From positions 682,001 through 746,000 of the forward strand of contig OZ237763.1 of assembly GCA_965178125.1 (NCBI GenBank): 64,000 nt of DNA, in the 5' to 3' direction. Positions 1 through 64,000 of this stretch are shown here, one piece after another. The position numbers were made by a program, and so were the translations under genes. The notes below the pieces were generated by a model. The model saw nothing but the letters and a program-made list of their open reading frames with translations, had not been told where the DNA came from and did not search any database. This DNA is from Bilabrum cf. latius (taxonomy: Eukaryota). Positions within the stretch are counted from its first letter, which is position 1; each line of letters opens with the position of its first letter.

Positions 1-3000
1 GCCGTTGTCTAGGCCCTGCACGCGGAACTCGCGGTGAGGCTCGATCATGTCCCTGTACCACGCGGGCTTGTCGCCCTGGTACCATGCCACGCGCAGTGTG
101 GACTCGCAGCTGTCGCCGCGCGCCCGCCCCTGGGTCTGCATGAGCGTCAGCTTGCCGTTCTCGAAGCCGTTCCTCGTCTCTGCGTTGGGCCCGATGGAGA
201 AGTCATACTCGTCCGTGTTTCCAGCGCCGGAGATGGCCACGCACCGCTGCGGCTGGTCAGCGGCACAGCTGCCCAGGGGCGCGAAGCCGGCCTCGCAGGT
301 GATCTCGGGGCACAGCACTGCCACACGGAAGCGGATGGTATCAGTGGCGCTGCCATCCTCGGCAACGAGCTGCATCTCAATCTGGTAGCTGCCCGCACCG
401 CCGTCGAAGACGGACGCGTCGGCCAGCACGACCTGCGCCGTGCTGGGCTCGTCACCGTCACCGGGCGTGATGCGGATCTCCAAGCCGTCGGTCTCGAAGC
501 AACCATCCGCTTCACAGGCGCCATCTGTCACGCCGCTGGGCTGCCCGGGCTTGAGGTGCGTGCAGTGGCACGTCAGCACGCCGTCCACAGTCACGGGATC
601 GGGGTGGGAGAAGGCCACAGACGCGCCCACGATGGCGCTGCCCACGGCTGCGTTCTTGCGGATGGAGGCGGGAATGCCGTCCAGGGCGGGCTGGGACAGG
701 ACGACGGGGGCCTCGACCACGTCCAGCACTGTCAGGGTCACGGTCACGGTGTCGGCGTCGGCCAGAGCCACCTTGCCGTCCAGCGCCGCCACGGTCACCG
801 TGACGATGTTGCTGCCCCCGTTGGCCACCATGGCCTCGAAGTCCTCGCCGGAGCCAGCGTAGCTGATCGTGGTGACGCCAGCGCTGGTGCTGATCTGGAA
901 GAGAGCAGCGCTGTCGCCGACCACCTGGTACGTGACCTCGTCGCTCCTGTCGCGGTCCGTGGCATCCAGCTCGCCCAGGACCACCGGGCCAGCCACGTTC
1001 TCCTCGATGCTGGCGGCGATGTCACCGCTCTGGAACTCGGGGTCGAACTCAAGGTTGCGCACGGTGAAGGAGAACCCGATCGAGGCCTTGAGGTTGCCGC
1101 TGTCGGTGGCCACCACGGTGGGGGACTGGGTCTGGGGCAAGCGGACCACGTCCTCGAACGCGATGGGCCCGCCGGTCATGGACACGATGCCCTCTGAGGA
1201 GATGGTCAGCGGGTAGGCGGCCGCGATCTGGTCGGGGATGCGCAGGGTAATGGTGAGAGAGTCGCCCGCGTCCTGGTCACGGAACAAGGCGCTCATGTCA
1301 AGCCCCGAGGAGGACTGCAGGTCAGTGCTCTGCTCGTCCACGCTGAAAGCGATCGAGGAACGGAGCCTCCTCGGCGCCTCGTTCACGTCCTGCACCTCGA
1401 TTCGGATGAGCACGCTGGCAGGCCCCGGGGCGCCAGGGCCCTCATTGGCAAGGTCTGGGTCACCGACCGTAAGCCTGTACACGAACACGTTGCCAGAGGG
1501 ACTCTCGAAGTCGAACCCGTCAGAATTGGAGCGCTGCTCCAGGATGCCCAGGTCGTTCAGGAACTCGACCTGATCCGTGGGCTCGTCGTTGGGGGTCTGC
1601 CCCTGCTGCGGCACGAACTCGATCGACCAATCGATGAAGAGCTGATCGGAGAAACCGTCGGGGTCCCGGAAGATATTGTCCGCGGCTGCGATCTGCAGGG
1701 GGAAATTGGGCACGTCGTTCTCGTCGACCTGGTACACGATGGGCGTCTGCACCCCGGGGATGATCACCACTTGCTCGTCCACGTCCCTGATCTCGATCTC
1801 GAGCAGGGTGGCGGACGAGGCCAGCCGACGGCGGAAGGAAGCATGCCTCTCGGAGTCGCCGCCCAGGCTGGCGAGCCTGCGGGAGGCGGGCTGGTTGTCT
1901 TCCACCACCAGGCGGAGGAGCCTGCGATCCTGCATGTCAGACGATCCGGAGAAGTCTGTCTCGAAGTCGAGGAGGGCGCCGCACCCCTCCCCGCTGGGCT
2001 TGAAGGCCAGCCCGAAGAGACGCCTTGAGGTGCCCGGCGTGTACGCGTCGTACGGGTCATCGGTGACCTCGACCGCCTCCACGCACGCGGAGATGTCAAT
2101 CCCCGACTCACCCTAAAAATCGCACAGCGGCAGGCCATTCTCGTCCGTGCCGTCGTCGCAGGACTGCACCACCACGGTGAGGTCCTCGAGGTCGCCCTCG
2201 TCCGGATCTCCCACGGACAGGGCTCCCTCCATGCGCTGGCCCTCGGAGGGGTTCTCGTCGAAGGCAAGCATGCCAGAGCCCAGCACCTGGGGCGCGAAGG
2301 GCGGCCGGTTCTCGAACACGTCGTTGACGTTCACCACGATGGTGGCAAAGGGCGTTTTGAAGCCGCTCTCGTCCGTGCACGTTACCTTCACGGTGTGCTG
2401 CACCTGGGTCTCGTAGTCAAGAGACCTGCCAGCCGCCACACGCAGGAGCACGGACCGGCCAGGCGACTCGTTCTCCTCCTTGTCCGGGTTGGACGACTCG
2501 CCCAGGCGAGCCTCGAACAGATCGTCGTCGACGCTGCAGGACACCACTTGGTCGTTCTCGTCGGGCTCGCCCACCCTGAGGTAGTTCAGCTCATCGGACG
2601 TAGGCTCGTCCTCTGAAGTGGCGGTCTCGGGGAAAGACACCTGCCCGGTGCGGCGGTTGAAGCGAGGAGCCTCGGGACGGTCCTGCACGGTGATAGGCAG
2701 CACGATCTGGGGGCTCTCGGCGTTGGCGCGCTGGCCCACGGCGGTCGCTGTCACCACGATCTCGAGGTTATTGGGGCACGCCGTCGAGCAGCGCAGGTTC
2801 TGGGCCGCGTCCTCGCCGAACACAAAGAAGCGTCGCAGCTCGGGCAGCCGCAAAGTGGCCGCCCCACCGGGAACGTCGTTGGTGCTGGGCAGGGGCACGG
2901 ATGTCGCCTGGAAACTGCGACTCGTGAGGTCGAGATCCACGGGAGTGCTGTCCGTTGAGTCCCGCAGCCGTAGTTCTGCCGTCAGGCGCACCTCGGGCTG

Positions 3001-6000
3001 TTCTGCGTCCTCAGTCGCGAAGGTGAACGGAGACCCTCCGAAACTCGTGGTGAAGTCCGCGCTGGGAAGGATGCTCAGCCGCCCGTCGGGCCTGGCCTCC
3101 GTGGGCACGTTGCCGATGCCCCGCACGAAGCTGAACTTCCCAGCCCCAGTGCCGGCTTGCTCGAGGATGGCAGCGGTGGACGCACGAAAGCCCAGCTGCG
3201 GGGGGTCCACGAGGTCACGCGCTTTGAAGGTCAGCGGTCCGATGCTCTGTGCCGAGTCCTTGCAGGCCTGTGTCCTCTCCTTGCCCGCGGCGCAGGGCCC
3301 TGACCTCACCACCACGCGGAAATCAAACTGCCTTGAGTCGGCGGGCAGTTCCTCGTAGTTGATGGTCCGCTCCGCCTCCTCCACCCCGGACTCGGGGAAG
3401 CTCACCTCCAGCGAGAAACTGGTGGGGCTGCCCCCTGTGCGGATGCGGCCTGAGACGGGCTTCACCACCACGGTGCCTTCGCTGGACACGTCCGTCACGG
3501 CGGCAGCATCCTCGCCGTCGGTGATGAACGCACCAGCGGGCGGTGCCACGGCGGCAGGCTTGATGTTCAGCAGAGCCTTGCCCGCGTACATACCCCCGGC
3601 AAGGGAAGGACTGCTGTCGCCGTCGAAGACCACGGCCAGCTCAAGGTCCCTGTCACCACCGCCAGTCACGGTGCCCTGCACGCCCGAGAATCGACCCACC
3701 GGCAGCGGAGTGTCATCGCTCACGCGGAACTGCGTGCTGGATCCGAACACCGTGTCGATCTCGGCCAGCGGCTCGCAGGAGATTGCCTCCCCGCGGCCCT
3801 CGCCGCTGTCGCCTTCGGCCTCGAAGCCCTCGGAGCACACGCACGCGGTGCTGTCGGCGTTGGGCTCCGCGTTCTCGTCCGCGTCGGTGCACTGGAAGCA
3901 GGGCACTACCTGGCCGAAATCAGCGTGGTTGATGCTGCCAGACTCGCACTGGTTGCAGGTCGCCGAGCCCTCAAGCGGCTGGAAGCGGCCAGGGGAGCAG
4001 GACTGGCACGCCAGGGCGCCCACGAGCGGCTGGAAGCGGCCGGGAGCGCACGAGGAGCACGTCTTAGTGTCGTCCTCGCCCGCACCGGGCTTGCAGGTGA
4101 AGGTCACGGTGTTGGACAGCGAGACCGTGCCGATGGAGCACAGCACGCCCTGCGTGTCCAGGTTGAATCCGCCCGACGGCGACTCGTCCAGCTCGCCGTC
4201 GCAGGCCACGAGGCGCACGGGTACTTCATCGTCGGTGCTGTACTCGAGCCCGGCGGCGCTGAGGGTCACTGCTCCAGAGGAGCGATCCACGGAGAGGCTG
4301 CTGATGGCGGCGGAGCTGGGCACCTCCACATTGGGGAAGGTCACGTCCTTGCCATGGAGGTAGTAGACCACGCTGCTGCCACTCTCGGGGTCCTCGAAGG
4401 CGGGAGCGGCCGAGCTGGCGATGGTCACCGCGTCGTTGATAGGGGCCTGCACCTGCACAGTGCTGCCAGCGGAGCTGCCTGCAGCCGCGGCCGGTGCCTC
4501 GTTCACGTCGGTGATCTTGAACACGCCCGGGAATTCGAGTGTCTACGACTCGCCGTTGCTGAACTGCACGGTCACCTTGAGGGTGTACTGCCAACCGCCC
4601 TCGGGGAAGCTCTCGAAGTCAAGTGCCGAGGCCTTGGCGCGAATGGCGTCGCCCACATCGTTCACGAACAGGATCCCGCTGTCGTCCCCCTCCTCACCGG
4701 GGACGATCTCCAGGTTGAAGGTGGTCACCGTCACGCCGCACGCCTCGGTGTTGGCAGAGACATCTGCGATCGGCACGCTGGCATCAGGGGAGGCGTCTCC
4801 CGCGGCCGTGAGCTCAGAGCGAGCGGGGATGCTGATGTCGCCACCAGGAGAGGGCTGCACCGCGAGCTGGCCTCCAGCATTCGAGTACGTGATATCGATG
4901 ACCGCAGTGATCACAATAGAGTCGTCACCGCTGGTTGACTCCGCCACCTGGCTGCTGCCGGCACCGTTGCTAGAGCACGTGGCCCCCTCATCGAAAGCAG
5001 GCAAGAGGGGCCCCTGGGCAGCGATGCCAGAGCCAGCCACGGAATCGTCGCCCTGTGCGCTCTCGCTCACAGCGGGCATCTGCATGGGGTCGCCCCAGCA
5101 CTTCATGCCGCGCGCCACGTCGTCGGTCGAGTACAGGGCGCATGCCTGCGTGTTGGTGACCGCCAGCTCGTGTACGACGAGGTCGCCCGAGCCATCAGCG
5201 GTGCCGAGGAACTCGAGGAAGTCGGTCGAGCTGACTGTTGCGGGGACGGGACCGTTCGAGTCGGTCTTGCCTCCCATGGAGGCGAGGGCGGTGGCACCCA
5301 TAGGCAAGGGCTCCTGCACGCAGACTATGCCACCGCGGAATGCAACATCGGGTGCACTAGCAGAGATGGGGGCAGCCGCGAAGCAGGCAGCCTGAGGACC
5401 GGAAGATACGTCGAAGCTATCGAAGTTCTACAGCTGGAAAGCTTGGCCATCCACTGAGGCCCCGAAGGCCTCAATAGAATAGCCGCCCGTGGTGCCATCG
5501 AAGTCGGCTGCGTTCCAGCCCCACCCGCGGCCCAGCCACAGGTACGGGGGGCCGTCCTAGTCGGGATCCATGTTGGCTAGTTGGAAGCGGTTTGCGTAGG
5601 TGCGAGTTCTCAGCGGTTTGGGCAGGAGTCCAGCCGCCTTAAGGTTGTCCCAGTCGCCCCAGCACCTGAGTAGCACGGTGGTGGTGTCCCCGGTGATGTC
5701 ACTGTTGCGCACGCGTGCACACACAGCCGAGTGCAGTGAGACGAGCTCCAGCACCTCGTCTCGCTCGTTCATGACGACTTCCACGGGCTTGGCCTCAGCA
5801 ACCTATAGCACGGGGGAGCTGTACAGATCTCCAGCAACGTTCTCAACGCTAGTGCGTCGCACTATGGGCTGCACGATGCCGGGGGCGGGATCCAGGGCTG
5901 CCTCGTTCTCGTCCTCGCCAAGCCCCTTGCCCACGGCTGCCGACGTGACGCCCCAGCACACCACGCGAGTATCGTCGTAAGTATTGGTTCCCACTGTCTC

Positions 6001-7293
6001 GGGCTCGTAGAGCACACAGTAGTGCAGTGCACCCGCCACGATCTGTGTGGCCTTGCGCGCCGCCAGCTCCGAATCGACGTACGTGCCGATGGGCACCGGG
6101 CCTAGGCCAAGGCTCGGCATACGGGTCTAGGCTGCTGTCTCGCGGCTGTGGTAGACGCCGCTAGGTGAGAACCCCAAAGAAATGGGCCCGAAGCACTGCA
6201 CGTTGCCGAACAGCACGTCGTTCTGGTCGTCGACGATGGAAGGCACCTGGCCCTCCATCAGGAAGCACGAGCCGGTTGTGGTGGAGGCGCCCTCGCCGCT
6301 GAATGTCCGGTGCGCGGGGCGGGTGGTTGGGGTCGAGGGCACCTCTCCGTCGAAGAGGTCCTCGCACTCGTCGTTGAAGCGAGCCTTCTGCCAACCGGCG
6401 CTCGGGCGCATGGCGTTGCCAGCGACCTCTTCGTCATCATGGGAACCCAGCACAACGCTGACGTAGCTCAGCAGGAGATTGCGATCATTATCGTCCTGCT
6501 GCGCAATGTAAGCGTCAGTGTACGGCTTCGGTTCCGCGTAGCAGGTCGGCAAGGATATTTGCCGGGCGGATGTGAACAAGCCTAGCTAGTCCGGACGCTG
6601 CACGCTAATCAGCGAAACCGGTTGCTCCGGAGTACCGAGGTCCTGAACGGACAAATCTGATCCAGTATACGCGCAGTACAGATCGCCTTGAGCCACACCG
6701 CAGATGTGGGCGTGACCGGTCGTGATGCCCTCGAGATCCGTGTCGGAGCCCTTGGTGACAGCAGGCGAATCCTGGATGATCGAGAACGAGCCCTCTGCGT
6801 CATAAGCAGCTGTCACATCGGACTGCGCGCCGCTGGAGAGACCGCAACGAGCTTTCAAATCGTTGGACTGCTTGTGACACCCAAAGCAGTACGTCTGGGC
6901 TTCAGAGCTGGATGATTCTGCGAAACAAGAAGCCAAACGGTAAGGAGGCCTTAGCACCGTGAACGGAGGTACAGTCATAACACAGCCCGCTACAGCAAAC
7001 ATGGTAAGTTATTTTCGAATATCAGAGAAAGTCTTGAGGGCAAGAAGCGGGATAACGAACCGTGGCGCCAAACCACATCACTACGCGTCAAGATGCAACA
7101 ACCCAATACCACTCGATTTTGCACGAGTTCCCGAAAATTATGGCAACTCACGGTCAGTGCGCTGTGCTTGAGAGCAAATAAGTCCATTGGTGGACCTGTA
7201 AAGTCCCTGCCAGCCGCAGGAAGCGCATGATCCGGTCGCCGACACACTCGCAGTACCGAAGGCTGCCAGAACAGCCAACGTGTAAGTGATCAT
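1..7293 (-). CDS. Large secreted/surface protein with cadherin-like repeats and Cys-rich (GCC2/GCC3, ephrin-receptor-like) repeats; 3' end runs off the window
   Basis: ORFs 6586-7002, 6127-6579, 5803-6120, 5557-5784, 4543-5319 and 2113-4524 share one frame, separated only by TAG (6586, 6127, 5803, 5557, 5428, 4543, 2113). The frame stays open to base 1. Cadherin-type motifs: ITDVNEAP, LDYETQ, VNVNDVFENRPPF, DATDRD, VLDVVEAP. CxxCxPGRFQ repeats are present. Predicted first exon from ATG 7293 encodes a signal peptide (MITYTLAVLAAFGTASVSA). Confidence 0.85.
6918..7151 (-). other. Probable spliceosomal intron (may hide a micro-exon)
   Basis: GTGAGT donor at 7151; GCTAA...TTCTTGTTTCGCAG acceptor at 6918. 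The phase-1 join restores the downstream frame. Confidence 0.55.
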
Positions 7294-7546
7294 GGTGAAC
7301 TCTACTGAGCTGAATGGGTAGTAGTGAGCTACTCTAGCAATTTGACTGGCGATTCGACGAATGTCGAAGCAGCGGCAGTCACAGTACTAGGAAGAATGGT
7401 TTGAGTTGGTCCGCTGGAAATAAAATAAACTCTCCTTTCATAGAAATTGCAGTTGGTCGCAAGCAGCGGTCGCAACCACACAGGCAATAATCGGTCCCTC
7501 AACAAGCAGCTCTCACTCGACAATGACTTCCAATATATGTTTCAGA

Positions 7547-10500
7547 TCAGTGCCCACGCCGCCTTCCGCGTTTTCTGGAGGTGCGCACTGCCCCGGCAGC
7601 ATCGTTTCTCTCCTGCGCAATCCGCGAGCGGTCCGTGTGATAGAACTCGTCTAGCACCCCGACCGTGTGCCTAGAATTCAGCCGGCCCATGCCGTGCAAC
7701 CCGATACCCTCCTGCTGCTCGCCAAGCTCTCTTCCACTGAGCAGCCTGCCGGTCCGTACGAGGTCCTCCAGCTTGCGAAGGCGGCTGCCACGCCTCCAGT
7801 GCCTCGCTGTTTCACTCTCGGCGTCGCCACCGCCCGCCTAGCCCAGCCCTGTCCCCACACTATCTCGCGCGTACCCCTTCAGAGCAAGCGAGAAATCCCG
7901 CCTCTTCGCACTTGCACTACGTTGCACCCGTGCCTTCGCCATCGGGTTGTTGGCGGCGGCGGGCCTCTGCAAATCGGACTCCCTCTCCTTCGAGTTCCCG
8001 TCCCGCTCCAGCCTCCTCTGCGCCTCGAACTCCCTCTCCCTCTCCCTCCGGATAGCCTCGGGACTCTCCGGATCTTCCTGCAGGATCGTCCACCAGAAGA
8101 GTAAGAACAGCACGCCCAGGCACGTTATGCTGCCGATCCCGACCACGTACGTGAGCCCGAGTGCCGCCTGCTGCAGCACGTCACCGTACCTCGCCTGCAT
8201 CGTGGGATGCTGCTGAATTGCAGATACAGTGTTGAGACCCACGGCAAGAGCAGACAGCAGTAGAGTGCCTGCTTTGCCCACCCTCTTCCATTCGAACTCT
8301 TCGAGAAAGGGAGCTGCCCACTCGATCGCAACCATGGCAGACAGCAGCACAAAAATGGAGCAAATCCCAGCAAACAGGGCTCGAGTCGGCTCGTTGGGCA
8401 CCCACAGCACCTCAAGACCGGCTAAGCAAAGCAGCACCATCCAGTCAACCACACGCACCCACGCCCTGGAGGCACGGTAATCCCCATCCACAAAGTAGGC
8501 CAGCCGGTGAGTTTGCCGCAGGATCAGCGACCGGTCTCTCACTGTCTCCAGCATCACTCGCGCCATGGCAGGCGACACGTTGACCCCGAACGACTCAATC
8601 TCAGCCTGGAGTGCGGGCAGAGGGCCCGAAGTGGGTGACTCCGCCAGTGCCCTCTGCACGTGGCCGGGTGCACCTGAGCCTCTTTGCGCACGCGGTGCAT
8701 GGGCGGGCGGCTGCCGCGGGTACTCCTTGCTGTCTGACTCGCTCCGTCCCCTGGACTCCTATTGGGCTTCACCCCGCAGCATGCCCTGTTGCGGCCGCTT
8801 CCCCAGCCTCGGGGCTCCCGACCGATACGTGCTCTCCTTCTTCTTTGTCAGCGCCCCGCTTGATCGCATTGGGTTGCTGAAGTGAACTGCGCCTCCGTCG
8901 CTGTCCTGGCTGGAATGGTTCAGCTGCGGCCCGCTCGTGTCCATCCCTTCGGATGCCGCCTCTGTGTCATCTTGATCCGCGAGATAGTCTCGCTTGAGCT
9001 GCCGCACCGAGAGAGATGCAGCCTCGTGGGAGAACGGGCCAGATGTAGGGGTGGCAGCAGCCGAGGACACGCGTTGGCCTGGAGCTGCAGACGCCCTCGC
9101 GCAGCAACCCGTGCTACTTTGCTGTCGCATTTGCTGTTTCCGCTCCTCAGCGATAGCCATGTTGAGCAGGGTCTTGGTCGCGAGCAGCCGTGGAGCGGAT
9201 GGGGAGGCCTCCACTGTGCGGTCCACTTCGGGCACGATCCACAGCAGCAGCACGAGAGGGTACCCCAGGAGAATGAGTAGACCGGCTATGCAGGCCAGGG
9301 CCAGGGCGAGCTAGTGAGGAGCGTCCCGGAAACAGACCACAGTGGGGTCTTTCACTAACAGCAGCACATCCGTGTCTGACGGGTCGTGCCCCAGGCTGGC
9401 GAGGATGCCAGCTTCTAGCGACCCTAGCCCAGCACCAGCACCAGAGGCATTAGGCTCGGTAACGTTGGCGGCTTGATATTCGCTGCCAGTTGAGATGTTC
9501 GCAGCGCTGCCAAGTGCCTCAGGGGGCAGCTGTACGGCATCGACTGCGGACTCGGCCACCTGTGCAAGCGCCATGGGGGTCCTGCAGTCGACTACCTGCA
9601 CGATGGTGGTGCACACGATGGCGTACAGCAGTGACAGTGCAGTCAACAGTCCTCTCGAGGTGATGCCAAGAGATGTGGTTGCGTCGCCTCTGGTTACTCT
9701 GCCCGCGTGAAGAATGCCTTGCTGGCCTGGCTTGAAGCCTGGCGAGCTGCGGCCAGGGCCGCGCGACAGTGGTGATGAATCCGTGCCCACTCGTTTGCTG
9801 GAGCCCATCACCTCTCGCATAGCTGCCGCGGGGGAGGCGGGGTGGGACTGTAGTCCCATACCCACCGGAACCAGGCCTGTCCGCACTGATAGCCCTTGAC
9901 CCTTGCCAGCCGGCCCGTCTTTGCCGGTCTGATGGTGCGCGTGCGACATGGGATTTCGCACGAAGCAGGAAGCGGATGTGTCGCTGGGTGAGGACATGGG
10001 TTCTCGAGAAATCGACTCGGCTGGCAGTCCCGAGGACCACAATGCAGTATACCCTGCGATCCCGATGAAGATAGCCACCCCGAGCACCACCATTTCCTGG
10101 GCCAGCTTGATACTGCCAACGCAGTCAGGGTGCACCAGCGCGGAGCTCTCAAACCGAAACACGTCCAGCATTCGCACCACCGTGTAGTACCACTGGGGCA
10201 GGCCTGGCTGCACCGCCCTGCCTGCCTGCGCCACGGTCTACAGAAGCACGCCAGCGAACAGCGTGAACTGTGCCGTCCTCTTGGCCGCCAGCCCGAGCGG
10301 GATCTCTCGCGCGTATGCCACCGTGCCAACGCCAAGCATGAGCACGATGCAAGCGCCGAGCACACCTCCGCCGTACAGCAGCACTGGCTAGATCAGCAGC
10401 CAGGCAGATGGCGAGGAGGGACACAGCTGGCAGCTGCCATCTGCCTCCGGAAACCTCCCGTCCTCGCACCTCGAGCATCCAGTAGACCCCTGCCTGTATC

Positions 10501-13500
10501 CATACCCACACATAGATGCCTCGCTCTCACTGCTCCAGCCCAGGCATCGCTCCACGGCAGGTGGCTCGCACTGCACTACGAGTCCAGAGTCGGCTGACTC
10601 GGTCCAGTACCCTGGCATTGGCAGTGCCTTGTATCCACCGGGGCACACGGCGCCACCGGGACACGGCCTGCACTCCCCACCGGCACCAAACGCGCACACC
10701 AACCCGGCCTTGACTGCGTCTTCATTCGAACAGAGAGCCCCTGGCTCAGGATAGCCCACGCACTACTCCACGTACTCGATTCCGCCCCTCAGTACGAGAG
10801 CAGTAAGGCCCCTTGGACTCCCAACGACGCCCTCACCGGTGAATGCTACCTACAGGGAGGTGCCAGATGCGCCATGATCTAGCGCGAAATCCTCGGTGCC
10901 TGGCTCAAATGGAGCGAGAAGCACGCACCCACCGAGCTCAAACGATTCATTGAGCCCGCCTGTGGAAAGTTTCCACTCTCGGTCTCTGTCCTGCATCGCA
11001 CATAAATCGTGTAGCAGCGACATGGTCCGGCTGTCCGCGAGCACCCGAGTGACATTGGCCCCAGATGGTTGCACTTGCAGCTCCCTTGCGGCTCGACTAG
11101 GTGCTGGAGATTCCTGATTAGATTCGGTATCGAATCCCGGTTCAAATCGATGACGTATGGATGCCCAAGGGGAGGAAACAGGGGCATGGCCGGCATCACT
11201 TCGCACAGGGGGGCTCGCAATTAGTACAGACCGTGCCGGACAGGCGTCTGCTGCGGCTCCTCCACCGCAAGCAGCACCTGCATCCGGCACGCGCACCCTC
11301 GCTCCGTCCATACTGTCCACTACTTGCACCACCTGTGCTTGCACACCCCCTACAAACACGAGCGAGTCATACGAGAAACACGGCACTCTGGTAACACCGT
11401 CAGTAGACATGGGACATGCCAGCGTGACCTCGGCAGACCCACTAACCACAAGGCTGGGGCCAAGCCAGGCGGCCCTAGTAGAGTCATCAGTACTCGCAGC
11501 CCGGAGGGCCTTTTGAATAGAATTATCTATCGATTCAGGGCCGCTTTCAGACAACTAACCATTCGAATTGTCCTGCAATCGTCGGCTGCTTTCATCTGAA
11601 TCAGGCAGAGCATCCGTTGACCCATCACCGGAGCCAGAGCTTCCCCACGCGGACAGATAGCGAGAGCTCCTTCCAAGAATGGCAGCGGCAGAACCGGGTG
11701 CAGGAGTGTCTTCCGTTGCACCGTCTGTTTCTGCGCCCCACACAGCGTCAGGAAGACGTGTGAGGATGTCGCTAGCCTGCGGCCAGCGCACCGGCCTTGC
11801 TGTCACTGGCACGCTCATTGCGAGAGGCTGCTCGTACACAGCGCCGCTCGGTGGACCTGGGAGTGCAGCCAGATCAGACGGTAGCAGCACGCGCTGATCT
11901 AATTCTGCCAATAACGAGGCAGCAGCTGCCTTCTAGGTCCCCACCATCACGCAAGTGAGCCATCCCCGGCCATGCGCGGGTTCCCTGTCTCTCGGCCATC
12001 GATCGGGGTCCCCCTGGCCTCGATTTGCCTCCGTTTGCAGCGACACGGTCAATGTTGCTCCCTGCTGCTGGTCGTTATCACCGTCATTGGCGCTGGTCCA
12101 TACCTCTGCATCTCTTGTCAGTGCCTGTACTGACGGCTTCGCCTCATGCGTGACTAGCCCAGTGGGATCAACCGAATGCCCCGCGCAAGCCAGTACAACC
12201 GCTTCATCGGCGGCAGGGGGTACTGGCACGCGGATGTGAAACGCCGGGGCAGAGCCAGCTGCAACTGACAGTGCGCTGCTGGACGTTGCGTGAATAGCCA
12301 CTCCAGCATCCGAGTCCCGCTTGCCAGGGTACAAATCAAGGAGAGATGAGGCAGCGAACATAGTGCGGTGCGAGCCCGCTTCGTTCGCCCTACTGGCTAG
12401 CTCAGCCTCAGACAGCCCGGTCACCACATCGACAGCATCAATCGGGGCACCCAAAGACGTGGACTCAGTCGGTGAGGTCAGCACCGCTAGCGATGTGCAA
12501 GCAGCCACTGATAGATCCACAGGCTCGCCTATCACAAGGGGTGAAGACGCGCGCCCGTCCAGCGCGGCTGTGAAAGCCCCTGGCAATGCCAACCGCATGG
12601 CACCTTGGCCTGGCACCTCCCCGGAGAACGGAAGCACCGTCAGCTGCGTTGACAATTCAACGCACACGGCGGATGACCCCACAGGTGCTTGCTGGTCCAG
12701 TGCCTGAAGCGCAGGCATTCCCACGAGTGGCCTTGCCTCCAGGGCCCGTTGCTCTCCCAGAATCGCACGTGCGTCCATCAGGGCCGTCCAGTCTGACGGA
12801 GGCACGGGAGGTACAAAGGCAGTTATGTTGAGCCCACGCTGTACAGATGCAGCTGCGGTCCCTGCAGCAGCTGCTGGTTGCTCTAGAATGTGGGCAGTGC
12901 TGCGCAGGTCGCTCACCCTGCCAGAGCCACCGCTCACCCGCACTCCAAGCTACGCACTCGCAAGCCGCGCAGGCAACCCACTCACTGTCCAGTCATCTTG
13001 TGACCCAGTCAGCACATGCATCAAATCTACCCGCAGGGTATTCAGCACACCTATGGGGTTGGATAGATCCGCTGTCTGGAATACCAGAGACACGTTCACA
13101 ACTGGTGGGAGCCACCCGATCGATGCAGCGGCCCCGTCTCGGTCATTTGAGCCTGCAGTAGCACCCAGGGTGGCAGCAGCAGCTGCCGGAGCGCCGCTTG
13201 AGTCACGATGGTGATCTTGCTGCAGAACTGCGCCCGAGCAGATCCTAGTGGTGATTGCCATTCTCGGCCCGCACGCGGCTGTGGATCCGCTGATGGGAGG
13301 CAGGGGGTGAACGCCCTTGCATTCATGCGACGCACCCAATCGTGGGACCTCGGCCAGCGAACCTTCAGCTGCCTGTGCAGCTCTCGCGGCCCCCATGGGC
13401 CAGGTGCACTGGGGACCCTGGTCCAGGTATACGGTGATCGATGCGGGTTTGCCATACAGTCTCACATCTGGGCTTGCCACGGCTATTCCACGCAGCTAGT

Positions 13501-16500
13501 CAAGCCTATCTTGGAGTGTGAAGTTCTTCACCAGCAACACTGGACTAACTTCCACCTGCACAGCCCTGCCGTGCATGGCCTCACGAATGTCATCGAATGG
13601 ACCGACAGGCAGACGGCCCTGGAGTCGCCGCACTGCTTCCACCCTCAGGTCATGCAGGGGATCCGAGGGGTGAGAGGGCGAGCGCAGCCACACCTGCATG
13701 AGATCCGCGGATCCGGTAGCCACCGTCTCATCTGCGTCTGCAAAGACGGGCTCCGCGCGCATGCCACCAACTGAAGCTCCCGATACGCCTGTGCTTGTTG
13801 CTATGGGCAGGGTCGGGCTGCTCGCAAATGGGAAGCGAAGAGCTCGCGGCGATGAGTCGTTCCCAGGCTGGATCCTTCGAATCGCACTTGAGGGCCGGCT
13901 GGCCTCTTCCAAGGCGAGGTGGGCCTCGTGCATGCCAACGTCCGTCCTAGTTGGGATCAGGTCGGAAGCCAGGACTGAGATTGGGAAGATTGCCTGCGAT
14001 TGAGCAGTTTGCTGCAGCTGCCAGTACTAGTTGGAGGCTCTAAGTAGCGCATCTGTGGGCGCGGGAAGCCACACACCAAGCTGGGTCCGGTTCAAGTCCA
14101 CTGCCCCGCGAATCTCTGGTGGCTGCTAGCTGTACACGGCAGGGTCATTCGTGGCTCTTATCGTGCTGCCTCTTGGTTCGAGATCACGCAGTTCAATCGA
14201 CATTGGTACCTGGACAGCAACTCTGGTGTCGCGTCGAGACAGCGTACCGCCTCGGGCAATGACTGCATCCAAGGAATCGAACCACGCAGTTTCGGGCTCA
14301 AGACTGGAAAGCAGATCCCGCTGCCCGCTCACTGCGAGTTCGAGCGCGAGCGTCTGCACCTGTGCGAGACCGGCGGTGCAATTGATGCTTGCATTTGCGC
14401 CCTGCTGCAGTGCAACACCAATCACTTCGCACGCCGTTGCTCCTCCACGCAGACCCAGCAATACGTCCAGCTGAACGGAGGGTGATGCAGGAGCCGGTGC
14501 ACCGTCAGACGAGGAGCCATATTGCTGTGCCAATCGTCCAAACAGTCTATAGAAGCTGCCAGTACCCAGGCCGATCGCAATGCTTACATTAAGCGCATGA
14601 CCAGGGCGCTCCCAGGCACCGGCCCATGGATCATGCTTCAGAGCAGCAAAGGCGAAATCAGCAGCCAAAGCAGTTCCAGATGAGGCATCGACAAAGCCTA
14701 CTATGTTCGATGAAACAACTACAACTGGCTGCTGGTGCTGCACCATGCTCTCGTTTCGCGACTCAATCTTCACTCGCAAGAAGTGGCTCGGCTACATGCC
14801 AGGCGAGGGCGGCTGGAATTCGAAGGGCTCGAACTGCCGGCTGAGGATGCCCGGAGCAGGTTGCGCAGTTGACCACGCCGAGGACTCTATCCCTAGTGCG
14901 CCTATAGGAAGCAAAGCCTCAGACACACCACGGGCACGCAGCAAGCCCCGCAGGCATGCAGCATCCCCCACAGCCTGCACGGCCATAGCAGTGGTCACGT
15001 CCCTCAGAGCGGCGAAGGGGCAGGTTCCGACGGCAAGAAGCAGATCTGCACCGCTGTGAGCCGTGACAACGGCACCATTTATGGCGATGCGGACTAGCTC
15101 TACACCTGCAGCCAATGCATCATCGATCACTGTCTCCAGCACCGTGCCTGGAGGTGGCACAACAGCTGTCACGGTTTCATTCAATTGGGATCCTCGGCTC
15201 AGAATGGCCTCGATGCTCTAACGGGAGGCAGCAAGCGCTGCAGCCAAAGCAGGCACAGAAGTCGAATTGGAGGAAACCGGACTTGCAGCCGAAAGGTCGA
15301 ATGCTGGAACAGGATGCACTGACAGCAGCTGCATGGATTCCCTGTCTGTCGAGTCGAGGTATACCCAAGACTAAGTAGCCCGGCGGGGAGTCTAGGCCTG
15401 GAAATGAACTATTTCCAGAGGTACAGATACAGTCAGTGTGCGACTCGCAGAGCGATTTGTCAGCTCTGTGTAGCCTCCGACGGGAGGGAACACGGCCTGA
15501 GATAGGCGTCTTGGGTTGGAACCGCCTGCACTCCAGAGCGACGCAGTGAAATTCACCGACGCTACGCTGTCTCTAGGCATGAGGCGGGACTTTGCGACAA
15601 GTTTGTCTTGTACCACGCCTTGGAACACACCCGCTGGCATAGACACGATGACACGGTCGTGGCTGCCAGATACAATCTCGCATGCGACGCCTTCAATGAT
15701 CCCGACGAGGTCACGGCCGTCGAGCCAGTGGGAGAGCCCTTGTCCTTGCACCTCAAAATCGACACGGGCGTCCAATGGCGGTACCTAGTACAGCAAGTAC
15801 CCTGCGACCTGCACAATGTACGATGAGGTAGCGGATGGCGTCGCAGAGGCCCACAGCGGCACCGTCAAGGCCAGAGCCTCCAACTACTCTCTGCTTTGCG
15901 TGACGTTCATGCGAAGGGTTGCCATGTCACCCGAGGCTGTCACCTGCCGCCACGCGTGGACAGTTCGGTTGTGGTAAACCGGTTCAAACTCTGTGCTACT
16001 GAGCGGGTCTACCTCCACCTGGATGCGCAGATCGGGACCTCTAGTCAAGAGGGGCTAAAAGCTTGAGGCATCAAGGAGGTCCCAGTCCCGGCCGCTTGCC
16101 ACGTAGCTGCACGGCACAGACGTGAACTCGATACTGAGATCTGTCGTGAACGTTGCATTACCACGCACCGAAGCACTCATGGCTGCCTCGGCCACATCCT
16201 GATCATCATTCAGACACTCGAACAGCTGACTAACTTGGAACGCAACGGTAAGGTTGCGGAGGATATGAGTTCGTTCTAGTCGTTGCGGTGGAAGCACCGT
16301 GCCGGCAATACCACGTGAGTTTGGGCACTGCAGCCGAACTCGGAGGTCATGATGCTGCAAATGGCTAGAAATACCTTCTCCCGACATAAACAGCAGCAGC
16401 CTGTCCGTGTCAACCTCGAAGTCAATCCGTACTGGGTCTGCTACAGGCAACGATACGCTCAATCCCGTGGACAACCGGCGATCTGCGATCACTTTGTAGA

Positions 16501-19500
16501 TTCTATCGATGAAGCGGCCACTCAGAGCGTATGGCAACCACAAATCCTCTGTGGTATTGAATGCCAGCTCGGGCTGAAGCGAGCGCATGCCAACTGACAG
16601 CGGCCGAGAAAACCCCAGGCACTGCTGGCCAAGCGCATCCACCCTCTGAATTTCTTGCTCCGAGATACTGTAGTCGCCGCTCAATATCTCTACCCCAGAG
16701 TGAAGCTCCAATTGCAGGAGATCAGCACTGACCGCCAGCCTGCCGCCCATTCTTCCTCTAGCCTAGATTTCGTTCAAGTCAAAGATATGGCCCGTCTAAT
16801 TCAGCAGCTGCCCGTCAACGCCCCCGATGCTGACGTTCTCTGCCACTAGACTGCCGATTCCGTCGGGTGTCAATGGAAGCATCCGACTCGTATTCAATTG
16901 TACGGAGGCAACGAGAGTGGTCCGGGACTGATTCCCCAGGAACAATCGGTCCGGACAGTGATCAGGCCCCCACGCAACACACCCAAACGGAAGAGTCTCA
17001 TTGGTAGGATACAGTGCTGCAGACGGCAAAGCTGACCACCATACAGCTTGAAATGCCCCGGAAAAGTTGCCTGCAGGCAGCTCTCCACCCCCGGGGAAGA
17101 CCAGCCTGGACAGCGTCATGGTGGCATCGCGTCCGTGCAACTCGCTAGGGGGAGATATCGCTACCTGGACAAACATGGCAGACGGAACGGAGCTGCCAAT
17201 GCTAAAACCTTCGCCCGCTAGAGGTTCGAGTGGGTCAAAGCTGGACTCATTGACGAAGCTGTCACGCAGAAATACCAAGGCATCACTTGCGTTCACCCAA
17301 TGCGACGAGTAGGACATCGCTTCCAGCACATCACCATCCGCAAGCTGCATCAAGAAGGTTGCGTATGGCGGCGGCAGAGGACCCGACTGAATGGTGTTGT
17401 CGTGTGCGATGTCATCGGGGCCAAAGGCTGCGTCAACGGGGACCTGCACCAGCGCCACTGGTGGCAGCTGGTCACCCGAGGCGGGCACGATAAAGCGTGG
17501 TCCCAGCAGTGCTGGGCGGTCTGCGGTAGCGTTCTTCAACTCGATGCTTTGAGGCTCTGCAGAGGCGTAGTAGCTTCTTACCACTGAGCACGCGGCGTCG
17601 TCCTTCTAGTTAGCCCATGTCTCCAGGTCTAGCAGACTCGCTGCGGGATACCCAAGCAGTGTCTCCGGGTAATCGCTAAACTCATCGAATCGGTACGACG
17701 CATTGGACGCGCGAGTGGTGTTAAGCTGCAGCTACAGAGGCATCGGGAGGGCATCTGGCCAGAAGACACACAGCGCAGCCTGAAGAGACGCGTTCGTGCC
17801 GAGCACTGGAAAATGCGCCACAGCCTCGTAGCTGAAGTGGGGGTGTACTGTGCCTGCGATGAGATCAGCTTCGGATGGGACCGCGAAATAATTGCCAGCT
17901 GCCTCCCTCTCAGCTAAAGACATGGCACGGATGATGTTTGGCACGTTCACAACCCGGCTTCCCGGGCCGATCCCCTGCACTGATGAGACCCAGCTCCTCT
18001 GCATAGGTGAGTCCCCCAGCTGCACGAAGGCCATGGCACCATCTCGAAGCATGGACACCACCGGCAGCTCGCCGCGGATGGCTATCCTAAGCTGCTGCGC
18101 GATCGCTTGCACACTACTCAAGCCGGCAAGATCCTAGCTGCTAATGGGAGCGCCAGACCTGTCAGTGACCAGCATGACCCGCGGCAAGAGAAGCTCTCCC
18201 CGCCCTAGGCAGTTGGTGCACTACACAGAATCGGTTCCAGTGGCCTGCGTCAGGTAGTGGAACGAGGCAGCGGGGATTCCGAACCCAATCAAGCTTCTGT
18301 CGCTGCTGGAATTCAGAAACAGTGCAACCCGCCTTCCCTGCACCTTGGACAGCCCGAACGCAGTGCCATCAGCACGGAGATATCCCCCGTGATGTAGCTG
18401 CGAGTTCAGCAAATCAGTGGCCGGCATTTCTGGAAGATCCTTGTACAGGTGCAGTGGATGCGCGCCATGCGTGGACTGAATACCCCACAGGCCACCATCT
18501 CTGTACGCAGCAAACTGCAACCGAGTCCATTCGCGCTGTTCACCGGCAGCTTCGATGCCAGGAAGCAAAGCCTGCACCTGCGACTTGTTGCCGTAGATGG
18601 ACCAGTCGACGGCCAACATCTTGCTGCGGCTCGCTATTTCCAGGAGCACTCTCTGCTGGGTCCCATTGGGGAACTGCATCGGCAGCAAGCAGGAGGCAGT
18701 CCCTCTTTGGCCACCCCTGGGGCACAGGATTGGCCACCTGTCGTACCCATCGACAGGGTCCACATTTCCCTCTGGGATGGCGTGCAGCTCCGGAGTGCGC
18801 TGCAGACAGAACGTGGCAGCCGAGACCCCCTTGAATCCTGAATTTGACTCCTAGTCATTCCCCCCAATCGCCACGACCCTACCCCCACCAATGTGCGTCA
18901 GACCGAAATTGGCTCTCTCCCCGGCGCCCACATCTGTGCCTCCGTCAGGTGCCAGCTGCTGCTCCCAGTGATGGCCATGATCCCAGGACCGCCAGCAATC
19001 TGCAAAAAACGGCTAGTTGGCTATCCCTGAGCCGCTGAGGATCCCGGCGCCACCACCTGTAGTATCCTTGCCCCCGCAAATCACAATACTACCATCAGGC
19101 AGGGCTGCCAGCTGTGCCCCCCTCCTCGGGGGCCAGTAGGAGCGATGATGTGCCCTGGCAGTCAGTCCAGTCTCGATCCATGTATTGCCAGCATCGAGCG
19201 AGGCAGCGCTGGCTGACGACAACGCCCTGCCGTCGCAACCCACGATGACCACGGCGCCAGATGAAGCAGTTATCGCTCTATTGTCGCTGCAAGTTCCAGG
19301 GGCATTGGACACCAAGTCCCATGATTGCCCAAGGTCGTCTGATGCATGCACCTAACTGCGCGGCGAGAAAGAGGGGGGGTCTACCCCACCAACGCACAGC
19401 AATCGGCTACCATCACTTCGGTTGACAGCAGCAGCCCCGAAGTACTGGAGGGTAGGCATGGAAGCTGTCAACGTTGACGACATGCCCTGCGCTAAGCTGC

Positions 19501-22500
19501 CAAGGTTCGTGCGGAACCCCCCGGTGGAATGCCCGAGGATTGCAAACAGCTGCTAGCCGGCGGGCCCATCCTCATCGATTGGTGCATTCCGTGGGACAGG
19601 TGGCAGGGTCACTAGGCTGCGCTGAGTAGCAGATGTCTCATCACCTTTTCTATACGGATAAAACGATTGACCATAGTCGTCGCTTCTAAGCATGCTATTG
19701 CCATAGGTCATGGGGGCACCACTGTCTCCATCCGTTGCAATTATCGTCCCGTTGGACAGCCCAATCGCATCGATAAATCGTGCGGTATGGCCTAATTGAC
19801 TGTAGTCGACCAACTCTTGCCAGTCTCCCCCATCACAGTTGCTATCAGCAGTCATGGACTCGGCTGTTGCACTCGCGATTCCTGCCCCTCTCGGCCTGCT
19901 GAATCTGGACACTGCAGTCCTCAACATAAATCGGGGAAAAGAGGAATTGCTGCCGTTACGTGAGGGAAACACGCGACTGAGATCCTCCCGGTACCGAGCG
20001 CCAAGGACTGACACTGGACGCATCTCTGCGACTGGCATATCATGCCCTCCTGGTGCAGACTGAAGCCCGGCCAGCTGCTCCAAATCATGGATGCTGCGGC
20101 GCCCCCACGAAAGCTATGCGAAACCGTCCTAGTTTGCCGAGAGTGAGCTTGCGTTCCCATTGCCAACCATATTCCCCAGCTCGAAGTACGTTCCATCGAC
20201 AGCATGTAGCTGCAGTCCTTCCGGCCATCGAGCAATCGGAGGCAGACTGTATACGGCTGCAAATCCCAGCGTTTCTGAAGCTACTGAAGCGCCAGGGGCT
20301 CCAACCAGCAGCAGAGGAGTTGAATCGATCGAACAATCGGTGAATGCGCAAGGCACAATCGCAACGGATCGGCCATACCGCAAGCCAGCAGCGAGATATT
20401 CCCTGGGTGGGGAAATGAGCCGAACGCTTCCAGGCACAACGAGGGCATGGTCGATGGTGGCAAGTGGTGATCCCTTCAATCTTCGTGAGAGAGACAAAGA
20501 TGAATTCTTGGTGCCTGACATTGCCGCGCTGAAACCCAGCGTGAACATGAGCACTGCGCCCTGGTTCTGCCTGTCAAACGTGGTGGGAAACTCGGCCTTG
20601 TACTCGGAATGGACGCGAGTCCCATCGAAGGGGGTCTAATAGGCCTAGCAGCCGACAGCGACCTCGAGAAGGCCGTCGCCGTCCAGATCTGCTGCAGACA
20701 CGAAGACACCAAAGCTGCGGCCATCGTGTGGAAGCACGCCAATGGGAAACAAACCACCCTTACCACCCATCTGAGGCCCAATTCTTCGGACTGCACTGAC
20801 CATCTGGTTCGCTTCGTAGGTGATCAAATACAGCGCCCCTCCATAAGCATCATTGGTAGCTGACAGCCACGGGACCCTATGTTTCTCTACGGTCGTTCCC
20901 AGGAGAACCTCGGGCTTGCCGTCTCCATCCAGGTCACCTGCACTCTCCAAAGCCATTCCCCAGTGGTCTGCTCCCGCAAATTCATCCACGAGACTATCAT
21001 CGGTGAATGAGGCGAGCTCGGTTTCCGTGGCGAGTCCAGAATGCTGTATCTGGCCGCCTGCTCTGAATGTGGCAGAAATGATACCCCCATCAGAGTTGCC
21101 GTTCAGGTCGAAAATCCCGACCACGACTCCCTCACTACAACCATCGCCGTCAAAATCTACCGCGGCAGCCGAATGACCAGCGTCTGCACTCGTGCTATAT
21201 GAAATCCCAGTAGAAAGCCCTAGTGAATTTGTGGCATGGCTCTTAGTTCCGCCCGCTCGGGTGTAGTAGTGCAAGGTTCCGTTGATAGGGGTACCGACTG
21301 TCGGCAAAGTTGATCCAGCATCCATGGTCGGGCTCTACGACACAGCGAATCGCCAGAACGCCCCTGCCTTCGAGTCCTGCAAGAGAGCACCCACGGTAAA
21401 CCAGACCGAATCTACAGGCAGCGTTGAAGCGCCATCCGAATTCAACCTGCACCCCCGAGTCACGGCCGCGGACGTGCTTATCTGGTCGAGATCTCTCACG
21501 TGCTCACCCTCTTGATCCAGCCCAAGTTGGGCCACCGCCATGCGCCGCACGCGGTAAGCGGCGTATCCCAGCCCGCCTCCATAGCCGTACACATCCTGCC
21601 GAAGCCTGGGCCCGGTACTCCGCCACTCATCGATGGTCTCACCCTCCCTGCGATTGCGCCAATCCAGAAACAGCACGTAAACGACGCCGTCCGCATAGGC
21701 ATCTGTTGTATCGAGGTCACGTACCTCCTTCCTCTGCGTTACGATCGCGTCCAGCTGTCCATCCCCATCGATATCAAACCACCTGGAAATTGATCCAAAG
21801 CCAGAAAAAGCCTAGTCAGTGTGTTCCGACTCGCCCGTGGCCAGCGCGGCAAAGTCCTTGCCGCGCTCGGCTCCCGCCCCCCGCCCAGCCATTCCCATCA
21901 GCCTAGCAGGCTCGACCTAAGTGGGACCCACCCACAGACAGCCCCTGCACTCGGCTGTCGCCCAGTCGAGCCCGGCTGTCCCCGCACCAGTGCTACCATT
22001 AGTAGTAGCAAACGATACTCGGATGGAGGCAAGGCCGGCCGGGAGCGGAGGAAGCTCGGCTGCAAGTGGTGCCTACGCTGGTCCGCGCGCGCTGCACGGG
22101 CCTGACGTGGGGCACTGCAGGCTGTCGTATGCTGCCTCCAGTACTGAGGGCAGCACGTGCGCTTCCCACCGTAGCATGGGACTCACACCAATAGATTCAT
22201 TCCTGGATTCCCCTACTGGCAGCTGTCTGGCAGGGGCGATCGGCCGCGCTTCTTGCGTCGACTGGTTGTACTGGCTAAAGGCCCAGACCGAGGACACTGC
22301 TCGAACCCATGGCTGCAGGGCCACCCCAGGTAGCAGGCTTGGTCCACTACCATGTGCGTGCCAGTCCGCGCTAAAGCATGCCCCCGCCAATTCCTGCGTG
22401 CTGCTTGCATCCAGCCTGCCTCCCTCCTGCAGCATGGCCTGCCCCGAGTGGGCGGCGAGGAGGGCCCGGGGCACCACGCACACCTCAACCACGGGTGCCA

Positions 22501-24691
22501 CCGAGATGCGGGGGCGATCCGAGAGCATGGGCGCCTGCAGGTTCATGGCGATCTGCTCAATGACCCACCTGGAGGCATGCAGCTGTGGCTCTTGGCTGGC
22601 ACAGCACAGTGGAGGCCTGTCTGGCCTGACCCTGGACCAGGCAGAGCCCATGGGCAGCACCCTCTGGTGGTGGGCGCCAAGCCCCTACTTTGGGCTGCTG
22701 CTTTCGACCAGCACCGTTGACTCCAGGTCTCGCCGGAGCACTGCTAGGGTTGTCAAGGATGCAAGTGCCATGCGGGGGGCACGCGTTGGCCCCCCAGTGC
22801 TGCTTTCTGCATTGGCAACAGGGTGGCCGGATCTAGGATAGCCTGCCAACGTGGCATTTTGCGCGCCCGCAGCCGGCAGCTCGGATCCAAAGTACACGGC
22901 CCTCTACCCAGACCACGTCACTGGATCCGATGCGTTCAGGAGGTCCATGGACATGAGATAGCTGCTGTTCCACCCATTCAGTCGCTGGAAGTGAATAGCC
23001 TCTTCCTCGACCGCTTCTGGCTGATGCTGTTGGTCATCCACAATCTCCAGCATGCCCACGGCGATGAAACCGGTGCTAGTTGCGGTCGGATCGCATGGCC
23101 TAGCCACTGCTATGCGAGTGCCTCCGGGGTACATGGACAGGGCAGGCAGTATTTGCATGTCGGTACCAAAGTGGCACTGCGTTGGCGGCGCTTCCACGCC
23201 ACCAACCCAAGCAGCCTCTCGAATGAATGCCCCAGGCTGGCTCTGCCCGTCTACCATGCCTCCAGCAGACAAAAAAATGACGAGAAGCCGGTTCGTACGA
23301 GAGCTAGCGACGATATCCGGGGTGCCGTCCCCATCCACGTCAGTCGAGACAAGGGCCCGGCCGATCCCCGCGTTGCTCGGGATGTCCGCACCACCGATTG
23401 TCCCGCCCATGGTGTCCGCAGAGATGTAAGAGAGAGCAAGTACTTGTGGCTCGGTACCTTTCTTGATCCAGAACAGGTATACTGCGCCCTTGGCTGAGCC
23501 GCAGCCAGGACATCCATAGGCCACCACAGACGACTCCGTGATGGACCCGCTTGGCATACCATCGGGAGGGGCCTGAGCCGTACCGCCGAAGGACTGGACC
23601 GGAGAATCTACGGAGGCCCAGCCCCGCGTCACGAATGCCACTTGTCCTGCGAGACTACTCTCCGTGACGGCTGGATGCAGCTCCCCGCTGAGCAGCAGGC
23701 TCGCCTCCGCCACCTGCCCGAACCGCCTGTGCACCACATACACGAGGCTTTGCTTGCGCACGGGCGAGATGCCCGGCACAGTGAACATGGTGACCACCAT
23801 CGCATCCGGGCTCCCGTCGCCCGTCACGTCCCCGATGGCACCCGCCGAGTGCGCCACGCCCGCCAGCCCCATTGCGGGGTCATCCGTCCTCCTGATCTCG
23901 TGCACTCCCGTGGTGAAACCCATGTACGGAGTGTCCCCGCCGGTGCGGCCGGGGACACTGGCCTGCGCCATGAGCGGTCCCTGGCCCAGTTCCAGTAGAG
24001 CTGCGTTCCCTGCAGTGGCGCTGATGATGAGCAGGTCGTCCACGGTGCCTGGGTTGGAGCTGCCTCCCGCCGAGCCCGTGTCTCCCAGCGCAACCACGAT
24101 GGAGTGATCTCCAGGCGTAATCGAGCCAGCGAAATTCGTGTTCAGGTGGTCCGACAGACCCACTGGGTTGGCCACCAGGCCGCTGATAGACGCAGGGGCG
24201 GGGTCGAACACCAGTTGGTTCTGGGGGGAGAGCAACGGGGTGGTGTCGCATTGCCCAAGGAATGCCTCTGCTCTCATCCACGGGCGAGTATCGCGGTCCT
24301 CAACCATCTTCGTGACATTCTCGCGCTAAGCAGGCGGCAGCACCAGCTCGGGGTGCAGGCGCCTGGGTGCCTGCACTCTTGCGACCGAAAGGCACAGCCC
24401 GTTTGCGATTCCAGATCGTGGCTCGTACTCCGCGACAAGAACAAAATCGTCCCGCCCAAAGGAATCGTCAAGCGAACTGTATCCCCCTATTCCTTCCCAA
24501 GGCGACCTGATTATGTCAAACGCGGCCGGCCACTGCCTATAGTCATTCGAGCCTTCAATCTCTCTACCGTCCAACTAGTACAGCAGCGTGAAATTCACTG
24601 ATGCACGGCAGACGTGCAAAGCCATGATTGAAAATAACAAAAGGGCGCAAGGCAGTATAGCTGCTTTGTGATCGAACGAAGCACGCAGCAT
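7547..24691 (-). CDS. Giant (~5,714 aa) intronless receptor-like membrane protein: signal peptide, FG-GAP/integrin-alpha-type Ca-binding repeats, BNR/Asp-box and Kelch-like motifs, Cys-rich region, C-terminal multi-pass TM domain
   Basis: All 25 listed minus-strand ORF pieces from 7838 to 24574 are in one frame and each ends in TAG. I read the gaps between them and found more TAGs (about 42 in total) but no TAA or TGA between ATG 24691 and TGA 7547. Motifs: GDVTGDG, DVDGDG, DIDGDG, DFDGDG, GDLDGDG, ADLDGDG; SDDYGQSF, SDDLGQSW, SWDHGHHW; CRPCPGGAVCPGG...PGYW; hydrophobic helices at about 8100-10390. Confidence 0.9.
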
Positions 24692-24965
24692 GGTTCACTG
24701 ATTGGTCTAGGTGCCCGACGAATAGCAGCGCCTGGCGTCACAGAGGTCGCAATGCTGATCAGACGAGGTTCATTGCACTCCAAAGCAACGATCGCAAACC
24801 ATCAATAATTCCCGCTTGCTGCTAGTGGAATGCCACATCTTTCTGCCGGAGTTCGTTCGTCGCGGTTTGTTCCGGTGTAGCAGCTGTGACCTGGACTGGT
24901 GAGCGACAACATCGGGCTCGTCTTGTGCAGTCTTTGCGTGCTCTGTCGGAATTATGTGCTCATCA
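24692..24965. promoter_or_regulatory. Short divergent intergenic region, candidate bidirectional promoter
   Basis: 274 bp between head-to-head start codons (24691 minus, 24966 plus). No specific motif identified. Confidence 0.35.
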
Positions 24966-26876
24966 ATGCATCCATCCCTACTGACCTAGATTGATGAGCT
25001 GGATCGGCGCTCTCGAGGAGTGTATAAGCGTGCAAGCGTGGATCTGGTGCGCCTTGCTACACTGCTTGGTGCTGCGTGTTCCAGGAGTGATGACAGGAAA
25101 TTGGGCGGCAAGCCGAATCTAGGAGACCGAATATCAGCGATTCGATAGTACATGAAAAAGCTCAGGTTTGGAAGCGAGTTCAGATCCCTTCATGTCGCTT
25201 CCAAACGGCTCCTCACTAGCCTCGACAACCACGACACTTCCAGTACAGCCACCATATGTTGCTCAGAGCACGAAATTGGAGCCACAGAAAGGCACTGGTT
25301 GACTTCATCTATATATGAATACTTGCGCGCATCTGGATATGCTGACTTGTCTGCTATAGCGCTGGAGCGACAGATTGGCAGTACAGCAAGCAGCAGGCCA
25401 CCAGCTGCTGCCATTGGCTCGCGTGGTGCTCATCCATCGGCAGCAACCGACCTAGCATCCATCCATTCTGCAGCTCAAGCAATTGGTAAGGGTCAACCAG
25501 CCTAGGCTCTGCTTTGGATGGAGGCGCACTCGGCCCGGGTGCCTCCAGAGGATCGCTCAATCGTGGAGGTGCAACTGCACGCGATCCGATATATCGCGCT
25601 GCTACGAGGGCAAACCGCGGACGTTCAGGCAAAACCATTTGCACCTTTACAACGCGGTGGGCAGCGACCCGTTGATGAAACTCTCGTGGACTTAGTTCGG
25701 CGCGCGCTGAACGACCGACTTTGGTCGTCGGAGGCTGTCGGACCTCGGCCGCAGCTGGGGCTGAGCGCCGACTCCTTCAGGCACAGTGGAAGTGCAGGCG
25801 GTAATGGAAGCACAGTGGGCTCTGACACACCCGCAGGCGTGCACCACTCGAACGGCTCCGAAGCGATGGAGCCACTGTCCCTGCCCCCCCCTCCCCCCAC
25901 CACTCCCTCTACTCCTGCTGCTCCACATCCGCGCGCTCCTGCCTCAGCCTCAAACGGTCACGGCCCCGGCCTTGGGGCACCTTTCAGCAGCAATGGAGCC
26001 AATGGGGGGTCCCAAGCAGCATCAGGCGGGGCGAAAGTGTCCAACGGTGCGAGGAACGGAACCTCAGGAGCCGCTAGCGCAGTGCCTGCCGCAGCACAAG
26101 CAGCGCACAAGAACGGGTCAATTGCTTCCAGGAGCGGTTCAGGCGGACCAGCACACAACCCGCTGAGCGGATCTGCCTCATCGGATGAACCGGCGTCAAA
26201 GGACCGATCACCGACTCCTCCCGGCCTGGGCACACGCATCGGCCTGGCATCACGCTACTACCGTGCCTACCTGGCGCGCCATGCACGGGGCCCCCAATCG
26301 AAGCTTGTGCGGCGACTGGCGGGCGCGGGGGCCTACGCCGACCGGCTCGAGTCGTCGCCTTACGCTGACTTGTGCTCAGACAGGTTCCTGCGAAGTGCGG
26401 GTGAAGCCTTCCTGGCGAGTGCCAGCCGAGCCCTTGGCTTGTCGCTGGACTCCGAGCTCAGCAGGGTGCTGAGGGCGGGGGCGGCCGTGGAAGAGGCGCT
26501 TCGGCGCGGGGCGGAGGGCCTCGGATGTTCCCCTGGCGCTTCCGTGGAGGGTCTGGTCGCAGGCAAGTCGTCTGAGAGGCCGTGCAGGACGCTCGGGCTG
26601 GAGACTGCTCCCTCACTGCGGGAGGGTGTGGCGGACGGGAGCGCGGAGGTACAGGCGGAGCTTCCCGCCGAGATGGTGACGGTGTCCACGGTCGTGTGTC
26701 CCATCGGGAGGCACGTGTGCTCGAGGGAGGACCCTCCCATGGTGCTCGTGTGCGGGCACGTGGTGTCCAAGGAGACGATGGAGCAGCTGGCGCAGGAGAG
26801 GGCGAGGGGCAGGATTAAGTGCCCCGTGTGCATGCAGGTGGGGCGGACCTAGGATGTGATCGAAATGATGTTTTGA
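24966..26876 (+). CDS. RMND5: RMND5/GID2-like RING subunit of the CTLH/GID E3 ligase (~636 aa)
   Basis: One frame from ATG 24966 to TGA 26874 with TAG at 24987, 25146, 25503 and 26850. LisH-like IYEYLRASGY segment. C-terminal degenerate RING: VVCPIGR...DPPMVLVCGHVVSK...IKCPVC. Confidence 0.8.
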
Positions 26877-27031
26877 AGGGTAATTTGAACCGTTGCATCG
26901 TTCGCACACTTGGTGGGCGTTGGGGCTCTCGCTTCGCTTGCACCACGGAACCTTCGGCATGCTTCGTTTGAACGAGAACTCAAGTTCGACGCGTATTATC
27001 TCACGGTTGTTGTTGATCGATCCCACTAGCT

Positions 27032-30000
27032 ATGGCCCGATCTACCAGGTCAAGATCTACAAAGACAGGGGATCCAAGCGATGGGGTTTCAACTGATATC
27101 AAGGTGCGATAAGAGGTTCCAACGGACGCCAATGAATCCTTGCGATACCCAAACGAAATCGGAGCCTACGACTGCTTTTTGAACGTTTTGTCGCAGCTTG
27201 GAGACAGAATCATTGCTGGTCGAGGGAAGGCTGCGAAAGTAGGAGTGGCGCGGTTCGTTGGTCTCGTTGACGTGAGATACTATCCAGCCCGTCGAGTTGA
27301 TTGCTTCAAAAGAAGGCTGATTGATCGCGTGCAATTTTCAGACCAAATGCAGGTTTTTCTGCGCGTGCACCTGATCTAGCGCAGTTTGCGAGCGGCGAGT
27401 GGGTTGGAATTGAGCTGGATGCTCCTGAGGGCAAGCACAACGGCACGCACAAGGGCGTCCAGTACTTCAAGTGCAAAGACAAGCACGGAGTGATGGCCCG
27501 AAAGACTCTTTGTAGAATATATCGCGGCAGCGGCTCGGACGGCGCAGGCGCAGGCGAGCAGGGTGGCGCGGCAACGGCCACGCCTGCCCGCCGCACACGG
27601 AGCGCGGTCAAGTCCACGCCCGCCTCTGCCGCCGCTGCCGAGTCCACCCCGGCCCGCCGCACCTCGTCTCGCACCCGCTCTGGGTCTGGCTCCCGCGCCT
27701 CGGCCCCGCCCAGCGCCGCCCCACCCAGCAGTGGCCGCAGCACGGGAGGGGCCACCGGGTCTCGCACCCGCACCCGCACCGCATCGCGCACCGCCCGAGG
27801 CGCCGGCGCGGACGCTCTCGCAGACGCGGCGGACCCGGGGTCCTCCGCCAAGCCCAACGTAAAGACAGTCGATGCAGCGGGTCCAGCCGCGGGGGGGATC
27901 GCAGCACGCACCCGCCGGACGAGAACTTCCTTGGGAGGCGCCGGCGGCGGTGCATCCACGGCGGCAGCAGCGTCGGCTCCTGCGCCTGCCGCCAGCGAGC
28001 CCCCGCCCCCGGCGGCCCCGCCAGCGGAGGGAGGCACCCCTTCCCGCAGCGGCAGGCTGGCAGAGCTCCGCGCCAAGCGAAGCGAGGCCAAAGCGTCGCT
28101 CAGCGCAAGGCAGGGAGGAGGAAGAGGAGGTGGCTCCTCTGGCGGTGAGGGGCCAGCGGCCGCCGCTGGCCGGCGTAGGCGTCGTAGGTCGGGGTCAGGG
28201 AGTACGGCCGGGTCGCCCGGCAGCGAAGTGGATGGAGATGGGGCTGACCTGGATGGCGACGGCAGCGAGGAGGATGAGGAGGGGGGGGCGGGTGAGTCGA
28301 GGGGGGCCTCGTCGGGTGCCAGAGGGCGCGGGAGGTCTGGGTCCAGGAGTGGCAGCGCGAGGCGAGCGCTGGACGGCGGCGGGGCGGGGGAACAAGGGAA
28401 GGAGAAAGAAGAGGAAATCGAGCGGTTGAAGAAGCAGCTGCACGACCTGGGGGCCGAGCTTGAGGCGCTGGAGGGGGCCAAGCGCGAAGAGGCCAGCAAG
28501 AACCAGGAGCTTGAGAAAGAGCTGGCAGAGGCAAAGGAACTGGCCAAGAAGGCGCTGGAAGACGCAGCGAAGTTTGAAGAGGATGCCAAGGAGGCTGAGG
28601 AGGAGGTGGAGGCCAAGCGAGAGGAGCTCAAGGAGGCCACCGATCTCGCGGGAGAGGTGCTGGCCGAGAAAGAGGCTGCCGACGAGGAGGTGGAGCGGCT
28701 GACGGCCAGGCTCAAGGTAGCCGAGGAGGCGGCGCAGGCACGCAGGGAGGAAGGGGGGGACCCGGGCGGGGACACCACCAAGTCGGCGTCACCGGACGGG
28801 GGCGGCACGTCAGCCGCGGCGCTTGCGGCGGCCCAGGGCGAGATGGAGGTGCTCCGTGCACAGATGGACCGCCTGAAGGTGGAGCTCAAGGAGGGGAGGG
28901 AAGAGGCGGAGCAGGCCAGGATGCAGGTGGAGGCGCAGGAGGCAGCGGCGAAGGAGGCAGAGAAGCAGGCAGAGGCTCTGGCCCAGGAGCTGGAGGAGGC
29001 GCGGGCCCAGGCCAAGAGGGCCGAGGACCAGGCCAAGAGGGCAGGCGAAGAGGCCCAGGCGGCGAGGGCCAGCGCGGAGGAGGAGGCAGAGGCGAGGCAG
29101 GCGGCAGAGGGCAAGGCAAAGCGAGCCGCCGCGGGAAGGGAGGCGGCGGAGGCGGCCGCGGAGGAAGCCAAGGCGAGGGCCCGGGAGCTCGAAGCAAAGC
29201 ACGCCTCCGGGGAGGAGAGCGATGCGGCTGCGGAAGCGGAAGCGGAGGCTAGTCGCCGCGTGGAGGAGGGTCGCTTGCGCCGGGAGCTGCAGCAGGCCAG
29301 GGAACAAATGGACGCCCTGGAGGAGCAGTGCGAGGCCGCGGTGCTCGGCAAGGAAGAGGCGGAGAACGAGCGGGACACCATGGAGGAGCAGAAGCTGGAG
29401 CTGGAGATCGAGATGGAAGGAGTCAAGGATGAGCTTGAGGCTGCCAGGGCCTAGGCGTAGGAGGCGAGGGCGGCGGCGGCGGCGGCTGCTGCTGCTGCCA
29501 ACGCCGGGTCTGGTGCGTCGGCAGGTCGCGTGGCGCCGGGCACGCCCTCCGGTGCCGGCCCACGAGGGGCCACAGCCGGCCCCTCGACCCCGGCCACGCC
29601 CGCCGCGCCGGCCTCCGGACAGGCCCTGTTCAGCCCGGCTGCCAAGACTCCCGACTCCATGGCGGCGCAGAACGCGCGCCTGCGGATGGCACTGCAGCGG
29701 CTCCGTGACCAGAGCCGAGAGGACGTGCAGGCACTCCGTGAGAAGCTCAAGGCGGCGAGGGAGCGCGCGGACGAGGTAGAGGCCGCGGAGGCAGAGGCGC
29801 AGGAGCTGAGGGCGGCACTAGAGGAGGCACAGGCGGACCTGGCTGAGGCCAAGGAGACGGCGGACGCGGGGTCTGCGTGGGAGGAGATGCTGGAGAAGAT
29901 GACGGCCCGCGGGATGGAGCTTAGGGAACAGCTGGACGAGGCCAGGGCAGAGGTGCAGGAGCTGGAGGAGCTGGTGCAGGTGGGAGACGAGTTGTATGCC

Positions 30001-33000
30001 GAGCAGGAGGAGACCGAGCGGCGCATGCAGAAGCAGCTGCGAGCGGCCAAGACGCGGCTCCTCGAGCTGCAGAAGGCGAGGACCAGCGAACAGGAGGAGG
30101 CACGTCGGGCCAGGGAACAGGAGAGCAAGCTAGGGGCGGCGCTAAGGGCAAGCCAGAGGGAAACTGCCAGGGCCAACGCGGCGCTGCGGGCGGCCACTGC
30201 AACAGGGGCCGCGGGAAGGAACCACGCAGCGGCCGCCGCCGGGCAGGCCGAGGCCGCCGCCCGCAGGCGGGCCCGATTGGCCGCGGCGCTGGCTCGCACC
30301 CGTGCCGCTCTCGTGCTGGAGCAGAGCCGGTCTGCACGCAAGGACGCCGCCGCAGGCGCCGCCTTTGCGCTTGTTCCCCGCGCCGTGTGGGCACCCTTCT
30401 CCGATGTCTCCCAGGCAGTGGCGCTGTCCCTGTCCGCGGGTCGGCTGCTCCGAGGGGTTCTCGAAGTGGGGGCCAGGGCGGGCCGAGGGGCGGCCCTTGT
30501 AGCAGCGGCTCTAGCGAGGGAAATGGAGGGGGTGCTGTCAGCTGGCGCGAGCTCCTCACGGTCGGCCTCCTCATCCACCTCCACCAGGCGGCGCACGCGC
30601 GCCGCGCGTGCGAGGGCCCTTAGGGGGAGAGGGAGTCAGTAGGCCGGCTCTGGCAGCGGGGAGGAGGGCCAGGCGCTTGCGCTTGCGCTGATGGAGTCAG
30701 CGGGCCCGCGGCTGCTGGAGTGGGGCGAAGAGTCGGGGTGCGGGGCCGGGACGGGAGAGAGCGCGATCGGGATACAGGAGTGCGAGGCCGCGTGCATCAG
30801 GGCTGGAGACCTCGCGGGGGCGCGGGCGGCTGCGGCAGGGTGTGCGCGGTCGGTCTGGCTGGTGCACTGCATGCTGGTGGGGGTGCATAGCGTCGGCGCC
30901 GGAGCGGGTGCCGGGTCTCGCGCGGGAAGGGGTGGTCTTGGGGAAGACTCTGACGAAGAAGAGGGAGAGGAGGTTGAGGATCCGCGGGCGGTGGATACCG
31001 GGGCCTCGGGCGGCAGGCAGCAGAGGAAGGACAGGGCGATACGGCGGGCCTGGGGTCTCGCAGTGGAGGCGGCGCTGGGAGGGTTTGCAGGTGTGCACCA
31101 GCGGCTGGGTGGGGCGGCGCAGCAGCAGCTGTTGGATGCCGCCGATGGGGAGGAGAGGGAGAGGGTGCTGGCTCGGTCCGTGGGCCACGTGCTGGCGGTC
31201 AGGGCGGGGCCGGTGCTGGGTCGGATGGTGCAGGCGCTCGAGTCGTCGCTGCAGTGGGCCGAGGGCACGGGTGATGCTGCGGCTGCGGCTGCGTTGGACT
31301 CGACTGCGCACCAGCAAGGTGCTTCAGCGGGCAGCAGTGACGGTGGCAGCCACACGAACACCGACATCCGGCCCGGCTCGCTGCTGGCCCTTGCGTGGGG
31401 CAGGGAGGAGAAAGCTCCAGGAGATGGCAGCGGCTCGGGGGCAGCGGGGGCCGGCGCTTCTGGGTCGGACCCGGTGCGTGCCGCAGTGCAGTGCAGCCGC
31501 GAACTCGACGCTCTGCTGACGGAGGGGCACCGGGCCAGGGGGCGGGACGGGGCCTGCGTCGGGCTGGGGACTTCGCTAGGCCCCCAGGACAGGGGCAGAG
31601 AGGAGGAAAAAGACGGGGAGAGTGATGGCGATGGCGGAATCGACGCTTAGGCCAGGCGGCAGGCGGAAGCCCAGCTCCGGGGCTGGCTGCAGGGACGGCA
31701 CGATGACGGCCCCGCGTCTCCCCGCGTGGAGCTGCTGAGGGCCTGGGAGCTGGAAGAAAAGGTGCTGGCAGCGGCGGAGGCGGGGGTGGCGGGGGCCCTG
31801 CGCGGCGCCGCGAGACTCCTCGGCGATGCGGAACTTCAGCTCGGGGGACTGTAGGCCGGGACTGGCGCGGGTGCGCTGGGGCAGTCGGAGGTTGCCGGCG
31901 CGGGCGATAGCGGCAGCGGTGAGGAGGACGAGGACGAGGACGGGGAGAATGGGGAGGGCAAGGGCAGTGATAAGGCAGCAGCTTCGGACGGAAAGGACGC
32001 ATCGCAACTGCAAGTCAGGGTGCAGGCACTCGCAAACGCGCTTCGTCGAGCAGGGTCGGTTAGGGAGGCGGCTACAGGGCTGGGGAACATCGCGGTGACT
32101 CGCGGGAAGGGGGCCCTGTCCGTGGGCACCGCACCCAGCGGTCAGGGCGCCGTGCAAGGGGCCGCAGATGGCGGGGTCGTGCTCCTGCGTGACGCCTGCG
32201 ACCTCCTGTGGGCGCACGGCGCGGCTGTTCCCTCGGCCGGTCTGCTGCAAGCGGGCGAGGAGGGGCAGAGAGGAGCGGCGCATGCGTCGGGCGCGGGGCC
32301 TGCCTTGGAGGCAGGCACCAAGTCTGCCCTGCTGTTTCTGCGCTGCAGTGCGCTGCACCCTAGCGCGGTGTCGGGTGCTCTCGATGCAGCGGTGGCAGCC
32401 GCACAGGCCTGGGCCTCTGGCGCGGGCGCGGGGCCATCGGACGTCAGCAGCAGCGAGGGCTTCGCTGCACTGGGTTCAGGTGGGCGGGGCGTAGCTGTCG
32501 ACGACGAGGAGGAGCAGGAGGTTGGAGCAGGGGCGAACTCCGAGTCGACCGACGAGGTGGAGAGCGCGCTGGCCTCAGCCTGTTCCGCAATGCGCGGCGC
32601 CCAACTGACGAGCGAGCCCGTCGGCACGGCATCTGAGAGGGACGGGGCAGGAGCAGAGGCAGCATCTAGCCATTCAGGAGGAGGAAGAGGCGATGAGCAT
32701 GCCGCCGCATGCCAGACAAGAGGAGACCCCCTGGATCCGGAAGGGCCTCTCTTAGCCCAAGGGGGGCACGGAGATGATGCCGAGGATCCGGAGTCGGAGC
32801 AGGGGGCCGCGGGAGAGCGCTGCGACACATTGAAGGGGGTGCTGGGCTCGCAGCGGGCCGCTGTCGCCGCCGCTGCCCAGACCGCGCGGCAGCTGTCCAC
32901 CGCGCGGGAGCTGGCCGCCGAGCTGAGCCACGACCTGAACCGCCGCCAGCGGGAGCTGCACGAGCTCCGGGCGCGGCAGAGCATCCTGGAGGCTAGATCC

Positions 33001-33912
33001 AAGGAGGCGCTGGCGGCGGGCGCCAGGGCGGACGGGGCGGAGAGGGCTTTGGTGGCGGCCAGGGAACAACTGCTGCGGCTGGAGGCCACGAGCGGGCAGT
33101 CGATGGAGCTGCTGCGCGGGGAGGTGGCTCGGCTGGGGCTGGAGCGGGAGCGGCTGAGGGGCCTGCTGCGGCAGGCGAACCTGGAGCACTTGCTCGTCGG
33201 GGAGGGCGAGCACGGCGAGGATGGGGCCGGCCAGGATGCGGGGGGCGATGCTGGGGCCAAGCAGCTGCAGCTGCAGCAGGCTCTGGCTGGCGCTGCGGGA
33301 GCTGCCGCGGGGGCCGCAGGCGGGGGGTCGGGCGGGGCGAGCGCGCATGCTGCCCTCGTTGCGGTCCGTGAGGCCAGGGCACAGGCATCAGCGCAGGCGA
33401 GCCGGTCTCTTGCCCTGGGGCTCGCGATGCTGCCTGCCCTCCCGCCCATCGTGACGGGCGCGGGGAGGGTGGTGGAGGCCTCTGCTGCGGGTCTGTGCGA
33501 TGCGGTGGGGGGGGAGGCCTGGGGGCCGGGAGACAGGGCCGCAAGCCTCCCCTCGGTGGGGATGCGGTTGGACGGGGGGACGTCAGCGAGGTCGGCTGGG
33601 GAGGGAGAGAGCAAGAAGGATGAGGACGAGGAGGAGGATTAGTTCAGGGGGTCGTCGTGGAGGGGCCACCGCACGTGGGTGCGTGGGAGAGCAAAGGCGC
33701 TCAGGAGGCAGTGCGACCAGGCGTACGAGCAGTTGCTTCTGCAGCGGGTCGCAAGCGCCAAGGTGCTCGCGGTTCGCGGCAAGGGGGAGGGTGCCGTCGG
33801 GAGCGAAGGCCAGCAGCTGGCTGCAGCGCAGCTGGCCCAGCTAAGGGCAGCCCGGCGTGCGAGGGCCCTGCAGGATCGAGCGAGCGCACTCCTCCGGACC
33901 GTCCGGGCGTGA
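27032..33912 (+). CDS. DCTN1: Dynactin subunit 1 (p150Glued)-like, ~2,224 aa; exons 27032-27103, 27197-27271, 27385-33912
   Basis: CAP-Gly domain (LGDRI...RFVGLVD/FASGEWVGIELDAPEGKHNG...YFKC), a basic Ser/Arg/Thr region and a long coiled coil. p150-like segments: QNARLRMALQRLRD and EEMLEKMTARGMEL...ELEELVQVGDEL. In-frame TAG at 29452, 29458, 30640, 31648, 31852 and 33640; ends at TGA. Confidence 0.85.
27104..27196 (+). other. Intron 1 of DCTN1-like gene (93 nt)
   Basis: AAG|GTGCGA ... TTTTGTCGCAG|CTT, phase 0; joins ATG 27032 to the CAP-Gly start. Confidence 0.7.
27272..27384 (+). other. Intron 2 of DCTN1-like gene (113 nt)
   Basis: GAC|GTGAGA ... CTGAT..GCGCAG|TTT; removal yields a contiguous CAP-Gly motif. 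Confidence 0.85.
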
Positions 33913-34078
33913 TCGTATGCATAGATTGGTTGGAAATCGCGCGGGAGAGAATAGGTCTGCTGGTCGCTCGTTCCGGTTTGACCGGCGAGGGGCGGGTGGC
34001 GGCCGAGACGCAATTGACAACGTTGGGGCTCGTATTCCGGACTGTGGCTGCAAGCGTATTTCTTGCGAAGACGTCATA

Positions 34079-37000
34079 ATGGCAGCAGGAGGTAGCACGG
34101 CTGATTCTACTACGCCCGTGCCGCCAAGAACGAGTATTTTGACTTCTTCGAAATCTCATGCTCCCATCGCCCACCACCACGCCGTATCTGATACGATGCG
34201 AGTGTGAGAGTACGAAATACGGATTCCATTCGGTTGCATTGGCTGCTTCGTCAGCGCATATGTGCTCCTACTTTCGAACTCTCAATATTGATCTGCATTC
34301 TCGCAGGTTCGAACAGGAGACCGGACCACCTATCCCGATCGAATGGGCTTGTAGAATACTAGAGGTGCAGCAAGCCGGTGAATTTAATCCCTCACTCGCT
34401 GGTCGGGCGGCGAGCAGTATCAGGCATGCGGCGGGGAGCGGGGACATGGAGTTGTGCAAGCCGAGCGCCGTGAGCGGGCTAGGCGTCGCCCTTGACAAGT
34501 GCATGGACGTCTTGCAAACAACAAGCACCTCATGGCCTAGTGGGTCCACGCTGAAAACATGCCCGATCGCGATCGAAGCGTTGCGAACTGCGGCGGGGTC
34601 CGCCGTCCAGCTCTTGAGCGCCATCGGAGAGGTTGGGTGGCATGAGCACCACGAAACGGAAGACGCCATGGTTACATGCGTCAAGCCAGTCGTTCGTGCT
34701 CTCTTTTATGGCCCTACGGCAGTGCACGACGCAGCCCTGTGGGCAATCGGCCACTTCAGCTTCCCGCCAAAGAAGCGGCATTCGTGGAGGAGTGGCCTCG
34801 TGGAGGTGGGCATGACATCGCCTGGCAGCCGAAGTGACTCTATGAACATCGTCAGCGTGCTCACAGCAGCCCTGAGGGACGGTTCCATGGAGAGGAGGAG
34901 GCTGGGTGCCACCGCCATCGCGAATCTCACGTGCTCAAGAAAGGGATTCGATGCCTTTTTGAAGGAAGAGGTGATCAGGCGCCTCATCATGTGCGTGCTC
35001 CCTCCGCACAGCGAGGAATGCGTCGAGCAGGCCTTCCTCTGCATATGGAACATCGCGTCGGGCCGGGGCAAGCCGCGCACCATGACCCACGACGCCGGCG
35101 TGCACAAGCACCTGGCCCCGCTCCTCTTCTCGTCCTTCGGAAGAACGGCGGAGTACGCCTCGGGATACATGCGCTCCCAGTTAGACGCAGGCGGCTTGGC
35201 CCCGGGCGGCGAAAACGAGAAGATCATACACGCAAGGCAGAGAGAACTGCTAGCGGAAAAAGGGCTGCTCGCCGGACTGCTCAGGAACCTGGGGCCCACA
35301 TGGCCCGTGGCAGCCGAAGAGGCCGCAGCGGCCATCTGGAACGTCTGCTACACGCAGCCACACCGCAAGATCGTGGACGCCGGTGCCATACCCCTGCTCA
35401 CAGCCATGGCCAAACGGGTGGACCAGCAGCGCCCCTTCGCCCTGTGCTGCGCCCTTGGTGCGATTGCCGCGCTGCTCAAGATCCCGGACGAGGACGTGGC
35501 GGACCAGGTGGTGAGCACTGGGGGGATTGAGGCGGCCGCCGCGCTGCTGATGCGCCCAAATCAGGAACGAATCCACGAGCAGGCGTGCTCGGTGCTGCTC
35601 GGGGTCTGCAAGGGCCCTGGTCGAGCGTCGAACCGCGCCCACGTGGTTGCGACGAGATGCTTGTCACCGGTGGGCGCGCTGCTGCTGAACGGCAACGCGG
35701 TCGAGAAAAGCGCGGCGGCACGATGCCTGAGGGCGGTGAGTGGGCAGAACCCCACCGAGTGCGACAAGAGCGAAGTGTCCCGTGGTACTGCTCGAGCCAT
35801 CCTGGCAGATCCCGTCGCTACGGCCGTGCTAGTGCAGCTGGGGTCTTCAGGGAGTCGGTCTGCTCTCTCAGAGCACCTGCTCGCGACCTTGTGGTGCTTG
35901 TTCGAGACGGGATGCCCCGAGGTGCGCCGGAGCTTTGTGTCCATCAACGATCATGTGCCGTCAATACTGGCAAAGATCAAGCAGAGCGCCCCCTGGTGCT
36001 ACTTGGGCATGGGCGCCCTCGCGGCGATGCTTGAGAACGAGCGGCTGGAGGAGGAGCAAAGGGGCAGTGCCGCGGCAGCGGGACAGCCGGAGAGAGAGGA
36101 ATCAGCCGCACCCAGTACAACCGCGTGCTTGGATGCAGTGGTGGCAGCGCAGGCACTGGATGTGGTCGACAGGATGCTTCCAGCGTACCGAGACAAACTC
36201 ACAGCGCGGCCCACCATGCCGGTGCAGGGCACACGACTGCTGCTTGAGGTGTGTCTCCGACGGAGGAGCGAGGCATCTACCTTGCACTCGCGACGATCCT
36301 GGTCTTGCGTGGCGGCAATGATCATGAAGTGCTGTAAAACAGGGAATGACAATGACGCTGTGCCGGAGGCATTCGGCCTGCTTCGGCTCGTGTGTGAGCA
36401 GCCCGAGGCCGTGCACGTGGCGATGACTGGAGAGTTTGTCAAATCCATCGAGAGGCTGCTTTAGGATCGCATCTCGCACGGAGAGCCTAATAGTAGGGGA
36501 CGGCTGGCGGTCCTGCATGCGCTCAAAGCGGTACATGCAGTCATGCGGACGCCAGGTGCGGCCCAGGCGTTAGTGTGCAGACCCAGCATGATCCGCGCCG
36601 TGGCAAAGAGCTACAGCCTGTGGCCGTCCGTGGGCCCCATCGCGGTTCTGCAGCGCATGGCCTCTCTGAACGAGGGTGGGAGGCTAGCGGTGTGCACCAC
36701 TGGCGGGCTCAGGGTAGGCACTGCTGCAGTGCGGTTGGGCGTGAATACCCGGGTGAGGCAGGCGGGCGTGCGGCTGCTTCGCAACCTGCTGTCCTCCACT
36801 GCGAACGCGAAGAGAACGGCTCGCCGACTGCGATGGGTGGTTGCCAGCAAGGATGCTTCCAGCGGCACGTTGCGCGGGCTTGGTGACCTCATGTGTGACG
36901 GCAGCATGCAGCAGGCCGGTGATGCAGCACAGTCCCTGCGGCACGTGCTGGCTGTGCTGGTGACCAGAATTGCAGAGAGACCAGCTGGCCGTCTCTTTCA

Positions 37001-37892
37001 GTCGGAAGATAACTTGACAGGACTGGAACGCGGGTAGAAGGAGTTTACCGATGGAAGTCTCGAGTCGGATCAGGCCCAGACTCCCAGCGAGCAAGGGACC
37101 GCAGGGACCACGGGCGACAGCGATGGCGAAGGAGATGGTGAGGCCCGTCAAGGCGATATAGGCTCCCAGTGTTCAGGTGGGGGTCCTGCAGGTGGCACCA
37201 GCTAGGCGCATGTGGCAGCGACTGACGCGGGGGATACATCGGATGCAGCAGCGACTGACGCGGGGGATACATCGGATGCAGCAGCGACTGACGCGAGGGA
37301 TACATCGGATGCAGCAGCGACTGACGCGAGGGATACATCGGATGCAGCAGCGACTGACGCGGGGGATACATCGGATGCAGCAGCGACTGACGCGAGGGAT
37401 ACATCGGATGCAGCAGCGACTGACGCGAGGGATACATCGGATGCAGCAGCGACTGACGCGAGGGATACATCGGATGCAAAGCATGAGGATTCCCACGAAA
37501 TGGAAAGCGGTCGATAGGATCTTGAAGAGACTTCTGGGCCAGACGCCAGCCCGGGTGCAGATGCAAGTGAGGCTTCGGCTGACCCAGACAGTGGGGCAAG
37601 TGCAGCTGGCCCGAGCAGTGGTGCGGGAGCAAGCTCCAGCGCAGCAGCCGCAACTGCCACCGGTAAAATGGAGACCGGCTTTGTACATAAGGACTCAGAA
37701 AAGTTCCTATCCGAGGACCTGGCTCATCAGCTGCGCGCCGGCGTGGACAGAGCCGTGGATCTACGCCTGGTGACGGCAGAGGTCGGCCAGACTATGCGTG
37801 GGTAGATCGATGCATTGGCTGAGGCACCCAGCCCATACAATGAGCCCCAGGCAAGCGACGCCTGGTCTGCGAGCAACGTGACAGAGGAGTAA
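34079..37892 (+). CDS. Armadillo-repeat protein with acidic low-complexity tail (~1,236 aa); probable intron 34204-34306
   Basis: ARM-like helices: AALWAIGHFS, ATAIANLT, AAAAIWNVC, IVDAGAIPLL, GGIEAAAALL. The frame continues through TAG at 36462, 37035, 37203, 37515 and 37803 to TAA 37890. A GTGAGA...TCTCGCAG intron links ATG 34079 in the correct phase. Confidence 0.8.
37215..37478 (+). repeat. Coding minisatellite, 8 x 33 bp (GCAGCGACTGACGCGRGGGATACATCGGATGCA = AATDA[G/R]DTSDA)
   Basis: Contiguous near-identical units with a single G/A variable site, in frame within the ARM gene tail. Confidence 0.95.
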
Positions 37893-37932
37893 AGCAGGCT
37901 GCAGTACACCGGGTGGTTGACGGTTGCAGCTC

Positions 37933-38425
37933 AGTTGGTGAGGCCAGTAATGTCTCTGAGATTGAGGTCGCGCGGTGGGCGCAGGACCCGCTCGAGGTGC
38001 AGGCTCAGATGCGACGTAGTGATGCGAAGGAGAGAGAAAGAGCGACTAGTGATGAAGAGCAGGAGCGGCGGCGACTCGGGGTGGGCGAGGTGGGAGGGCG
38101 GAGCAGAGAGAGAGGGCGAGAGGGGGGGGGGGGGGGGGTTGGGGGCGAAGCAGAGAGGGAGGGGGCGGCAGTTCACCAAGTGGGGATGAAATAGAGGAGG
38201 AAAAGATGATTGGTGGGGTCATCGGGCTGATACGGCGGATTGGAAGGGGGAGGCACAGGCCGGGCAGGTGGAGGTACGGGCATGTGTGTGACGAGTGGCT
38301 TGGATCAGGGGGATCGGATCACCCGACCACATGCGGACGAGGAAGTTGGGAGGTCACAATTGGACTTGAGCGGCAAACATGCCGTGTGCTATTCGGGCGC
38401 TGAGGGGCAGCGCTCGCCAGTTTTT
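37933..38425. repeat. Dispersed ~490-bp repeat 'X', copy 1 (uninterrupted)
   Basis: Colinear similarity to 53138-53250 + 54223-54474 + 56130-56209. Starts AGTTGGTGAGGCCAG, has a purine-rich middle, and ends in the hairpin GCGCTG-AGGGG-CAGCGC followed by GCCAGTTTT. Confidence 0.85.
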
Positions 38426-38669
38426 CCTAATGATAGCAGTTGAGGTGTCCTTGGCAGCATTGCGCGACTTCTGGTAATGGGCTATAACTTTTACCAGATT
38501 GTGGGGGTCGTGTGCCCCAGAATAATACCAAAATACTGGGTAAGGACCACACAAAGTAGATCTATTGTCACTGACTTCTGGGGGGGATCTGATATTTTGT
38601 GGACTCAACTCAAAAGCGCACGCTATCACGAAGAAACATCTGGAACGAGGGCCCGGGACCTACCAGACT

Positions 38670-41600
38670 TCACGCTTCAGCTGCAATGGCCTAAACCACC
38701 TAAGCTCCACCCTGGGGACCCATTTCCCCCTGGGGAGCGTCAGCGTTCACGTTCCCTCCGGCGCCCGCTGCCGGCACCCCGTCCTGCTGCCCGTTCTGAG
38801 CCAACCCTGCCTTGACGTTGGCGATCGCCACGGCGAGGTTGTTGTTTTCGGCTGCCCCTACAGCCAGGCTGGCAAAGTCCTCCCGGACCGCCCTTGCGAG
38901 CGCCCGTTTGGCCTTCGCTGCAGCCCTCCTCGATCCCTTCGAGACAAAATCGAGGATCCTTGAGTGGTCCTGCATGACCCGTGAGTACATAGTGTGGTAC
39001 ACACGCTGTTCCCCGCGCACGTGCTGGTGCTAGGCGGCAACGGAGAGGCGAGCCTTTGCCACAGAAGACCACGAGAGGCGTGCGTTGGCCGGACGAGTCG
39101 AAACCAGCCGCCCTTTGTCCTCCTACCTCTTCTTCCGCAACTTGTCGAGCACCTGCAGGAACTCGACCGACTTCTCCCCGATTCCCCCCAACACGTCCAC
39201 CACAAAGGGTACGACCCGCACGCCACTGCGTACCGCCCCTTTCTGCGTCCTCACGGTCCCAGGACACCACTTGTCTTCTCCTCCGATCCGGACGCCGAGC
39301 GTTCCGAGGTCGACGGGCCTGCCGTAGCTGGCCAGCTTCGTGGCATGCGCGGCCCGCAAAGCAGACCCCTCTTGCCAGTCGCTGCCAATCCTCCACGACG
39401 AGCGGTCCCACCGGTAAGTTGCCGCAGTGGAATCAACCACCGTGACATCGATGAGATAAGCCGTCCCCTCGTGCTCAAAGAACAGATCGCCTCGTGGCAC
39501 GAGCGGACCGCGCCGACCCGGCAGCCGGGCCACTTGGCCCTCTGGCTCCCGGATAGGGCGTCTGCCCGTGGCCTCGCGGACCACCTGCTCGAGCACGTTG
39601 AGCACCCGGAAGTGCCTGCGGCCTGGAAGGCCTCCGCAGACACGCTTGTCCTTGCACGTGGCACCGTGGCGAACTGACTAGATCAGTTCGACTACCTTGC
39701 CCTGCTTCCGGCACCCCGGGCAGATCTGCGTGACGCGCCACGCCTCCCCACATGCACCGTGCGTTGCCCCAAGAGGTTGTGGGGGACAGCTGCACGGCTA
39801 TGGGATGGCGAGACGTTGGCAGAACATGCCCCGGGCATCTTCAGGCTGGACTCGGCTCAGGACAGAGAGCGGCGCATGCAGCCAAGACCCGGCTCCTTGG
39901 GACCTGGCGGCGCGGATTGTGGCTCGCGCCACTCCTGCGTACTCTCTGGTGACTGCATCGACTGGAGCGAGTCTGTCATGCGCAAGCGGAGATGAGGCAT
40001 CCCAGAGGAGCCTCTCCACCTGCACTCGCTCAGCCAGTGCCGTCACATGGCTCTGGTTGTGCCCTCCTGCGGCACCTTCGAGAAAACGAATAACCGCCTG
40101 CGATGCGGTGGGTGCCGGCTGCTCCCCAGCCAGCTGCCTCGTCACCCATGCCCGAAGGTCCTTCACCTCCAGGCGCCAGGGTTCAGTGGCCCCACCGCAC
40201 AGCTCCATACGGGCTGCCTTCTCGGCTGGGCTGCCCAGGAGTTCCGAAGTGTGGGCTGTGTCCCACACCATACCATAGCGTGGGGGGACGTCAGCCTCCG
40301 GAACAAGTGGAAGCAACGGACTCGGGAAACCAGCCATCCCGAAATTGTCTTGCTTCCCCTCTTGTACGAGTCTCCCGTACTTCGAGATTGCGGTCATCAC
40401 AGTGTCCACAAGGGAGTTCAGGCGCGCGGTGCGCCCTCGCAGTGGGTTCAGCAGAGGGGGTGCCTCCCCGGCACCTGCCGCCGCACCTTCCCCGACCTCC
40501 TCCGCCGGGTCCCACTGGTTGAGCGCCACCTGCAGGTGTGGCAGGTTGAAGTCGCGTGCTACCCTCGCCAACCAGGGCCACACATCCAACAACACCCCGA
40601 CGCACATTGCCTCCCGGGTTAAATCGGCAGGCACGAGCCCCACTCCGAGACCCCCACGGGCAACGGATAGCGGACCCAGCACGTCCAACACCTGTCTCTG
40701 GGCCTGCGAGAGAGCGCTTACACGCATCCCTGTCAGGAACTCCAGAAACGCTCCCTACACTTCCTTCAAATGGGGTGTCACCCCGTCCTTGAGCTCGGGC
40801 AAGAGGCACCCGCTCCTGTGCACGTGCGTCCACGCCGGCACTACGCACCGGGCAAACAGTGCGCGCGCACTGATTGGGTCCAGGTAGGCCAGGCGAAAAG
40901 CCTGAACCACCGTCTCTTCCAAGCGTCCCTTCAAGACTTGTTCGGCCACTCCGACTTCGGTCCCTACCGGGACGCCCAGGATCCTCAGCCCATGCTCGTG
41001 GACCACTCCTTCGAGCCTATCCTCCTGGTCTGGCGCCAATAGGTGGACCAGGCGCTAATAGGTGGCTCGGGAGGGGGAGAAGAACGACGTTTTCTTCTAG
41101 TTGAGGGAGAGGCCGACGTCCCCCAACTTCCCCTCCAACGTGGCGATGGCTGCCCTGACATTATCGAGCTCCCCCAACAGGAACACGTCGTCAAGGTACG
41201 CTACTAGGTACACATCCATGTGGGCAATCTTTGTCGCTTTCAGAGCGCCCTAAATGGCTGAGCAGAACAGCGCTGGAGACAAAGGCGACCCCTACAGCAC
41301 CCCCTCCAGGTTCTGCACAAGCTCTGTTCCATCCTCGCCAGACACAACACCATGTACTGCGTGCTGCAGACACTGGTGTACGTAAGTGCCCAGTCCGGTG
41401 GACAGCGACGCCAAAGCTTGCAAGGTCGCCTTCCGATGGATGGAGCCATATGCATCCGAGGCATCCAGCGCAGCGACCACCCACTCAGGGTTAGCCCCGA
41501 GAAGAACCTGGATCGTTGCAATGGCTCCGTCCATCCCGCACTTGAGCCCCGCCCCCATCTGGTGTGGGGCGCAAGCTCGCTACACCTTCGGCAGCAATTC

Positions 41601-43022
41601 GGGCCGAAGGGCTCGGCTCACAAATGTATGCCACTGAGGCTGGATTGCGATGACCCTGAACTCCGAGCCCCCCTCCCCTTTCGGGATTGGGACCCCGCGA
41701 AACAGGCCCAGGCACGCGAATAGGCACGGCGGCAGGGCTCCCTCAACCATGGACTAGCAGAAGGCATGGAAGTCGTCATAAAGCCGCTTCACATCTGCTC
41801 CCTCCCCGGTCAGCAAGGTTTTCAGCACCTCTCTCGTCACACCAAAAGCATCTGGCGCCTTGAGTCGCAGGGCCTTCTAGACCTCCTCCCCTAGTCTAGC
41901 CCCCGGCAGCTCCACCACATGCTCGCGCGCGTCTCCTCCAGTTCCCCCTCGTCGGCCTCTTCGCACCGGGCGTGTCCAGCGGAACCTGGGGATCGGCTGG
42001 GACCTCTTGGTGCGAAACTTCCCCTAAACCTTCGCCTGCATTTCGGCTGCCGTGCCCCTAGCGTGGGGCCTAGCAGCCAACCGCGACATGGCCTTACGGT
42101 AGTCCCCGATCGACAAAAACCGGAGGCAACTGCGTACTGCCTTGCGCGATGGGGGGGAAGGAAGTCCCTTGCCACTGACGCTGGAAAGGATACCCCCCAA
42201 CTTCTCCACAATCCTCCCGCGGGCTGCGAGAGACTCGGGATCATCAGATGGGGAGCTCCCACTCTTTCGGTCTACCACGGCTCCACCAGCTATGGCTTCC
42301 TACTCAGCGGCAGCTTCGCGCGGGACACGAGAATCCGACGGCCGGCGACACAGCAAAACAAACACTTTCAGCTTATGTAAAGCCTACAGCGTGAGCTTCT
42401 CCTCCAGTTCTTTGCCTTTACCAGAATCGTTGGTCCAGGCGGAGGATACATTCATAGTCTCCTTCAGGAAGAGAGAAAGGGCGGCTCGCGCCTCCTTTTT
42501 CTAATCTAAATTCAAACTACGAAGCGCTGTCTCGCGTTCGGGCCAGAACGCACACTCAAGGATCAGCTTGCGAACGTCGTCGGGCAGTGGCACTGCCTCC
42601 AACTCAGCCGCCTAATGCTCCGCAGGAACCCCCGCTCCGGCCCCGCCGGCAACTTGTGGGACTGCATGTGGAACATTTGCTTCACCCTGATCTGCATCTT
42701 CTTCAGCTGCGGCGACTGCGGCATTATCTGCCCCCGGCGCCGCCTCAGCAACCACGATTGCTGCACCTCCGACCGCCGCCTCACCCACAGGCTAGGGAGG
42801 CTAAGCGTGACCGAAGTGCTAGCGTCCAATGACTCCGTCGGAATCAGAATCATTGGAATCGGGGGGGTTGGGGACTCCTGGTCCGGTCTAAGCGGCGCTG
42901 GCAGCACCGTCAGAATCCAAGGCGAATCTTTGCGCGACTCCCACACCCATTCTGGGCATCTTACCCTTACCGGCAACACGCCCTGAACGTAGGACGATCT
43001 GACCCCCCCCGGGGTCATCCAT
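38670..43022 (-). mobile_element. Intact single-ORF non-LTR retrotransposon with RT, CCHC zinc knuckle and restriction-like endonuclease (CRE-clade-like), ~1,450 aa
   Basis: One frame from ATG 43022 to TGA 38670 with about 23 TAGs and no TAA/TGA. RT motifs: PIPK..FRVIAI, PHQMGAG, LDASDAYGSI, GVL*GSPLSPALF, YLDD (41187-41198), GLSLN*KKT, GLRILGVPVG, GGLG, GAGSWL. CPGC..HGATC knuckle. RLE motifs: RRH, REP, RGDL, IDVTVV, KLASY, PFVVDVLGG. Element ends not resolved. Confidence 0.9.
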
Positions 43023-43172
43023 TTCCCAAGGAGATTTTTACTTATATGCTACTATCTATATAAGGTGTACATGCCTGGTGATCTCATCTCCAGGTCCATG
43101 GAAGCCTAGCGAACGTTCCCTGACTGCAAAACCAAATCCAGTGACTTATTTTTTGTTGTTACACCAGTATTC

Positions 43173-44997
43173 ATGGAGTTGGTGAATCTTCTCAAGGCCA
43201 AAGGCTTTGATGAGGTTGTCAGCAATCACAGAGACAAACTAGATGAACTGCTGAGATACGCTCCAGTGAGCTGCCATTGCATTCATTCAGTACCTTTCTT
43301 TTGTGTCCCCAAATTCCTAGCATCCATTGGTCTCCAGTATTTCACCGCAGTCAACGATCCTGTTTTTGCGTGGCAAAGACCTGCCTCTTTCATACTGGGA
43401 AGTCTGCCGAGAGGCAGGAGTTGACTTCACGCACATGGTGAACCCGAATTGCAAGAGTATTCTAGCATTTGATGATGAAGCTCTGCACGCTGGTATCTGC
43501 TTTGAATCGAATTCTTTCTGCATGCAGGCTGTGAGACGGAGCATGGAATCCTGGCTGCGTGGTGCCGAAGATTCTGTCTTTGAATCGGTACTTGGCCTGC
43601 TGTACAGCTGGGGGATCCCACCGGTGAGAGTTTATAGCATATGTTTGTGCAATTGAATGTTAAGAATGCCACCACTCCCATCTTGTAACCCGTTGATGTG
43701 CGACACCGCAGGTGATGTACAGCATGGGCCGAGCGGTGGGCGTGGCGCTGCAAATCCGTCATGGGCTTAACCTTTGCAAGAGGGTGAGTTAGGGGAGTAT
43801 TGTTTCATGCTTGCGGTGTGTTTTGACATATTAAATAACTAAGCACATATTTCTGGGATGCAAGGCGAACGAACCATACTTCTTGAGCGCAGACTGACAG
43901 AGTGGTCCGAAACTGTCGTTCACCAGGCAAGAAAACAGATGCCCCCGAGGTTTGCAGATTGCTGCTCGATGCTGGGGTTCCACTGGACAACAGCGTAAGA
44001 GCATCGCATGGCATGCGCTGTGTTTGTCAGTTACAATGGATGACATGCTTTTGCTGCACGTGCGCTGCGCCTCTTTCCCTACCTGCTCTATCACAGCACA
44101 ATCCCTTCGATTGCCCTTTGCTGGAAATTCCATCGTGTAAACCGCCAATTGAAGGCGCAATATTGCGCACCTTGCTTTCCAGAGGGGCAGATCCAGACTG
44201 CTATGTGGCTGAGAAGACCAAAGCGTACGCTCCATCGGCATTTGACGGCAAGATACCGCTGTTGCTCAAGCACGGCATGTCGGCGGACCGGATAGATAAA
44301 GTGAGAATCAAGGTACACAAGTAGTATGTACCGCATGAATTGTTGAGCCATTAGTGGAATGCTGATATTATGCTTGCCATCACTTGATTCCAACGATCCT
44401 GTTCCCTCCCAGTCTGGCCTCTCGCTGGTGGTCCTGACCCAGATCTATAAAGACATCAGCGGACTCATGCACCTTCTGCAAGCCGGTGCTAGATTGGACT
44501 TTGTGTCGGATGATGGGACTTCTATTGAGCATTTGCTGCAGGAGCCGCCAGGCAATCTCAAGTTATTGAGCTACCGGTACAGGCCTTCCTTTGTGCTAGC
44601 ACTGCTGCCATCAGCACGCGGCAACCCCCAGCGGCTTCTCCGGCTCATCATCGACCACCTCAAGGCCACAGGGGATCGTAAGACACTACGGGAAGGACCT
44701 CCAGATCCGCGCGATAGGAGATGGGCGGTGGTGGGCTGGCGGTAGGGAATGGAGGCGCACAGGGATGCAGCGCTGGTGTTTAAAGCAGCGAGCGAGGGGA
44801 GGCCTCTGGAACTGGCCAAGCGTCTGCGATTAGGCAAGCTGGCTGGCGGGCATCATCGGAAGGGTTATTTGCTGGCGGGTGATTCGGGTGATAATGGTGA
44901 GTGTGTGACAGCTTTGGAAGCGGCTGTACGGGGTGGGCACGTTGAGTGCGAGGCATTGCTGAAGGATCAGGGCGCGGATTTGGGCACGTAGCGTTGA
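43173..44997 (+). CDS. Multi-exon ankyrin-repeat protein (exon structure only partly resolved)
   Basis: Ankyrin-like segments: VCRLLLDAGV, LRTLLSRGADPD, LLLKHGMSAD, LLQAGARLD, TALEAAVRGGHVECEALLKDQGADL. Several GTGAG donors. The last exon reads through TAG 44743 and 44989 to TGA 44995. Confidence 0.6.
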
Positions 44998-45451
44998 GGG
45001 CTGTGGCTGTGTGATGGGAGGCAGTACGTGCGTGCGATGAATATGAAGTATCGAAGAGGGAAGATGAAGTAGTCAAAGTGGATAGGGATGGTGGATTTGA
45101 AGAAGCGGATGGCACAGACAGGGCTGGGATGTGGGAAAGAAGGGCGGTGCTATCCAGGATCCGGAGGAGTTATGAGGCAGGGATCTGATCTGATGTGCGG
45201 ATCTAGCAGAACTAACGTACTGAACTTACGGATCCTGTGGATATGGTGGATACCAACTTATTTCTAGGTGGTTATTTGGTCCACTGGTCATGCACAAAAG
45301 CAGTCCTGATGCTCAGTGCTACCAGGTTGATTCCACGCAGGTATAGTTTCATTCAAGCAAAGCAGTCCGGACTCCAGACTCCGGAATTTGGATTCTTGGT
45401 TCGGGAATCTCGGATGGTGTAGCAGCACAGCTACGTCCACATTTATCAAGA

Positions 45452-47851
45452 TCAGAGCATGACAAACTTGTGAAACGTCGCTGAGGAGGGTGCGAGCACC
45501 AACTGCCATTTCTACTTCTCGTTCTGCACGAACAGGCCAGCCATTGGAAGACGAGTCACCACTTTGCCGATCACCTCAAATGCAGACATCGGATTATAGC
45601 ATTTGCCATGATCCTGGTCCAAGGTTGCAGCCTCGTCTTCGGCGCCAACATTGGGATCCTCGTCAGCCACCATTTTAAGAATTTCCCCGTCCTGCAGCTA
45701 TTTTAACGCAGACGCGTCATCTTCTAAAGCACGGATGGCTGCAATGACCGCCCGGAAGTTCTCGTCACTAACAGTCTATACCAGGTCGACGGTAAACGAT
45801 ACGTCTTCAAAGCTTGCGGCTTGCAGCCTCTTGCAGGCAGCCATCACGCCTGCCTCGCTGCGCGTCTTGTCGGTCGACTCCCCTGCGAAGAACTCGTCTA
45901 GTCCACGCAGCGAGTCGGGGGGCTTGAGACTAAAGATGTGCTTGAAGGCCTTCAGGCCGGCGAATCTAATCCACTTATGCATCTCCTTCTCGAGGCCGTA
46001 CATGCTGACGTGGATGCCAGGGACACCGAATTGAGTTTCATCAGGGTGAGCGAGCTGGCAGGACTGGAACGTCTCCGGATCCGTCCGTGCATCTGAGTCT
46101 TCTTCGCCAGTTCCTGCTCCACTAGCTGCTGCTGGACCTGCGGCTGACCCTGACCCTTCTCCTCGTGCTGGTGCTGCTGCTGGACCTGCGGCTGACCCTG
46201 ACCCTTCTCCTCGTGCTGGTGCTGCTGCTGGACCTGCGTCTGACCCTGACCCTTCTCCTCGTGCTGGTGCTGGTGCTGGTGCTGGTGCTGGTGCTGGTGC
46301 TGGTGCTGGTGCTGGTGCTGGTACTGGTACTGGTACTGGTGCTGGCGCTGATTCAGACCGTTTCTCCGGTTCTGCTGCGTCTCCGGTAGCCTCTTCATCT
46401 GCACCTTTTCCCTCGCTCTGTTTTGATTTTTTGGATTCCGCGGGTCCCGCGATATCACCGCCAGTCTTGTCCGCCCCAGCAGACCCCCCGGCGTCGCTAC
46501 CAGGTCCATCCGGTGCTACGGCGCGTTTCCCTTCCTTGTCCTGGTGGTGCCAGTCCTCATCAAGTCCTGAGTATTGCAATCCGAGTTTTTGGCACTTGCT
46601 CACGCCAGGAGGCGGTATGTCTGCCTACTTGCTCGCTCGTCCAGACCTACCCATCTTCTTAGGAGCTCTGCCACAGCCCTCTGCCGCTGGAGTCAATGAA
46701 TTGGCGAACTTGTTCCATCGCTGCCCAACCTTTCCACCGCAGTTTGGCACGATCGAGGCCCGCACAAGAACCTGCACAGTCTTGACGTGCTGTACGAAGA
46801 TCTGGGACTGGTCAGATTTCGGCAGTTTTCCAAGGGCTTCTGGAAATCCCCCATGCGTGCTGCAGTACTGCTCTAGGCTCAGGTTGGCGAGGGAGCAAAT
46901 CTCCGTGTGCCGCCGTGAGAAAATGGTTGCAACCAGCTGCCGAATCAGGTCCACGTCACCCTCCACGGCGCACTGTCTGCTTGTGAACTGAAGGTCCGGC
47001 ACCTGCGATCCATCGACTGCAATTTCTCGGCGGCTCGAATCGACTGACCTTCCTCCTACACTGTCAGCGTCGCTTGCACCTCCTGCCGCCGCCCCGTCGC
47101 TGCTCGAATCGACTCCTTGCCTCGTACTGGCAGTCTCAATGACTGGGAAAATATCCCTTTTCACGCCCTTCACAGACACTGGATTTGCATCGACGAGTAC
47201 AACCTCAGTTGCTGCGATACAGAAATCGAAACTTGGCTTCTGAGGTGCGATGCAAGGCATGGCAACAACGAGCGACCATCAGCCGGTTGCTCGTCGGACT
47301 CTTCAATTGACGATACTAGTGGAGCGACATGCGGTGCATATCAGGATGGCTAGAAATACTTCAATCTCACACGGTAATCTGGTCCTCCAGGCGAACTGTC
47401 GGAGCGGGGCCGGCACGTCGCACTTAAAGTCCCAGCGCTGGCGACTGTGACTGCTCCTCCAAGCGCCTCGAAACTCTAGAGTATCCCTAAAGTAGCCTGC
47501 CTTGATGAACTGCATGGGCCCTATCTCGACTACATACGTGTACAATCCTTCAAGCACCAGGTTGAACGCGTAAGCTGGTCTGGTATCTTTTGCGGGGCGA
47601 TGCAGGTAAGGGCACCCGCTGTGTCCCTCGCGGGCCCTTCCCCAGGCCGCAACTTGCTCGAATGCCATAGCATCTGAGCTAGATGAAGCATTGTGAGCAT
47701 TTGTTGCAGGGCATTGCTCTTGGTCGCCCGATATAACCCCCCTGAGGCGTGAACTTGCCGCCTTCCCACCAGCGGCGCGTGCCTGGCTGCCAAGCAAAAG
47801 ATCTCCCTCGTTCTCCCGTATGATGGGAACCCCTTGGCATATCGGGAGCAC
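45452..47851 (-). CDS. Hypothetical protein with Pro/Ala-rich linker; 5' end and one intron (~47241-47350) unresolved
   Basis: ORFs 47303-47851, 46625-47260 and 45776-46603 share a frame. TAGs at 46625, 45776 and further downstream are read through to TGA 45452. Two TGAs near 47279-47305 fall in a probable intron ending ...GCACCTCAG. Confidence 0.55.
46126..46346 (-). repeat. Coding repeats: ~3 x 48 bp (PARGEGSGSAAGPAAA) plus a (GCTGGT)n hexamer run (poly-PA/PV)
   Basis: Directly visible tandem units. Confidence 0.9.
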
Positions 47852-48497
47852 CTAAATAAAACAATATCCTAAAAGCATCAATTGCATGCGACAGACGGAG
47901 TTCATTGATACTTTCATACTTTCAATCCACTGATAGAAATGGCTGCACACAGTTGCATTTCACGATTTCCCAATTTGATGGTATCGAATCTTACGCTCGC
48001 CAGGCCTCCATATGATATTGGATGCATTGTTGCACATCATTTAGGAATATATAGCTTTCATTCAGGCATACAACGTGCTAATGAATGTATTATTCCTAAA
48101 ATCTGGAGTGGTGAGGTCCGTTGCGCAGTATCTCAGTGGAATTCTGTCGCAGTGCATACGAAACAGTGCGTTTGCATGAAGTATACCCGTAGTATACGAT
48201 TGTAGTCTATGATATGTGAGGGATAGGCTACGCAGAGTATGTAAGTGGCGTTAAAACAGGCCTGAACTAAGCAGCCGGTCTGTCGCATGTCACGCCAGGC
48301 GTGGAGATAGACTGATGTGAACGACTTGCACGCTGCAACAAATGAGACAGGTGGTTTGAAGAAGTGTTGAGAGACAACGACAGCCCACACAGGTAGTGCC
48401 AGTGAATATCTTGCAAGCCATAAAAGACTTGCGATGTGGAAAGGCCTCCAAGTGTACATCCCAGCTTGAAACGATGCTATCCCCCCAAGGCCTAATA

Positions 48498-49697
48498 TCA
48501 CCTGCCCTCCACACCACCCACCATCTCATACCCGGCAGGCACTGGCCCCAGACAGGCCGGCCTCTCCCACACCGACCTGTCCGTCCTCGCGTTGTAGTAG
48601 AACAGGTGCTCCTCCTCGTCTTCGTGCGCGCTCCACATGCTAGCGTCCTGCTCGGGGTCATACGGGGCCTCCTCACCACTGGATCTAGATCTAGCGGGGT
48701 GGTGTGACGAGTGATGTGCGCTGCCGTTCGATGCACCCTGGATCGCGTGCTCCAGCACGAGGCGGTCGGACCGGCCGGGGACACCACCGTGCGATGCACA
48801 TACCACAGATGAAGATGCGTCTATTGCGGAAGCCCCCGCCCGACCTGCCACATCCCCACCAGCCGTAGCACTCGTCACACCGTACCCCGCCCTCCTCTCG
48901 GCCGCCTCCTGCAGCCGCTTGGCCTCTCGCTCCTGCGCCTGCACCCGCTCCCTGGCGGCGTGCAGCTCCGTGGCGACCGGCATCGCGTGCCTCCTGAACG
49001 CCTCACTCGTCACACGGAGCACGGCCAGCTGCCATCCCTCGTACTGGCAGTCGAGGTCCACTGGTTCGTCCCACTGGGTCTTGCCCGTGTGACGATTGTG
49101 GTAGTACAGCAGGCCTGTGGAGCTCGACTGGTGGATAGACCACGCGGGAGGAGAAGAAGCAGCTGGACCTGGACCAGGAGCCGAGGAAGCCTGCATGCTT
49201 GATGCTGCTGCTGCTGCTATATCTAGTGAGACGCCGGCGGATGCACCTTGGGACGCCTGCTTTGAGTCATCCGTCCCTTCACTCGTCACACCGCGCTGCT
49301 GCTTGAGCCCCTGTCCGATACCACTCGTCACACCCAGCCCGCGGCCAGACTCGGAGCGCGAAAGAGACGAAGACGAGGACGAGGCTGATCGCCCGGCCTG
49401 GGCCAGTAACGGCTTAGTCCCAGGGGTCGATGCACTCGTCACACGGCTAAAGCGACTGCCGCCGCCGCTCGACCTGCCCGTGCCCGACCCGCTATTACTC
49501 GTCACACCGCCGCTCCCCCGCACGGCCTCGGCGAGGGGCGAGTAGACGCAGGGGCCCTGCGGCATGCGCCTGCCACTCGTCACACCGCCGCCCCCGATGC
49601 TCCGGCTGCTTCCGGTGCGCGGCAGCACCATATCCGGATGGGCCGCACTCGTCACACCAACGGGCGCGCTATGCTGCTGCTGCTGCTGCTGCTGCTA
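48498..49697 (-). CDS. Protein with two WW domains; 5' end not found
   Basis: PPAWSIHQSSSTGLLYYHNRHTGKTQWDEP and MWSAHEDEEEHLFYYNARTDRSVWERP; ends at TGA 48498. The frame extends upstream into a (CAG)7 run with no nearby ATG. Confidence 0.75.
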
Positions 49698-49742
49698 CAG
49701 TGACAGGGACAGGGAGCCATGCGGCTGCGATTGTAACGCGCA

Positions 49743-52561
49743 GTGCACATTGTTACGATGCGCAGCAACGGCTCTGCGCTGGCCGTGCACACGATCGACT
49801 CGAACTCTGGAGAACTTCCTGTGGCCGACATGGCCCGGAAGAACAACTTTGGAGACTTCATTGCCAGCATGGGCGACGTTAACCAGGACGGCGTGCCAGA
49901 CCTGCTCGTGGGGAACGCTGGCAGGTCTAGCGGCACGAATAGAGACAAAGGCCTAGCTTTCGCCATCTTGCTGAATGCGAATGGCACGGTCAAGGGTAGT
50001 CTGGTCATCGACACTACGCAGGGCAGCTTGGGCATCTCCAGGGGGCTTGCTTACTTCGGGTACGGCGTGGGCACTATCATGACCGGGAATGAGATGGTGG
50101 CCGCAGGGGCATCTGGGGGCTGCAAGGTGGCCATCCGGGACGATGGTGAGTCATTCATGATCGTGAACCTGGAGTCGAACCTAACACTGGGCGAATCCAC
50201 CCAGATCAGCTGCAGCCAGCTGGGCGCCGGCACGCGCTGCCAGGGATTCTTCGGCTCCGCCATTACAGGTATCGGGGATTTAGATAACGATACAGTCTTT
50301 GATGTTGCAGTCATGGCCCCAGGGGCTCAGGGTGGGTACGGTGCGATTTTTGTGGTCATGCTCAACGCCGACGACACGGTCAAAGGGTACCAGGAGCTAT
50401 CAAGCTCTCGTGGCGGCTTGGGCGACTTCACTCCGTTCAGACAGTACAGGATGGGCAACGTGCGCCAACTAAGCGCGGCTGACCTCAACGGAGACGGGCT
50501 CAGAGATCTGGTGTTCGGCGACTGGGTGTCCAGCAGGGCGCTCGTGCTCTTCCTCGGCAGTAATGGCGTGGCCTTTGGCGGTCAGGACGCCAAGTTTTCT
50601 GAACGCATGGCACCCACAGAGGTCACTAGCACCGGTGACACTGGGTACGTTGTTGCACCCGTTGGGGATGCAAATGGAGACGACTACGTAGACCTGGTTG
50701 TCACATCGGGGCAGTTCCGGTCTGGAATGTCCCTGATTTACGTGAACAGGCAGCCGCCCAGCCCATCTCCAAGTCCATCCATGTCGTCTACGCCGTCCAT
50801 TACCCCCAGCCAAACTCCTACACCCTCTGCTACGCCGAGTGTCTCTGCATCTCCTAGCATCACTCCTAGTGGCTCCAGCTCAGCGGCGCCGGCATCGGGT
50901 GGTGGAGGTAACGGAGGAACCTCGCCGCAGCCCTCTGCCTCTGCCGCTCCATCGATGCAGCCGCTGACTGATGAGGACTACCTGCTTCGTGCCCCATCCA
51001 CCTTTGAGTCAGTGTCTCTGGGGCGCTCAGATGACTCAAGTAGCAACGAGCCCGCAGTGTTCCAGACGACCTCCAACGACGAGCTTGGCAGCAGCATCGC
51101 CGCCATGGTGGATGCACAGGGAGCAAGCACTGGGTTCGTGGTGGGGGCACCTGGTGACAGCTCCGGAGCAGGAGCTGTCCATGTCGTCAGTACGGTGGAA
51201 TCTGGCGTTTCCGTTGGCAGTCGGCTCAGCAGCTTCAAAGTTTCGCAAGCAGACATTGGCACAAACTTCACGCGGGCGGGCTGCGACGTGATCCCGATTG
51301 GATTCGCAAGTATCGACTCGAGCCTCGAGGACATGCTAATCGGGGCGCGCAGCACCGCACCTCTCTCGGGCTTCCAGCACCTGGATGCGAGCCTCCTTGC
51401 TGACGACCGTCTCATCCTCGTGGACATTGCGAGCAACGGGTCTGTAACGCCGATTGGACAAATTTCGCGCATTGACGTGCTCCCGGACACGGTCGGCAAC
51501 GGATAGATTGCGCTTCCGTCCAAGTACACCGTCCTGCAGCGCTCGCAGTCGGCAGGCGGCAACGCCGTCATCGCTGGAACAAGTGGTGGGAGTATCGTGC
51601 TGCTGAGCTTGGACACCTCGCTCGCAACCGCCGCCAATGCATCCATCGTCTCTGCCGCCACGGTTATCGACGTGGCTGCGAATGGACAGCTATCCGCGTT
51701 GGTACCGGGGCAGTTTTCGCTCGGCGAGATCAAGGCGCTTCCTGCACAGACGGGTGCGGGTCTGTCCAAATGCGTCGCAGCTCTGAAGGACGGAGGAGGC
51801 AATCCGCTCGGAGTCGCTGTGATCACGTTTGAGGCGCAAGCAGGCGGAGGGCCTTTTACCGTGTCCTCTGCGAACCTCCTGAATGCCACGAAGCCGCGTT
51901 CGACGTCGCGCTTCCATTCTCTGCAGCCGCGGTGTTCACTGAACCAGTGTTCCCTGTAGGTGACCTGAACGCGGATGGGATCCAGGACGTGGGCATGGGG
52001 ATCAGCGGCCTGTCCGGAGCTCTGGACGGAACAGACATGTTCGTGACCATGTCGGCATCAGCCGAGCCCGAGGGCGCCTTCCTGGTGCCAGTGGACCGTC
52101 CACAGACCTCCATCCCAGAGGCGGTGGGCGTCATCCCTGTGGGAGATGTCGACGGAGACGGCTTACCAGACTTGATCACGACGGACCCGACTACCGGCAC
52201 CGTGGCGGTGCTCCAGCAGCAGCCGCTCCCCGGTCGGGACGCCAACGCTACGGGCTGGGATCGTGGCGACGAACTGGATCCGCATGGGCTCATTAATCAG
52301 GTCGAAGTACCGGTACCAGGCAACGATCCTGGCTCTGAGGACCCGGACGACGGCGGCATCTCTATCGTTATAATTGTGGTCATCGCCGTCGCGGCCACCC
52401 TCATCGTAGGGGGTGGGACTGCTTTCGCGTGGTACGCAGGGGTCTGCCGCCGGTCCCGCAAGGGTGACAATACCCCAGACAAACCAGAAGTCGCGGCGGC
52501 AGTGGTAGTTGCGTCCGGCAAGGGTGGAGATGGCAAGGTCGTTGAGGCCGAAGAGGTGTGA
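49743..52561 (+). CDS. Integrin-alpha-like FG-GAP repeat type I membrane protein with Ser/Pro/Thr linker; lacks N-terminus; one frameshift near 51890
   Basis: GDVNQDGVPDLLVG, GDLDNDTVFDVAV, ADLNGDGLRDLV, GDANGDDYVDLVV, VVGAPG, GDLNADG, GDVDGDG; single TM helix ISIVIIVVIAVAATLIVGGG. TAG 51504 is read through; ends at TGA. Confidence 0.8.
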
Positions 52562-52594
52562 AGGCCGAAGAGGTGTGCAGGCCGAAGAGGTATG
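52545..52594 (+). repeat. 3 x 17-bp tandem repeat (AGGCCGAAGAGGTGTGN) spanning the stop codon
   Basis: Directly visible. Confidence 0.85.
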
Positions 52595-53248
52595 CTTGAC
52601 GAAGAAATTCAGCGAGGCGATACGGTTGCCGTTCTGGTCGTGACTCCAGAGTGTGGACTCTTGCTGAGCTCCTCTTGTTTTGCTTGCTCAGAGTTCAGAA
52701 ACAAATGAGTAGATCCACCAGTGTATTGTGCCAAGATTCAAAAGCGACAGGGCACAAGACCTGCGGTAGACTCCCGCCGCGCAGTCACCTGGTCCACCGG
52801 GTCGCCCCCCGCGACCCCTGCCGGCACGACCGTTGCGCCTTGTCTCAGGGAAACGGCTCCTCGCCAGTGGGTCAATCAACGCACACAAATCACTACATCC
52901 CCAGGCAGCCCTCGTGGCTGCCTCCCCCTTTTGCCGAGTCGTGAGTGGGTGGGAGAGAAGAAAGTTCCTGGCTGAGCATGCGTCTGTGCTTGCTTTGCTA
53001 ATCCTGGTTGGTGCAGAGGCTATTCTCTCTCTTTCCCACGTGTAGCCTCGAATCGGAATTACACCTCGCGGGTCGATCACACGATCACACGTGTCCGTAC
53101 TATGCCAATGCAGTAAAAATTCCAGTGGATAGCGCGTAGTTGGTGAGGCCAGCAAGGTCTCTGAGATTGAGGTCGCTCGGTGGGCGCAGGACCCGCTCGA
53201 GGAGCAGGCTCAGATGCGACGTAGCGATGCGGAGGAGTGCGAGAGAGA

Positions 53249-54222
53249 ATAGATATATCTGTGCGAGAGAGAGAATATAATATGTCTGAGTCAAAGCACA
53301 CACTACCCAACTACAACGACCACCCCAAGAGGCAATCGCACTGGGCAGGTCGAACGGATCAGCAAGCTCACGCCATGGGCTCCGCAAGCTGGGCCGCTCC
53401 TCCGTGGGGGAGTTGCGCTGCTTGCGGTCCATCTGCGTTCGCGATGCCTTCGTGTTCGATTGCGTTCGGATCAGCCGCCTCGTCCGGTGCTGCACCCTCA
53501 GCTCCTACTGCAGCTGCAGCAGGTACTGCGGGCACAGCTGGCGCTCCAGCTGCATCCAAACCCTACGCACCACCAGCTCCACCAGCCTGCTGTAGTGCCA
53601 CTCCTAGCTGCGCAACTCCCGCTGCCAGCTCTCCCACCTGACCACCAGCTCCTGCTGCGGCCGCTCCCTGTGCGCCGGTTGCCTCCCTCTGCTTCAGCAG
53701 CTCACAAGCGTTAAGGTTAAATTTGCTCGTGAAAGCTGCGTTCCGCATGGCGACCAACCTGGCGATATCCCGAGCCCAGAACCTGACCTGGGCATCCACT
53801 GACTTGCTCCCATTCTTCCCGAGCCGCTTACGCCTGATGCGTGCTAGCAGCTTGAGGACCCCTCTGGCTCCATCTCCGATCCTGCCTGAAGGCTGGATCA
53901 CAAAATCCCGAAAGATCACCGTTTTGGGATTTTTCAGCGTCTTCACTGGGTTCCCCGTCGCCCCCGTGGGGATACGACCAGCCATCCTCCGGTGCGGAGG
54001 CACCTCCAGATGAACCTCCCTGTGTTTCCTGAATGCTCCCCTGACCCAGGCAGTCTCATCCTGGTAGTCCGAGCCCACGGGCTTCGCAGGTCAGGTGCGT
54101 TCCCCCTCGTGTGCTCCCTTCTTGAACCTCTAGTTGATCGGTGCGAGTGCGGCTTGGGCAAGCGGGTCCACGCAAGTCACATCGACTAGGATCTCCTTCT
54201 CCCCTGGTCCTCTGTGGATCAT
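53249..54222 (-). mobile_element. 5'-truncated, degenerate RLE-type non-LTR retrotransposon fragment, related to but distinct from the 38.7-43.0 kb element
   Basis: ILVDVTCVD, VGSDYQDE, FRDFVIQPSGRIG and LLARIRRKR parallel IDVTVVD, IGSDWQEG, VVPFVVDVLGGIG and VLDKLRKKR. TAG at 54130 and 53563, one disabling TGA at 54091, end TGA 53368. Flanked by TGCGAGAGAGA on both sides. Confidence 0.8.
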
Positions 54223-54474
54223 TGCGAGAGAGAGAGAGAGAGAGAGAGGGCAGCTAGGGGGGGGAGGGTAGAGCAAAGGGAGGGGGGGACGACGGTTCAC
54301 CGGAACGGGGGAGGAAATGGTGGAAGAGAAGATGATCGGTGGGGTCATTGGGTTGATGAGACGGATAGGAAGGGGGAGGCACAGGCCGGGCAGGTGTGGG
54401 TTGGGCATGTGTGACGAGTGACTCGGATCAGGGGGATCGGATCACCGACCACATGCGGATGTGGAAGTTGAGAG

Positions 54475-56129
54475 CAGGGCTGCGCGTTATTAAGGGCTCC
54501 TTAATAACGTGGATTTTCACCCGCGGAGGCCTTAATAACGGAAGTCACTTTGTCACCTCAACACCCCATAACAATGGGCAAAAATACTAAATATAGTTTA
54601 AATACTTAATATTTTATTCGTATGGGCAGATTTATTATCGATGTTGGTATTATTGAGCCAGTATGAGCGTGCTACAATTCAATCCTTCAACGTCCAACCC
54701 ACGCAGGTCGGCATTAGGCCAAGAAAAGGCAGACAACGCCGCCAAAGTCTAGCACGCATAGCATGGTCGAATAATGCCTACTCAGAATAGCCTGCTGGTA
54801 TTCGTAAATTTCACCAGGCTAAGAGTGCAGCTGAGCTACTACTGAAGCTAGGTGCAGGGCTCCTTTTGGGTGCAAGACTGTGTGGCCCGACCGGACATTA
54901 CTCTAATGTACTCCACATTGTTACTGGTATTGATACAATATCCGGTGCGAAGGAGCTTGAGGCGCGATTAATGCGTCTGCTGGTGCAGCACGACGATCCG
55001 GGATCTGCACACCCTTGTACCTGGGCTCCCCAACACCTTCTCAGAGAGCCCGAAGCAAAGGCTATGGCGTCTTGCTGGCGGACTCAGCGTGCTAGAACTA
55101 TACAGGCGTAGGAAACGAAGGGAAAGCACGCCATATCCGCGATACTGAAGATGAATTTGGATGCATTATCGTTGGCTGTTCGGGCTCCTCGGGTCTTGGG
55201 CAAGGCATGGCTCGAGAAGAACAAGTGGTGGATGCTGCCAAGCACCGCCGTTGGCTTTGCGTTCATCACTGCTGAGGATGGGCTGGTGCTGATGGATTCG
55301 TACGAAGCTTAGGCATACCACAAGCGTGAGCTTCTCCGACCGAAGCAGACGCAATAGCATCTGTTGGGTAGGCAGGCCGCAATGACGCCCTTAACAAGGA
55401 TCTCGCACCAGGAATAAGCATCGGACAGGCTGCAGATGACGGTAAATGTTTGTTCAACTCGCTTGTGCAGCTGCTTCCTAAGGGCCCGACCACCTCATAG
55501 CCTTGTAGGTTGCGCAAGGCCATCGTTGACGAGGTCGAAAAGGGCATGGGCGACTTCGTCAGGGGAGGCTCGACAGTTCTTGAGAAGATGATGCAGACAC
55601 CTGACGGCACGGAAAAGATGCTGATCTTGTATTAGTACGTGAACATGCGCAAGGACGGTGTGAGGGGTGGTCAAATCGAAGAAATGGCTGCAGCGAGGGC
55701 GCTATCGTGGTCTGTACCCTTGGACCTGATGCGTACTTCTACTCGGTGCATGTCCCCTCCTCATCCCGTCAAGTGGTCGCCATACACTTGATGGGCTCCC
55801 ACTACAGCCCGTGCCATGCAAGCCATGTGGTTCTGCGAGCCTTGGTCGTCGAGCACGAGTGAAGGGTGTCATGGCTTCTTGTGGCTATCCGGCAAGCGTC
55901 ACAGCCTGGATAACTACCAGAATGTATTGCTTTGTAGTATACTAAGATGTTGTTTATAGTATGTGGCATATATATCATGCATAACTCCCAATGTAAGGAC
56001 TAAATGAAGAAGATCCAATGACCCGATCTTAATAACGTGGATTATTTTGAAAATCCTGTTAATCACCGGCTTAATCACGGATCTTGGGTCCCGGTATTAA
56101 GGTTTTGGCCTTAATAACGCACAGCCCTG
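54475..56129. mobile_element. 1,655-bp non-autonomous TIR DNA transposon with 8-bp TSD (hAT- or P-like ends)
   Basis: TIR CAGGGCTG[C/T]GCGTTATTAAGG (21 bp, 1 mismatch). Perfect TSD GTTGAGAG at 54467-54474 and 56130-56137. Subterminal CTTAATAACG repeats near both ends. No transposase recognised. Confidence 0.92.
55381..55862 (+). pseudogene. Frameshifted OTU-family cysteine protease domain inside the TIR element
   Basis: ADDGKCLFNSL (Cys codon 55447), RLRKAIVD and MRKDGVRGGQIEEMAAARAL. After a frameshift near 55705: IVVC...AIHLMGSHYSP (His codon 55800). Two in-frame TAGs. Confidence 0.7.
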
Positions 56130-56385
56130 GTTGAGAGGTCACAATTAGACTCGAGCGGCAATCAAGCCGCGTGCTATTCGGGCGCTGAGGGGCAGCGTTC
56201 GCCAGTTTTCTTTTCGGAGGAAACCAACTGCAACCATGTGTGACTGTCTGCGAGATTAGGGTGCTGTGTACAACGTGTGATCTCAGACCGACAAGAAATC
56301 GGCTTCCATTTGCGCGCTCCAAAACAAGGGTACCCGAGAAAGTTCGATGGAGGGGGCCTAATGCGGATAGCCTCTGAGTCGTTTG

Positions 56386-58435
56386 TCACACGGTGCCGTA
56401 CTGCACCTGCCTTGCGCCGGCTCCTCTTCCAGTCGACCTGACACCATTTCCTCCCCCGCTCGCCTTCGACAGCAGCGGCGACCCGGAACCCAAATCTCCA
56501 TCCTCCCCCTCCCCCTCTCCCTCCTCAAGGCCATCCGAGCCCCCACTCGTGTCCAGCACATCGTCGCTCGAGCAGCCATCCGGCACCAGGGCGCTGAAGA
56601 CACCCCCGCCCCTCGCTCCGGCGGCACCAGCTGCCAGCAGCCCGCGCCCCCCTTCCCCCTTGCCTCTGCCCACCATGCTGATGCCGCTGCCCGCCCTCGT
56701 CACCCCGCCGCGCCTGCGCCCACGCATCCCCCTCTTGCCCTCGTCCTCCTCGTCTTCGTCATCGTCCTCACCCCCTTCATCCTCGCCCTCTGCGCATCCC
56801 CTCACACTCGCCCCTGCCAGCCCCGACCCCCCTTGCCCACCCCCCTCTCCATCTTCCTCATCGGAGTCCACCTCAACTCCCAGCAGCTCCTCCGGTGTGG
56901 AGGCCTCCTTCAGGCACCGCTGGGCCCACTCTGTTCTCGACCAAAAGTACCCGCCCACAAGCGCGGCTGCGTTGAACCCCGCGATCACCCACAGCTGCCA
57001 GTTCACCTCGAGGATGGCGAAGAAGAACACGATCACGACGAACTTGGGGATGGATATGGCCCACCCGCCCCAGGTCCCAAATGGCACGGCGAACGGCCTC
57101 CTCAGGGCGGGCTTGGTGTGCTTGAGGTAGAGGAAGGAGGCGATCTCGAGGAGCAAAGAGACGTTGTTGCTCGCGGTGTCGATCACAGCCAGCTCCGAAA
57201 ACGAGAAGGACATCAAGAAGGCCACGAACACGGCCTGCGCCAGGATGGCGGGCACCGGGGCCCTCCCCGGCCCGACCCTCCATCCCAGGAACCGCGGCAC
57301 CATCCCGAAATCTGCCATGCGCTGCAAGGCCCTAGAGCTTGTGGACATGACGGCGTTGAATTCCCCCAGCACGGAAAATGAAGCGGCCACCACCACCCAG
57401 ATGCCCAGCCACGGGGCGATCTCTCGGGCGATCTTCGCGAATGACCCGTCGTCCCACTCGTCATAGTCCCGCTCCACCCCCGCGCCCACGGCCACAGGCA
57501 CCACGTAGTTGGCCACGATGATGATGGAGGCGATGCCGACGGCGTACGGGTATGTGCTCCTTCCGTCCTTGACCTCGCCTGCGATGCAGCCCAGCGAGTC
57601 CCACCCCTGCATGCTCCACAGGAGGGCTGCGATGAAGGGGGCCCACTCGATCTCGCCCCTCGAGTGCCCCACGCTGCCGAGCTGCGGGGGCGCCAGGAAG
57701 GGCTCGACGCAGAAGGGGGCGAGCACGAAGAAGGTGAACCCGATGGAGGTCAGGGCCACAATTTCCAGCCCCCGGCAGTTCAGAGCCACCACGATGGCCA
57801 GCGCACATGCCTTCAGGATCCACTTCTGCACCCCGCCCTCGGCCCACGGCCACACCTGGGCCACGTACTCCGCGAAAAGCACCGGGTAGATCGGAAGGTC
57901 GAAGAGATTTGACAGCAAGGAGTTGGCTCCGTTGATAAATCCCCAATACGGCCCAAGCGATTCGAACACCCAGGTGATGTACCCGCCGTTGCGAGTGTAG
58001 ATGGTGCTCAGCTCAGCTGCGGGAAGCGTCTCGGATGGGATGGATTGCAAGGAGATTGGAAGTCCCAGCCCACGCGCGGTAACAAACTGCAGTCACAATA
58101 CTAGCACAACCGCGTGCTACGCGCTCACCCGTCATAAACCCCTGCGGAAGGCCCCAAACGACCGCCAAGGCAGCAACGCCGATTATGGTAGGAAGCGGGC
58201 CAGCTGCACCTACCGCAGCTTCAATACCAAACGGTCCTCCAGTGACAGCCTAGAATGCAATGAATGCAAGACTAAGTGCTGCAACAGTTCGCGCAGGAGC
58301 CGCCCCAGTCACATCCAGCACGGACGAAAGCACCTCCTCAGCTTGCGTCGGCTTCTCAAGCGTCTTAGAGCCGGGCAACGACCTTGCACCGCTAAGTGGC
58401 GCATCATGCGAGGGCCCAACACTAGTTTGAGCCAT
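56386..58435 (-). CDS. APC-superfamily amino acid/polyamine permease (plant LAT/PUT-like), ~645 aa; intron 58017-58128
   Basis: F*AVTGGPFGIEAAV, VWGLPQGFMTA/ELST..NGGY..WV, GWDSLGCIAGEVKD, SSRALQRMADFGMVP, LRRPFAVP. TAG at 58250 lies in TM1. A GTGAGC...CCCGCAG intron fits in phase; ends at TGA. Confidence 0.9.
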
Positions 58436-58555
58436 TATCGGCCGTAATTCATCTGCTGAGATGCAACTGTGGCCAAGTTTTCCGTGCAGTTGCAGTTTAA
58501 ATCATTTTCGACACTGTACAAAGGAAGAAAAATCATCCACTTGTCTCTCACAAGC

Positions 58556-58816
58556 ATGGGAAACGGAGAAAGTAAGCCAGCGGCTGATGAAACTCATACG
58601 TATTTCAAAGTAGAGATGAGCTGCGGGGGCTGCTCAGCCGCGGTCACGAGGATTCTTACAAAGGTTGAAGGTGTGGAAAAAGTTGAGGCAAGCCTGGATG
58701 ATTAGGAGGTGTTGGTAACCCATTCGAAGGATGCTAGTGTCGAAAAAATGCTTGAAGGATTGAACAAGTGGTCTGAGTCCTCAGGAAAGTCTGTGTCGCT
58801 CGTTCCTAAGAGCTGA
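58556..58816 (+). CDS. ATX1: Atx1/ATOX1-like HMA-domain copper chaperone (86 aa)
   Basis: FKVEMSCGGCSAAVTRIL..VEKVEASLDD*EVLVT..KMLEGLNKW...SGKSV. The HMA fold is complete only if TAG 58703 is read; ends at TGA 58814. Confidence 0.9.
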
Positions 58817-58953
58817 GAACGGTGGCTGACCCGGATATAGAGGACGTGGCACCCGGACACCGTGAAAAGATGGGCTTTTGTTCCCAAACACGATTGTGCT
58901 GGTATCAACAACATCAATACAAGTCACGCACAACATGTACCACGAATATTCGG

Positions 58954-61900
58954 TCATTTCTCCATCGACCGCTGCACCTCGGCTGCCGCAGTACGCAGCG
59001 ACTCGACCTGCCTGGCAAGCTTTCCGTACGCATCGCTGTCCTCCTCGTCCGAGACGTTTCTCGTAGCACCAGAACGCGCGCCCGCGATAATAGGTGCTCC
59101 TAGTGTCTCCCTGTCGGCCTGGCTACTTCCCTCGCCCCTCACCGGGCCCTCCATGGGAGGACCCCTTGGCGAGGGCGTGGAAGACGAGGGGGCGGGGGAT
59201 GGGCCTGCCTGGAATCGGCTCACGGGACCCGCCTCTTGGAGCGGCCCAAGGGCAACAAGCTTGCCCTGACCCTTACCCTGCCCTTGGTCCGCCCCCCGAT
59301 CGCCCGATGCCTGTCCCTGCCCCTGCCCCTACCCCTCGCGCAGCCCCGACCGGCCGCCGCCCCCCTCCTCCTACTTCTGCCCCCCGTCCCCACTCTCCCT
59401 CTTCTTCCTCTGTTCCCTGATGGACCTCATGAGCGCATCTGCCTCTGCCAGCGCGTCCTGCGCCCTGGCCAGGTGCGCCCTGCGGCTGGTGGACAAAGCC
59501 GATTCCATGCGAGCAGAGGCATCCAGCAGCACCTGCTCGATGATCTCGTCAGACACCGGGCCTGGGCCTGGGCCTTGGTATGGAGATTGGGATGAGGATG
59601 GGGCACCCTGGGGCTGTGGCGGTGCTGCAGGCACCACAGTGTCTGCGTGGTCCATTGCGCCTGACTTCTCGACCTCCACGCTGCTAGCACTGGCTTGACT
59701 ATCGCTGCCCTTGCCCTTGCCATTGCCATTGCCATTACCATTGCCCTTGCCATTGCCCTTGCCCATGCCTCGAACAACGCGCCGCCCCGGCATGGAGCCA
59801 GCAGGAGGCGGGTCCCTGGCGATCACGTCTCGGGGCTACCTGCCAAGCGCACGCAATGGTGACGAGTGCCCCGAGTCCCCTTGCCGCCTCCCCTCGCCGT
59901 CCTGTGCCCCCCCCCCTCCCCCTCCTCCCAGCCCCAAAGCAACAGAAGCCACCGTCTCAGAGGCGCTTGCATCGAGCGCCCGCATGCCGCGGGGAGACAC
60001 CCCAGCCCGCTTGGCGCTCCGAGCAGCGAGTCCGCTCCTCTTCATCTGCTTCTGTTTCTGTTTCTGCTTCTGCCTCTCCTTCTTCTTACGGAGCCCCTTG
60101 ACGAGCTTCCTAGACCCGTTGAACATGAGCCTCTGCTCGTTCTGCCTGGCCTCCCGGGCCTCCTTGGCGCGGATCTCCCTCGCGCGCTGGGCCTTGCGCT
60201 CACCGTACGAGGCCACCCGGGGAACAAGAGGGGGAGGGGGGGACCGTGGGCTGGACCGACCAGAGTGGGAAGACTTGCTGCCCCTGCCACCGGCCCCGCG
60301 AGCGGAGGACCGGGAGCGACGGAAGGGCGACGCCGGGACGGGGCTGCGTCCCGGGGCGGGGGCAGCTGTGACAGCGGACCACGCCGCGGCGCCGCCCCCA
60401 GCTCCCTTCCGGCTTCGCTTGCGGCGCACGCCGCCGCGGCCGCTGGCTCGCGCGCGAGGTGACGACTCGGCAAGCAGTTCCGCAGCCAGCCGCGGGGTGC
60501 TTGCGGAACTTCGAGGGCGCCGCGCGCTGCTGCTCCTGGACGAGGCGGCGGTCCCCCTGCTGGCGAGCATGCGGGCGGACAGGGGCGAGGAAGCGGAAGC
60601 GGCCCCGTCGAAATCGGCGGCTCCGGGGGGCGCCCCCTCGGCGGCTGCGGCTGCTGCCGCCCTGTACTCCTCGGCGGAGATGCCATGCAGGTGCACCGCG
60701 GGGACATCCCCCGCCCCCGCCCCCGCCTTGGGGTCACCCCCCGACCACTCCCAGGGCATGCCCCTGGCCGAGGACTCACGGAGGTAAGGGAAGGGCCCCG
60801 ACTCGGGGACGGGCCGCCAGGCATCGCGCATGCCGGACGCACCGGCCGCCAGCTCCGAGCGGCGAGCGGCCATGGGCTGCGTTCGGCTGTGATCCAATGA
60901 ACCTGCAGCCCCGGCACCAGCCCCGGCACCAGCCCCGGCACCAGACCCAGACCCAGACCCAGAAGCAGGCCGCAGTCGGCTCCCGCTGGCCTGCCGCAGC
61001 ACCCGCTCTCGCAGGGCCGCGGTGCCCGAGAGGTGCGCTCGAATCTCCGCCCCCTGTGCCCCCCGGGGTGGGGTCACATCCCGCGGGGGATCCGAACGGG
61101 TCGGCCGCCCGCTGGTACCCCCACCCCCAACGCCTCCACCTCCTGATACCCCTGGACTGCCAGACAGCGACAGCCGCGTCCCTCCGCCGTGCTGCCTGCC
61201 TCGCGGCGGGGTGGGCGTGCCCCTGCCGTCCCTCAGCTGCTGCTCCCTCTCTGCCCTGGCCTGTTCCGCCGGACTCGACCCCTGCATGGCCGGCCCCATC
61301 CCGGCGGGACCCCTGGAGCCCGGCCTCCCCGAGGACGTGTCCACGTTCCACGGACCCACAGTGTCCCTGCCAAGCGGGCGCTGCACCCCCGCCACCCCGG
61401 GGCTCAGCCTCTCCGCTTCTTCCCTCTCGTGCGCCAGCGACCGACCTGCGGCCTGCTTGGCCATCCACTCCCTCCCTATCTCCTCCCTGGTCCGGGGCCT
61501 AAAGTCCAGCCCAGCGTCCTGCTCCTCGACCAGCCTCCTGGCCTTACGCAGCAGCTCCTGTTCCCTGCGGTGCACCCAGTCCTGGTTCTCGCGGTACAGC
61601 CTCTCGTTGTCGTCCGTCACCCGCCGAGGCACCTCCCTCAGGCCCAGCCCCTCGGGCAGCGGCTCGGGCCGGGGGACCTCCAGCCTGCTGCCCGTCTGTG
61701 CCTGTGCCTGAGCGGGCGTCGACAGCAGGCCGAACTGCCCCAAGCCAGAGCGGTCACCAGCCCCAGCTCCTGCCGATCCGCTAGCTTCCACACCGCTCCT
61801 CGCCCCGACCTCCCCTGCGGAAGGCTGGTCACCTTCATCCCCCTGACCCCCATTGCCACCGGGCGGCACAGGCCCCCTGGGGGGCTCCCTCCTCGGCAGC

Positions 61901-63394
61901 AGCCCGCTCAGCCTGTGCATGGCCCTCGCCGCGCCCTTCCTCCTCGAAGGCGAGTCCTCTCTCCTGGAGGCACCTGCCCTGGCCGCCGTCGCCACGGTGC
62001 TGCCCATGGCGTGGGCTGCCAGGGCAGGTGAGCTATGCCTGCCTTCTTGCGGTGAGGGGCGCGATGGCGGTGGGGGGCTGGAGGACGAGGCAGAGGGGCT
62101 CCCAGCCCAGCCGCCCTCTCCCTTTCCCCGTTCTACCCCTGCCCCTGCCCCCTCCCCCTCGCTCTCCCCCTCGCCCTCCCGCATGGCCTGCCTCAGCATC
62201 GCCTCGGCAGCCGCCCTGCCCTCGGCTTCCTGCGCCTCCCGAAGGCCTCCCTCCTCGTCCATGTGCCACCGCCAGTCTGGGGAGGACGGGGCAAGGGGTT
62301 GATCGTCAGCAGCAGCACCACCGCTAGCTGTAGCACGGGCTGCAGGCGATGGCGACGGGCTGTGGCTCGCAGGGTGTAGGCTCGTAGGGCGTGACGGCGA
62401 TGCTGCTCCGCCCCCGCTGCTAGCTTCACTGGGCGCAGCCACCCTCGGCAAAACCGCCCCCGAGATGCCCTGCGATCCCTGCCCGTGCCCGTGCCCGTGC
62501 CCCTGCTTGGCCAGCCACTGCCTCCTCATCTCTACAGAGGCACGGAGACTGCTCGGGCTGTGCCGGAGGAGGGCCTGGGAACCGGATACCACAGTGGCGG
62601 GAGATGTGATGGGGCTGCCCTGCTGCTGCTGCTGCTGCTGCTCTGCGTTGCTTCTGTGCCCCTGCGAGGGGCTCGGTGCAGCGCTGCTTGAGCTCGCAGC
62701 GGTGCTGCGGCTGCTTCCGGGCCCAGCCGGATACCGCCCCTCCGAAGCAACGAGATCAGGATTTGTCTTTCCGTTGTGCGCTTGGTGCGCTGCACTTCTC
62801 GCATACTCCTATACGTGAGACTTGCCAGCAGATCCGGGATCAGTCCCGCCAGATGTGGCCCTCTCGGGGTCTTCCTCGACCCAGGCGGATTCCAGCGCCG
62901 CCTCCTTGGCAAGACCAGCCCTCTACTACTCTCTTTTGCTGTCAACGCTGTCTCTCCAACGCACCTGTCTTTGATAAAACTCCGCCGCTTCTCCATTGCT
63001 GATCTTGCTCGCTTTCACAGGAACTGCGTTTGGCGCGTCGTCTGCAATACCCCTGTCCCTATCCGCATGCCTGCGTAATGTATCCATCTTCTGCGCAGAG
63101 TGACAGGCCCGACCACCGATAGCAAATCTGACAGGCTTGAGCGAACACTTATAAAAATGCAAACCAGCCATTCGTGCGCAAACACTAGCAACAACTTGAA
63201 CGACGTTCCTACCATACAATCCGAATACTTCTTGTGCAACATAATCTCACTTTTGCAATGTACGCACTGTGCTTCTGTTGCCGCTGCATGAATCCATCAA
63301 GGCTGGGTGAGTCGGCGGAACCATCTTGCCCAGAGTGGTTTTCCTGGACATTAAATCCAAGATGGCCAAAATCGTGGCCAACTGAACTTGACAT
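58954..63394 (-). CDS. Large low-complexity/coiled-coil hypothetical protein (~1,426 aa); probable intron 63091-63250
   Basis: ORFs 59836-62592, 59371-59826 and 58954-59223 share one frame, with TAG at 62926, 62923, 62809, 59836, 59371 and 59329; ends at TGA 58954. AAA|GTGAGA...CTGCGCAG|AAG phase-0 intron. Confidence 0.7.
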
Positions 63395-63632
63395 CGGACC
63401 GCAGTGGACTCGGGCGGCGCGCTTTGCCGCCCAATACAGCAGTAAATGCCGTCTTGGGAAGGCGTGCAGGTCGCTCCAAAATGACACGTTACAAAATACC
63501 ATCGAGCGAGAGATTTTGGTATAGACTAATCCAAGAAAGAACATGATACCTACGTTTATTGGCTTGTCGGCCTGACTGCCTTGCTACTGCCGCGGGCATC
63601 CGTTGCTGTTTCGAGATTGGCACCAGTAGCCA

Positions 63633-64000
63633 ATGCGAGGCGGCTGTTGCACTTCGGCCAGCCTTGCCCTTCTTATTGTGGGCGTAACGGCATCATCCGC
63701 GACACGAGAAAGCGTTCTGCGACAGGTTAGTGACCCTCCAGTGGGATGTGTCGTAGATTCGCTGTTCCCTGAGCACCAAACTCTGGTTGGTGACCGCTCC
63801 ATGAGAGTTGTCACTCAAATTGCGTGCTCAAGTGGCGACGCAGACGCTGCAGCCCTATGCATTGACATATTTCGCGGTCCTAACGCTACAGATACTACCA
63901 GACACGATGCCTGGTCCGAAGGCGAGCACCTCGGTAGGTCATGCAGGAGCGGAGCACCCTCTCCGAGTTACCCAGCAAGCGACGAGAAGCCGATGGATAG
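63633..64000 (+). CDS. Probable 5' part of a secreted protein, running off the window
   Basis: Open frame from ATG 63633 to the window end, starting MRGGCCTSASLALLIVGVTASSA (signal-peptide-like). Confidence 0.4.
   Translation, partial: MRGGCCTSASLALLIVGVTASSATRESVLRQVSDPPVGCVVDSLFPEHQTLVGDRSMRVVTQIACSSGDADAAALCIDIFRGPNATDTTRHDAWSEGEHLGRSCRSGAPSPSYPASDEKPMD

Follow-up and report, generated by a model that had tools for sequence, protein, structure and literature searches.

The GC-rich eukaryotic nuclear DNA analysed here most probably follows a code in which cytoplasmic UAG is translated as glutamine and translation is terminated at UGA, the main stop codon, and at UAA (probability about 0.88). 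This combination corresponds to NCBI table 15. In the window, that is, the whole 64-kb stretch of DNA that was analysed, about a dozen genes lie together with a retroelement and a GT..AG intron at a GC content of 0.55-0.72, which supports the original prediction of a GC-rich, intron-poor genome unlike that of a ciliate. The features of the window were as follows.

1..6917, minus strand: exon 2 of a cadherin-like / ephrin-receptor-like repeat gene; 7 in-frame TAG, continues beyond the window
6918..7151, minus strand: spliceosomal intron of the cadherin-like gene (GTGAGT...CAG), 234 nt
7152..7293, minus strand: exon 1 of the cadherin-like gene; ATG at 7293, signal-peptide-like, 142 nt
7414..7546, minus strand: 3' UTR following the giant gene; its end at ~7414 is poly(A)-like
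7547..24691, minus strand: giant single-exon gene for an FG-GAP-like secreted/membrane protein; ~5714 codons, 42 in-frame TAG
24954..26876, plus strand: RMND5/GID2-like E3 ligase gene (CTLH/CRA and RING); 4 TAG, ends with TGA
27325..33912, plus strand: frame with CAP-Gly and a long coiled coil; 6 in-frame TAG, ends with TGA
34143..37892, plus strand: Armadillo-repeat protein frame; 5 in-frame TAG, ends with TAA (37890-37892)
38670..43037, minus strand: retroelement ORF with RVT_1 at residues 458-689; 1455 codons, 23 in-frame TAG
41290..41292, minus strand: TAG codon at retroelement residue 582, in an invariant Gln column of reverse transcriptases (position derived from the frame start, 43037)
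45452..47278, minus strand: 608-codon frame, no Pfam match; 4 in-frame TAG, ends with TGA
48498..50150, minus strand: WW-domain protein frame with two WW domains; 2 TAG, ends with TGA
49737..52561, plus strand: FG-GAP repeat membrane protein, split over the frames 49737-51968 and 51833-52561; 2 in-frame TAG
56386..58092, minus strand: amino-acid permease (APC) exon; 568 codons, PF13520 2.7e-31, no TAG, ends with TGA
58954..63246, minus strand: low-complexity frame of 1430 codons, no Pfam match; 6 in-frame TAG, ends with TGA

Reading frames and in-frame TAG codons

When the standard stop codons were applied, the longest reading frame in the 64-kb window was 990 codons, whereas the longest frames with TAG as a sense codon reached 5715, 2336, 2195, 1455, 1430, and 1249 codons, the 2336-codon frame continuing beyond the window edge. 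The difference between 990 and 5715 codons confirmed that UAG, as had been predicted, is a sense codon. In the controls, the maximum was still 990 codons with TAA alone as sense and 1091 codons with TGA alone. The 11 large frames, comprising 17,516 codons, contained 101 in-frame TAGs, in agreement with the approximately 100 separators counted manually beforehand, and no internal TGA or TAA; some of these 101 TAGs are perhaps non-coding, because the WW-domain and FG-GAP frames overlap on opposite strands at 49737-50150, and the two TAGs of the WW-domain frame, both in this upstream part, may be such cases. The two sets of off-frames of the same 11 frames held 284 and 339 TGA and 26 and 52 TAA. 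TAG made up ~13% of the Gln codons (101/790). GC3 separated coding from non-coding frames in the window poorly. At least one in-frame TAG was present in 10 of the 11 large frames, and the statement that nearly every gene is split by TAG thus holds for the large frames but not for every gene piece, the APC exon being without TAG.

The longest of these frames (7547..24694, minus strand, 5715 codons) belongs to the giant gene, which runs from ATG at 24691..24689 to TGA at 7549..7547. No internal TGA or TAA was found in it, whereas the two alternative frames on that strand contain 110 and 143 TGA+TAA, and the chance of a 5715-codon frame free of TGA and TAA was calculated as ~10^-48 to 10^-63. Relatives of the giant protein (P0156, P0158, and P0159) carry PF01839/PF13517, and the alignment with them crosses TAG sites; they were obtained by a dense search of residues 850-2400, and a coarser search of residues 1-5000 had given only a 42%-identical WW protein. 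In the neighbouring cadherin-like gene, the frame is preserved over the joint between exons 1 and 2, and exon 2 matched PF00028 (5e-07) and PF07699 (2.6e-04).

The claim that conserved domains continue across the TAGs proved correct for the reverse transcriptase and RMND5, but was not confirmed for Atx1, DCTN1, and the APC permease as they had been described. The APC domain lies in a 568-codon exon without any TAG to cross. The gene named DCTN1 showed only CAP-Gly and a coiled coil, and its best solved-structure matches were CEP350, CLIPR-59, and dynactin alike; because the frame 27325..33912 lacks the initial half of the CAP-Gly domain, this gene probably has an upstream exon. For Atx1, no HMA-type match was obtained by Pfam in 20 small ORFs picked by length and GC3 from the gaps between the large frames (the region 43-56 kb alone holds 85 ORFs of at least 90 codons), and a motif scan with a metal-binding pattern was negative. 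The FG-GAP repeat gene probably contains an intron near 51.8-52.0 kb.

The same TAG pattern was detected in related contigs from six metagenome sets. Of 26 related loci, 16 had a longest frame at least twice as long once TAG was read as sense, and genes for Prenyltransf, GH3, M20, kinase, C2, and Ank proteins were restored in this way.

Amino acid assigned to UAG

The alignments indicate that UAG most likely encodes Gln, as had been proposed. The TAGs of the retroelement ORF, which has no TGA or TAA ahead of its terminal TGA, include those at residues 486, 582, 596, 647, and 661 within RVT_1. In the column of residue 582, Q was found in 136 of 137 aligned homologues, with a gap in the remaining one, and in that of residue 596 Q was the most frequent residue (60), followed by H (31). 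Over all the distant reverse transcriptase columns, Q was counted 234 times and Leu 36 times among the 796 cells tallied. Close retroelement fragments showed Q 4, E 2, K 2, R 1, and G 1 at the TAGs (10 cells), and in host-gene relatives with 78-87% identity TAG stood opposite Q five times and E once (6 cells); a relative of 51% identity, P0157, had M, Q, S, and P at TAG sites. Part of the Gln signal derives from the retroelement.

That a sense UAG encodes Glu instead of Gln is quite improbable. Both UAR codons specify Glu in peritrich ciliates and Blastocrithidia, and a TAG in the cis-prenyltransferase gene of the related contig L015 falls on a column with E in 5/5 solved homologues shown; E also occupies 1/6 of the close host-gene cells and 2/10 of the close retroelement-fragment cells mentioned above. 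However, the prenyltransferase case belongs to a relative and not to the window, and other related loci point to Gln, with Q at GH3 column 522 in 4/4 alignments shown (3 distinct enzymes, the first two chains being nearly identical) and at M20 column 13 in 2/3. The invariant column of residue 582 and the close host-gene relatives (Q in 5/6) likewise argue against Glu. Codon pairs between the retroelement of the window and 4 metagenome copies provided a further comparison. TAG was paired with Gln codons or TAG in 38/61 cases and with Glu in 6/61, CAG with Gln or TAG in 96/142 and with Glu in 9/142, and GAG with Glu in 146/237 and with Gln in 12/237, so that the profile of TAG resembles that of CAG, unlike that of GAG. 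These results favour Gln as the amino acid inserted at UAG.

Two other candidates were rejected. An assignment to Leu, as in the rhizarian exLh, was incompatible with the absence of Leu from the close fragments (0/10), the close host-gene relatives (0/6), and the column of residue 582 (0/137); UAG is also translated as Leu in TARA phyllopharyngeans. The decay of a dead retroelement, in which CAG-to-TAG changes would mimic a Gln signal, was not adopted, since the element has 23 TAG and 0 TGA/TAA in 1455 codons and the host genes agree with it.

Termination codons and TAG in RNA-like contigs

Nine of the 10 large frames closing inside the window ended with TGA, and one, that of the Armadillo-repeat protein, with TAA. 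The predicted ends (TGA, with one TAA) were thereby recovered, as was the reassignment of UAG alone, TAA and TGA being absent inside the frames and closing them. The evidence for TAA as a stop codon comprises this one terminal case and the absence of TAA from the frames, within 64 kb only.

It is highly improbable that UAA and UAG both specify Gln (code 6) and that TAA appears stop-like merely from its rarity in GC-rich DNA. Among nuclear variants, code 6 is the most common (PMC11687900), TAA is rare throughout the window (220 times on one strand and 156 on the other), and only one gene ends with TAA. Nevertheless, ~23 in-frame TAAs would be expected if TAA:TAG equalled CAA:CAG (130:559), whereas none was observed internally in the large frames, with 26 and 52 in their off-frames; similarly, the giant gene, which is covered by the RNA-like contigs described below, has 0 TAA versus 12-13 in each of its off-frames. 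When TAG and TAA were both read as sense, no large frames were merged, and the sequence beyond the TAA of the Armadillo frame, which is Arg/Gly-rich and enters a poly-G tract, does not look coding. Of the 26 related loci, only 4 gained a longer top frame with TAA as sense, and the gain was small. Capture of UAG alone, with UAA kept as a stop codon, is thus the better description of the window.

The stop codons of some genes could also be UAGs, if a suppressor or near-cognate tRNA usually read through UAG but the codon still served as a context-dependent terminator elsewhere. Codes with context-dependent stop and sense meanings occur in Condylostoma and karyorelicts, frames drawn through TAG cannot reveal a terminal TAG, and assembled contigs are blind to low-level termination. 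The probability of such ambiguity is nonetheless remote, in view of the closure of 10/10 frames ending inside the window by TGA or TAA and of the dispersal of the 42 TAGs of the giant gene over residues 40 to 5619. The four TAGs of the RMND5-like gene occupy residues 29, 82, 201, and 650 of its frame (numbered from 24903), and TAG650 precedes the TGA by 7 codons, with the conserved C-terminus extending beyond it; the relative P0003 has Q at this position and its C-terminus goes on.

Contigs from public runs were compared with the DNA at the TAG positions. In runs X5, X7, and X8, contigs depart from the DNA at 7152 and resume with letters matching 6888-6917, indicating the removal of the intron 6918-7151, which is retained in the DNA run X1. 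Read depth was uneven in X5 (5 to 97) and flat in X1 (~15), and X5 pieces ended at gene borders (24813 and 24869). Contigs terminated at 7414 (X8) and 7417 (X5), and the loose end of X8 consists of 8 T before 7414, which corresponds to a minus-strand poly(A) 133 nt past the TGA of the giant gene. The evidence for treating X5, X7, and X8 as RNA consists of the joint left by splicing, the variable depth, the ends coinciding with gene borders, and this single T-run of 8 letters, as X5 is labelled 'RNA? (probably DNA)', the labels of X7 and X8 are guesses, and no listed holder is recorded as RNA. Among the X5 contigs listed, 40/42 TAGs of the giant gene and 4/4 TAGs of the RMND5-like gene were covered and unchanged, with 0 differences, and the RMND5-like locus was covered without differences by X5 (24869-26913) and X7 (24930-26916). 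Seven variant places were recorded, none of them inside a TAG codon, and the intron 6918-7151 was the only GT..AG joint in 7000-26999. The run data are assembled contigs from which rare variants are dropped, and editing of only some transcripts, or termination at UAG now and then, would escape them.

The TAGs are retained in spliced RNA, which argues against their removal by splicing or editing, outcomes that the original prediction had named among its refutations. An origin of the TAGs in untranslated sequence (pseudogenes, assembly errors, splicing out, or U-to-C editing) has virtually no probability; no observation in its favour was found, and it is contradicted by the facts that the frames are interrupted by TAG alone, that the TAGs of the RNA-like X5, X7, and X8 are identical to those of X1, the DNA run, that neither a second GT..AG joint in 7000-26999 nor a variant in a TAG codon was seen, and that the pattern recurs in the contigs from six metagenome sets.

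Decoding machinery, known codes, and lineage

No tRNA gene was found by the tRNA scan in the window or in the 26 related loci, an Rfam scan of the window and the related loci gave no match, and neither an eRF1 gene nor an rRNA gene was present in the 64-kb window. Because the window has no tRNA or eRF1 gene, we infer the decoding machinery from what is established for codes of this kind (PMC5304391). UAG would be decoded, and UAA left alone, by a tRNA-Gln with the anticodon CUA, the simplest origin of which is mutation in a copy of tRNA-Gln(CUG), and an eRF1 with lost or weakened recognition of UAG would keep its recognition of UAA and UGA intact. TAG may have spread chiefly via CAG-to-TAG transitions.

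The code type, in which UAG alone is reassigned to Gln, is already known. According to PMC11687900, it has been reported in Iotanema and in the ciliates Protocruzia tuzeti, Hartmannula sinica, and Trochilia petrani; the earlier list of UAG-only cases was roughly right but incomplete. In Iotanema spirale (Fornicata), UAG is likewise the only reassigned codon and specifies Gln, with UAA and UGA as stops, which was deduced from transcript UAGs at conserved Gln positions; a tRNA-Gln(CUA) and an altered eRF1 are its predicted mechanism (PMC5304391). However, UAA is its primary terminator (same source), whereas 9/10 frames of the window end with TGA, and it is an anaerobic metamonad known from its transcriptome, in contrast to the GC-rich genome with a retroelement and giant adhesion-type genes described here; the two were compared by description. 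The phyllopharyngeans H. sinica and T. petrani and P. tuzeti also translate UAG as Gln and stop at UAA, but UAA terminates 86.9-98.3% of their genes and UGA is their rarest stop codon, at a GC content of 27.4-53.6% (PMC11687900). The window differs from them in its 55-72% GC, its mainly TGA ends, its long multi-gene stretch, and its GT..AG intron.

The rhizarian exLh (Sainouroidea, from Lygus hesperus) is a non-ciliate in which UAG alone is reassigned, but to Leu, and it terminates mostly with UAA (56/71); it was found inside data sets labelled otherwise (PMC5304391), and the sequence of the window was likewise found in runs under four organism labels. The codes with UAR as Gln (table 6) share UAG as Gln, the commonest direction of stop-codon capture, with the window, but assign UAA to Gln too, whereas TAA is absent from the frames of the window and ends one gene. 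Their users include many ciliates, ulvophyte green algae, hexamitin diplomonads, Streblomastix, and the aphelid Amoeboaphelidium (as cited in PMC5304391 and PMC11687900). Some phages of 'genetic code 15' have the same formal table, with TAG as Gln (PMC9523058); they are bacterial viruses, whereas the window contains a spliceosomal intron and domain families of eukaryotes, and its RNA ends are poly(A)-like.

No GC-rich, UGA-terminating eukaryote with UAG as Gln was found in the full-text literature searched, most subscription journals and supplements being outside that search. The lineage of the window is a real further case of UAG-to-Gln reassignment, unless already catalogued. That it represents an independent, undescribed reassignment in a GC-rich, intron-poor non-ciliate protist that also occurs in metagenomes, and the first UAG-only case with UGA dominant, is possible at somewhat less than even odds. 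Nuclear codes in which UAG and UAA differ in meaning are few and bear on how eRF1 and suppressor tRNAs separate the two codons. The lineages with UAG-to-Gln only that appear in the literature consulted all prefer UAA as the stop codon, and a UGA-dominant UAG-only case, if true, would be at odds with UAA as the fixed preferred stop. Termination chiefly by UGA in a GC-rich lineage would broaden the known conditions for this reassignment and speak against simple AT-pressure accounts of codon capture. If the assignment is true, the tRNA(CUA) and eRF1 would be directly readable, as an assembly exists.

The sequence relationships gave conflicting leads on the host. The nearest Atlas cluster of the APC permease was dominated by oomycetes, and the RMND5 piece matched Atlas clusters at the family level only, with Chordata, Ascomycota, and Streptophyta as the commonest groups. 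Among the retroelement relatives, 6/20 could be named via clusters (Cymbomonas 4, Closterium 1, and a Syntrophales MAG 1); all 5 of the eukaryote-named ones are green algae, and the 10 closest relatives are not among the named. Neither 'green alga' nor 'stramenopile', the latter matching the earlier proposal of a stramenopile-like flagellate, was adopted as a label, because retroelement kinship poorly reflects the host lineage and the oomycete and green-alga leads conflict.

Because gene calling with the standard code fragments these genes, an annotation of the assembly with table 1 or 11 would be wrong for most of the large ones. Consistent with this, public protein collections contain fragments only: P0003 begins directly past a TAG, and P0007, P0013, and P0015, of 80-153 residues, are 98-99% identical to the retroelement of the window.

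Reading frames and stop codons in the window

With standard stops, the longest open frame in the window, which has a G+C content of 55-72%, was 990 codons. Treating TAG alone as sense produced frames of 5715, 2336, 2195, 1455, 1430, and 1249 codons, of which the 2336-codon frame runs off the window. Reading TAA alone as sense left the top frame unchanged at 990 codons; reading TGA alone as sense gave a top frame of 1091 codons and inflated short frames generally, because TGA outnumbers the other stop triplets in the GC-rich DNA here. The 5715-codon frame (7547..24694, minus strand) contained 42 TAG and no TGA or TAA; TGA plus TAA numbered 110 and 143 in the two remaining same-strand frames. 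The probability of such an open frame by chance is about 10^-48 to 10^-63.

The stop codons were tallied over 11 large frames comprising 17,516 codons. TAG occurred 101 times in frame (two of these lie in an overlap of opposite-strand frames and may not be coding) versus 118 and 116 times off-frame, whereas internal TGA occurred 0 times versus 284 and 339, and internal TAA 0 times versus 26 and 52. The frames closing within the window ended in TGA in nine cases and in TAA in one. TAG is therefore tolerated at nearly its off-frame frequency, and TGA and TAA, being shut out of the frames, behave like true stops, in agreement with the original prediction that UAG is a sense codon. Genes were assigned using Pfam, as follows.

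Gene assignments in the window (Pfam)
1..7008, minus strand: cadherin / ephrin-receptor-like repeat protein
7547..24694, minus strand: giant FG-GAP-type protein
RMND5/GID2-like CTLH+RING ligase
CAP-Gly coiled-coil protein
Armadillo-repeat protein
38670-43037, minus strand: reverse-transcriptase element (RVT_1, residues 458-689, crossed by five TAGs)
WW-domain protein
FG-GAP membrane protein
APC amino-acid permease exon, containing no TAG

Two large frames were assigned to no family by Pfam. Conserved domains had been predicted to continue across TAGs; this held for RVT_1 and for the C-terminus of the RMND5-like protein beyond TAG650 (the in-frame TAG at residue 650), but not for the TAG-free permease exon. 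For the predicted DCTN1, only a CAP-Gly domain was identified; its top matches among solved structures were CEP350, CLIPR-59, and dynactin alike. The predicted Atx1 was found neither among the ORFs scanned with Pfam nor by a motif scan.

In the window frames, the CAA:CAG ratio was 130:559. At a similar TAA:TAG ratio, about 23 in-frame TAA would be expected, but none was observed. The RNA-supported giant gene contained 0 TAA in frame versus 12-13 per off-frame. When TAA was added as sense, the frames gained only intron sequence, upstream spacer, or an Arg/Gly-rich tail; this tail, following the TAA of the armadillo gene, runs into a poly-G tract. UAA is thus most plausibly a stop codon that is seldom used, and the claim that UAG alone is reassigned is supported. 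The poly-G run itself comprises about 20 bases (38120-38140) in the spacer 3' of the armadillo stop.

Three other regions were noted. The FG-GAP membrane protein goes on in another frame at 51833-52561 (plus strand), where one more FG-GAP repeat and a transmembrane-like segment are encoded, indicating an intron or a change of frame around 51.8-52.0 kb. Ankyrin-repeat-like peptides were seen by eye in successive frames at 43887-44997 (plus strand), where Pfam gave no match at E <= 0.01, and may represent an intron-split or decayed gene. A 153-codon frame with three TAG at 55330-55791 (plus strand) matched an OTU cysteine protease weakly (E 0.004, below the Pfam cut-off).

In-frame TAGs in RNA-like sequencing runs

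The region 15000-24900 recurs without differences in eight public sequencing runs (X1-X8) under four coded organism labels (A-D). It is complete in X1-X4 (one sample), whereas the runs under the three other labels contain it nearly completely (X5) or partially. Some of these runs may include the organism as a co-cultured partner, a symbiont, a parasite, or a contaminant.

Runs X1, X5, X7, and X8 were compared over 7000-26999. X1 gave one colinear 26.8-kb piece of flat depth (about 15) retaining 6918-7151, and behaves as DNA. X5, X7, and X8 depart from the DNA at 7152 and resume with an exact match to 6888-6917, skipping 234 nt that begin with GTGAGT and end with CAG on the gene strand and keeping the reading frame. 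X8 terminates at 7414 in an 8-T run, equivalent to poly(A) on the minus strand, 133 nt past the TGA of the giant gene. X5 ranged in depth from 5 to 97, and its pieces end at 24813 and resume at 24869, the gap between two genes. These three runs behave as RNA, although the run labels, themselves guesses, speak against this for X5 ('RNA? (probably DNA)').

Among the pieces listed, X5 covered 40 of the 42 giant-gene TAGs and all four RMND5-like TAGs with no differing letter. X7 covered 5/42 and 4/4, and X8 covered 5/42 and 3/4, respectively. None of the seven variant places across the runs fell in a TAG codon, and all were also variant in the DNA run. The other four joints, in 8550-10128, lacked GT..AG ends; three recurred in the DNA run and one lay within 3 nt of a joint that did, so they look like repeat variation. 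Removal of TAGs by splicing and full U-to-C editing are accordingly contradicted, the contig data being compatible with a minor edited fraction. UAG is a sense codon in expressed genes, and termination occurs at UGA and UAA.

Within 8450-10250, DNA and RNA-like contigs alike leave out 1030, 1574, and 472-475 nt at joints lacking GT..AG ends. Depth is also raised there and a few letters vary; together these features suggest that the giant gene contains repeated or variable sequence in its 3' part.

Amino acid assigned to UAG

A HMMER search with the element frame against 1.84 billion representatives gave 2512 hits, of which the best 150 were aligned. Among aligned homologues with less than 50% identity, the column of the TAG at residue 582 held Q in 136 of 137, with a gap in the last. 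At residue 596, Q was commonest (60), followed by H (31) and R (12), and the remaining TAG columns were variable. Close element fragments carried Q 4, E 2, K 2, R 1, G 1, and L 0 at TAG. Codons were also paired between the element and four related metagenome copies. The partners of TAG (n=61) were Gln codons 22, TAG 16, Glu 6, and Gly 6; those of CAG (n=142) were Gln 75, TAG 21, and Glu 9; and those of GAG (n=237) were Glu 146 and Gln 12. From these profiles, TAG behaves as a CAG synonym.

The sole match to the RMND5-like protein (P0003, 78% identical) begins at the first Met past TAG201 and has Q at TAG650, which lies seven codons before the stop; the C-terminus beyond it is still conserved. 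Three giant-gene orthologue fragments (P0156, P0158, and P0159; 80-87% identical) had Q, E, Q, Q, and Q at TAG, with P0159 ending exactly before TAG2363, and P0157 (51% identical) had M, Q, S, and P. Host genes on related contigs were aligned to solved structures. TAG fell on Q in 4/4 alignments shown (three distinct enzymes) at GH3 column 522, in 3/4 shown at GH3 column 115, and in 2/3 at M20 column 13. The main alternative, Glu, has one clear datum: at cis-prenyltransferase column 70 (residue 609 of 224-2905, minus strand, on related locus L015), all five solved homologues shown carry E. The predicted reading of UAG as Gln was retained, with a probability of about 0.9, and Leu is excluded.

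Decoding, known codes, and related lineages

Only a CUA anticodon allows UAG to be read and UAA ignored (PMC5304391; PMC11687900), so a tRNA-Gln(CUA) is expected. This tRNA, one mutation from tRNA-Gln(CUG), would decode UAG, and eRF1 would have lost UAG recognition (PMC5304391; PMC11687900). Neither gene was found in the 64-kb window or in 26 related loci.

Reassignment of UAG alone to Gln is an already described type of code, reported for Iotanema spirale, Protocruzia tuzeti, Hartmannula sinica, and Trochilia petrani, beside UAG to Leu in the rhizarian exLh and some uncultivated ciliates and to Ser in Scotinosphaera (PMC11687900). There, UAA ends 86.9-98.3% of genes in five phyllopharyngean ciliates with a GC of 27-54% (PMC11687900), whereas the window has 55-72% G+C, TGA-dominated termination, and another genome style. 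Iotanema likewise uses UAA as its main gene terminator (PMC5304391), unlike the window. No fitting report of such a code was found in the literature covered, an incomplete set, and an independent, undescribed reassignment is given slightly less than an even chance.

JGI metagenome contigs were scanned with an element paralogue, yielding the 26 loci in six contig sets (51-65% G+C), a biased sample reached entirely via one mobile element. Reading TAG as sense gave the longest frame in 20 of these loci and at least doubled the standard one in 16, as in L001 (350 to 1482 codons, 21 TAG); TAA as sense helped four, by little. Read-through restored cis-prenyltransferase, GH3, DUF5107+TPR, M20 peptidase, protein kinase, C2/FerI, and ankyrin genes. 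The trait is therefore a property of a lineage present in environmental samples rather than of one assembly.

The nearest Atlas cluster of the permease was oomycete-dominated. The six named element relatives, none of them among the closest, comprised Cymbomonas (4), Closterium (1), and a bacterial MAG (1), those with eukaryotic names being all green-algal. TAGs are denser in the element than anywhere else in the window (23 per 1455 codons, versus 42 per 5715 in the giant gene), and copies 62-69% identical to it occur in the six contig sets. Judged by eye, the translation of 53368-54090 (minus strand) resembles the C-terminal part of the element frame and possibly represents a piece of a second copy.

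Follow-up and report, generated by a model that had tools for sequence, protein, structure and literature searches.

In PMC5304391, the fornicate Iotanema spirale is described as reading nuclear UAG as glutamine while UAA and UGA serve as stops. Outside the ciliates, reassignment of UAG alone is rare; two cases are named in the abstract of that paper. The alveolate CRMPs (cysteine repeat modular proteins), as portrayed in PMC9670195, combine an EGF-receptor-like cysteine-rich domain with a C-terminal group of transmembrane (TM) helices that numbers nine in Toxoplasma and Plasmodium but five in Tetrahymena. The same paper assigns them variable ectodomains that bind the host, implicates them in the discharge of rhoptries or mucocysts and presents them as proposed contact sensors. 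The window analysed here, by which we mean the whole 64-kb stretch of DNA, matches the code of NCBI table 15 (UAG = Gln; UAA/UGA = stop) in that only UAG appears to be reassigned, to glutamine. Set against Iotanema spirale and table 15, however, this genome is GC-rich (about 60%), and the named relatives of the protein family that we describe belong to the stramenopile Cafeteria. We put at roughly 0.8 the probability that the window holds a single intron-less gene in which TAG encodes glutamine and whose product has the domain architecture set out below.

The reading frame occupies positions 7547..24691 of the minus strand and comprises 5,714 codons and a terminal TGA; 42 of the codons are TAG, read as glutamine. 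Frame 0 of this strand holds 42 TAG, no TAA and one TGA, which is the last codon (7547-7549); the plus strand over the same interval is not open (frame 1: 10 TAA, 34 TAG and 75 TGA). The start ATG lies at 24689-24691 and, because an in-frame TGA is found two codons upstream of it, the frame cannot begin earlier. The preliminary description had proposed a frame of 17,145 nt with about 42 TAGs and neither TAA nor TGA, coding for about 5,700 residues with a signal-like hydrophobic helix at the start and TGA at the end. All of this is borne out, on the minus strand, the description having given no strand. Its count of 25 ORF fragments that share one frame and end in TAG is also about right, given that the 42 TAGs divide the frame into 43 pieces, of which 27 are at least 60 aa long and 22 yield an ORF of that minimum length that begins at ATG. 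From position-specific composition one would expect 31.6 TAA and 32.8 TGA in frame (about 64 together), against none of either observed internally, and an open frame by chance is excluded (P about 1e-28 from composition). GC3 exceeds GC2 in each of the 19 blocks of 300 codons along the ORF, and therefore one frame is coding throughout.

Under the standard code the same frame would be broken 42 times, as might result from pseudogene decay or from faulty assembly, but we regard either origin as extremely improbable. It had been argued at the outset that random decay would also produce TAA and TGA, and the interruptions are indeed TAG only (P about 1e-22 to 1e-28, the upper figure being the 3.7e-22 obtained for all 42 stops being TAG if the stop mix were that of the two off-frames, with a TAG share of 113/366). 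Moreover, the frame keeps its codon-position GC pattern from end to end, TAGs fall on conserved glutamine positions, and all 10 related loci, like other genes of the window, show the same TAG pattern. As to an artefact, identical contigs are found in other runs: X5 contigs, from another run under another study code, show zero differences over 16,820 of the 17,145 ORF bases, 40 of the 42 TAGs included, and one X6 contig spans 15 TAGs of the ORF. The sequence is thus not an assembly error, although these contigs confirm the letters and not the biology, because the runs may hold the same organism. Judging from the sequence, the gene is probably transcribed across the TAGs and would yield a single 5,714-aa product.

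The proposal that TAG is recoded and read as glutamine is borne out by a conserved membrane residue, by a neighbouring retroelement and by the related loci. The TAG at codon 4818 (10238..10240, minus strand) falls on a near-invariant glutamine of the second TM helix, TM2: 129 of 133 relatives have Q at this position, the column is the most conserved residue within the membrane part, and the residue aligned with it in the Cafeteria protein P0161 is Q. In the reverse transcriptase (RT) ORF of the retroelement, codon 577 is a TAG on the motif-B glutamine, which is Q in all four of four homologs. Homologous frames in the 10 related metagenome loci, which show some redundancy and may represent paralogs within the same organism, contain 89 TAG and no TAA in 9,242 codons. 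Of 75 TAGs in these loci, 32 face CAG, CAA or TAG in the ORF, and of 56 compared in the other direction, from the ORF to the related loci, 31 face one of these codons. Within residues 4630-4890 alone, the same pairing is found in a manual tally for 20 of 20 of their TAGs and 26 of 26 of those in the ORF. Once redundancy is removed, 22 of 75 TAG positions stand opposite Q, whose background frequency is 3.7%. The non-Q residues opposite TAG (43/75 and 25/56) lie outside the conserved module, where identity is 41-63% and even a genuine Q meets Q in no more than 21% of cases, so that such pairings are uninformative. We also observed that four of five truncated fragments in protein libraries stop just before a Q/TAG position of the 5,714-aa protein (background 4.9%). 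Across the window, 11 ORFs contain 99 TAG and no TAA in 17,059 codons, whereas about 23 TAA would be expected if TAA were used relative to TAG as CAA is relative to CAG. No tRNA gene was found within the 64-kb window. Codon counts and alignments taken together support TAG as a sense codon for glutamine, with TAA and TGA remaining stops.

Ambiguous codes, in which a codon serves as stop or sense, are known in some ciliates, according to published abstracts, and TAG might here be decoded by context, so that the locus makes a number of shorter products, or readthrough might occur inefficiently with no tRNA of its own. We consider this very unlikely. Under partial readthrough of 42 TAGs the full-length product would be vanishingly rare, yet the membrane module, which needs the N-terminal signal peptide, is conserved even though it lies downstream of 36 of the 42. 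No strong preference is seen for the base that follows TAG (G 14, C 12, A 9, T 7), and of the ten ORFs ending inside the window nine stop at TGA, one at TAA and none needs TAG as a stop, a tally that is partly circular in that the frames were delimited by TAA and TGA.

With TAG read as glutamine, the predicted protein opens with a signal-peptide-like N-terminus (residues 1-30; 24602..24691, minus strand, as for all features that follow), whose hydrophobic core spans residues 10-28 in a Kyte-Doolittle scan. A first FG-GAP region (residues 270-470; 23282..23884) matches Pfam FG-GAP with an E value of 3.2e-7 over the stretch 444-463 and has DVDGDG at 451. The second (residues 960-1360; 20612..21814) matches FG-GAP in three stretches (E 1.3e-14) and FG-GAP_3 (E 7.9e-13), has DxDGDG motifs at 973, 1179, 1253 and 1335, and is alignable to the FG-GAP region of Cafeteria P0161. 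The integrin-alpha-like FG-GAP propellers of the preliminary description thus hold as repeats (PF01839 E 1.3e-14, with 54.1 bits against a Pfam cut-off of 22.1). While FG-GAP repeats with DxDGDG calcium loops are a likeness to integrin alpha, we reject that identity: Pfam finds no leg domains, there are nine helices rather than one, and the protein is about five times as long. Further along, at residues 1660-1915 (18947..19714), a regular expression for SxDxGxxW finds four Asp-box motifs, at 1670, 1784, 1831 and 1902. The Asp-box/Kelch-like propeller that had been described is supported at the level of motifs; Pfam BNR reaches 13.9 bits (cut-off 27) and Kelch_6 20.6 bits (cut-off 25.3), the single-sequence AF2 fold has a pLDDT of 30, and the PDB comparison reaches sialidases only at E 0.28. 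A further beta-propeller in this region is possible. The stalk that follows (residues 2100-4629; 10805..18394) is about 2,500 aa long and non-repetitive, with neither a Pfam family nor internal repeats detected in it. There are 50 NxS/T sequons before residue 4800, many of them within the stalk. From residue 3275 onward the stalk is 41-47% identical to the longer related loci (L001, L002, L003 and L010), and for the ectodomain no BLASTP match at E <= 1e-4 was found among 161 relatives.

The stalk leads to a cysteine-rich module (residues 4636-4760; 10412..10786) that adjoins the membrane, contains 14 conserved cysteines and is TNFR/ephrin-receptor-like; its profile reaches the Cys-rich region of EphA2/EphA4 in the PDB at E 0.012-0.02, and DUF7631 matches it below cut-off in 25 of 33 family members. 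The first three helices, TM1-TM3 (residues 4763-4888; 10028..10405), are modelled by AF2 at 134-165, 170-194 and 235-259 in module numbering, TM2 carrying the family-conserved glutamines Q4818 and Q4822. A disordered loop with pLDDT below 50 (residues 4889-5003; 9683..10027) separates them from TM4, a putatively extracellular loop with three sequons and conserved cysteines at 5036 and 5120, and TM5 (residues 5004-5162; 9206..9682). A second loop, long and mostly disordered (residues 5163-5410; 8462..9205), precedes the AF2 helices of the TM6-TM9 cluster (residues 5411-5538; 8078..8461), in which P5461, W5468 and K5469 are conserved, and the protein ends in a tail rich in Arg and Glu (R 19%, E 10%; residues 5539-5714; 7550..8077). 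The AF2 model of the module has a pTM of 0.67, with 513 of 931 residues at pLDDT of at least 70, and contains nine helices. The predicted topology has the N-terminus outside and the C-terminus inside, and both disordered loops and the tail would be on the cytosolic side. A hydrophobicity scan misses TM2, whose assignment as a membrane helix is a prediction from the AF2 model and from the positions of sequons and cysteines. The long stalk, Cys-rich segment and seven to nine TM helices noted earlier are therefore all found, nine being the number in the model. Invariant across the module, in its own numbering, are C37-C128, C228, C407, C491, Q189, P832 and W839.

A search with the module gave 881 hits at E <= 1e-3, 98 of them at E <= 1e-30, and both TM clusters are present in 68 of the 150 best hits. 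The members have in common the juxtamembrane cysteine pattern, the Q-x-x-x-Q of TM2 and the last four-helix cluster with P...WK; their ectodomains vary, with Lectin_C, Kelch, RCC1, TIG plus EPTP, LRR or cadherin. Named relatives come only from Cafeteria, apart from one partial protein filed under Symbiodinium. Pfam has no model for the Cys-rich and nine-TM module, and fold searches with it gave no clear match to a solved fold. By sequence comparison, this module forms the conserved centre of a large protist family without a name, whose members combine it with differing adhesive ectodomains. Cafeteria roenbergensis FNF29_06786 (KAA0148249.1, the P0161 mentioned above; 4,535 aa) has its parts in the same N-to-C order: FG-GAP near the N-terminus (E 3e-6), the Cys-rich region with TM1-TM3 (43% identical over 237 aa, E 3e-53) and the last TM cluster (E 0.004). 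It is, however, 1,179 aa shorter, was gene-called by the standard code and is uncharacterised, and the remainder of its ectodomain has no detectable similarity to ours.

Adhesion-receptor-like, the term used in the preliminary description, is apt for the architecture, but by the Pfam tests the protein belongs to none of the integrins, adhesion GPCRs and polycystins. As in adhesion GPCRs and polycystin-1, a multi-pass membrane part bears a modular adhesive ectodomain of very large size, and fold searches produced no clear match to either. We rejected an adhesion GPCR on finding no GPS/GAIN or 7tm_2 domain (Pfam, E <= 0.01 for the whole protein and E <= 1 for the module) and nine helices rather than 7, and polycystin-1/PKD on finding no REJ, GPS, PLAT or PKD_channel in Pfam and nine helices rather than 11. 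An Atlas lead to Trypanosoma cruzi DGF-1 (DGF-1_C domain, PF11040; score 0.85) had no Pfam counterpart in 33 members at E <= 1; Atlas scores below 0.9 are treated here as leads only.

A different kinship is suggested by the plan of a Cys-rich module, nine TM helices and a variable ectodomain, which the protein has in common with the CRMPs as PMC9670195 describes them. If it is related to the alveolate CRMPs, it might by analogy sense contact with a target and respond by setting off regulated exocytosis, such as that of extrusomes or feeding organelles. We consider this unlikely: the CRMP name is absent from the source names examined, and the CRMP features Kringle, MAR and GAIN have no Pfam match in the protein. 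By the same description the ectodomains also differ, with Kringle, MAR and EGF in CRMPs and FG-GAP and Asp-boxes here.

Fungal and protist TRP-like channels (Flc/Pkd2; PF06011) are likewise multi-pass eukaryotic membrane proteins, have about nine helices and show a weak, recurring and collinear similarity to the last TM cluster. The nine-TM module might thus be an ion channel or mechanosensor distantly akin to them, with the ectodomain as a tether or gate and not part of a signalling receptor. In Atlas feature searches, residues 5312-5617 led to a TRP channel cluster with PF06011 on 33% of its members (score 0.88), and residues 4819-5126 to clusters named TRP, one scoring 0.82 and another, in which 25% of members have PF06011, scoring 0.78. 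PF06011 is found at E <= 1 in two of 33 family members, one hit being in P0043 (E 0.0013), where profile positions 228-412 of 426 are collinear on the last TM cluster; the polar Q4818 and Q4822, conserved inside the TM2 helix, also fit such a role. All the PF06011 signals are nevertheless below threshold (at best 18 bits against a cut-off of 28.5), the 5,714-aa protein itself has no match at E <= 1, and no channel fold was prominent in the fold searches. To our knowledge, PF06011 proteins do not carry a giant FG-GAP ectodomain. We rate this kinship as unlikely, though slightly less so than that with the CRMPs.

We tentatively hypothesize that the window derives from a non-ciliate eukaryote lineage, possibly a stramenopile-like flagellate, with a code undescribed in print in which UAG alone is glutamine. 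The gene would then be the first full-length representative to be recognised from a new class of contact receptors or channels with nine helices, whose membrane fold has no solved relative and serves protists as a mount for interchangeable adhesive ectodomains. Surface location, ligand binding and signalling are what we infer for the 5,714-aa protein: in the likeliest mode of action the ectodomain would bind something outside, be it prey, a surface or another cell, and the membrane module would then relay binding inward as a signal or an ion flux. For the functional part, contact sensor or channel, our confidence is a little higher but still short of even. The module marks a large, almost metagenome-only family of very large protist surface proteins with no studied member, and the family is a candidate system for recognition of prey, surfaces or cells in heterotrophic flagellates; Cafeteria is culturable, and the family could be tested there. 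Another lineage with UAG-only reassignment, GC-rich and known from genomic DNA, would help to test how the reading of UAG is uncoupled from that of UAA. Standard gene calling breaks the gene into about 43 pieces, and table 15 is therefore needed to annotate the organism and its relatives; truncated fragments are already present in protein libraries.

The giant gene lies on the minus strand at 7547-24691, where a single frame opens with ATG, contains 42 TAG codons and no TAA, and has one TGA, which is its last codon. Two codons upstream of the ATG is another in-frame TGA, so no earlier start is available, and the frame runs on until a TAA or TGA is first met. The preliminary description had proposed a single frame with about 42 TAGs, no internal TAA or TGA and a terminal TGA, without giving the strand; we confirm the frame and its end, and assign it to the minus strand. 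The plus-strand reading of 7547-24691 was rejected (frame 1 contains 10 TAA, 34 TAG and 75 TGA). Taken as stops, the TAGs would break the frame into 43 pieces; 27 have a length of 60 residues or more. Position-specific composition predicts approximately 32 in-frame TAA and 33 in-frame TGA, and no internal ones were observed; the probability that 42 random stops would all be TAG is about 4e-22. GC3 exceeds GC2 in every 300-codon block of the gene, and its whole length is therefore coding in one frame.

The window is eukaryotic, and a bacterial promoter and terminator scan of 6900-7700 was set aside as irrelevant in a eukaryote. Among its genes are one for an RMND5A-like CTLH/RING protein and others for Armadillo and WW proteins; one ORF bears a cadherin domain and another encodes a reverse transcriptase. 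In-frame TAGs occur in 8 of the 10 other ORFs tallied, those for the WW and permease proteins having none. Altogether, 11 ORFs with 17,059 codons contain 99 TAG and no TAA, and end in TGA (nine) or TAA (one); TAA behaves as a stop or an unused codon.

Several independent lines of evidence indicate that TAG encodes glutamine. In an alignment of the best 150 of 881 relatives, the column of TAG codon 4818 is the most conserved residue within the membrane part and contains Gln in 129 of 133 sequences; the Cafeteria roenbergensis homolog FNF29_06786 also has Gln there. TAG codon 577 of a retroelement ORF (38670-43022, minus strand) occupies the glutamine position of reverse transcriptase motif B, which is Gln in 4/4 homologs. 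The recoding of TAG proposed earlier is borne out. Among standard-code library fragments that end inside the Cys-rich and membrane module, four of the five checked stop just before a Gln or TAG position of the giant protein, against a background of 4.9%. A PDB sequence search matched the neighbouring gene to RMND5A; no TAG of that gene falls in a conserved column of the match.

Ten metagenome loci encode relatives with 71-77% identity in the best tblastn segment, and their homologous frames contain 89 TAG and no TAA in 9,242 codons. Of 75 pairings at the relatives' TAGs, 32 place CAG, CAA or TAG in the giant gene; of 56 pairings at the giant-gene TAGs, 31 show one of these three codons in the relatives. 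No other codon occurs more than six times. Because the related loci overlap, and one organism may carry several of them as paralogs, these counts are not independent. Within the well-aligned module the same pairing is found in 20/20 and 26/26 cases, respectively. Non-Gln partners outside the module are expected at 41-63% identity, so those sites are uninformative. In a non-redundant count TAG pairs with Gln in 22 of 75 cases (Gln background 3.7%), and true Gln pairs with Gln as often (21%) in the same alignments. How TAG is read at the molecular level, and that the giant gene is expressed, we infer from sequence. Codes of the table 15 type are already known, including that of Iotanema (PMC5304391); a literature search of limited coverage returned no report of a nuclear code with reassigned UAG in either stramenopiles or bicosoecids.

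Of the 17,145 bases of the giant gene, 16,820 are reproduced without difference by contigs from another public run, 40 of the 42 TAGs included. As the comparison runs consist of assembled contigs, they carry no information about expression, and the uncovered stretches 8478-8506 and 21892-22187 are in themselves no evidence. Alignment of public-run contigs to the window revealed no contig joint within 10460-21891. Every joint found either falls within or borders on the multi-copy C-terminal module, or belongs to a diverged contig; we read them as paralogs, not introns. At 8050-8550 and 10120-10800 diverged contigs pile up to a summed depth of approximately 100-340, compared with about 15 in the rest of the gene, so many module-bearing sequences are present in those samples; the depth of up to about 340 suggests that each genome, or the community, contains the module many times over.

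This module (residues ~4630-5560) comprises a Cys-rich part at 4636-4760, with 14 conserved cysteines, and nine long helices in the AlphaFold2 model, in agreement with the Cys-rich segment and about seven to nine membrane helices described before. The model, built with 32 relatives, has a confident helical core (pTM 0.67; pLDDT of at least 70 for 513 of 931 residues). A hydrophobicity scan did not pick up TM2, which is amphipathic. A profile of the module searched against the PDB shows a weak resemblance of the Cys-rich part to Eph-receptor/TNFR-type repeats (best E 0.012, Eph-receptor Cys-rich region) and no other match, and DUF7631 is below cut-off in 25 of 33 family members. Pfam has no model for the module, and neither Foldseek (best E 2.5) nor VIA gave a clear match to a solved fold; the VIA Z scores (best 8.2, for generic helix bundles; about 7 for microbial rhodopsins) fall in the stated noise range for helical models. 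The topology is probably one of nine passes with the ectodomain outside, which would put outside the cell both the glycosylation sequons (5065-5081) and those conserved cysteines that lie in the TM2-TM3 and TM4-TM5 loops, and would leave two long disordered loops and an Arg/Glu-rich tail inside.

An exhaustive HMMER search with residues 4630-5560 yielded the 881 relatives. Among the best 150 matches, 68 contain both the first cluster (Cys-rich part and TM1-3) and the last, four-helix cluster, separated by 470-1,170 residues. The ectodomains of long members differ: Pfam analysis of 15 members identified Lectin_C, Kelch, RCC1, and TIG with EPTP, most of the 15 being without a match, and a search among longer proteins added LRR- and cadherin-bearing members. 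In this family a membrane core is conserved, and the adhesion-type ectodomains mounted on it are interchangeable; the giant protein adds a very large new member to this unstudied group. Among the source names retrieved, an organism is given only for Cafeteria, whose homolog (4,535 aa) has its parts in the same order as the giant protein, and for a single partial protein assigned to Symbiodinium; all others are metagenomic. In the literature searched we found no papers on DUF7631, DUF7630, PF24634 or PF24633, and the main text of a Cafeteria spatial-proteomics preprint (10.64898/2026.10.13.758971) does not mention the homolog.

The N-terminus of the giant protein is hydrophobic and signal-like, and in two regions FG-GAP repeats exceed the Pfam cut-off; five DxDGDG calcium-loop motifs accompany them. 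The integrin-alpha-like repeats noted in the preliminary description are present, and its signal peptide is supported as a signal-like segment. Its Asp-box/Kelch-like propeller is upheld at the level of motifs alone: there are four Asp-box motifs at 1670-1909, but BNR and Kelch_6 are both below the Pfam cut-off. Sequence comparison of this region with the PDB returned sialidases at E 0.28, and a single-sequence AF2 model of residues 1590-2070 has a pLDDT of 30, too low to interpret; a propeller here is only suggested by sequence. We found no Pfam family in residues 2100-4629 and no internal repeats in the protein. Before residue 4800 lie 50 of its 55 NxS/T sequons. An indexed search with residues 1050-2150 gave no relatives of near-equal length, and BLASTP of the ectodomain against 161 relatives gave no match at E <= 1e-4; alignment with longer metagenome loci extends from residue 3275 onward.

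The interpretation in the preliminary description is largely supported; as to function, we infer that the ectodomain may bind a partner outside the cell and that the nine-helix module would relay this binding onward. By Pfam and helix-count tests, the giant protein lacks at least one defining feature each of integrin alpha, adhesion GPCRs and polycystins. More specifically, it could be a channel or mechanosensor related to the TRP-like proteins of PF06011, signals for which recur across searches, although all are sub-threshold. Alternatively, it might be a contact sensor that triggers exocytosis, like the CRMPs, or cysteine repeat modular proteins, with which it shares an architecture as described in PMC9670195, a comparison of published descriptions; a profile search among longer proteins gave five matches, none with a CRMP name. 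Atlas searches with two TAG-free stretches of the giant protein gave weak leads only, and a DGF-1 lead finds no support in Pfam.

Next to the giant gene, an ORF at 1-7002 (minus strand; 2,334 codons, 7 in-frame TAGs) runs off the window start, with its C-terminus outside. It has a Cadherin domain above cut-off (30.5 bits) and an Ephrin_rec_like match just below, and may be a second giant surface protein, given that the nine-helix family has cadherin-bearing members (P0169, P0171). On the other side, 262 bp away and head-to-head, is the RMND5A-like CTLH/RING E3 ligase subunit gene (24954-26876, plus strand; PDB 8pjn_b, E 2.7e-8; 4 TAGs). At 49758-51968 (plus strand) lies an ORF for another, smaller FG-GAP protein (736 aa); it has 2 TAGs, and its linker is rich in Ser and Pro. 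The retroelement ORF, 1,450 codons long, has 23 TAGs and an RVT_1 domain, and its sequence gave no match in the PDB; TAG accounts for about 32% of its Gln codons versus about 16% in the giant gene, and is thus enriched in the mobile element. An amino-acid permease ORF (56386-57612, minus strand) matches only profile positions 201-403 of 427, so its N-terminal half must sit in another exon or frame, which suggests some introns in the genome. The ORF at 27493-33912 (plus strand; 2,139 codons) is Ala/Glu-rich and coiled-coil-like in appearance, matches no Pfam family and is overlapped by an extended open frame on the antisense strand; it sits within a region of 71-72% GC that shows strong GC and AT skew. 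The Armadillo-repeat gene (34158-37892, plus strand) ends in TAA, a stop seen for no other gene of the window, and has tandem ten-residue repeats near its C-terminus.

Follow-up and report, generated by a model that had tools for sequence, protein, structure and literature searches.

Evidence That UAA Remains a Stop Codon Where UAG Is Read as Glutamine in a GC-Rich, Intron-Bearing Eukaryotic Genome

Introduction

Nuclear genetic codes that give UAG and UAA different meanings are rare and have been described in a handful of lineages (McGowan et al., 2024; PMC11687900). The closest described system is that of Iotanema spirale (Fornicata), in which UAG encodes glutamine while UAA still terminates translation (Panek et al., 2017; PMC5304391); in the parts of that paper drawn on here, both the UAG-reading tRNA and the accompanying eRF1 changes are given as predictions only. 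UAG alone is likewise read as glutamine in two phyllopharyngean ciliates, Hartmannula sinica and Trochilia petrani, and in Protocruzia tuzeti (McGowan et al., 2024; PMC11687900). In other lineages UAG encodes a different amino acid: leucine in the rhizarian exLh and in phyllopharyngean MAGs from TARA, and serine in Scotinosphaera (PMC5304391, PMC11687900). Code 6, in which both UAR codons are glutamine, is used by many ciliates and by Hexamita, Streblomastix, Ulvophyceae and Amoeboaphelidium (PMC11687900).

We describe here a 64-kb stretch of DNA (“the window”) in which UAA very probably stays a stop, decoupled from a UAG that is read as glutamine, the code of translation table 15. The arrangement is the same as that described for Iotanema spirale, with UAG alone passing to glutamine and both UAA and UGA terminating, and it differs in two ways: the primary terminator of I. 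spirale is UAA (PMC5304391), whereas TGA stands at 10 of the 11 gene ends scored here, fitting the 62% GC of the window; and the I. spirale case, as presented in that source, is transcriptome-based, whereas ours is built on genomic DNA with confirmed introns. Compared with the UAG-only ciliates, for which the source gives UAG shares of 18.5% and 31.8% of glutamine codons (PMC11687900), the share here is about 13%, and in our judgement the DNA is unlike that of a ciliate macronuclear genome: it is GC-rich, has GTGAR introns of 85–160 nt, and carries giant cadherin/FG-GAP genes and a high-copy retroelement. Code 6 organisms share UAG as glutamine but also read UAA as glutamine (PMC11687900); here, TAA is found at 0 of 17,049 in-frame codons and ends a gene. 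Finally, exLh, the TARA MAGs and Scotinosphaera also decouple UAG from UAA (PMC5304391, PMC11687900) but with another amino acid, whereas in the window both the aligned positions and the CAG repeats point to glutamine. We found no description in the literature of a GC-rich eukaryote with a UAG-only glutamine code, although an earlier publication is possible.

Results

Gene content of the window

The G+C content is 62% across the 64-kb window. Its protein set is eukaryotic and its genes carry GT-AG junctions; the window is therefore nuclear DNA of a eukaryote with introns. Among the junctions listed, six are found in contigs of X5–X7 (coded sequencing runs, none of them on record as RNA) and are absent from the genomic run X1; the confirmed introns are 85–160 nt long, and all six of those listed start with GTGAR. 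Long frames cover the window, and they are open solely when TAG is read as sense: the longest frame then grows from 991 to 5,716 codons, whereas it stays at 991 codons if TAA alone is made sense.

The genes and the individual codons discussed below are collected in Table 1. Two giant genes, one with cadherin domains and one with FG-GAP repeats, form a tandem pair on the minus strand (1–24691). The 2,139-codon coiled-coil gene (27493–33912), to which Pfam gives no match, reaches a GC content of 72% with a strong purine skew, and both strands show numerous spurious long frames across it. A spliced X5 contig spans from the 3′ end of this gene into the ARM gene (33611–34203, plus strand); either the 5′ leader of the ARM gene overlaps the end of the coiled-coil gene, or both transcripts overlap. 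An ankyrin identity considered for the spliced gene at 43.2–45.0 kb was dropped, being without Pfam support. Within the 64-kb window ARAGORN found no tRNA genes, Rfam gave no matches, and there was neither an eRF1 gene nor a marker gene for placing the organism; an Atlas search likewise yielded no usable taxonomic placement.

Table 1. Genes, exons, termini and individual TAG codons of the 64-kb window, with positions counted from its first letter.
Feature	Position	Strand	Detail
Giant adhesion-type gene	within 1–24691	−	cadherin and ephrin-receptor-like domains; >2,334 codons; runs off window
Giant FG-GAP-repeat gene	TGA 7547–7549	−	5,714 codons; C-terminal membrane segments; 42 in-frame TAG, 0 TAA
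RMND5A-like CTLH/RING gene	TGA 26874–26876	+	
TAG 8 codons ahead of RMND5A-like TGA	26850–26852	+	Q in P0005
Coiled-coil/low-complexity gene	27493–33912, TGA 33910–33912	+	2,139 codons
ARM exon 1	34079–34203	+	ATG at 34079; spliced X5 contig joins 34203 to 34307
ARM intron	34204–34306	+	103 nt, GTGAGA...CAG; X5 record 11
ARM exon 2, coding	34307–37889	+	5 in-frame TAG, no TAA/TGA
In-frame TAG, ARM codon 1216	37803–37805	+	Q in relatives P0006, P0034
ARM terminator TAA	37890–37892	+	in frame; followed by A (TAAA)
Would-be readthrough tail	37893–38189	+	99 codons, to next in-frame TGA (38187)
Repeat-bearing sequence downstream of RT frame	37933–38669	−	repeat families D3–D5
Retroelement frame, RVT_1	38670–43022, TGA 38670–38672	−	1,450 codons; 23 TAG, 0 TAA
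TAG at −7 and −10 of RT frame	38691–38693, 38700–38702	−	
TAG at RT motif LxGSPLSP	41292–41294	−	window L-TAG-GSPLSP; Q in 4/4 homologues
Spliced gene at 43.2–45.0 kb	TGA 44995–44997	+	
TAG two codons upstream of TGA, spliced gene at 43.2–45.0 kb	44989–44991	+	
Gene G7	TGA 45452–45454	−	
WW-domain gene	TGA 48498–48500	−	
FG-GAP/integrin-like gene G9	TGA 52559–52561	+	
Amino-acid permease gene	TGA 56386–56388	−	
TAG in amino-acid permease exon 1, discordant	58250–58252	−	F in 4/4 distant homologues
Gene G12	TGA 58954–58956	−	
TAG within GGG-CAG repeat	59329–59331	−	GGG TAG GGG CAG GGG CAG GGA CAG

TAA is absent from the reading frames

Across 11 frames (17,049 codons, about 51 kb), TAG occurs in frame 99 times and neither TAA nor TGA occurs at all; TAA is thus shut out of the frames as fully as TGA. 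The two other frames of the same DNA hold 227 TAG, 75 TAA and 609 TGA, so that the density of TAG is alike in and out of frame (99 versus about 113 per off-frame). At least one TAG is present in 9 of the 11 counted frames, and TAG is found as well in the spliced gene at 43.2–45.0 kb and in exon 1 of the permease gene. The zero count for TAA is not circular, since frames bounded by TGA only still show TAA at their margins alone: the 11 frames then take in five TAA codons, four of them upstream of the first ATG (one in G1, two in the RT gene and one in G9) and the fifth being the terminator of the ARM gene.

Base composition lowers the number of TAA codons to be expected, A-ending codons being under-used in the window (A:G ratios of 0.12–0.28), and the expectation remains well above zero by every measure applied. 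The off-frame density calls for 37.5 TAA in frame; applying the CAA:CAG ratio of 0.229 to the 99 TAG gives 22.7; and the lowest A:G ratio (0.116) gives 11.5, for which the probability of seeing none is about 1e-5 or less. The original prediction had reported no TAA inside the frames that it traced (more than 40 kb of coding sequence), and had named in-frame TAA at conserved glutamine positions (ordinary code 6) and genes terminating at TAG beforehand as findings that would speak against it: no TAA was found in the 17,049 codons of the 11 frames, and no gene of the window needs a TAG stop. Its central proposal, that UAG has been reassigned while UAA is kept out of the frames and ends one gene, is supported.

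TAG is read on balance as glutamine

The comparisons available suggest that, on balance, TAG encodes glutamine. Glutamine is the aligned residue at three of the four informative TAG positions, namely the RT motif (for which the homologue search gave four matches, all weak) and two orthologue comparisons. The RMND5A-like gene product is 78% identical over 458 aa to protein P0005 of a close relative, the single match of that search, which has glutamine at TAG633; in the ARM protein, the context of TAG1216 is MRGxIDALAEA in the window and MRGQIDALAEA in both P0006 and P0034. Two further TAG codons are associated with CAG repeats, one of them interspersed in a GGG-CAG repeat and another heading a CAG run. 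The sole informative position at odds with glutamine is the TAG of permease exon 1 (context LAFIAFxAVTGGPFG), which aligns to Phe in all four weak matches that the search returned, distant homologues of 37–47% identity. TAG makes up about 13% of the glutamine codons of the window. The spliced X5 contig (record 11) shows no differences from the genomic sequence over 34307–37260, a region that includes the ARM TAG codons at 36462 and 37035, and its identity over these two codons indicates that TAG is not edited away.

The ARM gene ends in TAA

The joined exons of the ARM gene translate from MAAGGSTADS, and the protein matches Pfam Arm (E 1.7e-07). That this gene ends in TAA, as the original prediction had stated, is borne out: the codon at 37890–37892 is in frame and closes the ARM frame. 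The relatives' proteins P0006 and P0034, which come from two different contigs and are 85% identical to the ARM protein, end ...ASDAWSASNVTEE where the window has TAA, although their gene calls assumed the standard code, and their own stop at that point could even be TAG. In a representative search with the ARM C-terminus there were 28 matches, 27 of which were left out as matching the low-complexity repeat region only. Metagenome scans with the ARM C-terminal half and with a 22-mer of the retroelement gave no match.

The 99-codon tail that readthrough of the TAA would add is judged to be non-coding. It is Arg-rich and holds a G run, and from 37933, 40 nt past the TAA, the sequence is a repeat that blastn finds in common with 53138–53247; the TAA itself precedes the repeat boundary and sits in unique sequence. 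The codon score is 0.285 over the final 99 codons of the ARM gene, 0.39 over its final 28 and −0.008 over the 99 codons past the TAA. This score tells coding and non-coding sequence apart weakly, with values between −0.003 and 0.357 across windows of the ARM gene, and is taken as supporting evidence only. A weak donor-like GTAAAG overlaps the TAA; all six confirmed introns among those listed begin with GTGAR. An A directly after TAA would make for a strong termination context. TAA as an active terminator is seen at one gene of 11 ends, yet that end is well supported.

Two other features of this region were observed. Inside the ARM gene (37174–37536, plus strand) lie some 8–10 tandem units of 33 nt that encode AATDA(G/R)DTSDA, at which contigs break, and past the gene (38116–38139, plus strand) a run of about 20 G stands in purine-rich, repeat-bearing sequence.

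TGA ends most genes as composition predicts

The 11 scorable gene ends of the window comprise 10 TGA and one TAA. UGA, which is found at none of the 17,049 in-frame codons, thus ends 10 of 11 genes, and it does so because the genome is GC-rich: the off-frame ratio of TGA to TAA (609:75) predicts 9.8 TGA and 1.2 TAA among 11 ends where 10 and one are seen, and the probability of at most one TAA is 0.66. The original prediction had put the other ends at “eleven or so,” all of them TGA; all the other scored ends are indeed TGA, but they number 10, and the “strong TGA preference” that it read into them is nothing special, given that composition predicts 1.2 TAA and one is seen.

The RMND5A-like protein ends flush both with P0005 of the relative and with human RMND5A. 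A TGA at 51966–51968 was considered as the end of G9 and rejected as an artefact, coding going on in another frame: past 51968 there follow an FG-GAP motif, a membrane helix and a tail before the terminator given in Table 1. The reading frame of G9 changes at 51870–51890 (plus strand), with no GTGAR donor nearby; the switch reflects an indel in the assembly or else an intron that went unrecognised.

TAG codons close to gene 3′ ends

Genes hold more TAG than expected in their last 10 codons, four being seen against 0.58 expected (Poisson P = 0.003, a post hoc test on a small sample). A fifth near-terminal TAG, at 51960, was discarded as an artefact of the G9 gene model. The TAG ahead of the RMND5A-like TGA is, by alignment, a sense codon: the tail of the protein aligns collinearly to the human RMND5A C-terminus, with five residues to spare on each side of the alignment, and the codon is glutamine in P0005. 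The other three (at 44989, 38691 and 38700) could be due to chance, could be fossil amber terminators past which translation now continues as far as the next TGA, or could reflect residual termination, and the excess leaves room for some TAG still serving as stops. The +4 base after TAG shows no difference from that after CAG (p = 0.24).

A high-copy retroelement carries the most TAG

TAG makes up 1.6% of the codons of the retroelement frame, the top density in the window, and the frame has no internal TGA. The repeat-bearing sequence at 37933–38669 is probably the 3′ part of the same element; by blastn, pieces of it recur at 53138–53247, 54231–54474 and 56130–56209. Summed X1 contig depth is at least 2,431 in 37933–38669 and at least 5,294 near the 3′ end of the element, against about 50 for the ARM gene. 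The retroelement is high-copy, and it has adopted the changed code of its host.

Discussion

The reading that we consider very probable, with UAA a stop and UAG glutamine, has to be weighed against three others. Were this ordinary code 6, both UAA and UAG would be glutamine, TAA would be scarce merely through GC bias, and the ARM protein would be longer by 99 codons. A GC-rich genome with A-ending codons under-used is indeed what is seen, and the ARM frame does stay open for 99 codons past the TAA; but the same bias still calls for 11.5–22.7 TAA beside 99 TAG, where none is seen (P about 1e-5 or less), and one frame by itself, that of the RT, combines 23 TAG with no TAA at all. The ARM proteins of two relatives, moreover, stop at the identical residue, and the post-TAA tail scores as non-coding and is mostly repeat common to another locus, all of which leaves code 6 scarcely credible. 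It is also decidedly unlikely that UAA is unassigned or avoided, with UGA the sole working stop and the ARM TAA a recent accident that arose, for example, via repeat insertion. A single TAA among 11 ends, with a repeat beginning 40 nt downstream of it, might suggest as much, but one in 11 fits the 1.2 expected by composition and leaves no avoidance in need of explanation; two relatives, at 85% identity, share the conserved C-terminus of the ARM protein, and the ARM TAA lies upstream of the repeat boundary in unique sequence. Eukaryotic eRF1 reads all three stops, and UAA stops in the UAG-only codes documented in the literature cited (PMC5304391).

The third alternative concerns UAG rather than UAA: the codon might be context-dependent, glutamine inside genes and a stop near some 3′ ends, as in Condylostoma and karyorelicts. 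What speaks for this is the excess of TAG in the last 10 codons (four versus 0.58 expected), including the TAG that stands two codons ahead of the TGA in the spliced gene at 43.2–45.0 kb. The one near-terminal TAG that can be aligned, in the RMND5A-like gene, is nevertheless glutamine in the relative, in a tail collinear with human RMND5A; the +4 base does not differ between TAG and CAG (p = 0.24); no gene in the window needs a TAG stop; the enrichment is both post hoc and small; and the fifth case, at 51960, is a gene-model artefact. We hold a context-dependent UAG to be highly improbable overall, with the TAG excess near gene ends and the TAG at 44989–44991 leaving some room for it.

Under a code in which UAG is decoupled from UAA (NCBI translation table 15), UAG would be an ordinary glutamine codon, with UAA and UGA as the terminators. 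Decoding of UAG would have to be efficient, because a frame of 5,714 codons with 42 TAG is not makeable by leaky readthrough, and the decoder would ignore UAA; it is probably a tRNA-Gln, most simply one with a CUA anticodon. The published decoder argument leads to such a tRNA-Gln(CUA), one mutation away from CUG (PMC5304391, PMC11687900); the original prediction, in proposing a CUA anticodon and an eRF1 that rejects UAG, restates the reasoning standard since Panek et al. (PMC5304391). As an alternative of our own, a putative enhanced near-cognate reading by tRNA-Gln(CUG) might serve the same end. Weakened recognition of UAG by eRF1 is plausible and would be predicted, but it is not obligatory. 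In one UAG-only organism the conserved eRF1 motifs are reported without obvious change, one substitution apart (PMC5304391), and the original prediction that eRF1 “must” reject UAG is thus too strong.

As a tentative possibility, a UAG-only glutamine code may have originated independently in a GC-rich, intron-bearing non-ciliate, with UGA as its main stop, a retroelement that has adopted the code and a TAG excess that perhaps consists of fossil ambers. In practical terms, correct annotation depends on the code, since standard gene callers cut genes at each TAG (as in the truncated P0005, P0006 and P0034). A GC-rich genome for which DNA is at hand, along with relatives at about 80–88% protein identity, would also make it possible to find the tRNA that reads UAG and the changes in eRF1. 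Such a system would show the effect of composition on the choice of terminator after reassignment, and nuclear codes that give UAG and UAA split meanings show that the eukaryotic termination machinery is able to separate the two codons.

Follow-up and report, generated by a model that had tools for sequence, protein, structure and literature searches.

In-frame TAG codons in a non-LTR retrotransposon and in host genes suggest a UAG-to-glutamine code in a GC-rich eukaryote

A non-LTR retrotransposon with a TAG-rich reading frame

The minus strand of the window, which denotes the whole 64-kb stretch of DNA that was analysed, harbors a non-LTR retrotransposon with a single long open reading frame (ORF), here called the RT ORF. 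Its components are the following:

38673..43037, minus strand: single long ORF of the retrotransposon, 1455 codons with 23 in-frame TAG, 0 TAA and 0 TGA
38670..38672, minus strand: TGA terminating the RT ORF; the related element L001 has TGA at the aligned position
40971..41663, minus strand: RVT_1 domain, residues 459-689 (Pfam PF00078, E=8.6e-15, 55.4 bits)
41292..41294, minus strand: TAG codon at the Gln position of the QG motif, ORF residue 582, read from the reverse complement
41250..41252, minus strand: second in-frame TAG, residue 596, 14 codons downstream of the QG TAG
41187..41198, minus strand: YLDD catalytic motif of the RT; D217 and D218 are invariant in alignment A1
39429..39722, minus strand: C-terminal Cys/His motif (CPGC...H...C), then PRGDLFF...IDVTVVD, recognized by eye
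38581..38669, minus strand: short 3' untranslated tail; the element probably ends near 38581, where contigs of other runs start or diverge
TAG codon starts of the RT ORF, minus strand: 42890, 42821, 42803, 42794, 42614, 42503, 42386, 42302, 42026, 41879, 41756, 41582, 41294, 41252, 41099, 41057, 40757, 39800, 39680, 39125, 39032, 38702, 38693

The RT ORF runs through its 1455 codons without a frameshift, and its other two frames contain 27 and 26 TGA codons. An alignment with RVT_1 had been proposed as a check in the sequence-only reading of this DNA, and the domain is recovered with a score above the gathering cut-off of 29.6 bits. The element is present in multiple copies, with a coverage that climbs toward its 3' end in one run. 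Its nearest full-length relatives share about 30% identity with it, and a word-based protein search with the RT region among sequences of similar length returned a single match (P0003, 27% identity). Related loci comprise one in metagenome contigs (L001, 69% identical), none in viral contigs and none in contigs of prokaryotic genomes.

By profile search of the PDB, the RT is closest to those of R2-type non-LTR retrotransposons. The best matches of the RT family profile were the R2 proteins 9nl3_A (4.1e-32), 9dou_A (6.7e-32) and 8gh6_A (1e-20), compared with 5.5e-18 for L1 ORF2p; a PDB search with the single RT sequence gave no match at E<=0.01. The element shares a single long ORF with the R2 elements whose proteins have been solved (9nl3, 9dou, 9nl2, 8gh6), and the motifs GxxQGxPLSPxLF and YLDD/A(F)ADD line up between those proteins and the RT of the window. 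A possible further R2-like trait, seen by eye, is the Cys/His motif with a PD...D-like stretch downstream of the RT; the C-terminal layout of R2 elements is a CCHC motif and a PD-(D/E)xK endonuclease. This C-terminal region is 73% identical to that of L001 and may, by this visual reading, represent a putative restriction-like endonuclease. It had no match in Pfam and no sequence match in the PDB, the R2 endonuclease included; the best hit of a profile search was at chance level (E=0.79), and an AlphaFold model of the domain from a six-row alignment reached a mean pLDDT of 43.6.

The TAG codon at the QG motif and its counterparts in relatives

The minus-strand string GAG GGG GTG CTG TAG GGG TCG CCT TTG TCT CCA GCG CTG TTC translates to EGVL*GSPLSPALF, so that TAG 41294-41292 fills the Gln slot of the RT motif GxxQGxxLSPxLF. 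Both the codon and its context had been described in the sequence-only reading and were recovered from the reverse complement of positions 40900-41700; the distance to the Y of YLDD, estimated there as about 30 codons, measures 32. The essential invariance of this Gln, previously asserted for non-LTR and group II intron RTs, holds for all homologues compared: the column is Q in 138/138 sequences below 50% identity that cover it (phmmer pairwise alignments) and in 24/24 homologues of a MAFFT alignment. In solved R2 proteins the residue opposite 582 is the Q of GVKQGDPMSPLLF.

Retrotransposon copies are commonly dead, and a single codon in a single copy is thus insufficient to demonstrate its meaning. 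Whether other copies share the TAG had been named as a check. A stop at residue 582 appears to recur in at least two other contigs, as judged from where protein fragments end and begin and not from DNA. Fragment P0011, which is 97-98% identical and found on three contigs, stops at residue 581, and fragment P0181, 94% identical and from a separate contig, begins at the first TTG past residue 582, four codons on. Two more fragments, P0185 and P0182, end at residues 646 and 1119, each directly ahead of a TAG of the window. A TAG common to these copies would mean that the active source element carried it. Contigs from three other runs cover positions 41292-41294, with no difference there among the differences listed, and in P0184, a relative with 72% identity, residue 582 is Q.

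The remaining TAG codons are informative to different degrees. Copies of 94-99% identity carry Q (4), E (2), K (1) and S (1) opposite TAGs of the window, but all these residues are one-step neighbours of TAG, and the set therefore says little about its meaning. In L001, ten aligned columns have TAG on either side, and the opposite codon is CAG or CAA in seven of them, TAG, GGG and ATG being found once each; this element has five in-frame TAGs of its own, followed by TGA where the ORF of the window ends. Altogether, 11 of 17 pairings of a TAG with a residue in relatives of at most 88% identity, three of which are host-gene sites, are Q. A BLOSUM62 likelihood over these pairs places the posterior of Q near 1; relative to Gln, the runner-up Glu has 1.4e-5 and Lys 2.6e-7, and the five best amino acids do not include Leu, Ser or Tyr. 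Because a single transition converts CAG into TAG, nonsense mutations would likewise show an excess of Q among their partners.

Other TAG columns of the RT are less uniform in distant homologues. At residue 596, whose codon also falls within the interval marked in the sequence-only reading, they have Q 54, H 32 and R 14 of 138; a 94%-identical copy has S and a 72%-identical relative A. Q is not favoured at residues 428 (N 20, S 10, Q 10 of 64), 486 (A 25, S 18, G 15 of 121), 647 (P 46 of 137) and 661 (gap 32, A 21 of 123), and residue 761 is without clear preference (V 6, L 5, I 5, Q 4 of 38).

Stop codons in the host ORFs

In-frame TAG codons are not restricted to the element and are also found in host ORFs with FG-GAP, CAP-Gly, Arm, CTLH/RING and other domains, among them a giant ORF at the following position:

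7550..24694, minus strand: host ORF with FG-GAP repeats, 5715 codons with 42 in-frame TAG, 0 TAA and 0 TGA

Taken together, the eight host ORFs comprise 13165 codons with 69 TAG, 0 TAA and 0 TGA. Comparison with the density of the triplets out of frame, carried out for nine ORFs, gave 92 in-frame TAGs for 104 expected, 0 TAAs for 33.5 and 0 TGAs for 254. The ORFs were chosen as TAA- and TGA-free stretches and their zero counts are hence partly built in, with the exception of the 5715-codon ORF, which is unchanged whether TAA is counted as a stop or not, i.e. also with TGA as the only stop. Were TAA used relative to CAA at the rate of TAG relative to CAG, about 18 in-frame TAAs would be expected in the host ORFs. 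Eight of the nine ORFs end with TGA and one with TAA, and no examined ORF requires TAG as terminator. Three TAG positions of the FG-GAP ORF face Q, E and Q in fragments of 81-88% identity, a small sample from which to read Gln in host genes. TAG is accordingly tolerated in frame in the element as well as in host ORFs, and sits where relatives carry Gln.

The frequency of TAG differs between the two sets: its share of Gln-type codons is 32% in the RT ORF versus 12% in the host ORFs (Fisher p=3e-5). The absence of the other two stops is hard to obtain by chance in the RT ORF and in the 5715-codon host ORF. Random substitution in the RT ORF yields just 58-62% TAG among new stops, which puts the probability of drawing TAG 23 times out of 23 at about 5e-6 to 2e-5, and the corresponding value for the 5715-codon host ORF is about 2e-12.

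UAG as a glutamine codon: alternatives and known codes

One objection is that the TAG at the QG motif is a private nonsense mutation, a chance CAG->TAG change in a dead pseudogene copy. The single transition that it takes, the excess of TAG in the RT ORF over the host ORFs and the extra TAGs of the window copy where 94-99% identical copies carry Q, E, K or S all agree with such a history. However, it would have to produce 23 TAGs in 1455 codons without a TGA, a TAA or a frameshift (P ~5e-6), and it accounts neither for the stop at residue 582 that at least two further contigs appear to share nor for the 69 TAGs read through in host ORFs, nor for L001, which carries five in-frame TAGs and ends at the same TGA. 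We regard this reading as close to refuted and give it almost no weight. Decay of CAG to TAG by a RIP-like process or by deamination was also considered and rejected; there is no excess of C>T over T>C between copies (for example 25 versus 26 for X1), and such decay would yield TGA and TAA as well.

As a sense codon, TAG might instead encode Glu, Lys, Leu, Ser or Tyr, and precedents exist, as UAG has been reassigned to Leu in a rhizarian and to Ser in Scotinosphaera according to the accounts in PMC5304391 and PMC11687900; in relatives, some TAGs of the window are also matched by E, K, S, A, G or M. Against this stand the uniform Q of the QG column together with the sharing of its TAG between copies, and the 17 pairings with their steep penalties for Glu and Lys, which make a different amino acid very improbable. 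The sequence-only reading had already favored Gln over Leu, Tyr, Glu, Trp and pyrrolysine; the preference for Gln is borne out by the QG column and the pairings, and its list of competitors has to be extended by Ser and Lys, both of which are also disfavored. Pyrrolysine was set aside, as it is not known as a reading in eukaryotic nuclear codes. An ambiguous code would have TAG act as stop or sense codon according to its context, with read-through by a near-cognate tRNA-Gln or a weak suppressor; in-frame TAGs would lower expression under such a code, and to a greater extent in the retrotransposon. Codes with context-dependent stop and sense codons have been described for other protists, and the contrast between 12% in host ORFs and 32% in the element is what a somewhat costly codon would show. 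Yet the 5715-codon ORF, with its 42 TAGs, would hardly be translated to full length without efficient decoding, no ORF needs TAG at its end, and an in-frame count close to the out-of-frame expectation documents little TAG avoidance overall; we therefore consider ambiguity unlikely.

The identity of TAG as Gln is well supported by these sequence comparisons. We consider it probable, at roughly 0.85, that the organism behind this DNA, a eukaryote with a GC-rich and intron-poor genome, translates UAG in its cytoplasm as a sense codon, most likely Gln, with UGA and apparently UAA as terminators. TAG 41294-41292, at the conserved Gln of the QG motif in a non-LTR retrotransposon whose frame is open and which occurs in multiple copies, would then be a normal Gln codon that differs from CAG by a single transition. 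By analogy with other UAG-to-Gln lineages, a tRNA-Gln with the anticodon CUA would decode UAG, and eRF1 would no longer recognize it; a tRNA scan of the 64-kb window found 0 genes, the window contains no eRF1 gene, and Rfam at gathering thresholds gave 0 matches in it. UAA is apparently still a stop, as indicated by its in-frame absence and the one ORF that ends with TAA, within 64 kb that leave room for rare TAA use. Given that TAA is apparently kept out of coding frames, the code looks like a UAG-only reassignment to Gln.

Nuclear codes with UAG alone reassigned to Gln are reported in PMC5304391 and PMC11687900 for Iotanema spirale (Fornicata), Protocruzia tuzeti and some phyllopharyngean ciliates. 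The code proposed here would share with them UAG as Gln, the exclusion of UAA from coding frames and UGA as terminator. TAG is a minority Gln codon in both the host ORFs of the window (~12%) and I. spirale (~8%; PMC5304391), whereas the main stop is TGA here (8/9 ORFs in a genome of ~60% GC) and UAA in I. spirale (PMC5304391). The reassignment of both UAA and UAG (UAR) to Gln is listed in PMC11687900 for many ciliates, ulvophycean green algae, hexamitin diplomonads, Streblomastix and Amoeboaphelidium protococcarum. The present code agrees with these in UAG as Gln and UGA as terminator, but differs in the absence of TAA from 13165 host codons, where a TAG-like use would predict the ~18 mentioned above; the comparison covers 64 kb only, in which a rare use of TAA is possible. 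In the literature searched, no GC-rich, non-ciliate lineage with a UAG-only Gln code was found beyond those named, and the code described here could still have been published. It is conceivable, if rather doubtful, that the rare nuclear code with UAG alone as Gln, and UAA retained as a stop, arose independently here in a so far undescribed case, in a eukaryote that is GC-rich, intron-poor and not a ciliate, and that the element is richer in TAG than the host genes because the codon is slightly costly and selection purges it from the genes of the host while sparing mobile elements.

Under the standard code, gene prediction splits the proteins of this organism into pieces, and in public protein collections the element and the 5715-codon host gene are present as fragments that end at TAG. 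Annotation of the genome requires TAG to be read as Gln and TAA to be treated as probably still a stop. An invariant catalytic-site column in a multi-copy element offers a quick diagnostic of the code from a short stretch of DNA. Few codes treat UAG and UAA differently, and each new lineage helps to test how the reassignment of stop codons starts.

Open frame and copies of the retrotransposon

The QG-motif TAG lies within a single long retrotransposon frame (RT ORF), whose features are the following:

43037 to 38673, minus strand: RT ORF, 1455 codons, ended by TGA at 38672-38670
41294-41292, minus strand: QG-motif TAG (residue 582), by reverse complement and frame translation
41252-41250, minus strand: second in-frame TAG (residue 596), also within the interval marked by the sequence-only reading
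41198-41187, minus strand: YLDD, by frame translation
39429-39722, downstream of the RT: Cys/His motif and PRGD...IDVTVVD stretch, 73% conserved in L001, a related element on a metagenome contig

The reverse complement of 40900-41700 and its translation in frame reproduced the string GAG GGG GTG CTG TAG GGG TCG CCT TTG TCT CCA GCG CTG TTC (EGVL*GSPLSPALF) from which the sequence-only reading had started, and the Tyr of YLDD follows the TAG by 32 codons, close to the 30 codons proposed there. The RVT_1 alignment that it had suggested yielded a Pfam match at residues 459-689 (E=8.6e-15), the sole domain found in the RT ORF. The best PDB matches of the family profile are R2 retrotransposon proteins (9nl3_A, 4.1e-32; 9dou_A, 6.7e-32; 9nl2_A, 5.6e-26; 8gh6_A, 1e-20), followed by weaker matches to L1 ORF2p (5.5e-18) and group II intron RTs (~1e-10). 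By eye, the stretch 39429-39722 may resemble the R2 restriction-like endonuclease; a fold model of this region (pLDDT 43.6) and a PDB profile search with the C-terminal region gave no confirmation of this domain.

A decayed retrotransposon copy does not fit the composition of the in-frame stops, which comprise 23 TAG, no TAA and no TGA over 1455 codons, or the lack of any frameshift between 43037 and 38673. TAG accounts for 58-62% of the stops that result from random single substitutions in the RT ORF, and the probability that all 23 are TAG under such substitutions is about 5e-6 to 2e-5. The other two frames across the same stretch contain 27 and 26 TGA, 13 and 5 TAG, and 2 and 9 TAA.

The retrotransposon is multi-copy, and the contig cover of sequencing run X4 climbs toward its 3' end, a pattern that 5'-truncated copies would produce. 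Divergence of contigs sets in at about 38581, which is 89 bases past the terminal TGA. In three of the four runs, contigs of other copies contain 18 extra bases behind 42916, which lengthens the N-terminal region of their ORF without a change of frame. Sharing of the QG-motif TAG by other copies, the check proposed in the sequence-only reading, is indicated indirectly by the points at which publicly deposited protein fragments end and start. P0011 (97-98% identical, found on three contigs, the longest of 13308 bases) has 581 as its last residue and P0181 (94% identical, with a 2355-base contig) begins at the first TTG past residue 582, thereby indicating a stop at 582 in at least two other near-identical copies. 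Likewise, P0185 and P0182, both on 13308-base contigs, end at 646 and 1119, each right before a window TAG, and P0009 (also listed with a 2355-base contig) ends at 485, right before the TAG at 486. Weak support also comes from contigs of three other runs across 41244-41477, for which the differences listed include 41261, 41283 and 41379 and none at 41292-41294. At other window TAGs, near-identical copies have Q (338, 428, 761, 1080), E (387, 661), S (596) or K (647). A TAG carried by several copies implies that their source element already contained it, and if this element depended on its own RT, the TAG was translated.

Short high-copy repeat units are located just past the 3' end of the retrotransposon (37934-38424) and at 53138-53247, 54224-54474 and 56130-56209. 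The X4 cover over these units reaches about 22,000 at 37968-38201, many contigs break in the repeat block (37934, 37952, 38042, ~38424), and three repeat pieces are found again elsewhere in the window with 81-92% identity.

Stop-codon usage in host ORFs

The window ORFs outside the retrotransposon include:

24694-7550, minus strand: giant FG-GAP ORF, 5715 codons that include 42 TAG but neither TAA nor TGA, FG-GAP repeats by Pfam
27325-33909, plus strand: CAP-Gly ORF (domain match), reads through TAG
34143-37889, plus strand: Armadillo ORF (domain match), reads through TAG
24903-26873, plus strand: CTLH plus RING ORF (domain match), reads through TAG
49737-51965, plus strand: FG-GAP ORF (domain match), reads through TAG
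48501-50150, minus strand: WW ORF (domain match), reads through TAG
56389-58092, minus strand: amino-acid permease ORF, without TAG

Eight host ORFs, from which the WW ORF was left out, comprise 13165 codons with 409 CAG, 107 CAA, 69 TAG, and neither TAA nor TGA; seven of them end in TGA and one, the Armadillo ORF, in TAA. Out-of-frame densities within these eight and the RT ORF provided the expected numbers of in-frame stops for all nine ORFs, namely 104 TAG (92 seen), 33.5 TAA (0 seen) and 254 TGA (0 seen), where the zeros are partly built in by the choice of TAA- and TGA-free stretches and the 5715-codon ORF, unchanged whether TAA is counted as a stop or not, represents the clean case. In-frame TAG near background and the absence of TAA and TGA indicate that TAG acts as any sense codon and that the other two are excluded. 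Were TAA used relative to CAA in the proportion seen for TAG and CAG, the host ORFs should contain about 18 in-frame TAA; none is seen, and the window thus points to a UAG-only reassignment. The reading of UAG as a sense codon is supported for the whole window, i.e. for the organism.

TAG makes up 23 of the 71 Gln-type codons (CAG, CAA and TAG) in the RT ORF (32%); in the host ORFs the count is 69 of 585 (12%; Fisher p=3e-5). Near-identical copies have E, K or S, not Q, at half of the TAGs specific to the window copy. Most simply, host genes may mildly disfavour TAG, with weaker codon selection on the element. A deamination-type process is not indicated, because differences between copies show no excess of C>T over T>C.

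The product of the 5715-codon ORF, which is uninterrupted and without sign of introns, is a giant protein of secreted or membrane type with several SxDxGxxW-like repeats (by eye) besides FG-GAP. The very high GC (0.71-0.72) and strong GC and AT skew of 28001-34000 correspond to the part of the CAP-Gly ORF that encodes its coiled-coil body, rich in Ala, Glu, Gly and Arg. The TAA of the Armadillo ORF (37890-37892) is the sole TAA end among the nine ORFs examined, and the repeat block and retrotransposon start about 40 bases downstream. The WW ORF contains seven irregularly spaced occurrences of the tetrapeptide GVTS or RVTS, as well as a TAG that immediately precedes seven Gln codons (LXQQQQQQQ). 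The plus-strand FG-GAP ORF (49737-51965) starts opposite the 5' part of the WW ORF, which may therefore be non-coding in places.

The amino acid encoded by TAG

A set of 1.84 billion representatives was searched by phmmer with RT ORF residues 400-1340, each TAG written as X. Of the 2090 matches at E<=1e-3, the best 150 were kept and realigned pairwise, and rows of at least 50% identity were removed.

Residues of homologues (<50% identity) at TAG positions of the RT ORF
582 (QG motif): Q in 138 of 138
596: Q 54, H 32, R 14 of 138
428: N 20, S 10, Q 10 of 64
486: A 25, S 18, G 15 of 121
647: P 46 of 137
661: gap 32, A 21 of 123
761: V 6, L 5, I 5, Q 4 of 38, without clear preference

The QG column is also Q in 24 of 24 sequences of a MAFFT alignment with shorter phmmer matches, and in the profile of this alignment it coincides with the Q that solved R2 proteins have in GVKQGDPMSPLLF. 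L001 (2016-base contig) is 69% identical to the RT ORF over 634 aligned codons, shares its terminal TGA and has five in-frame TAGs of its own; the ten columns with TAG on either side face CAG or CAA seven times, and TAG, GGG and ATG once each. More distant fragments have Q at 582, A at 596, K at 647 and E at 661 (P0184, 72% identical), Q at 761 and 1080 (P0183, 70%), Q at 1080 and G at 1120 (P0004, 68%), and K at 1305 and Q at 1336 (P0047, 67%). In the 5715-codon host protein, two fragments (81-88% identical) show Q at 1350, E at 1353 and Q at 2321, and one of them stops just short of the TAG at 2363.

The 17 pooled TAG pairs with relatives of at most 88% identity comprise 11 Q, two E, and one each of A, K, G and M. 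A BLOSUM62-based likelihood, a simple model that ignores the mutational neighbourhood, ranks Gln highest; relative to the Gln posterior, Glu reaches 1.4e-5 and Lys 2.6e-7. A single transition separates CAG from TAG; this bias matters only for nonsense mutations, which are excluded by the RT ORF frame and the host ORF counts. The alignments support Gln as the probable meaning of TAG, in agreement with the sequence-only reading of the QG motif.

Relation to known codes

According to two papers (PMC5304391, PMC11687900), UAG alone is reassigned to Gln, with UAA still a stop, in Iotanema spirale, Protocruzia tuzeti and some phyllopharyngean ciliates; UAR encodes Gln in many ciliates, ulvophytes, Hexamita, Streblomastix and Amoeboaphelidium protococcarum, and UAG encodes Leu in an uncultured rhizarian and Ser in Scotinosphaera. 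The window's code follows the Iotanema pattern; the genome has about 60% GC, and TGA is its usual stop. A tRNA-Gln with anticodon CUA would decode UAG, and a change of eRF1 may accompany the reassignment. Our literature search, which covered its sources in part, found no matching lineage. Unless already described, the lineage of the window is a further case of a known code variant.
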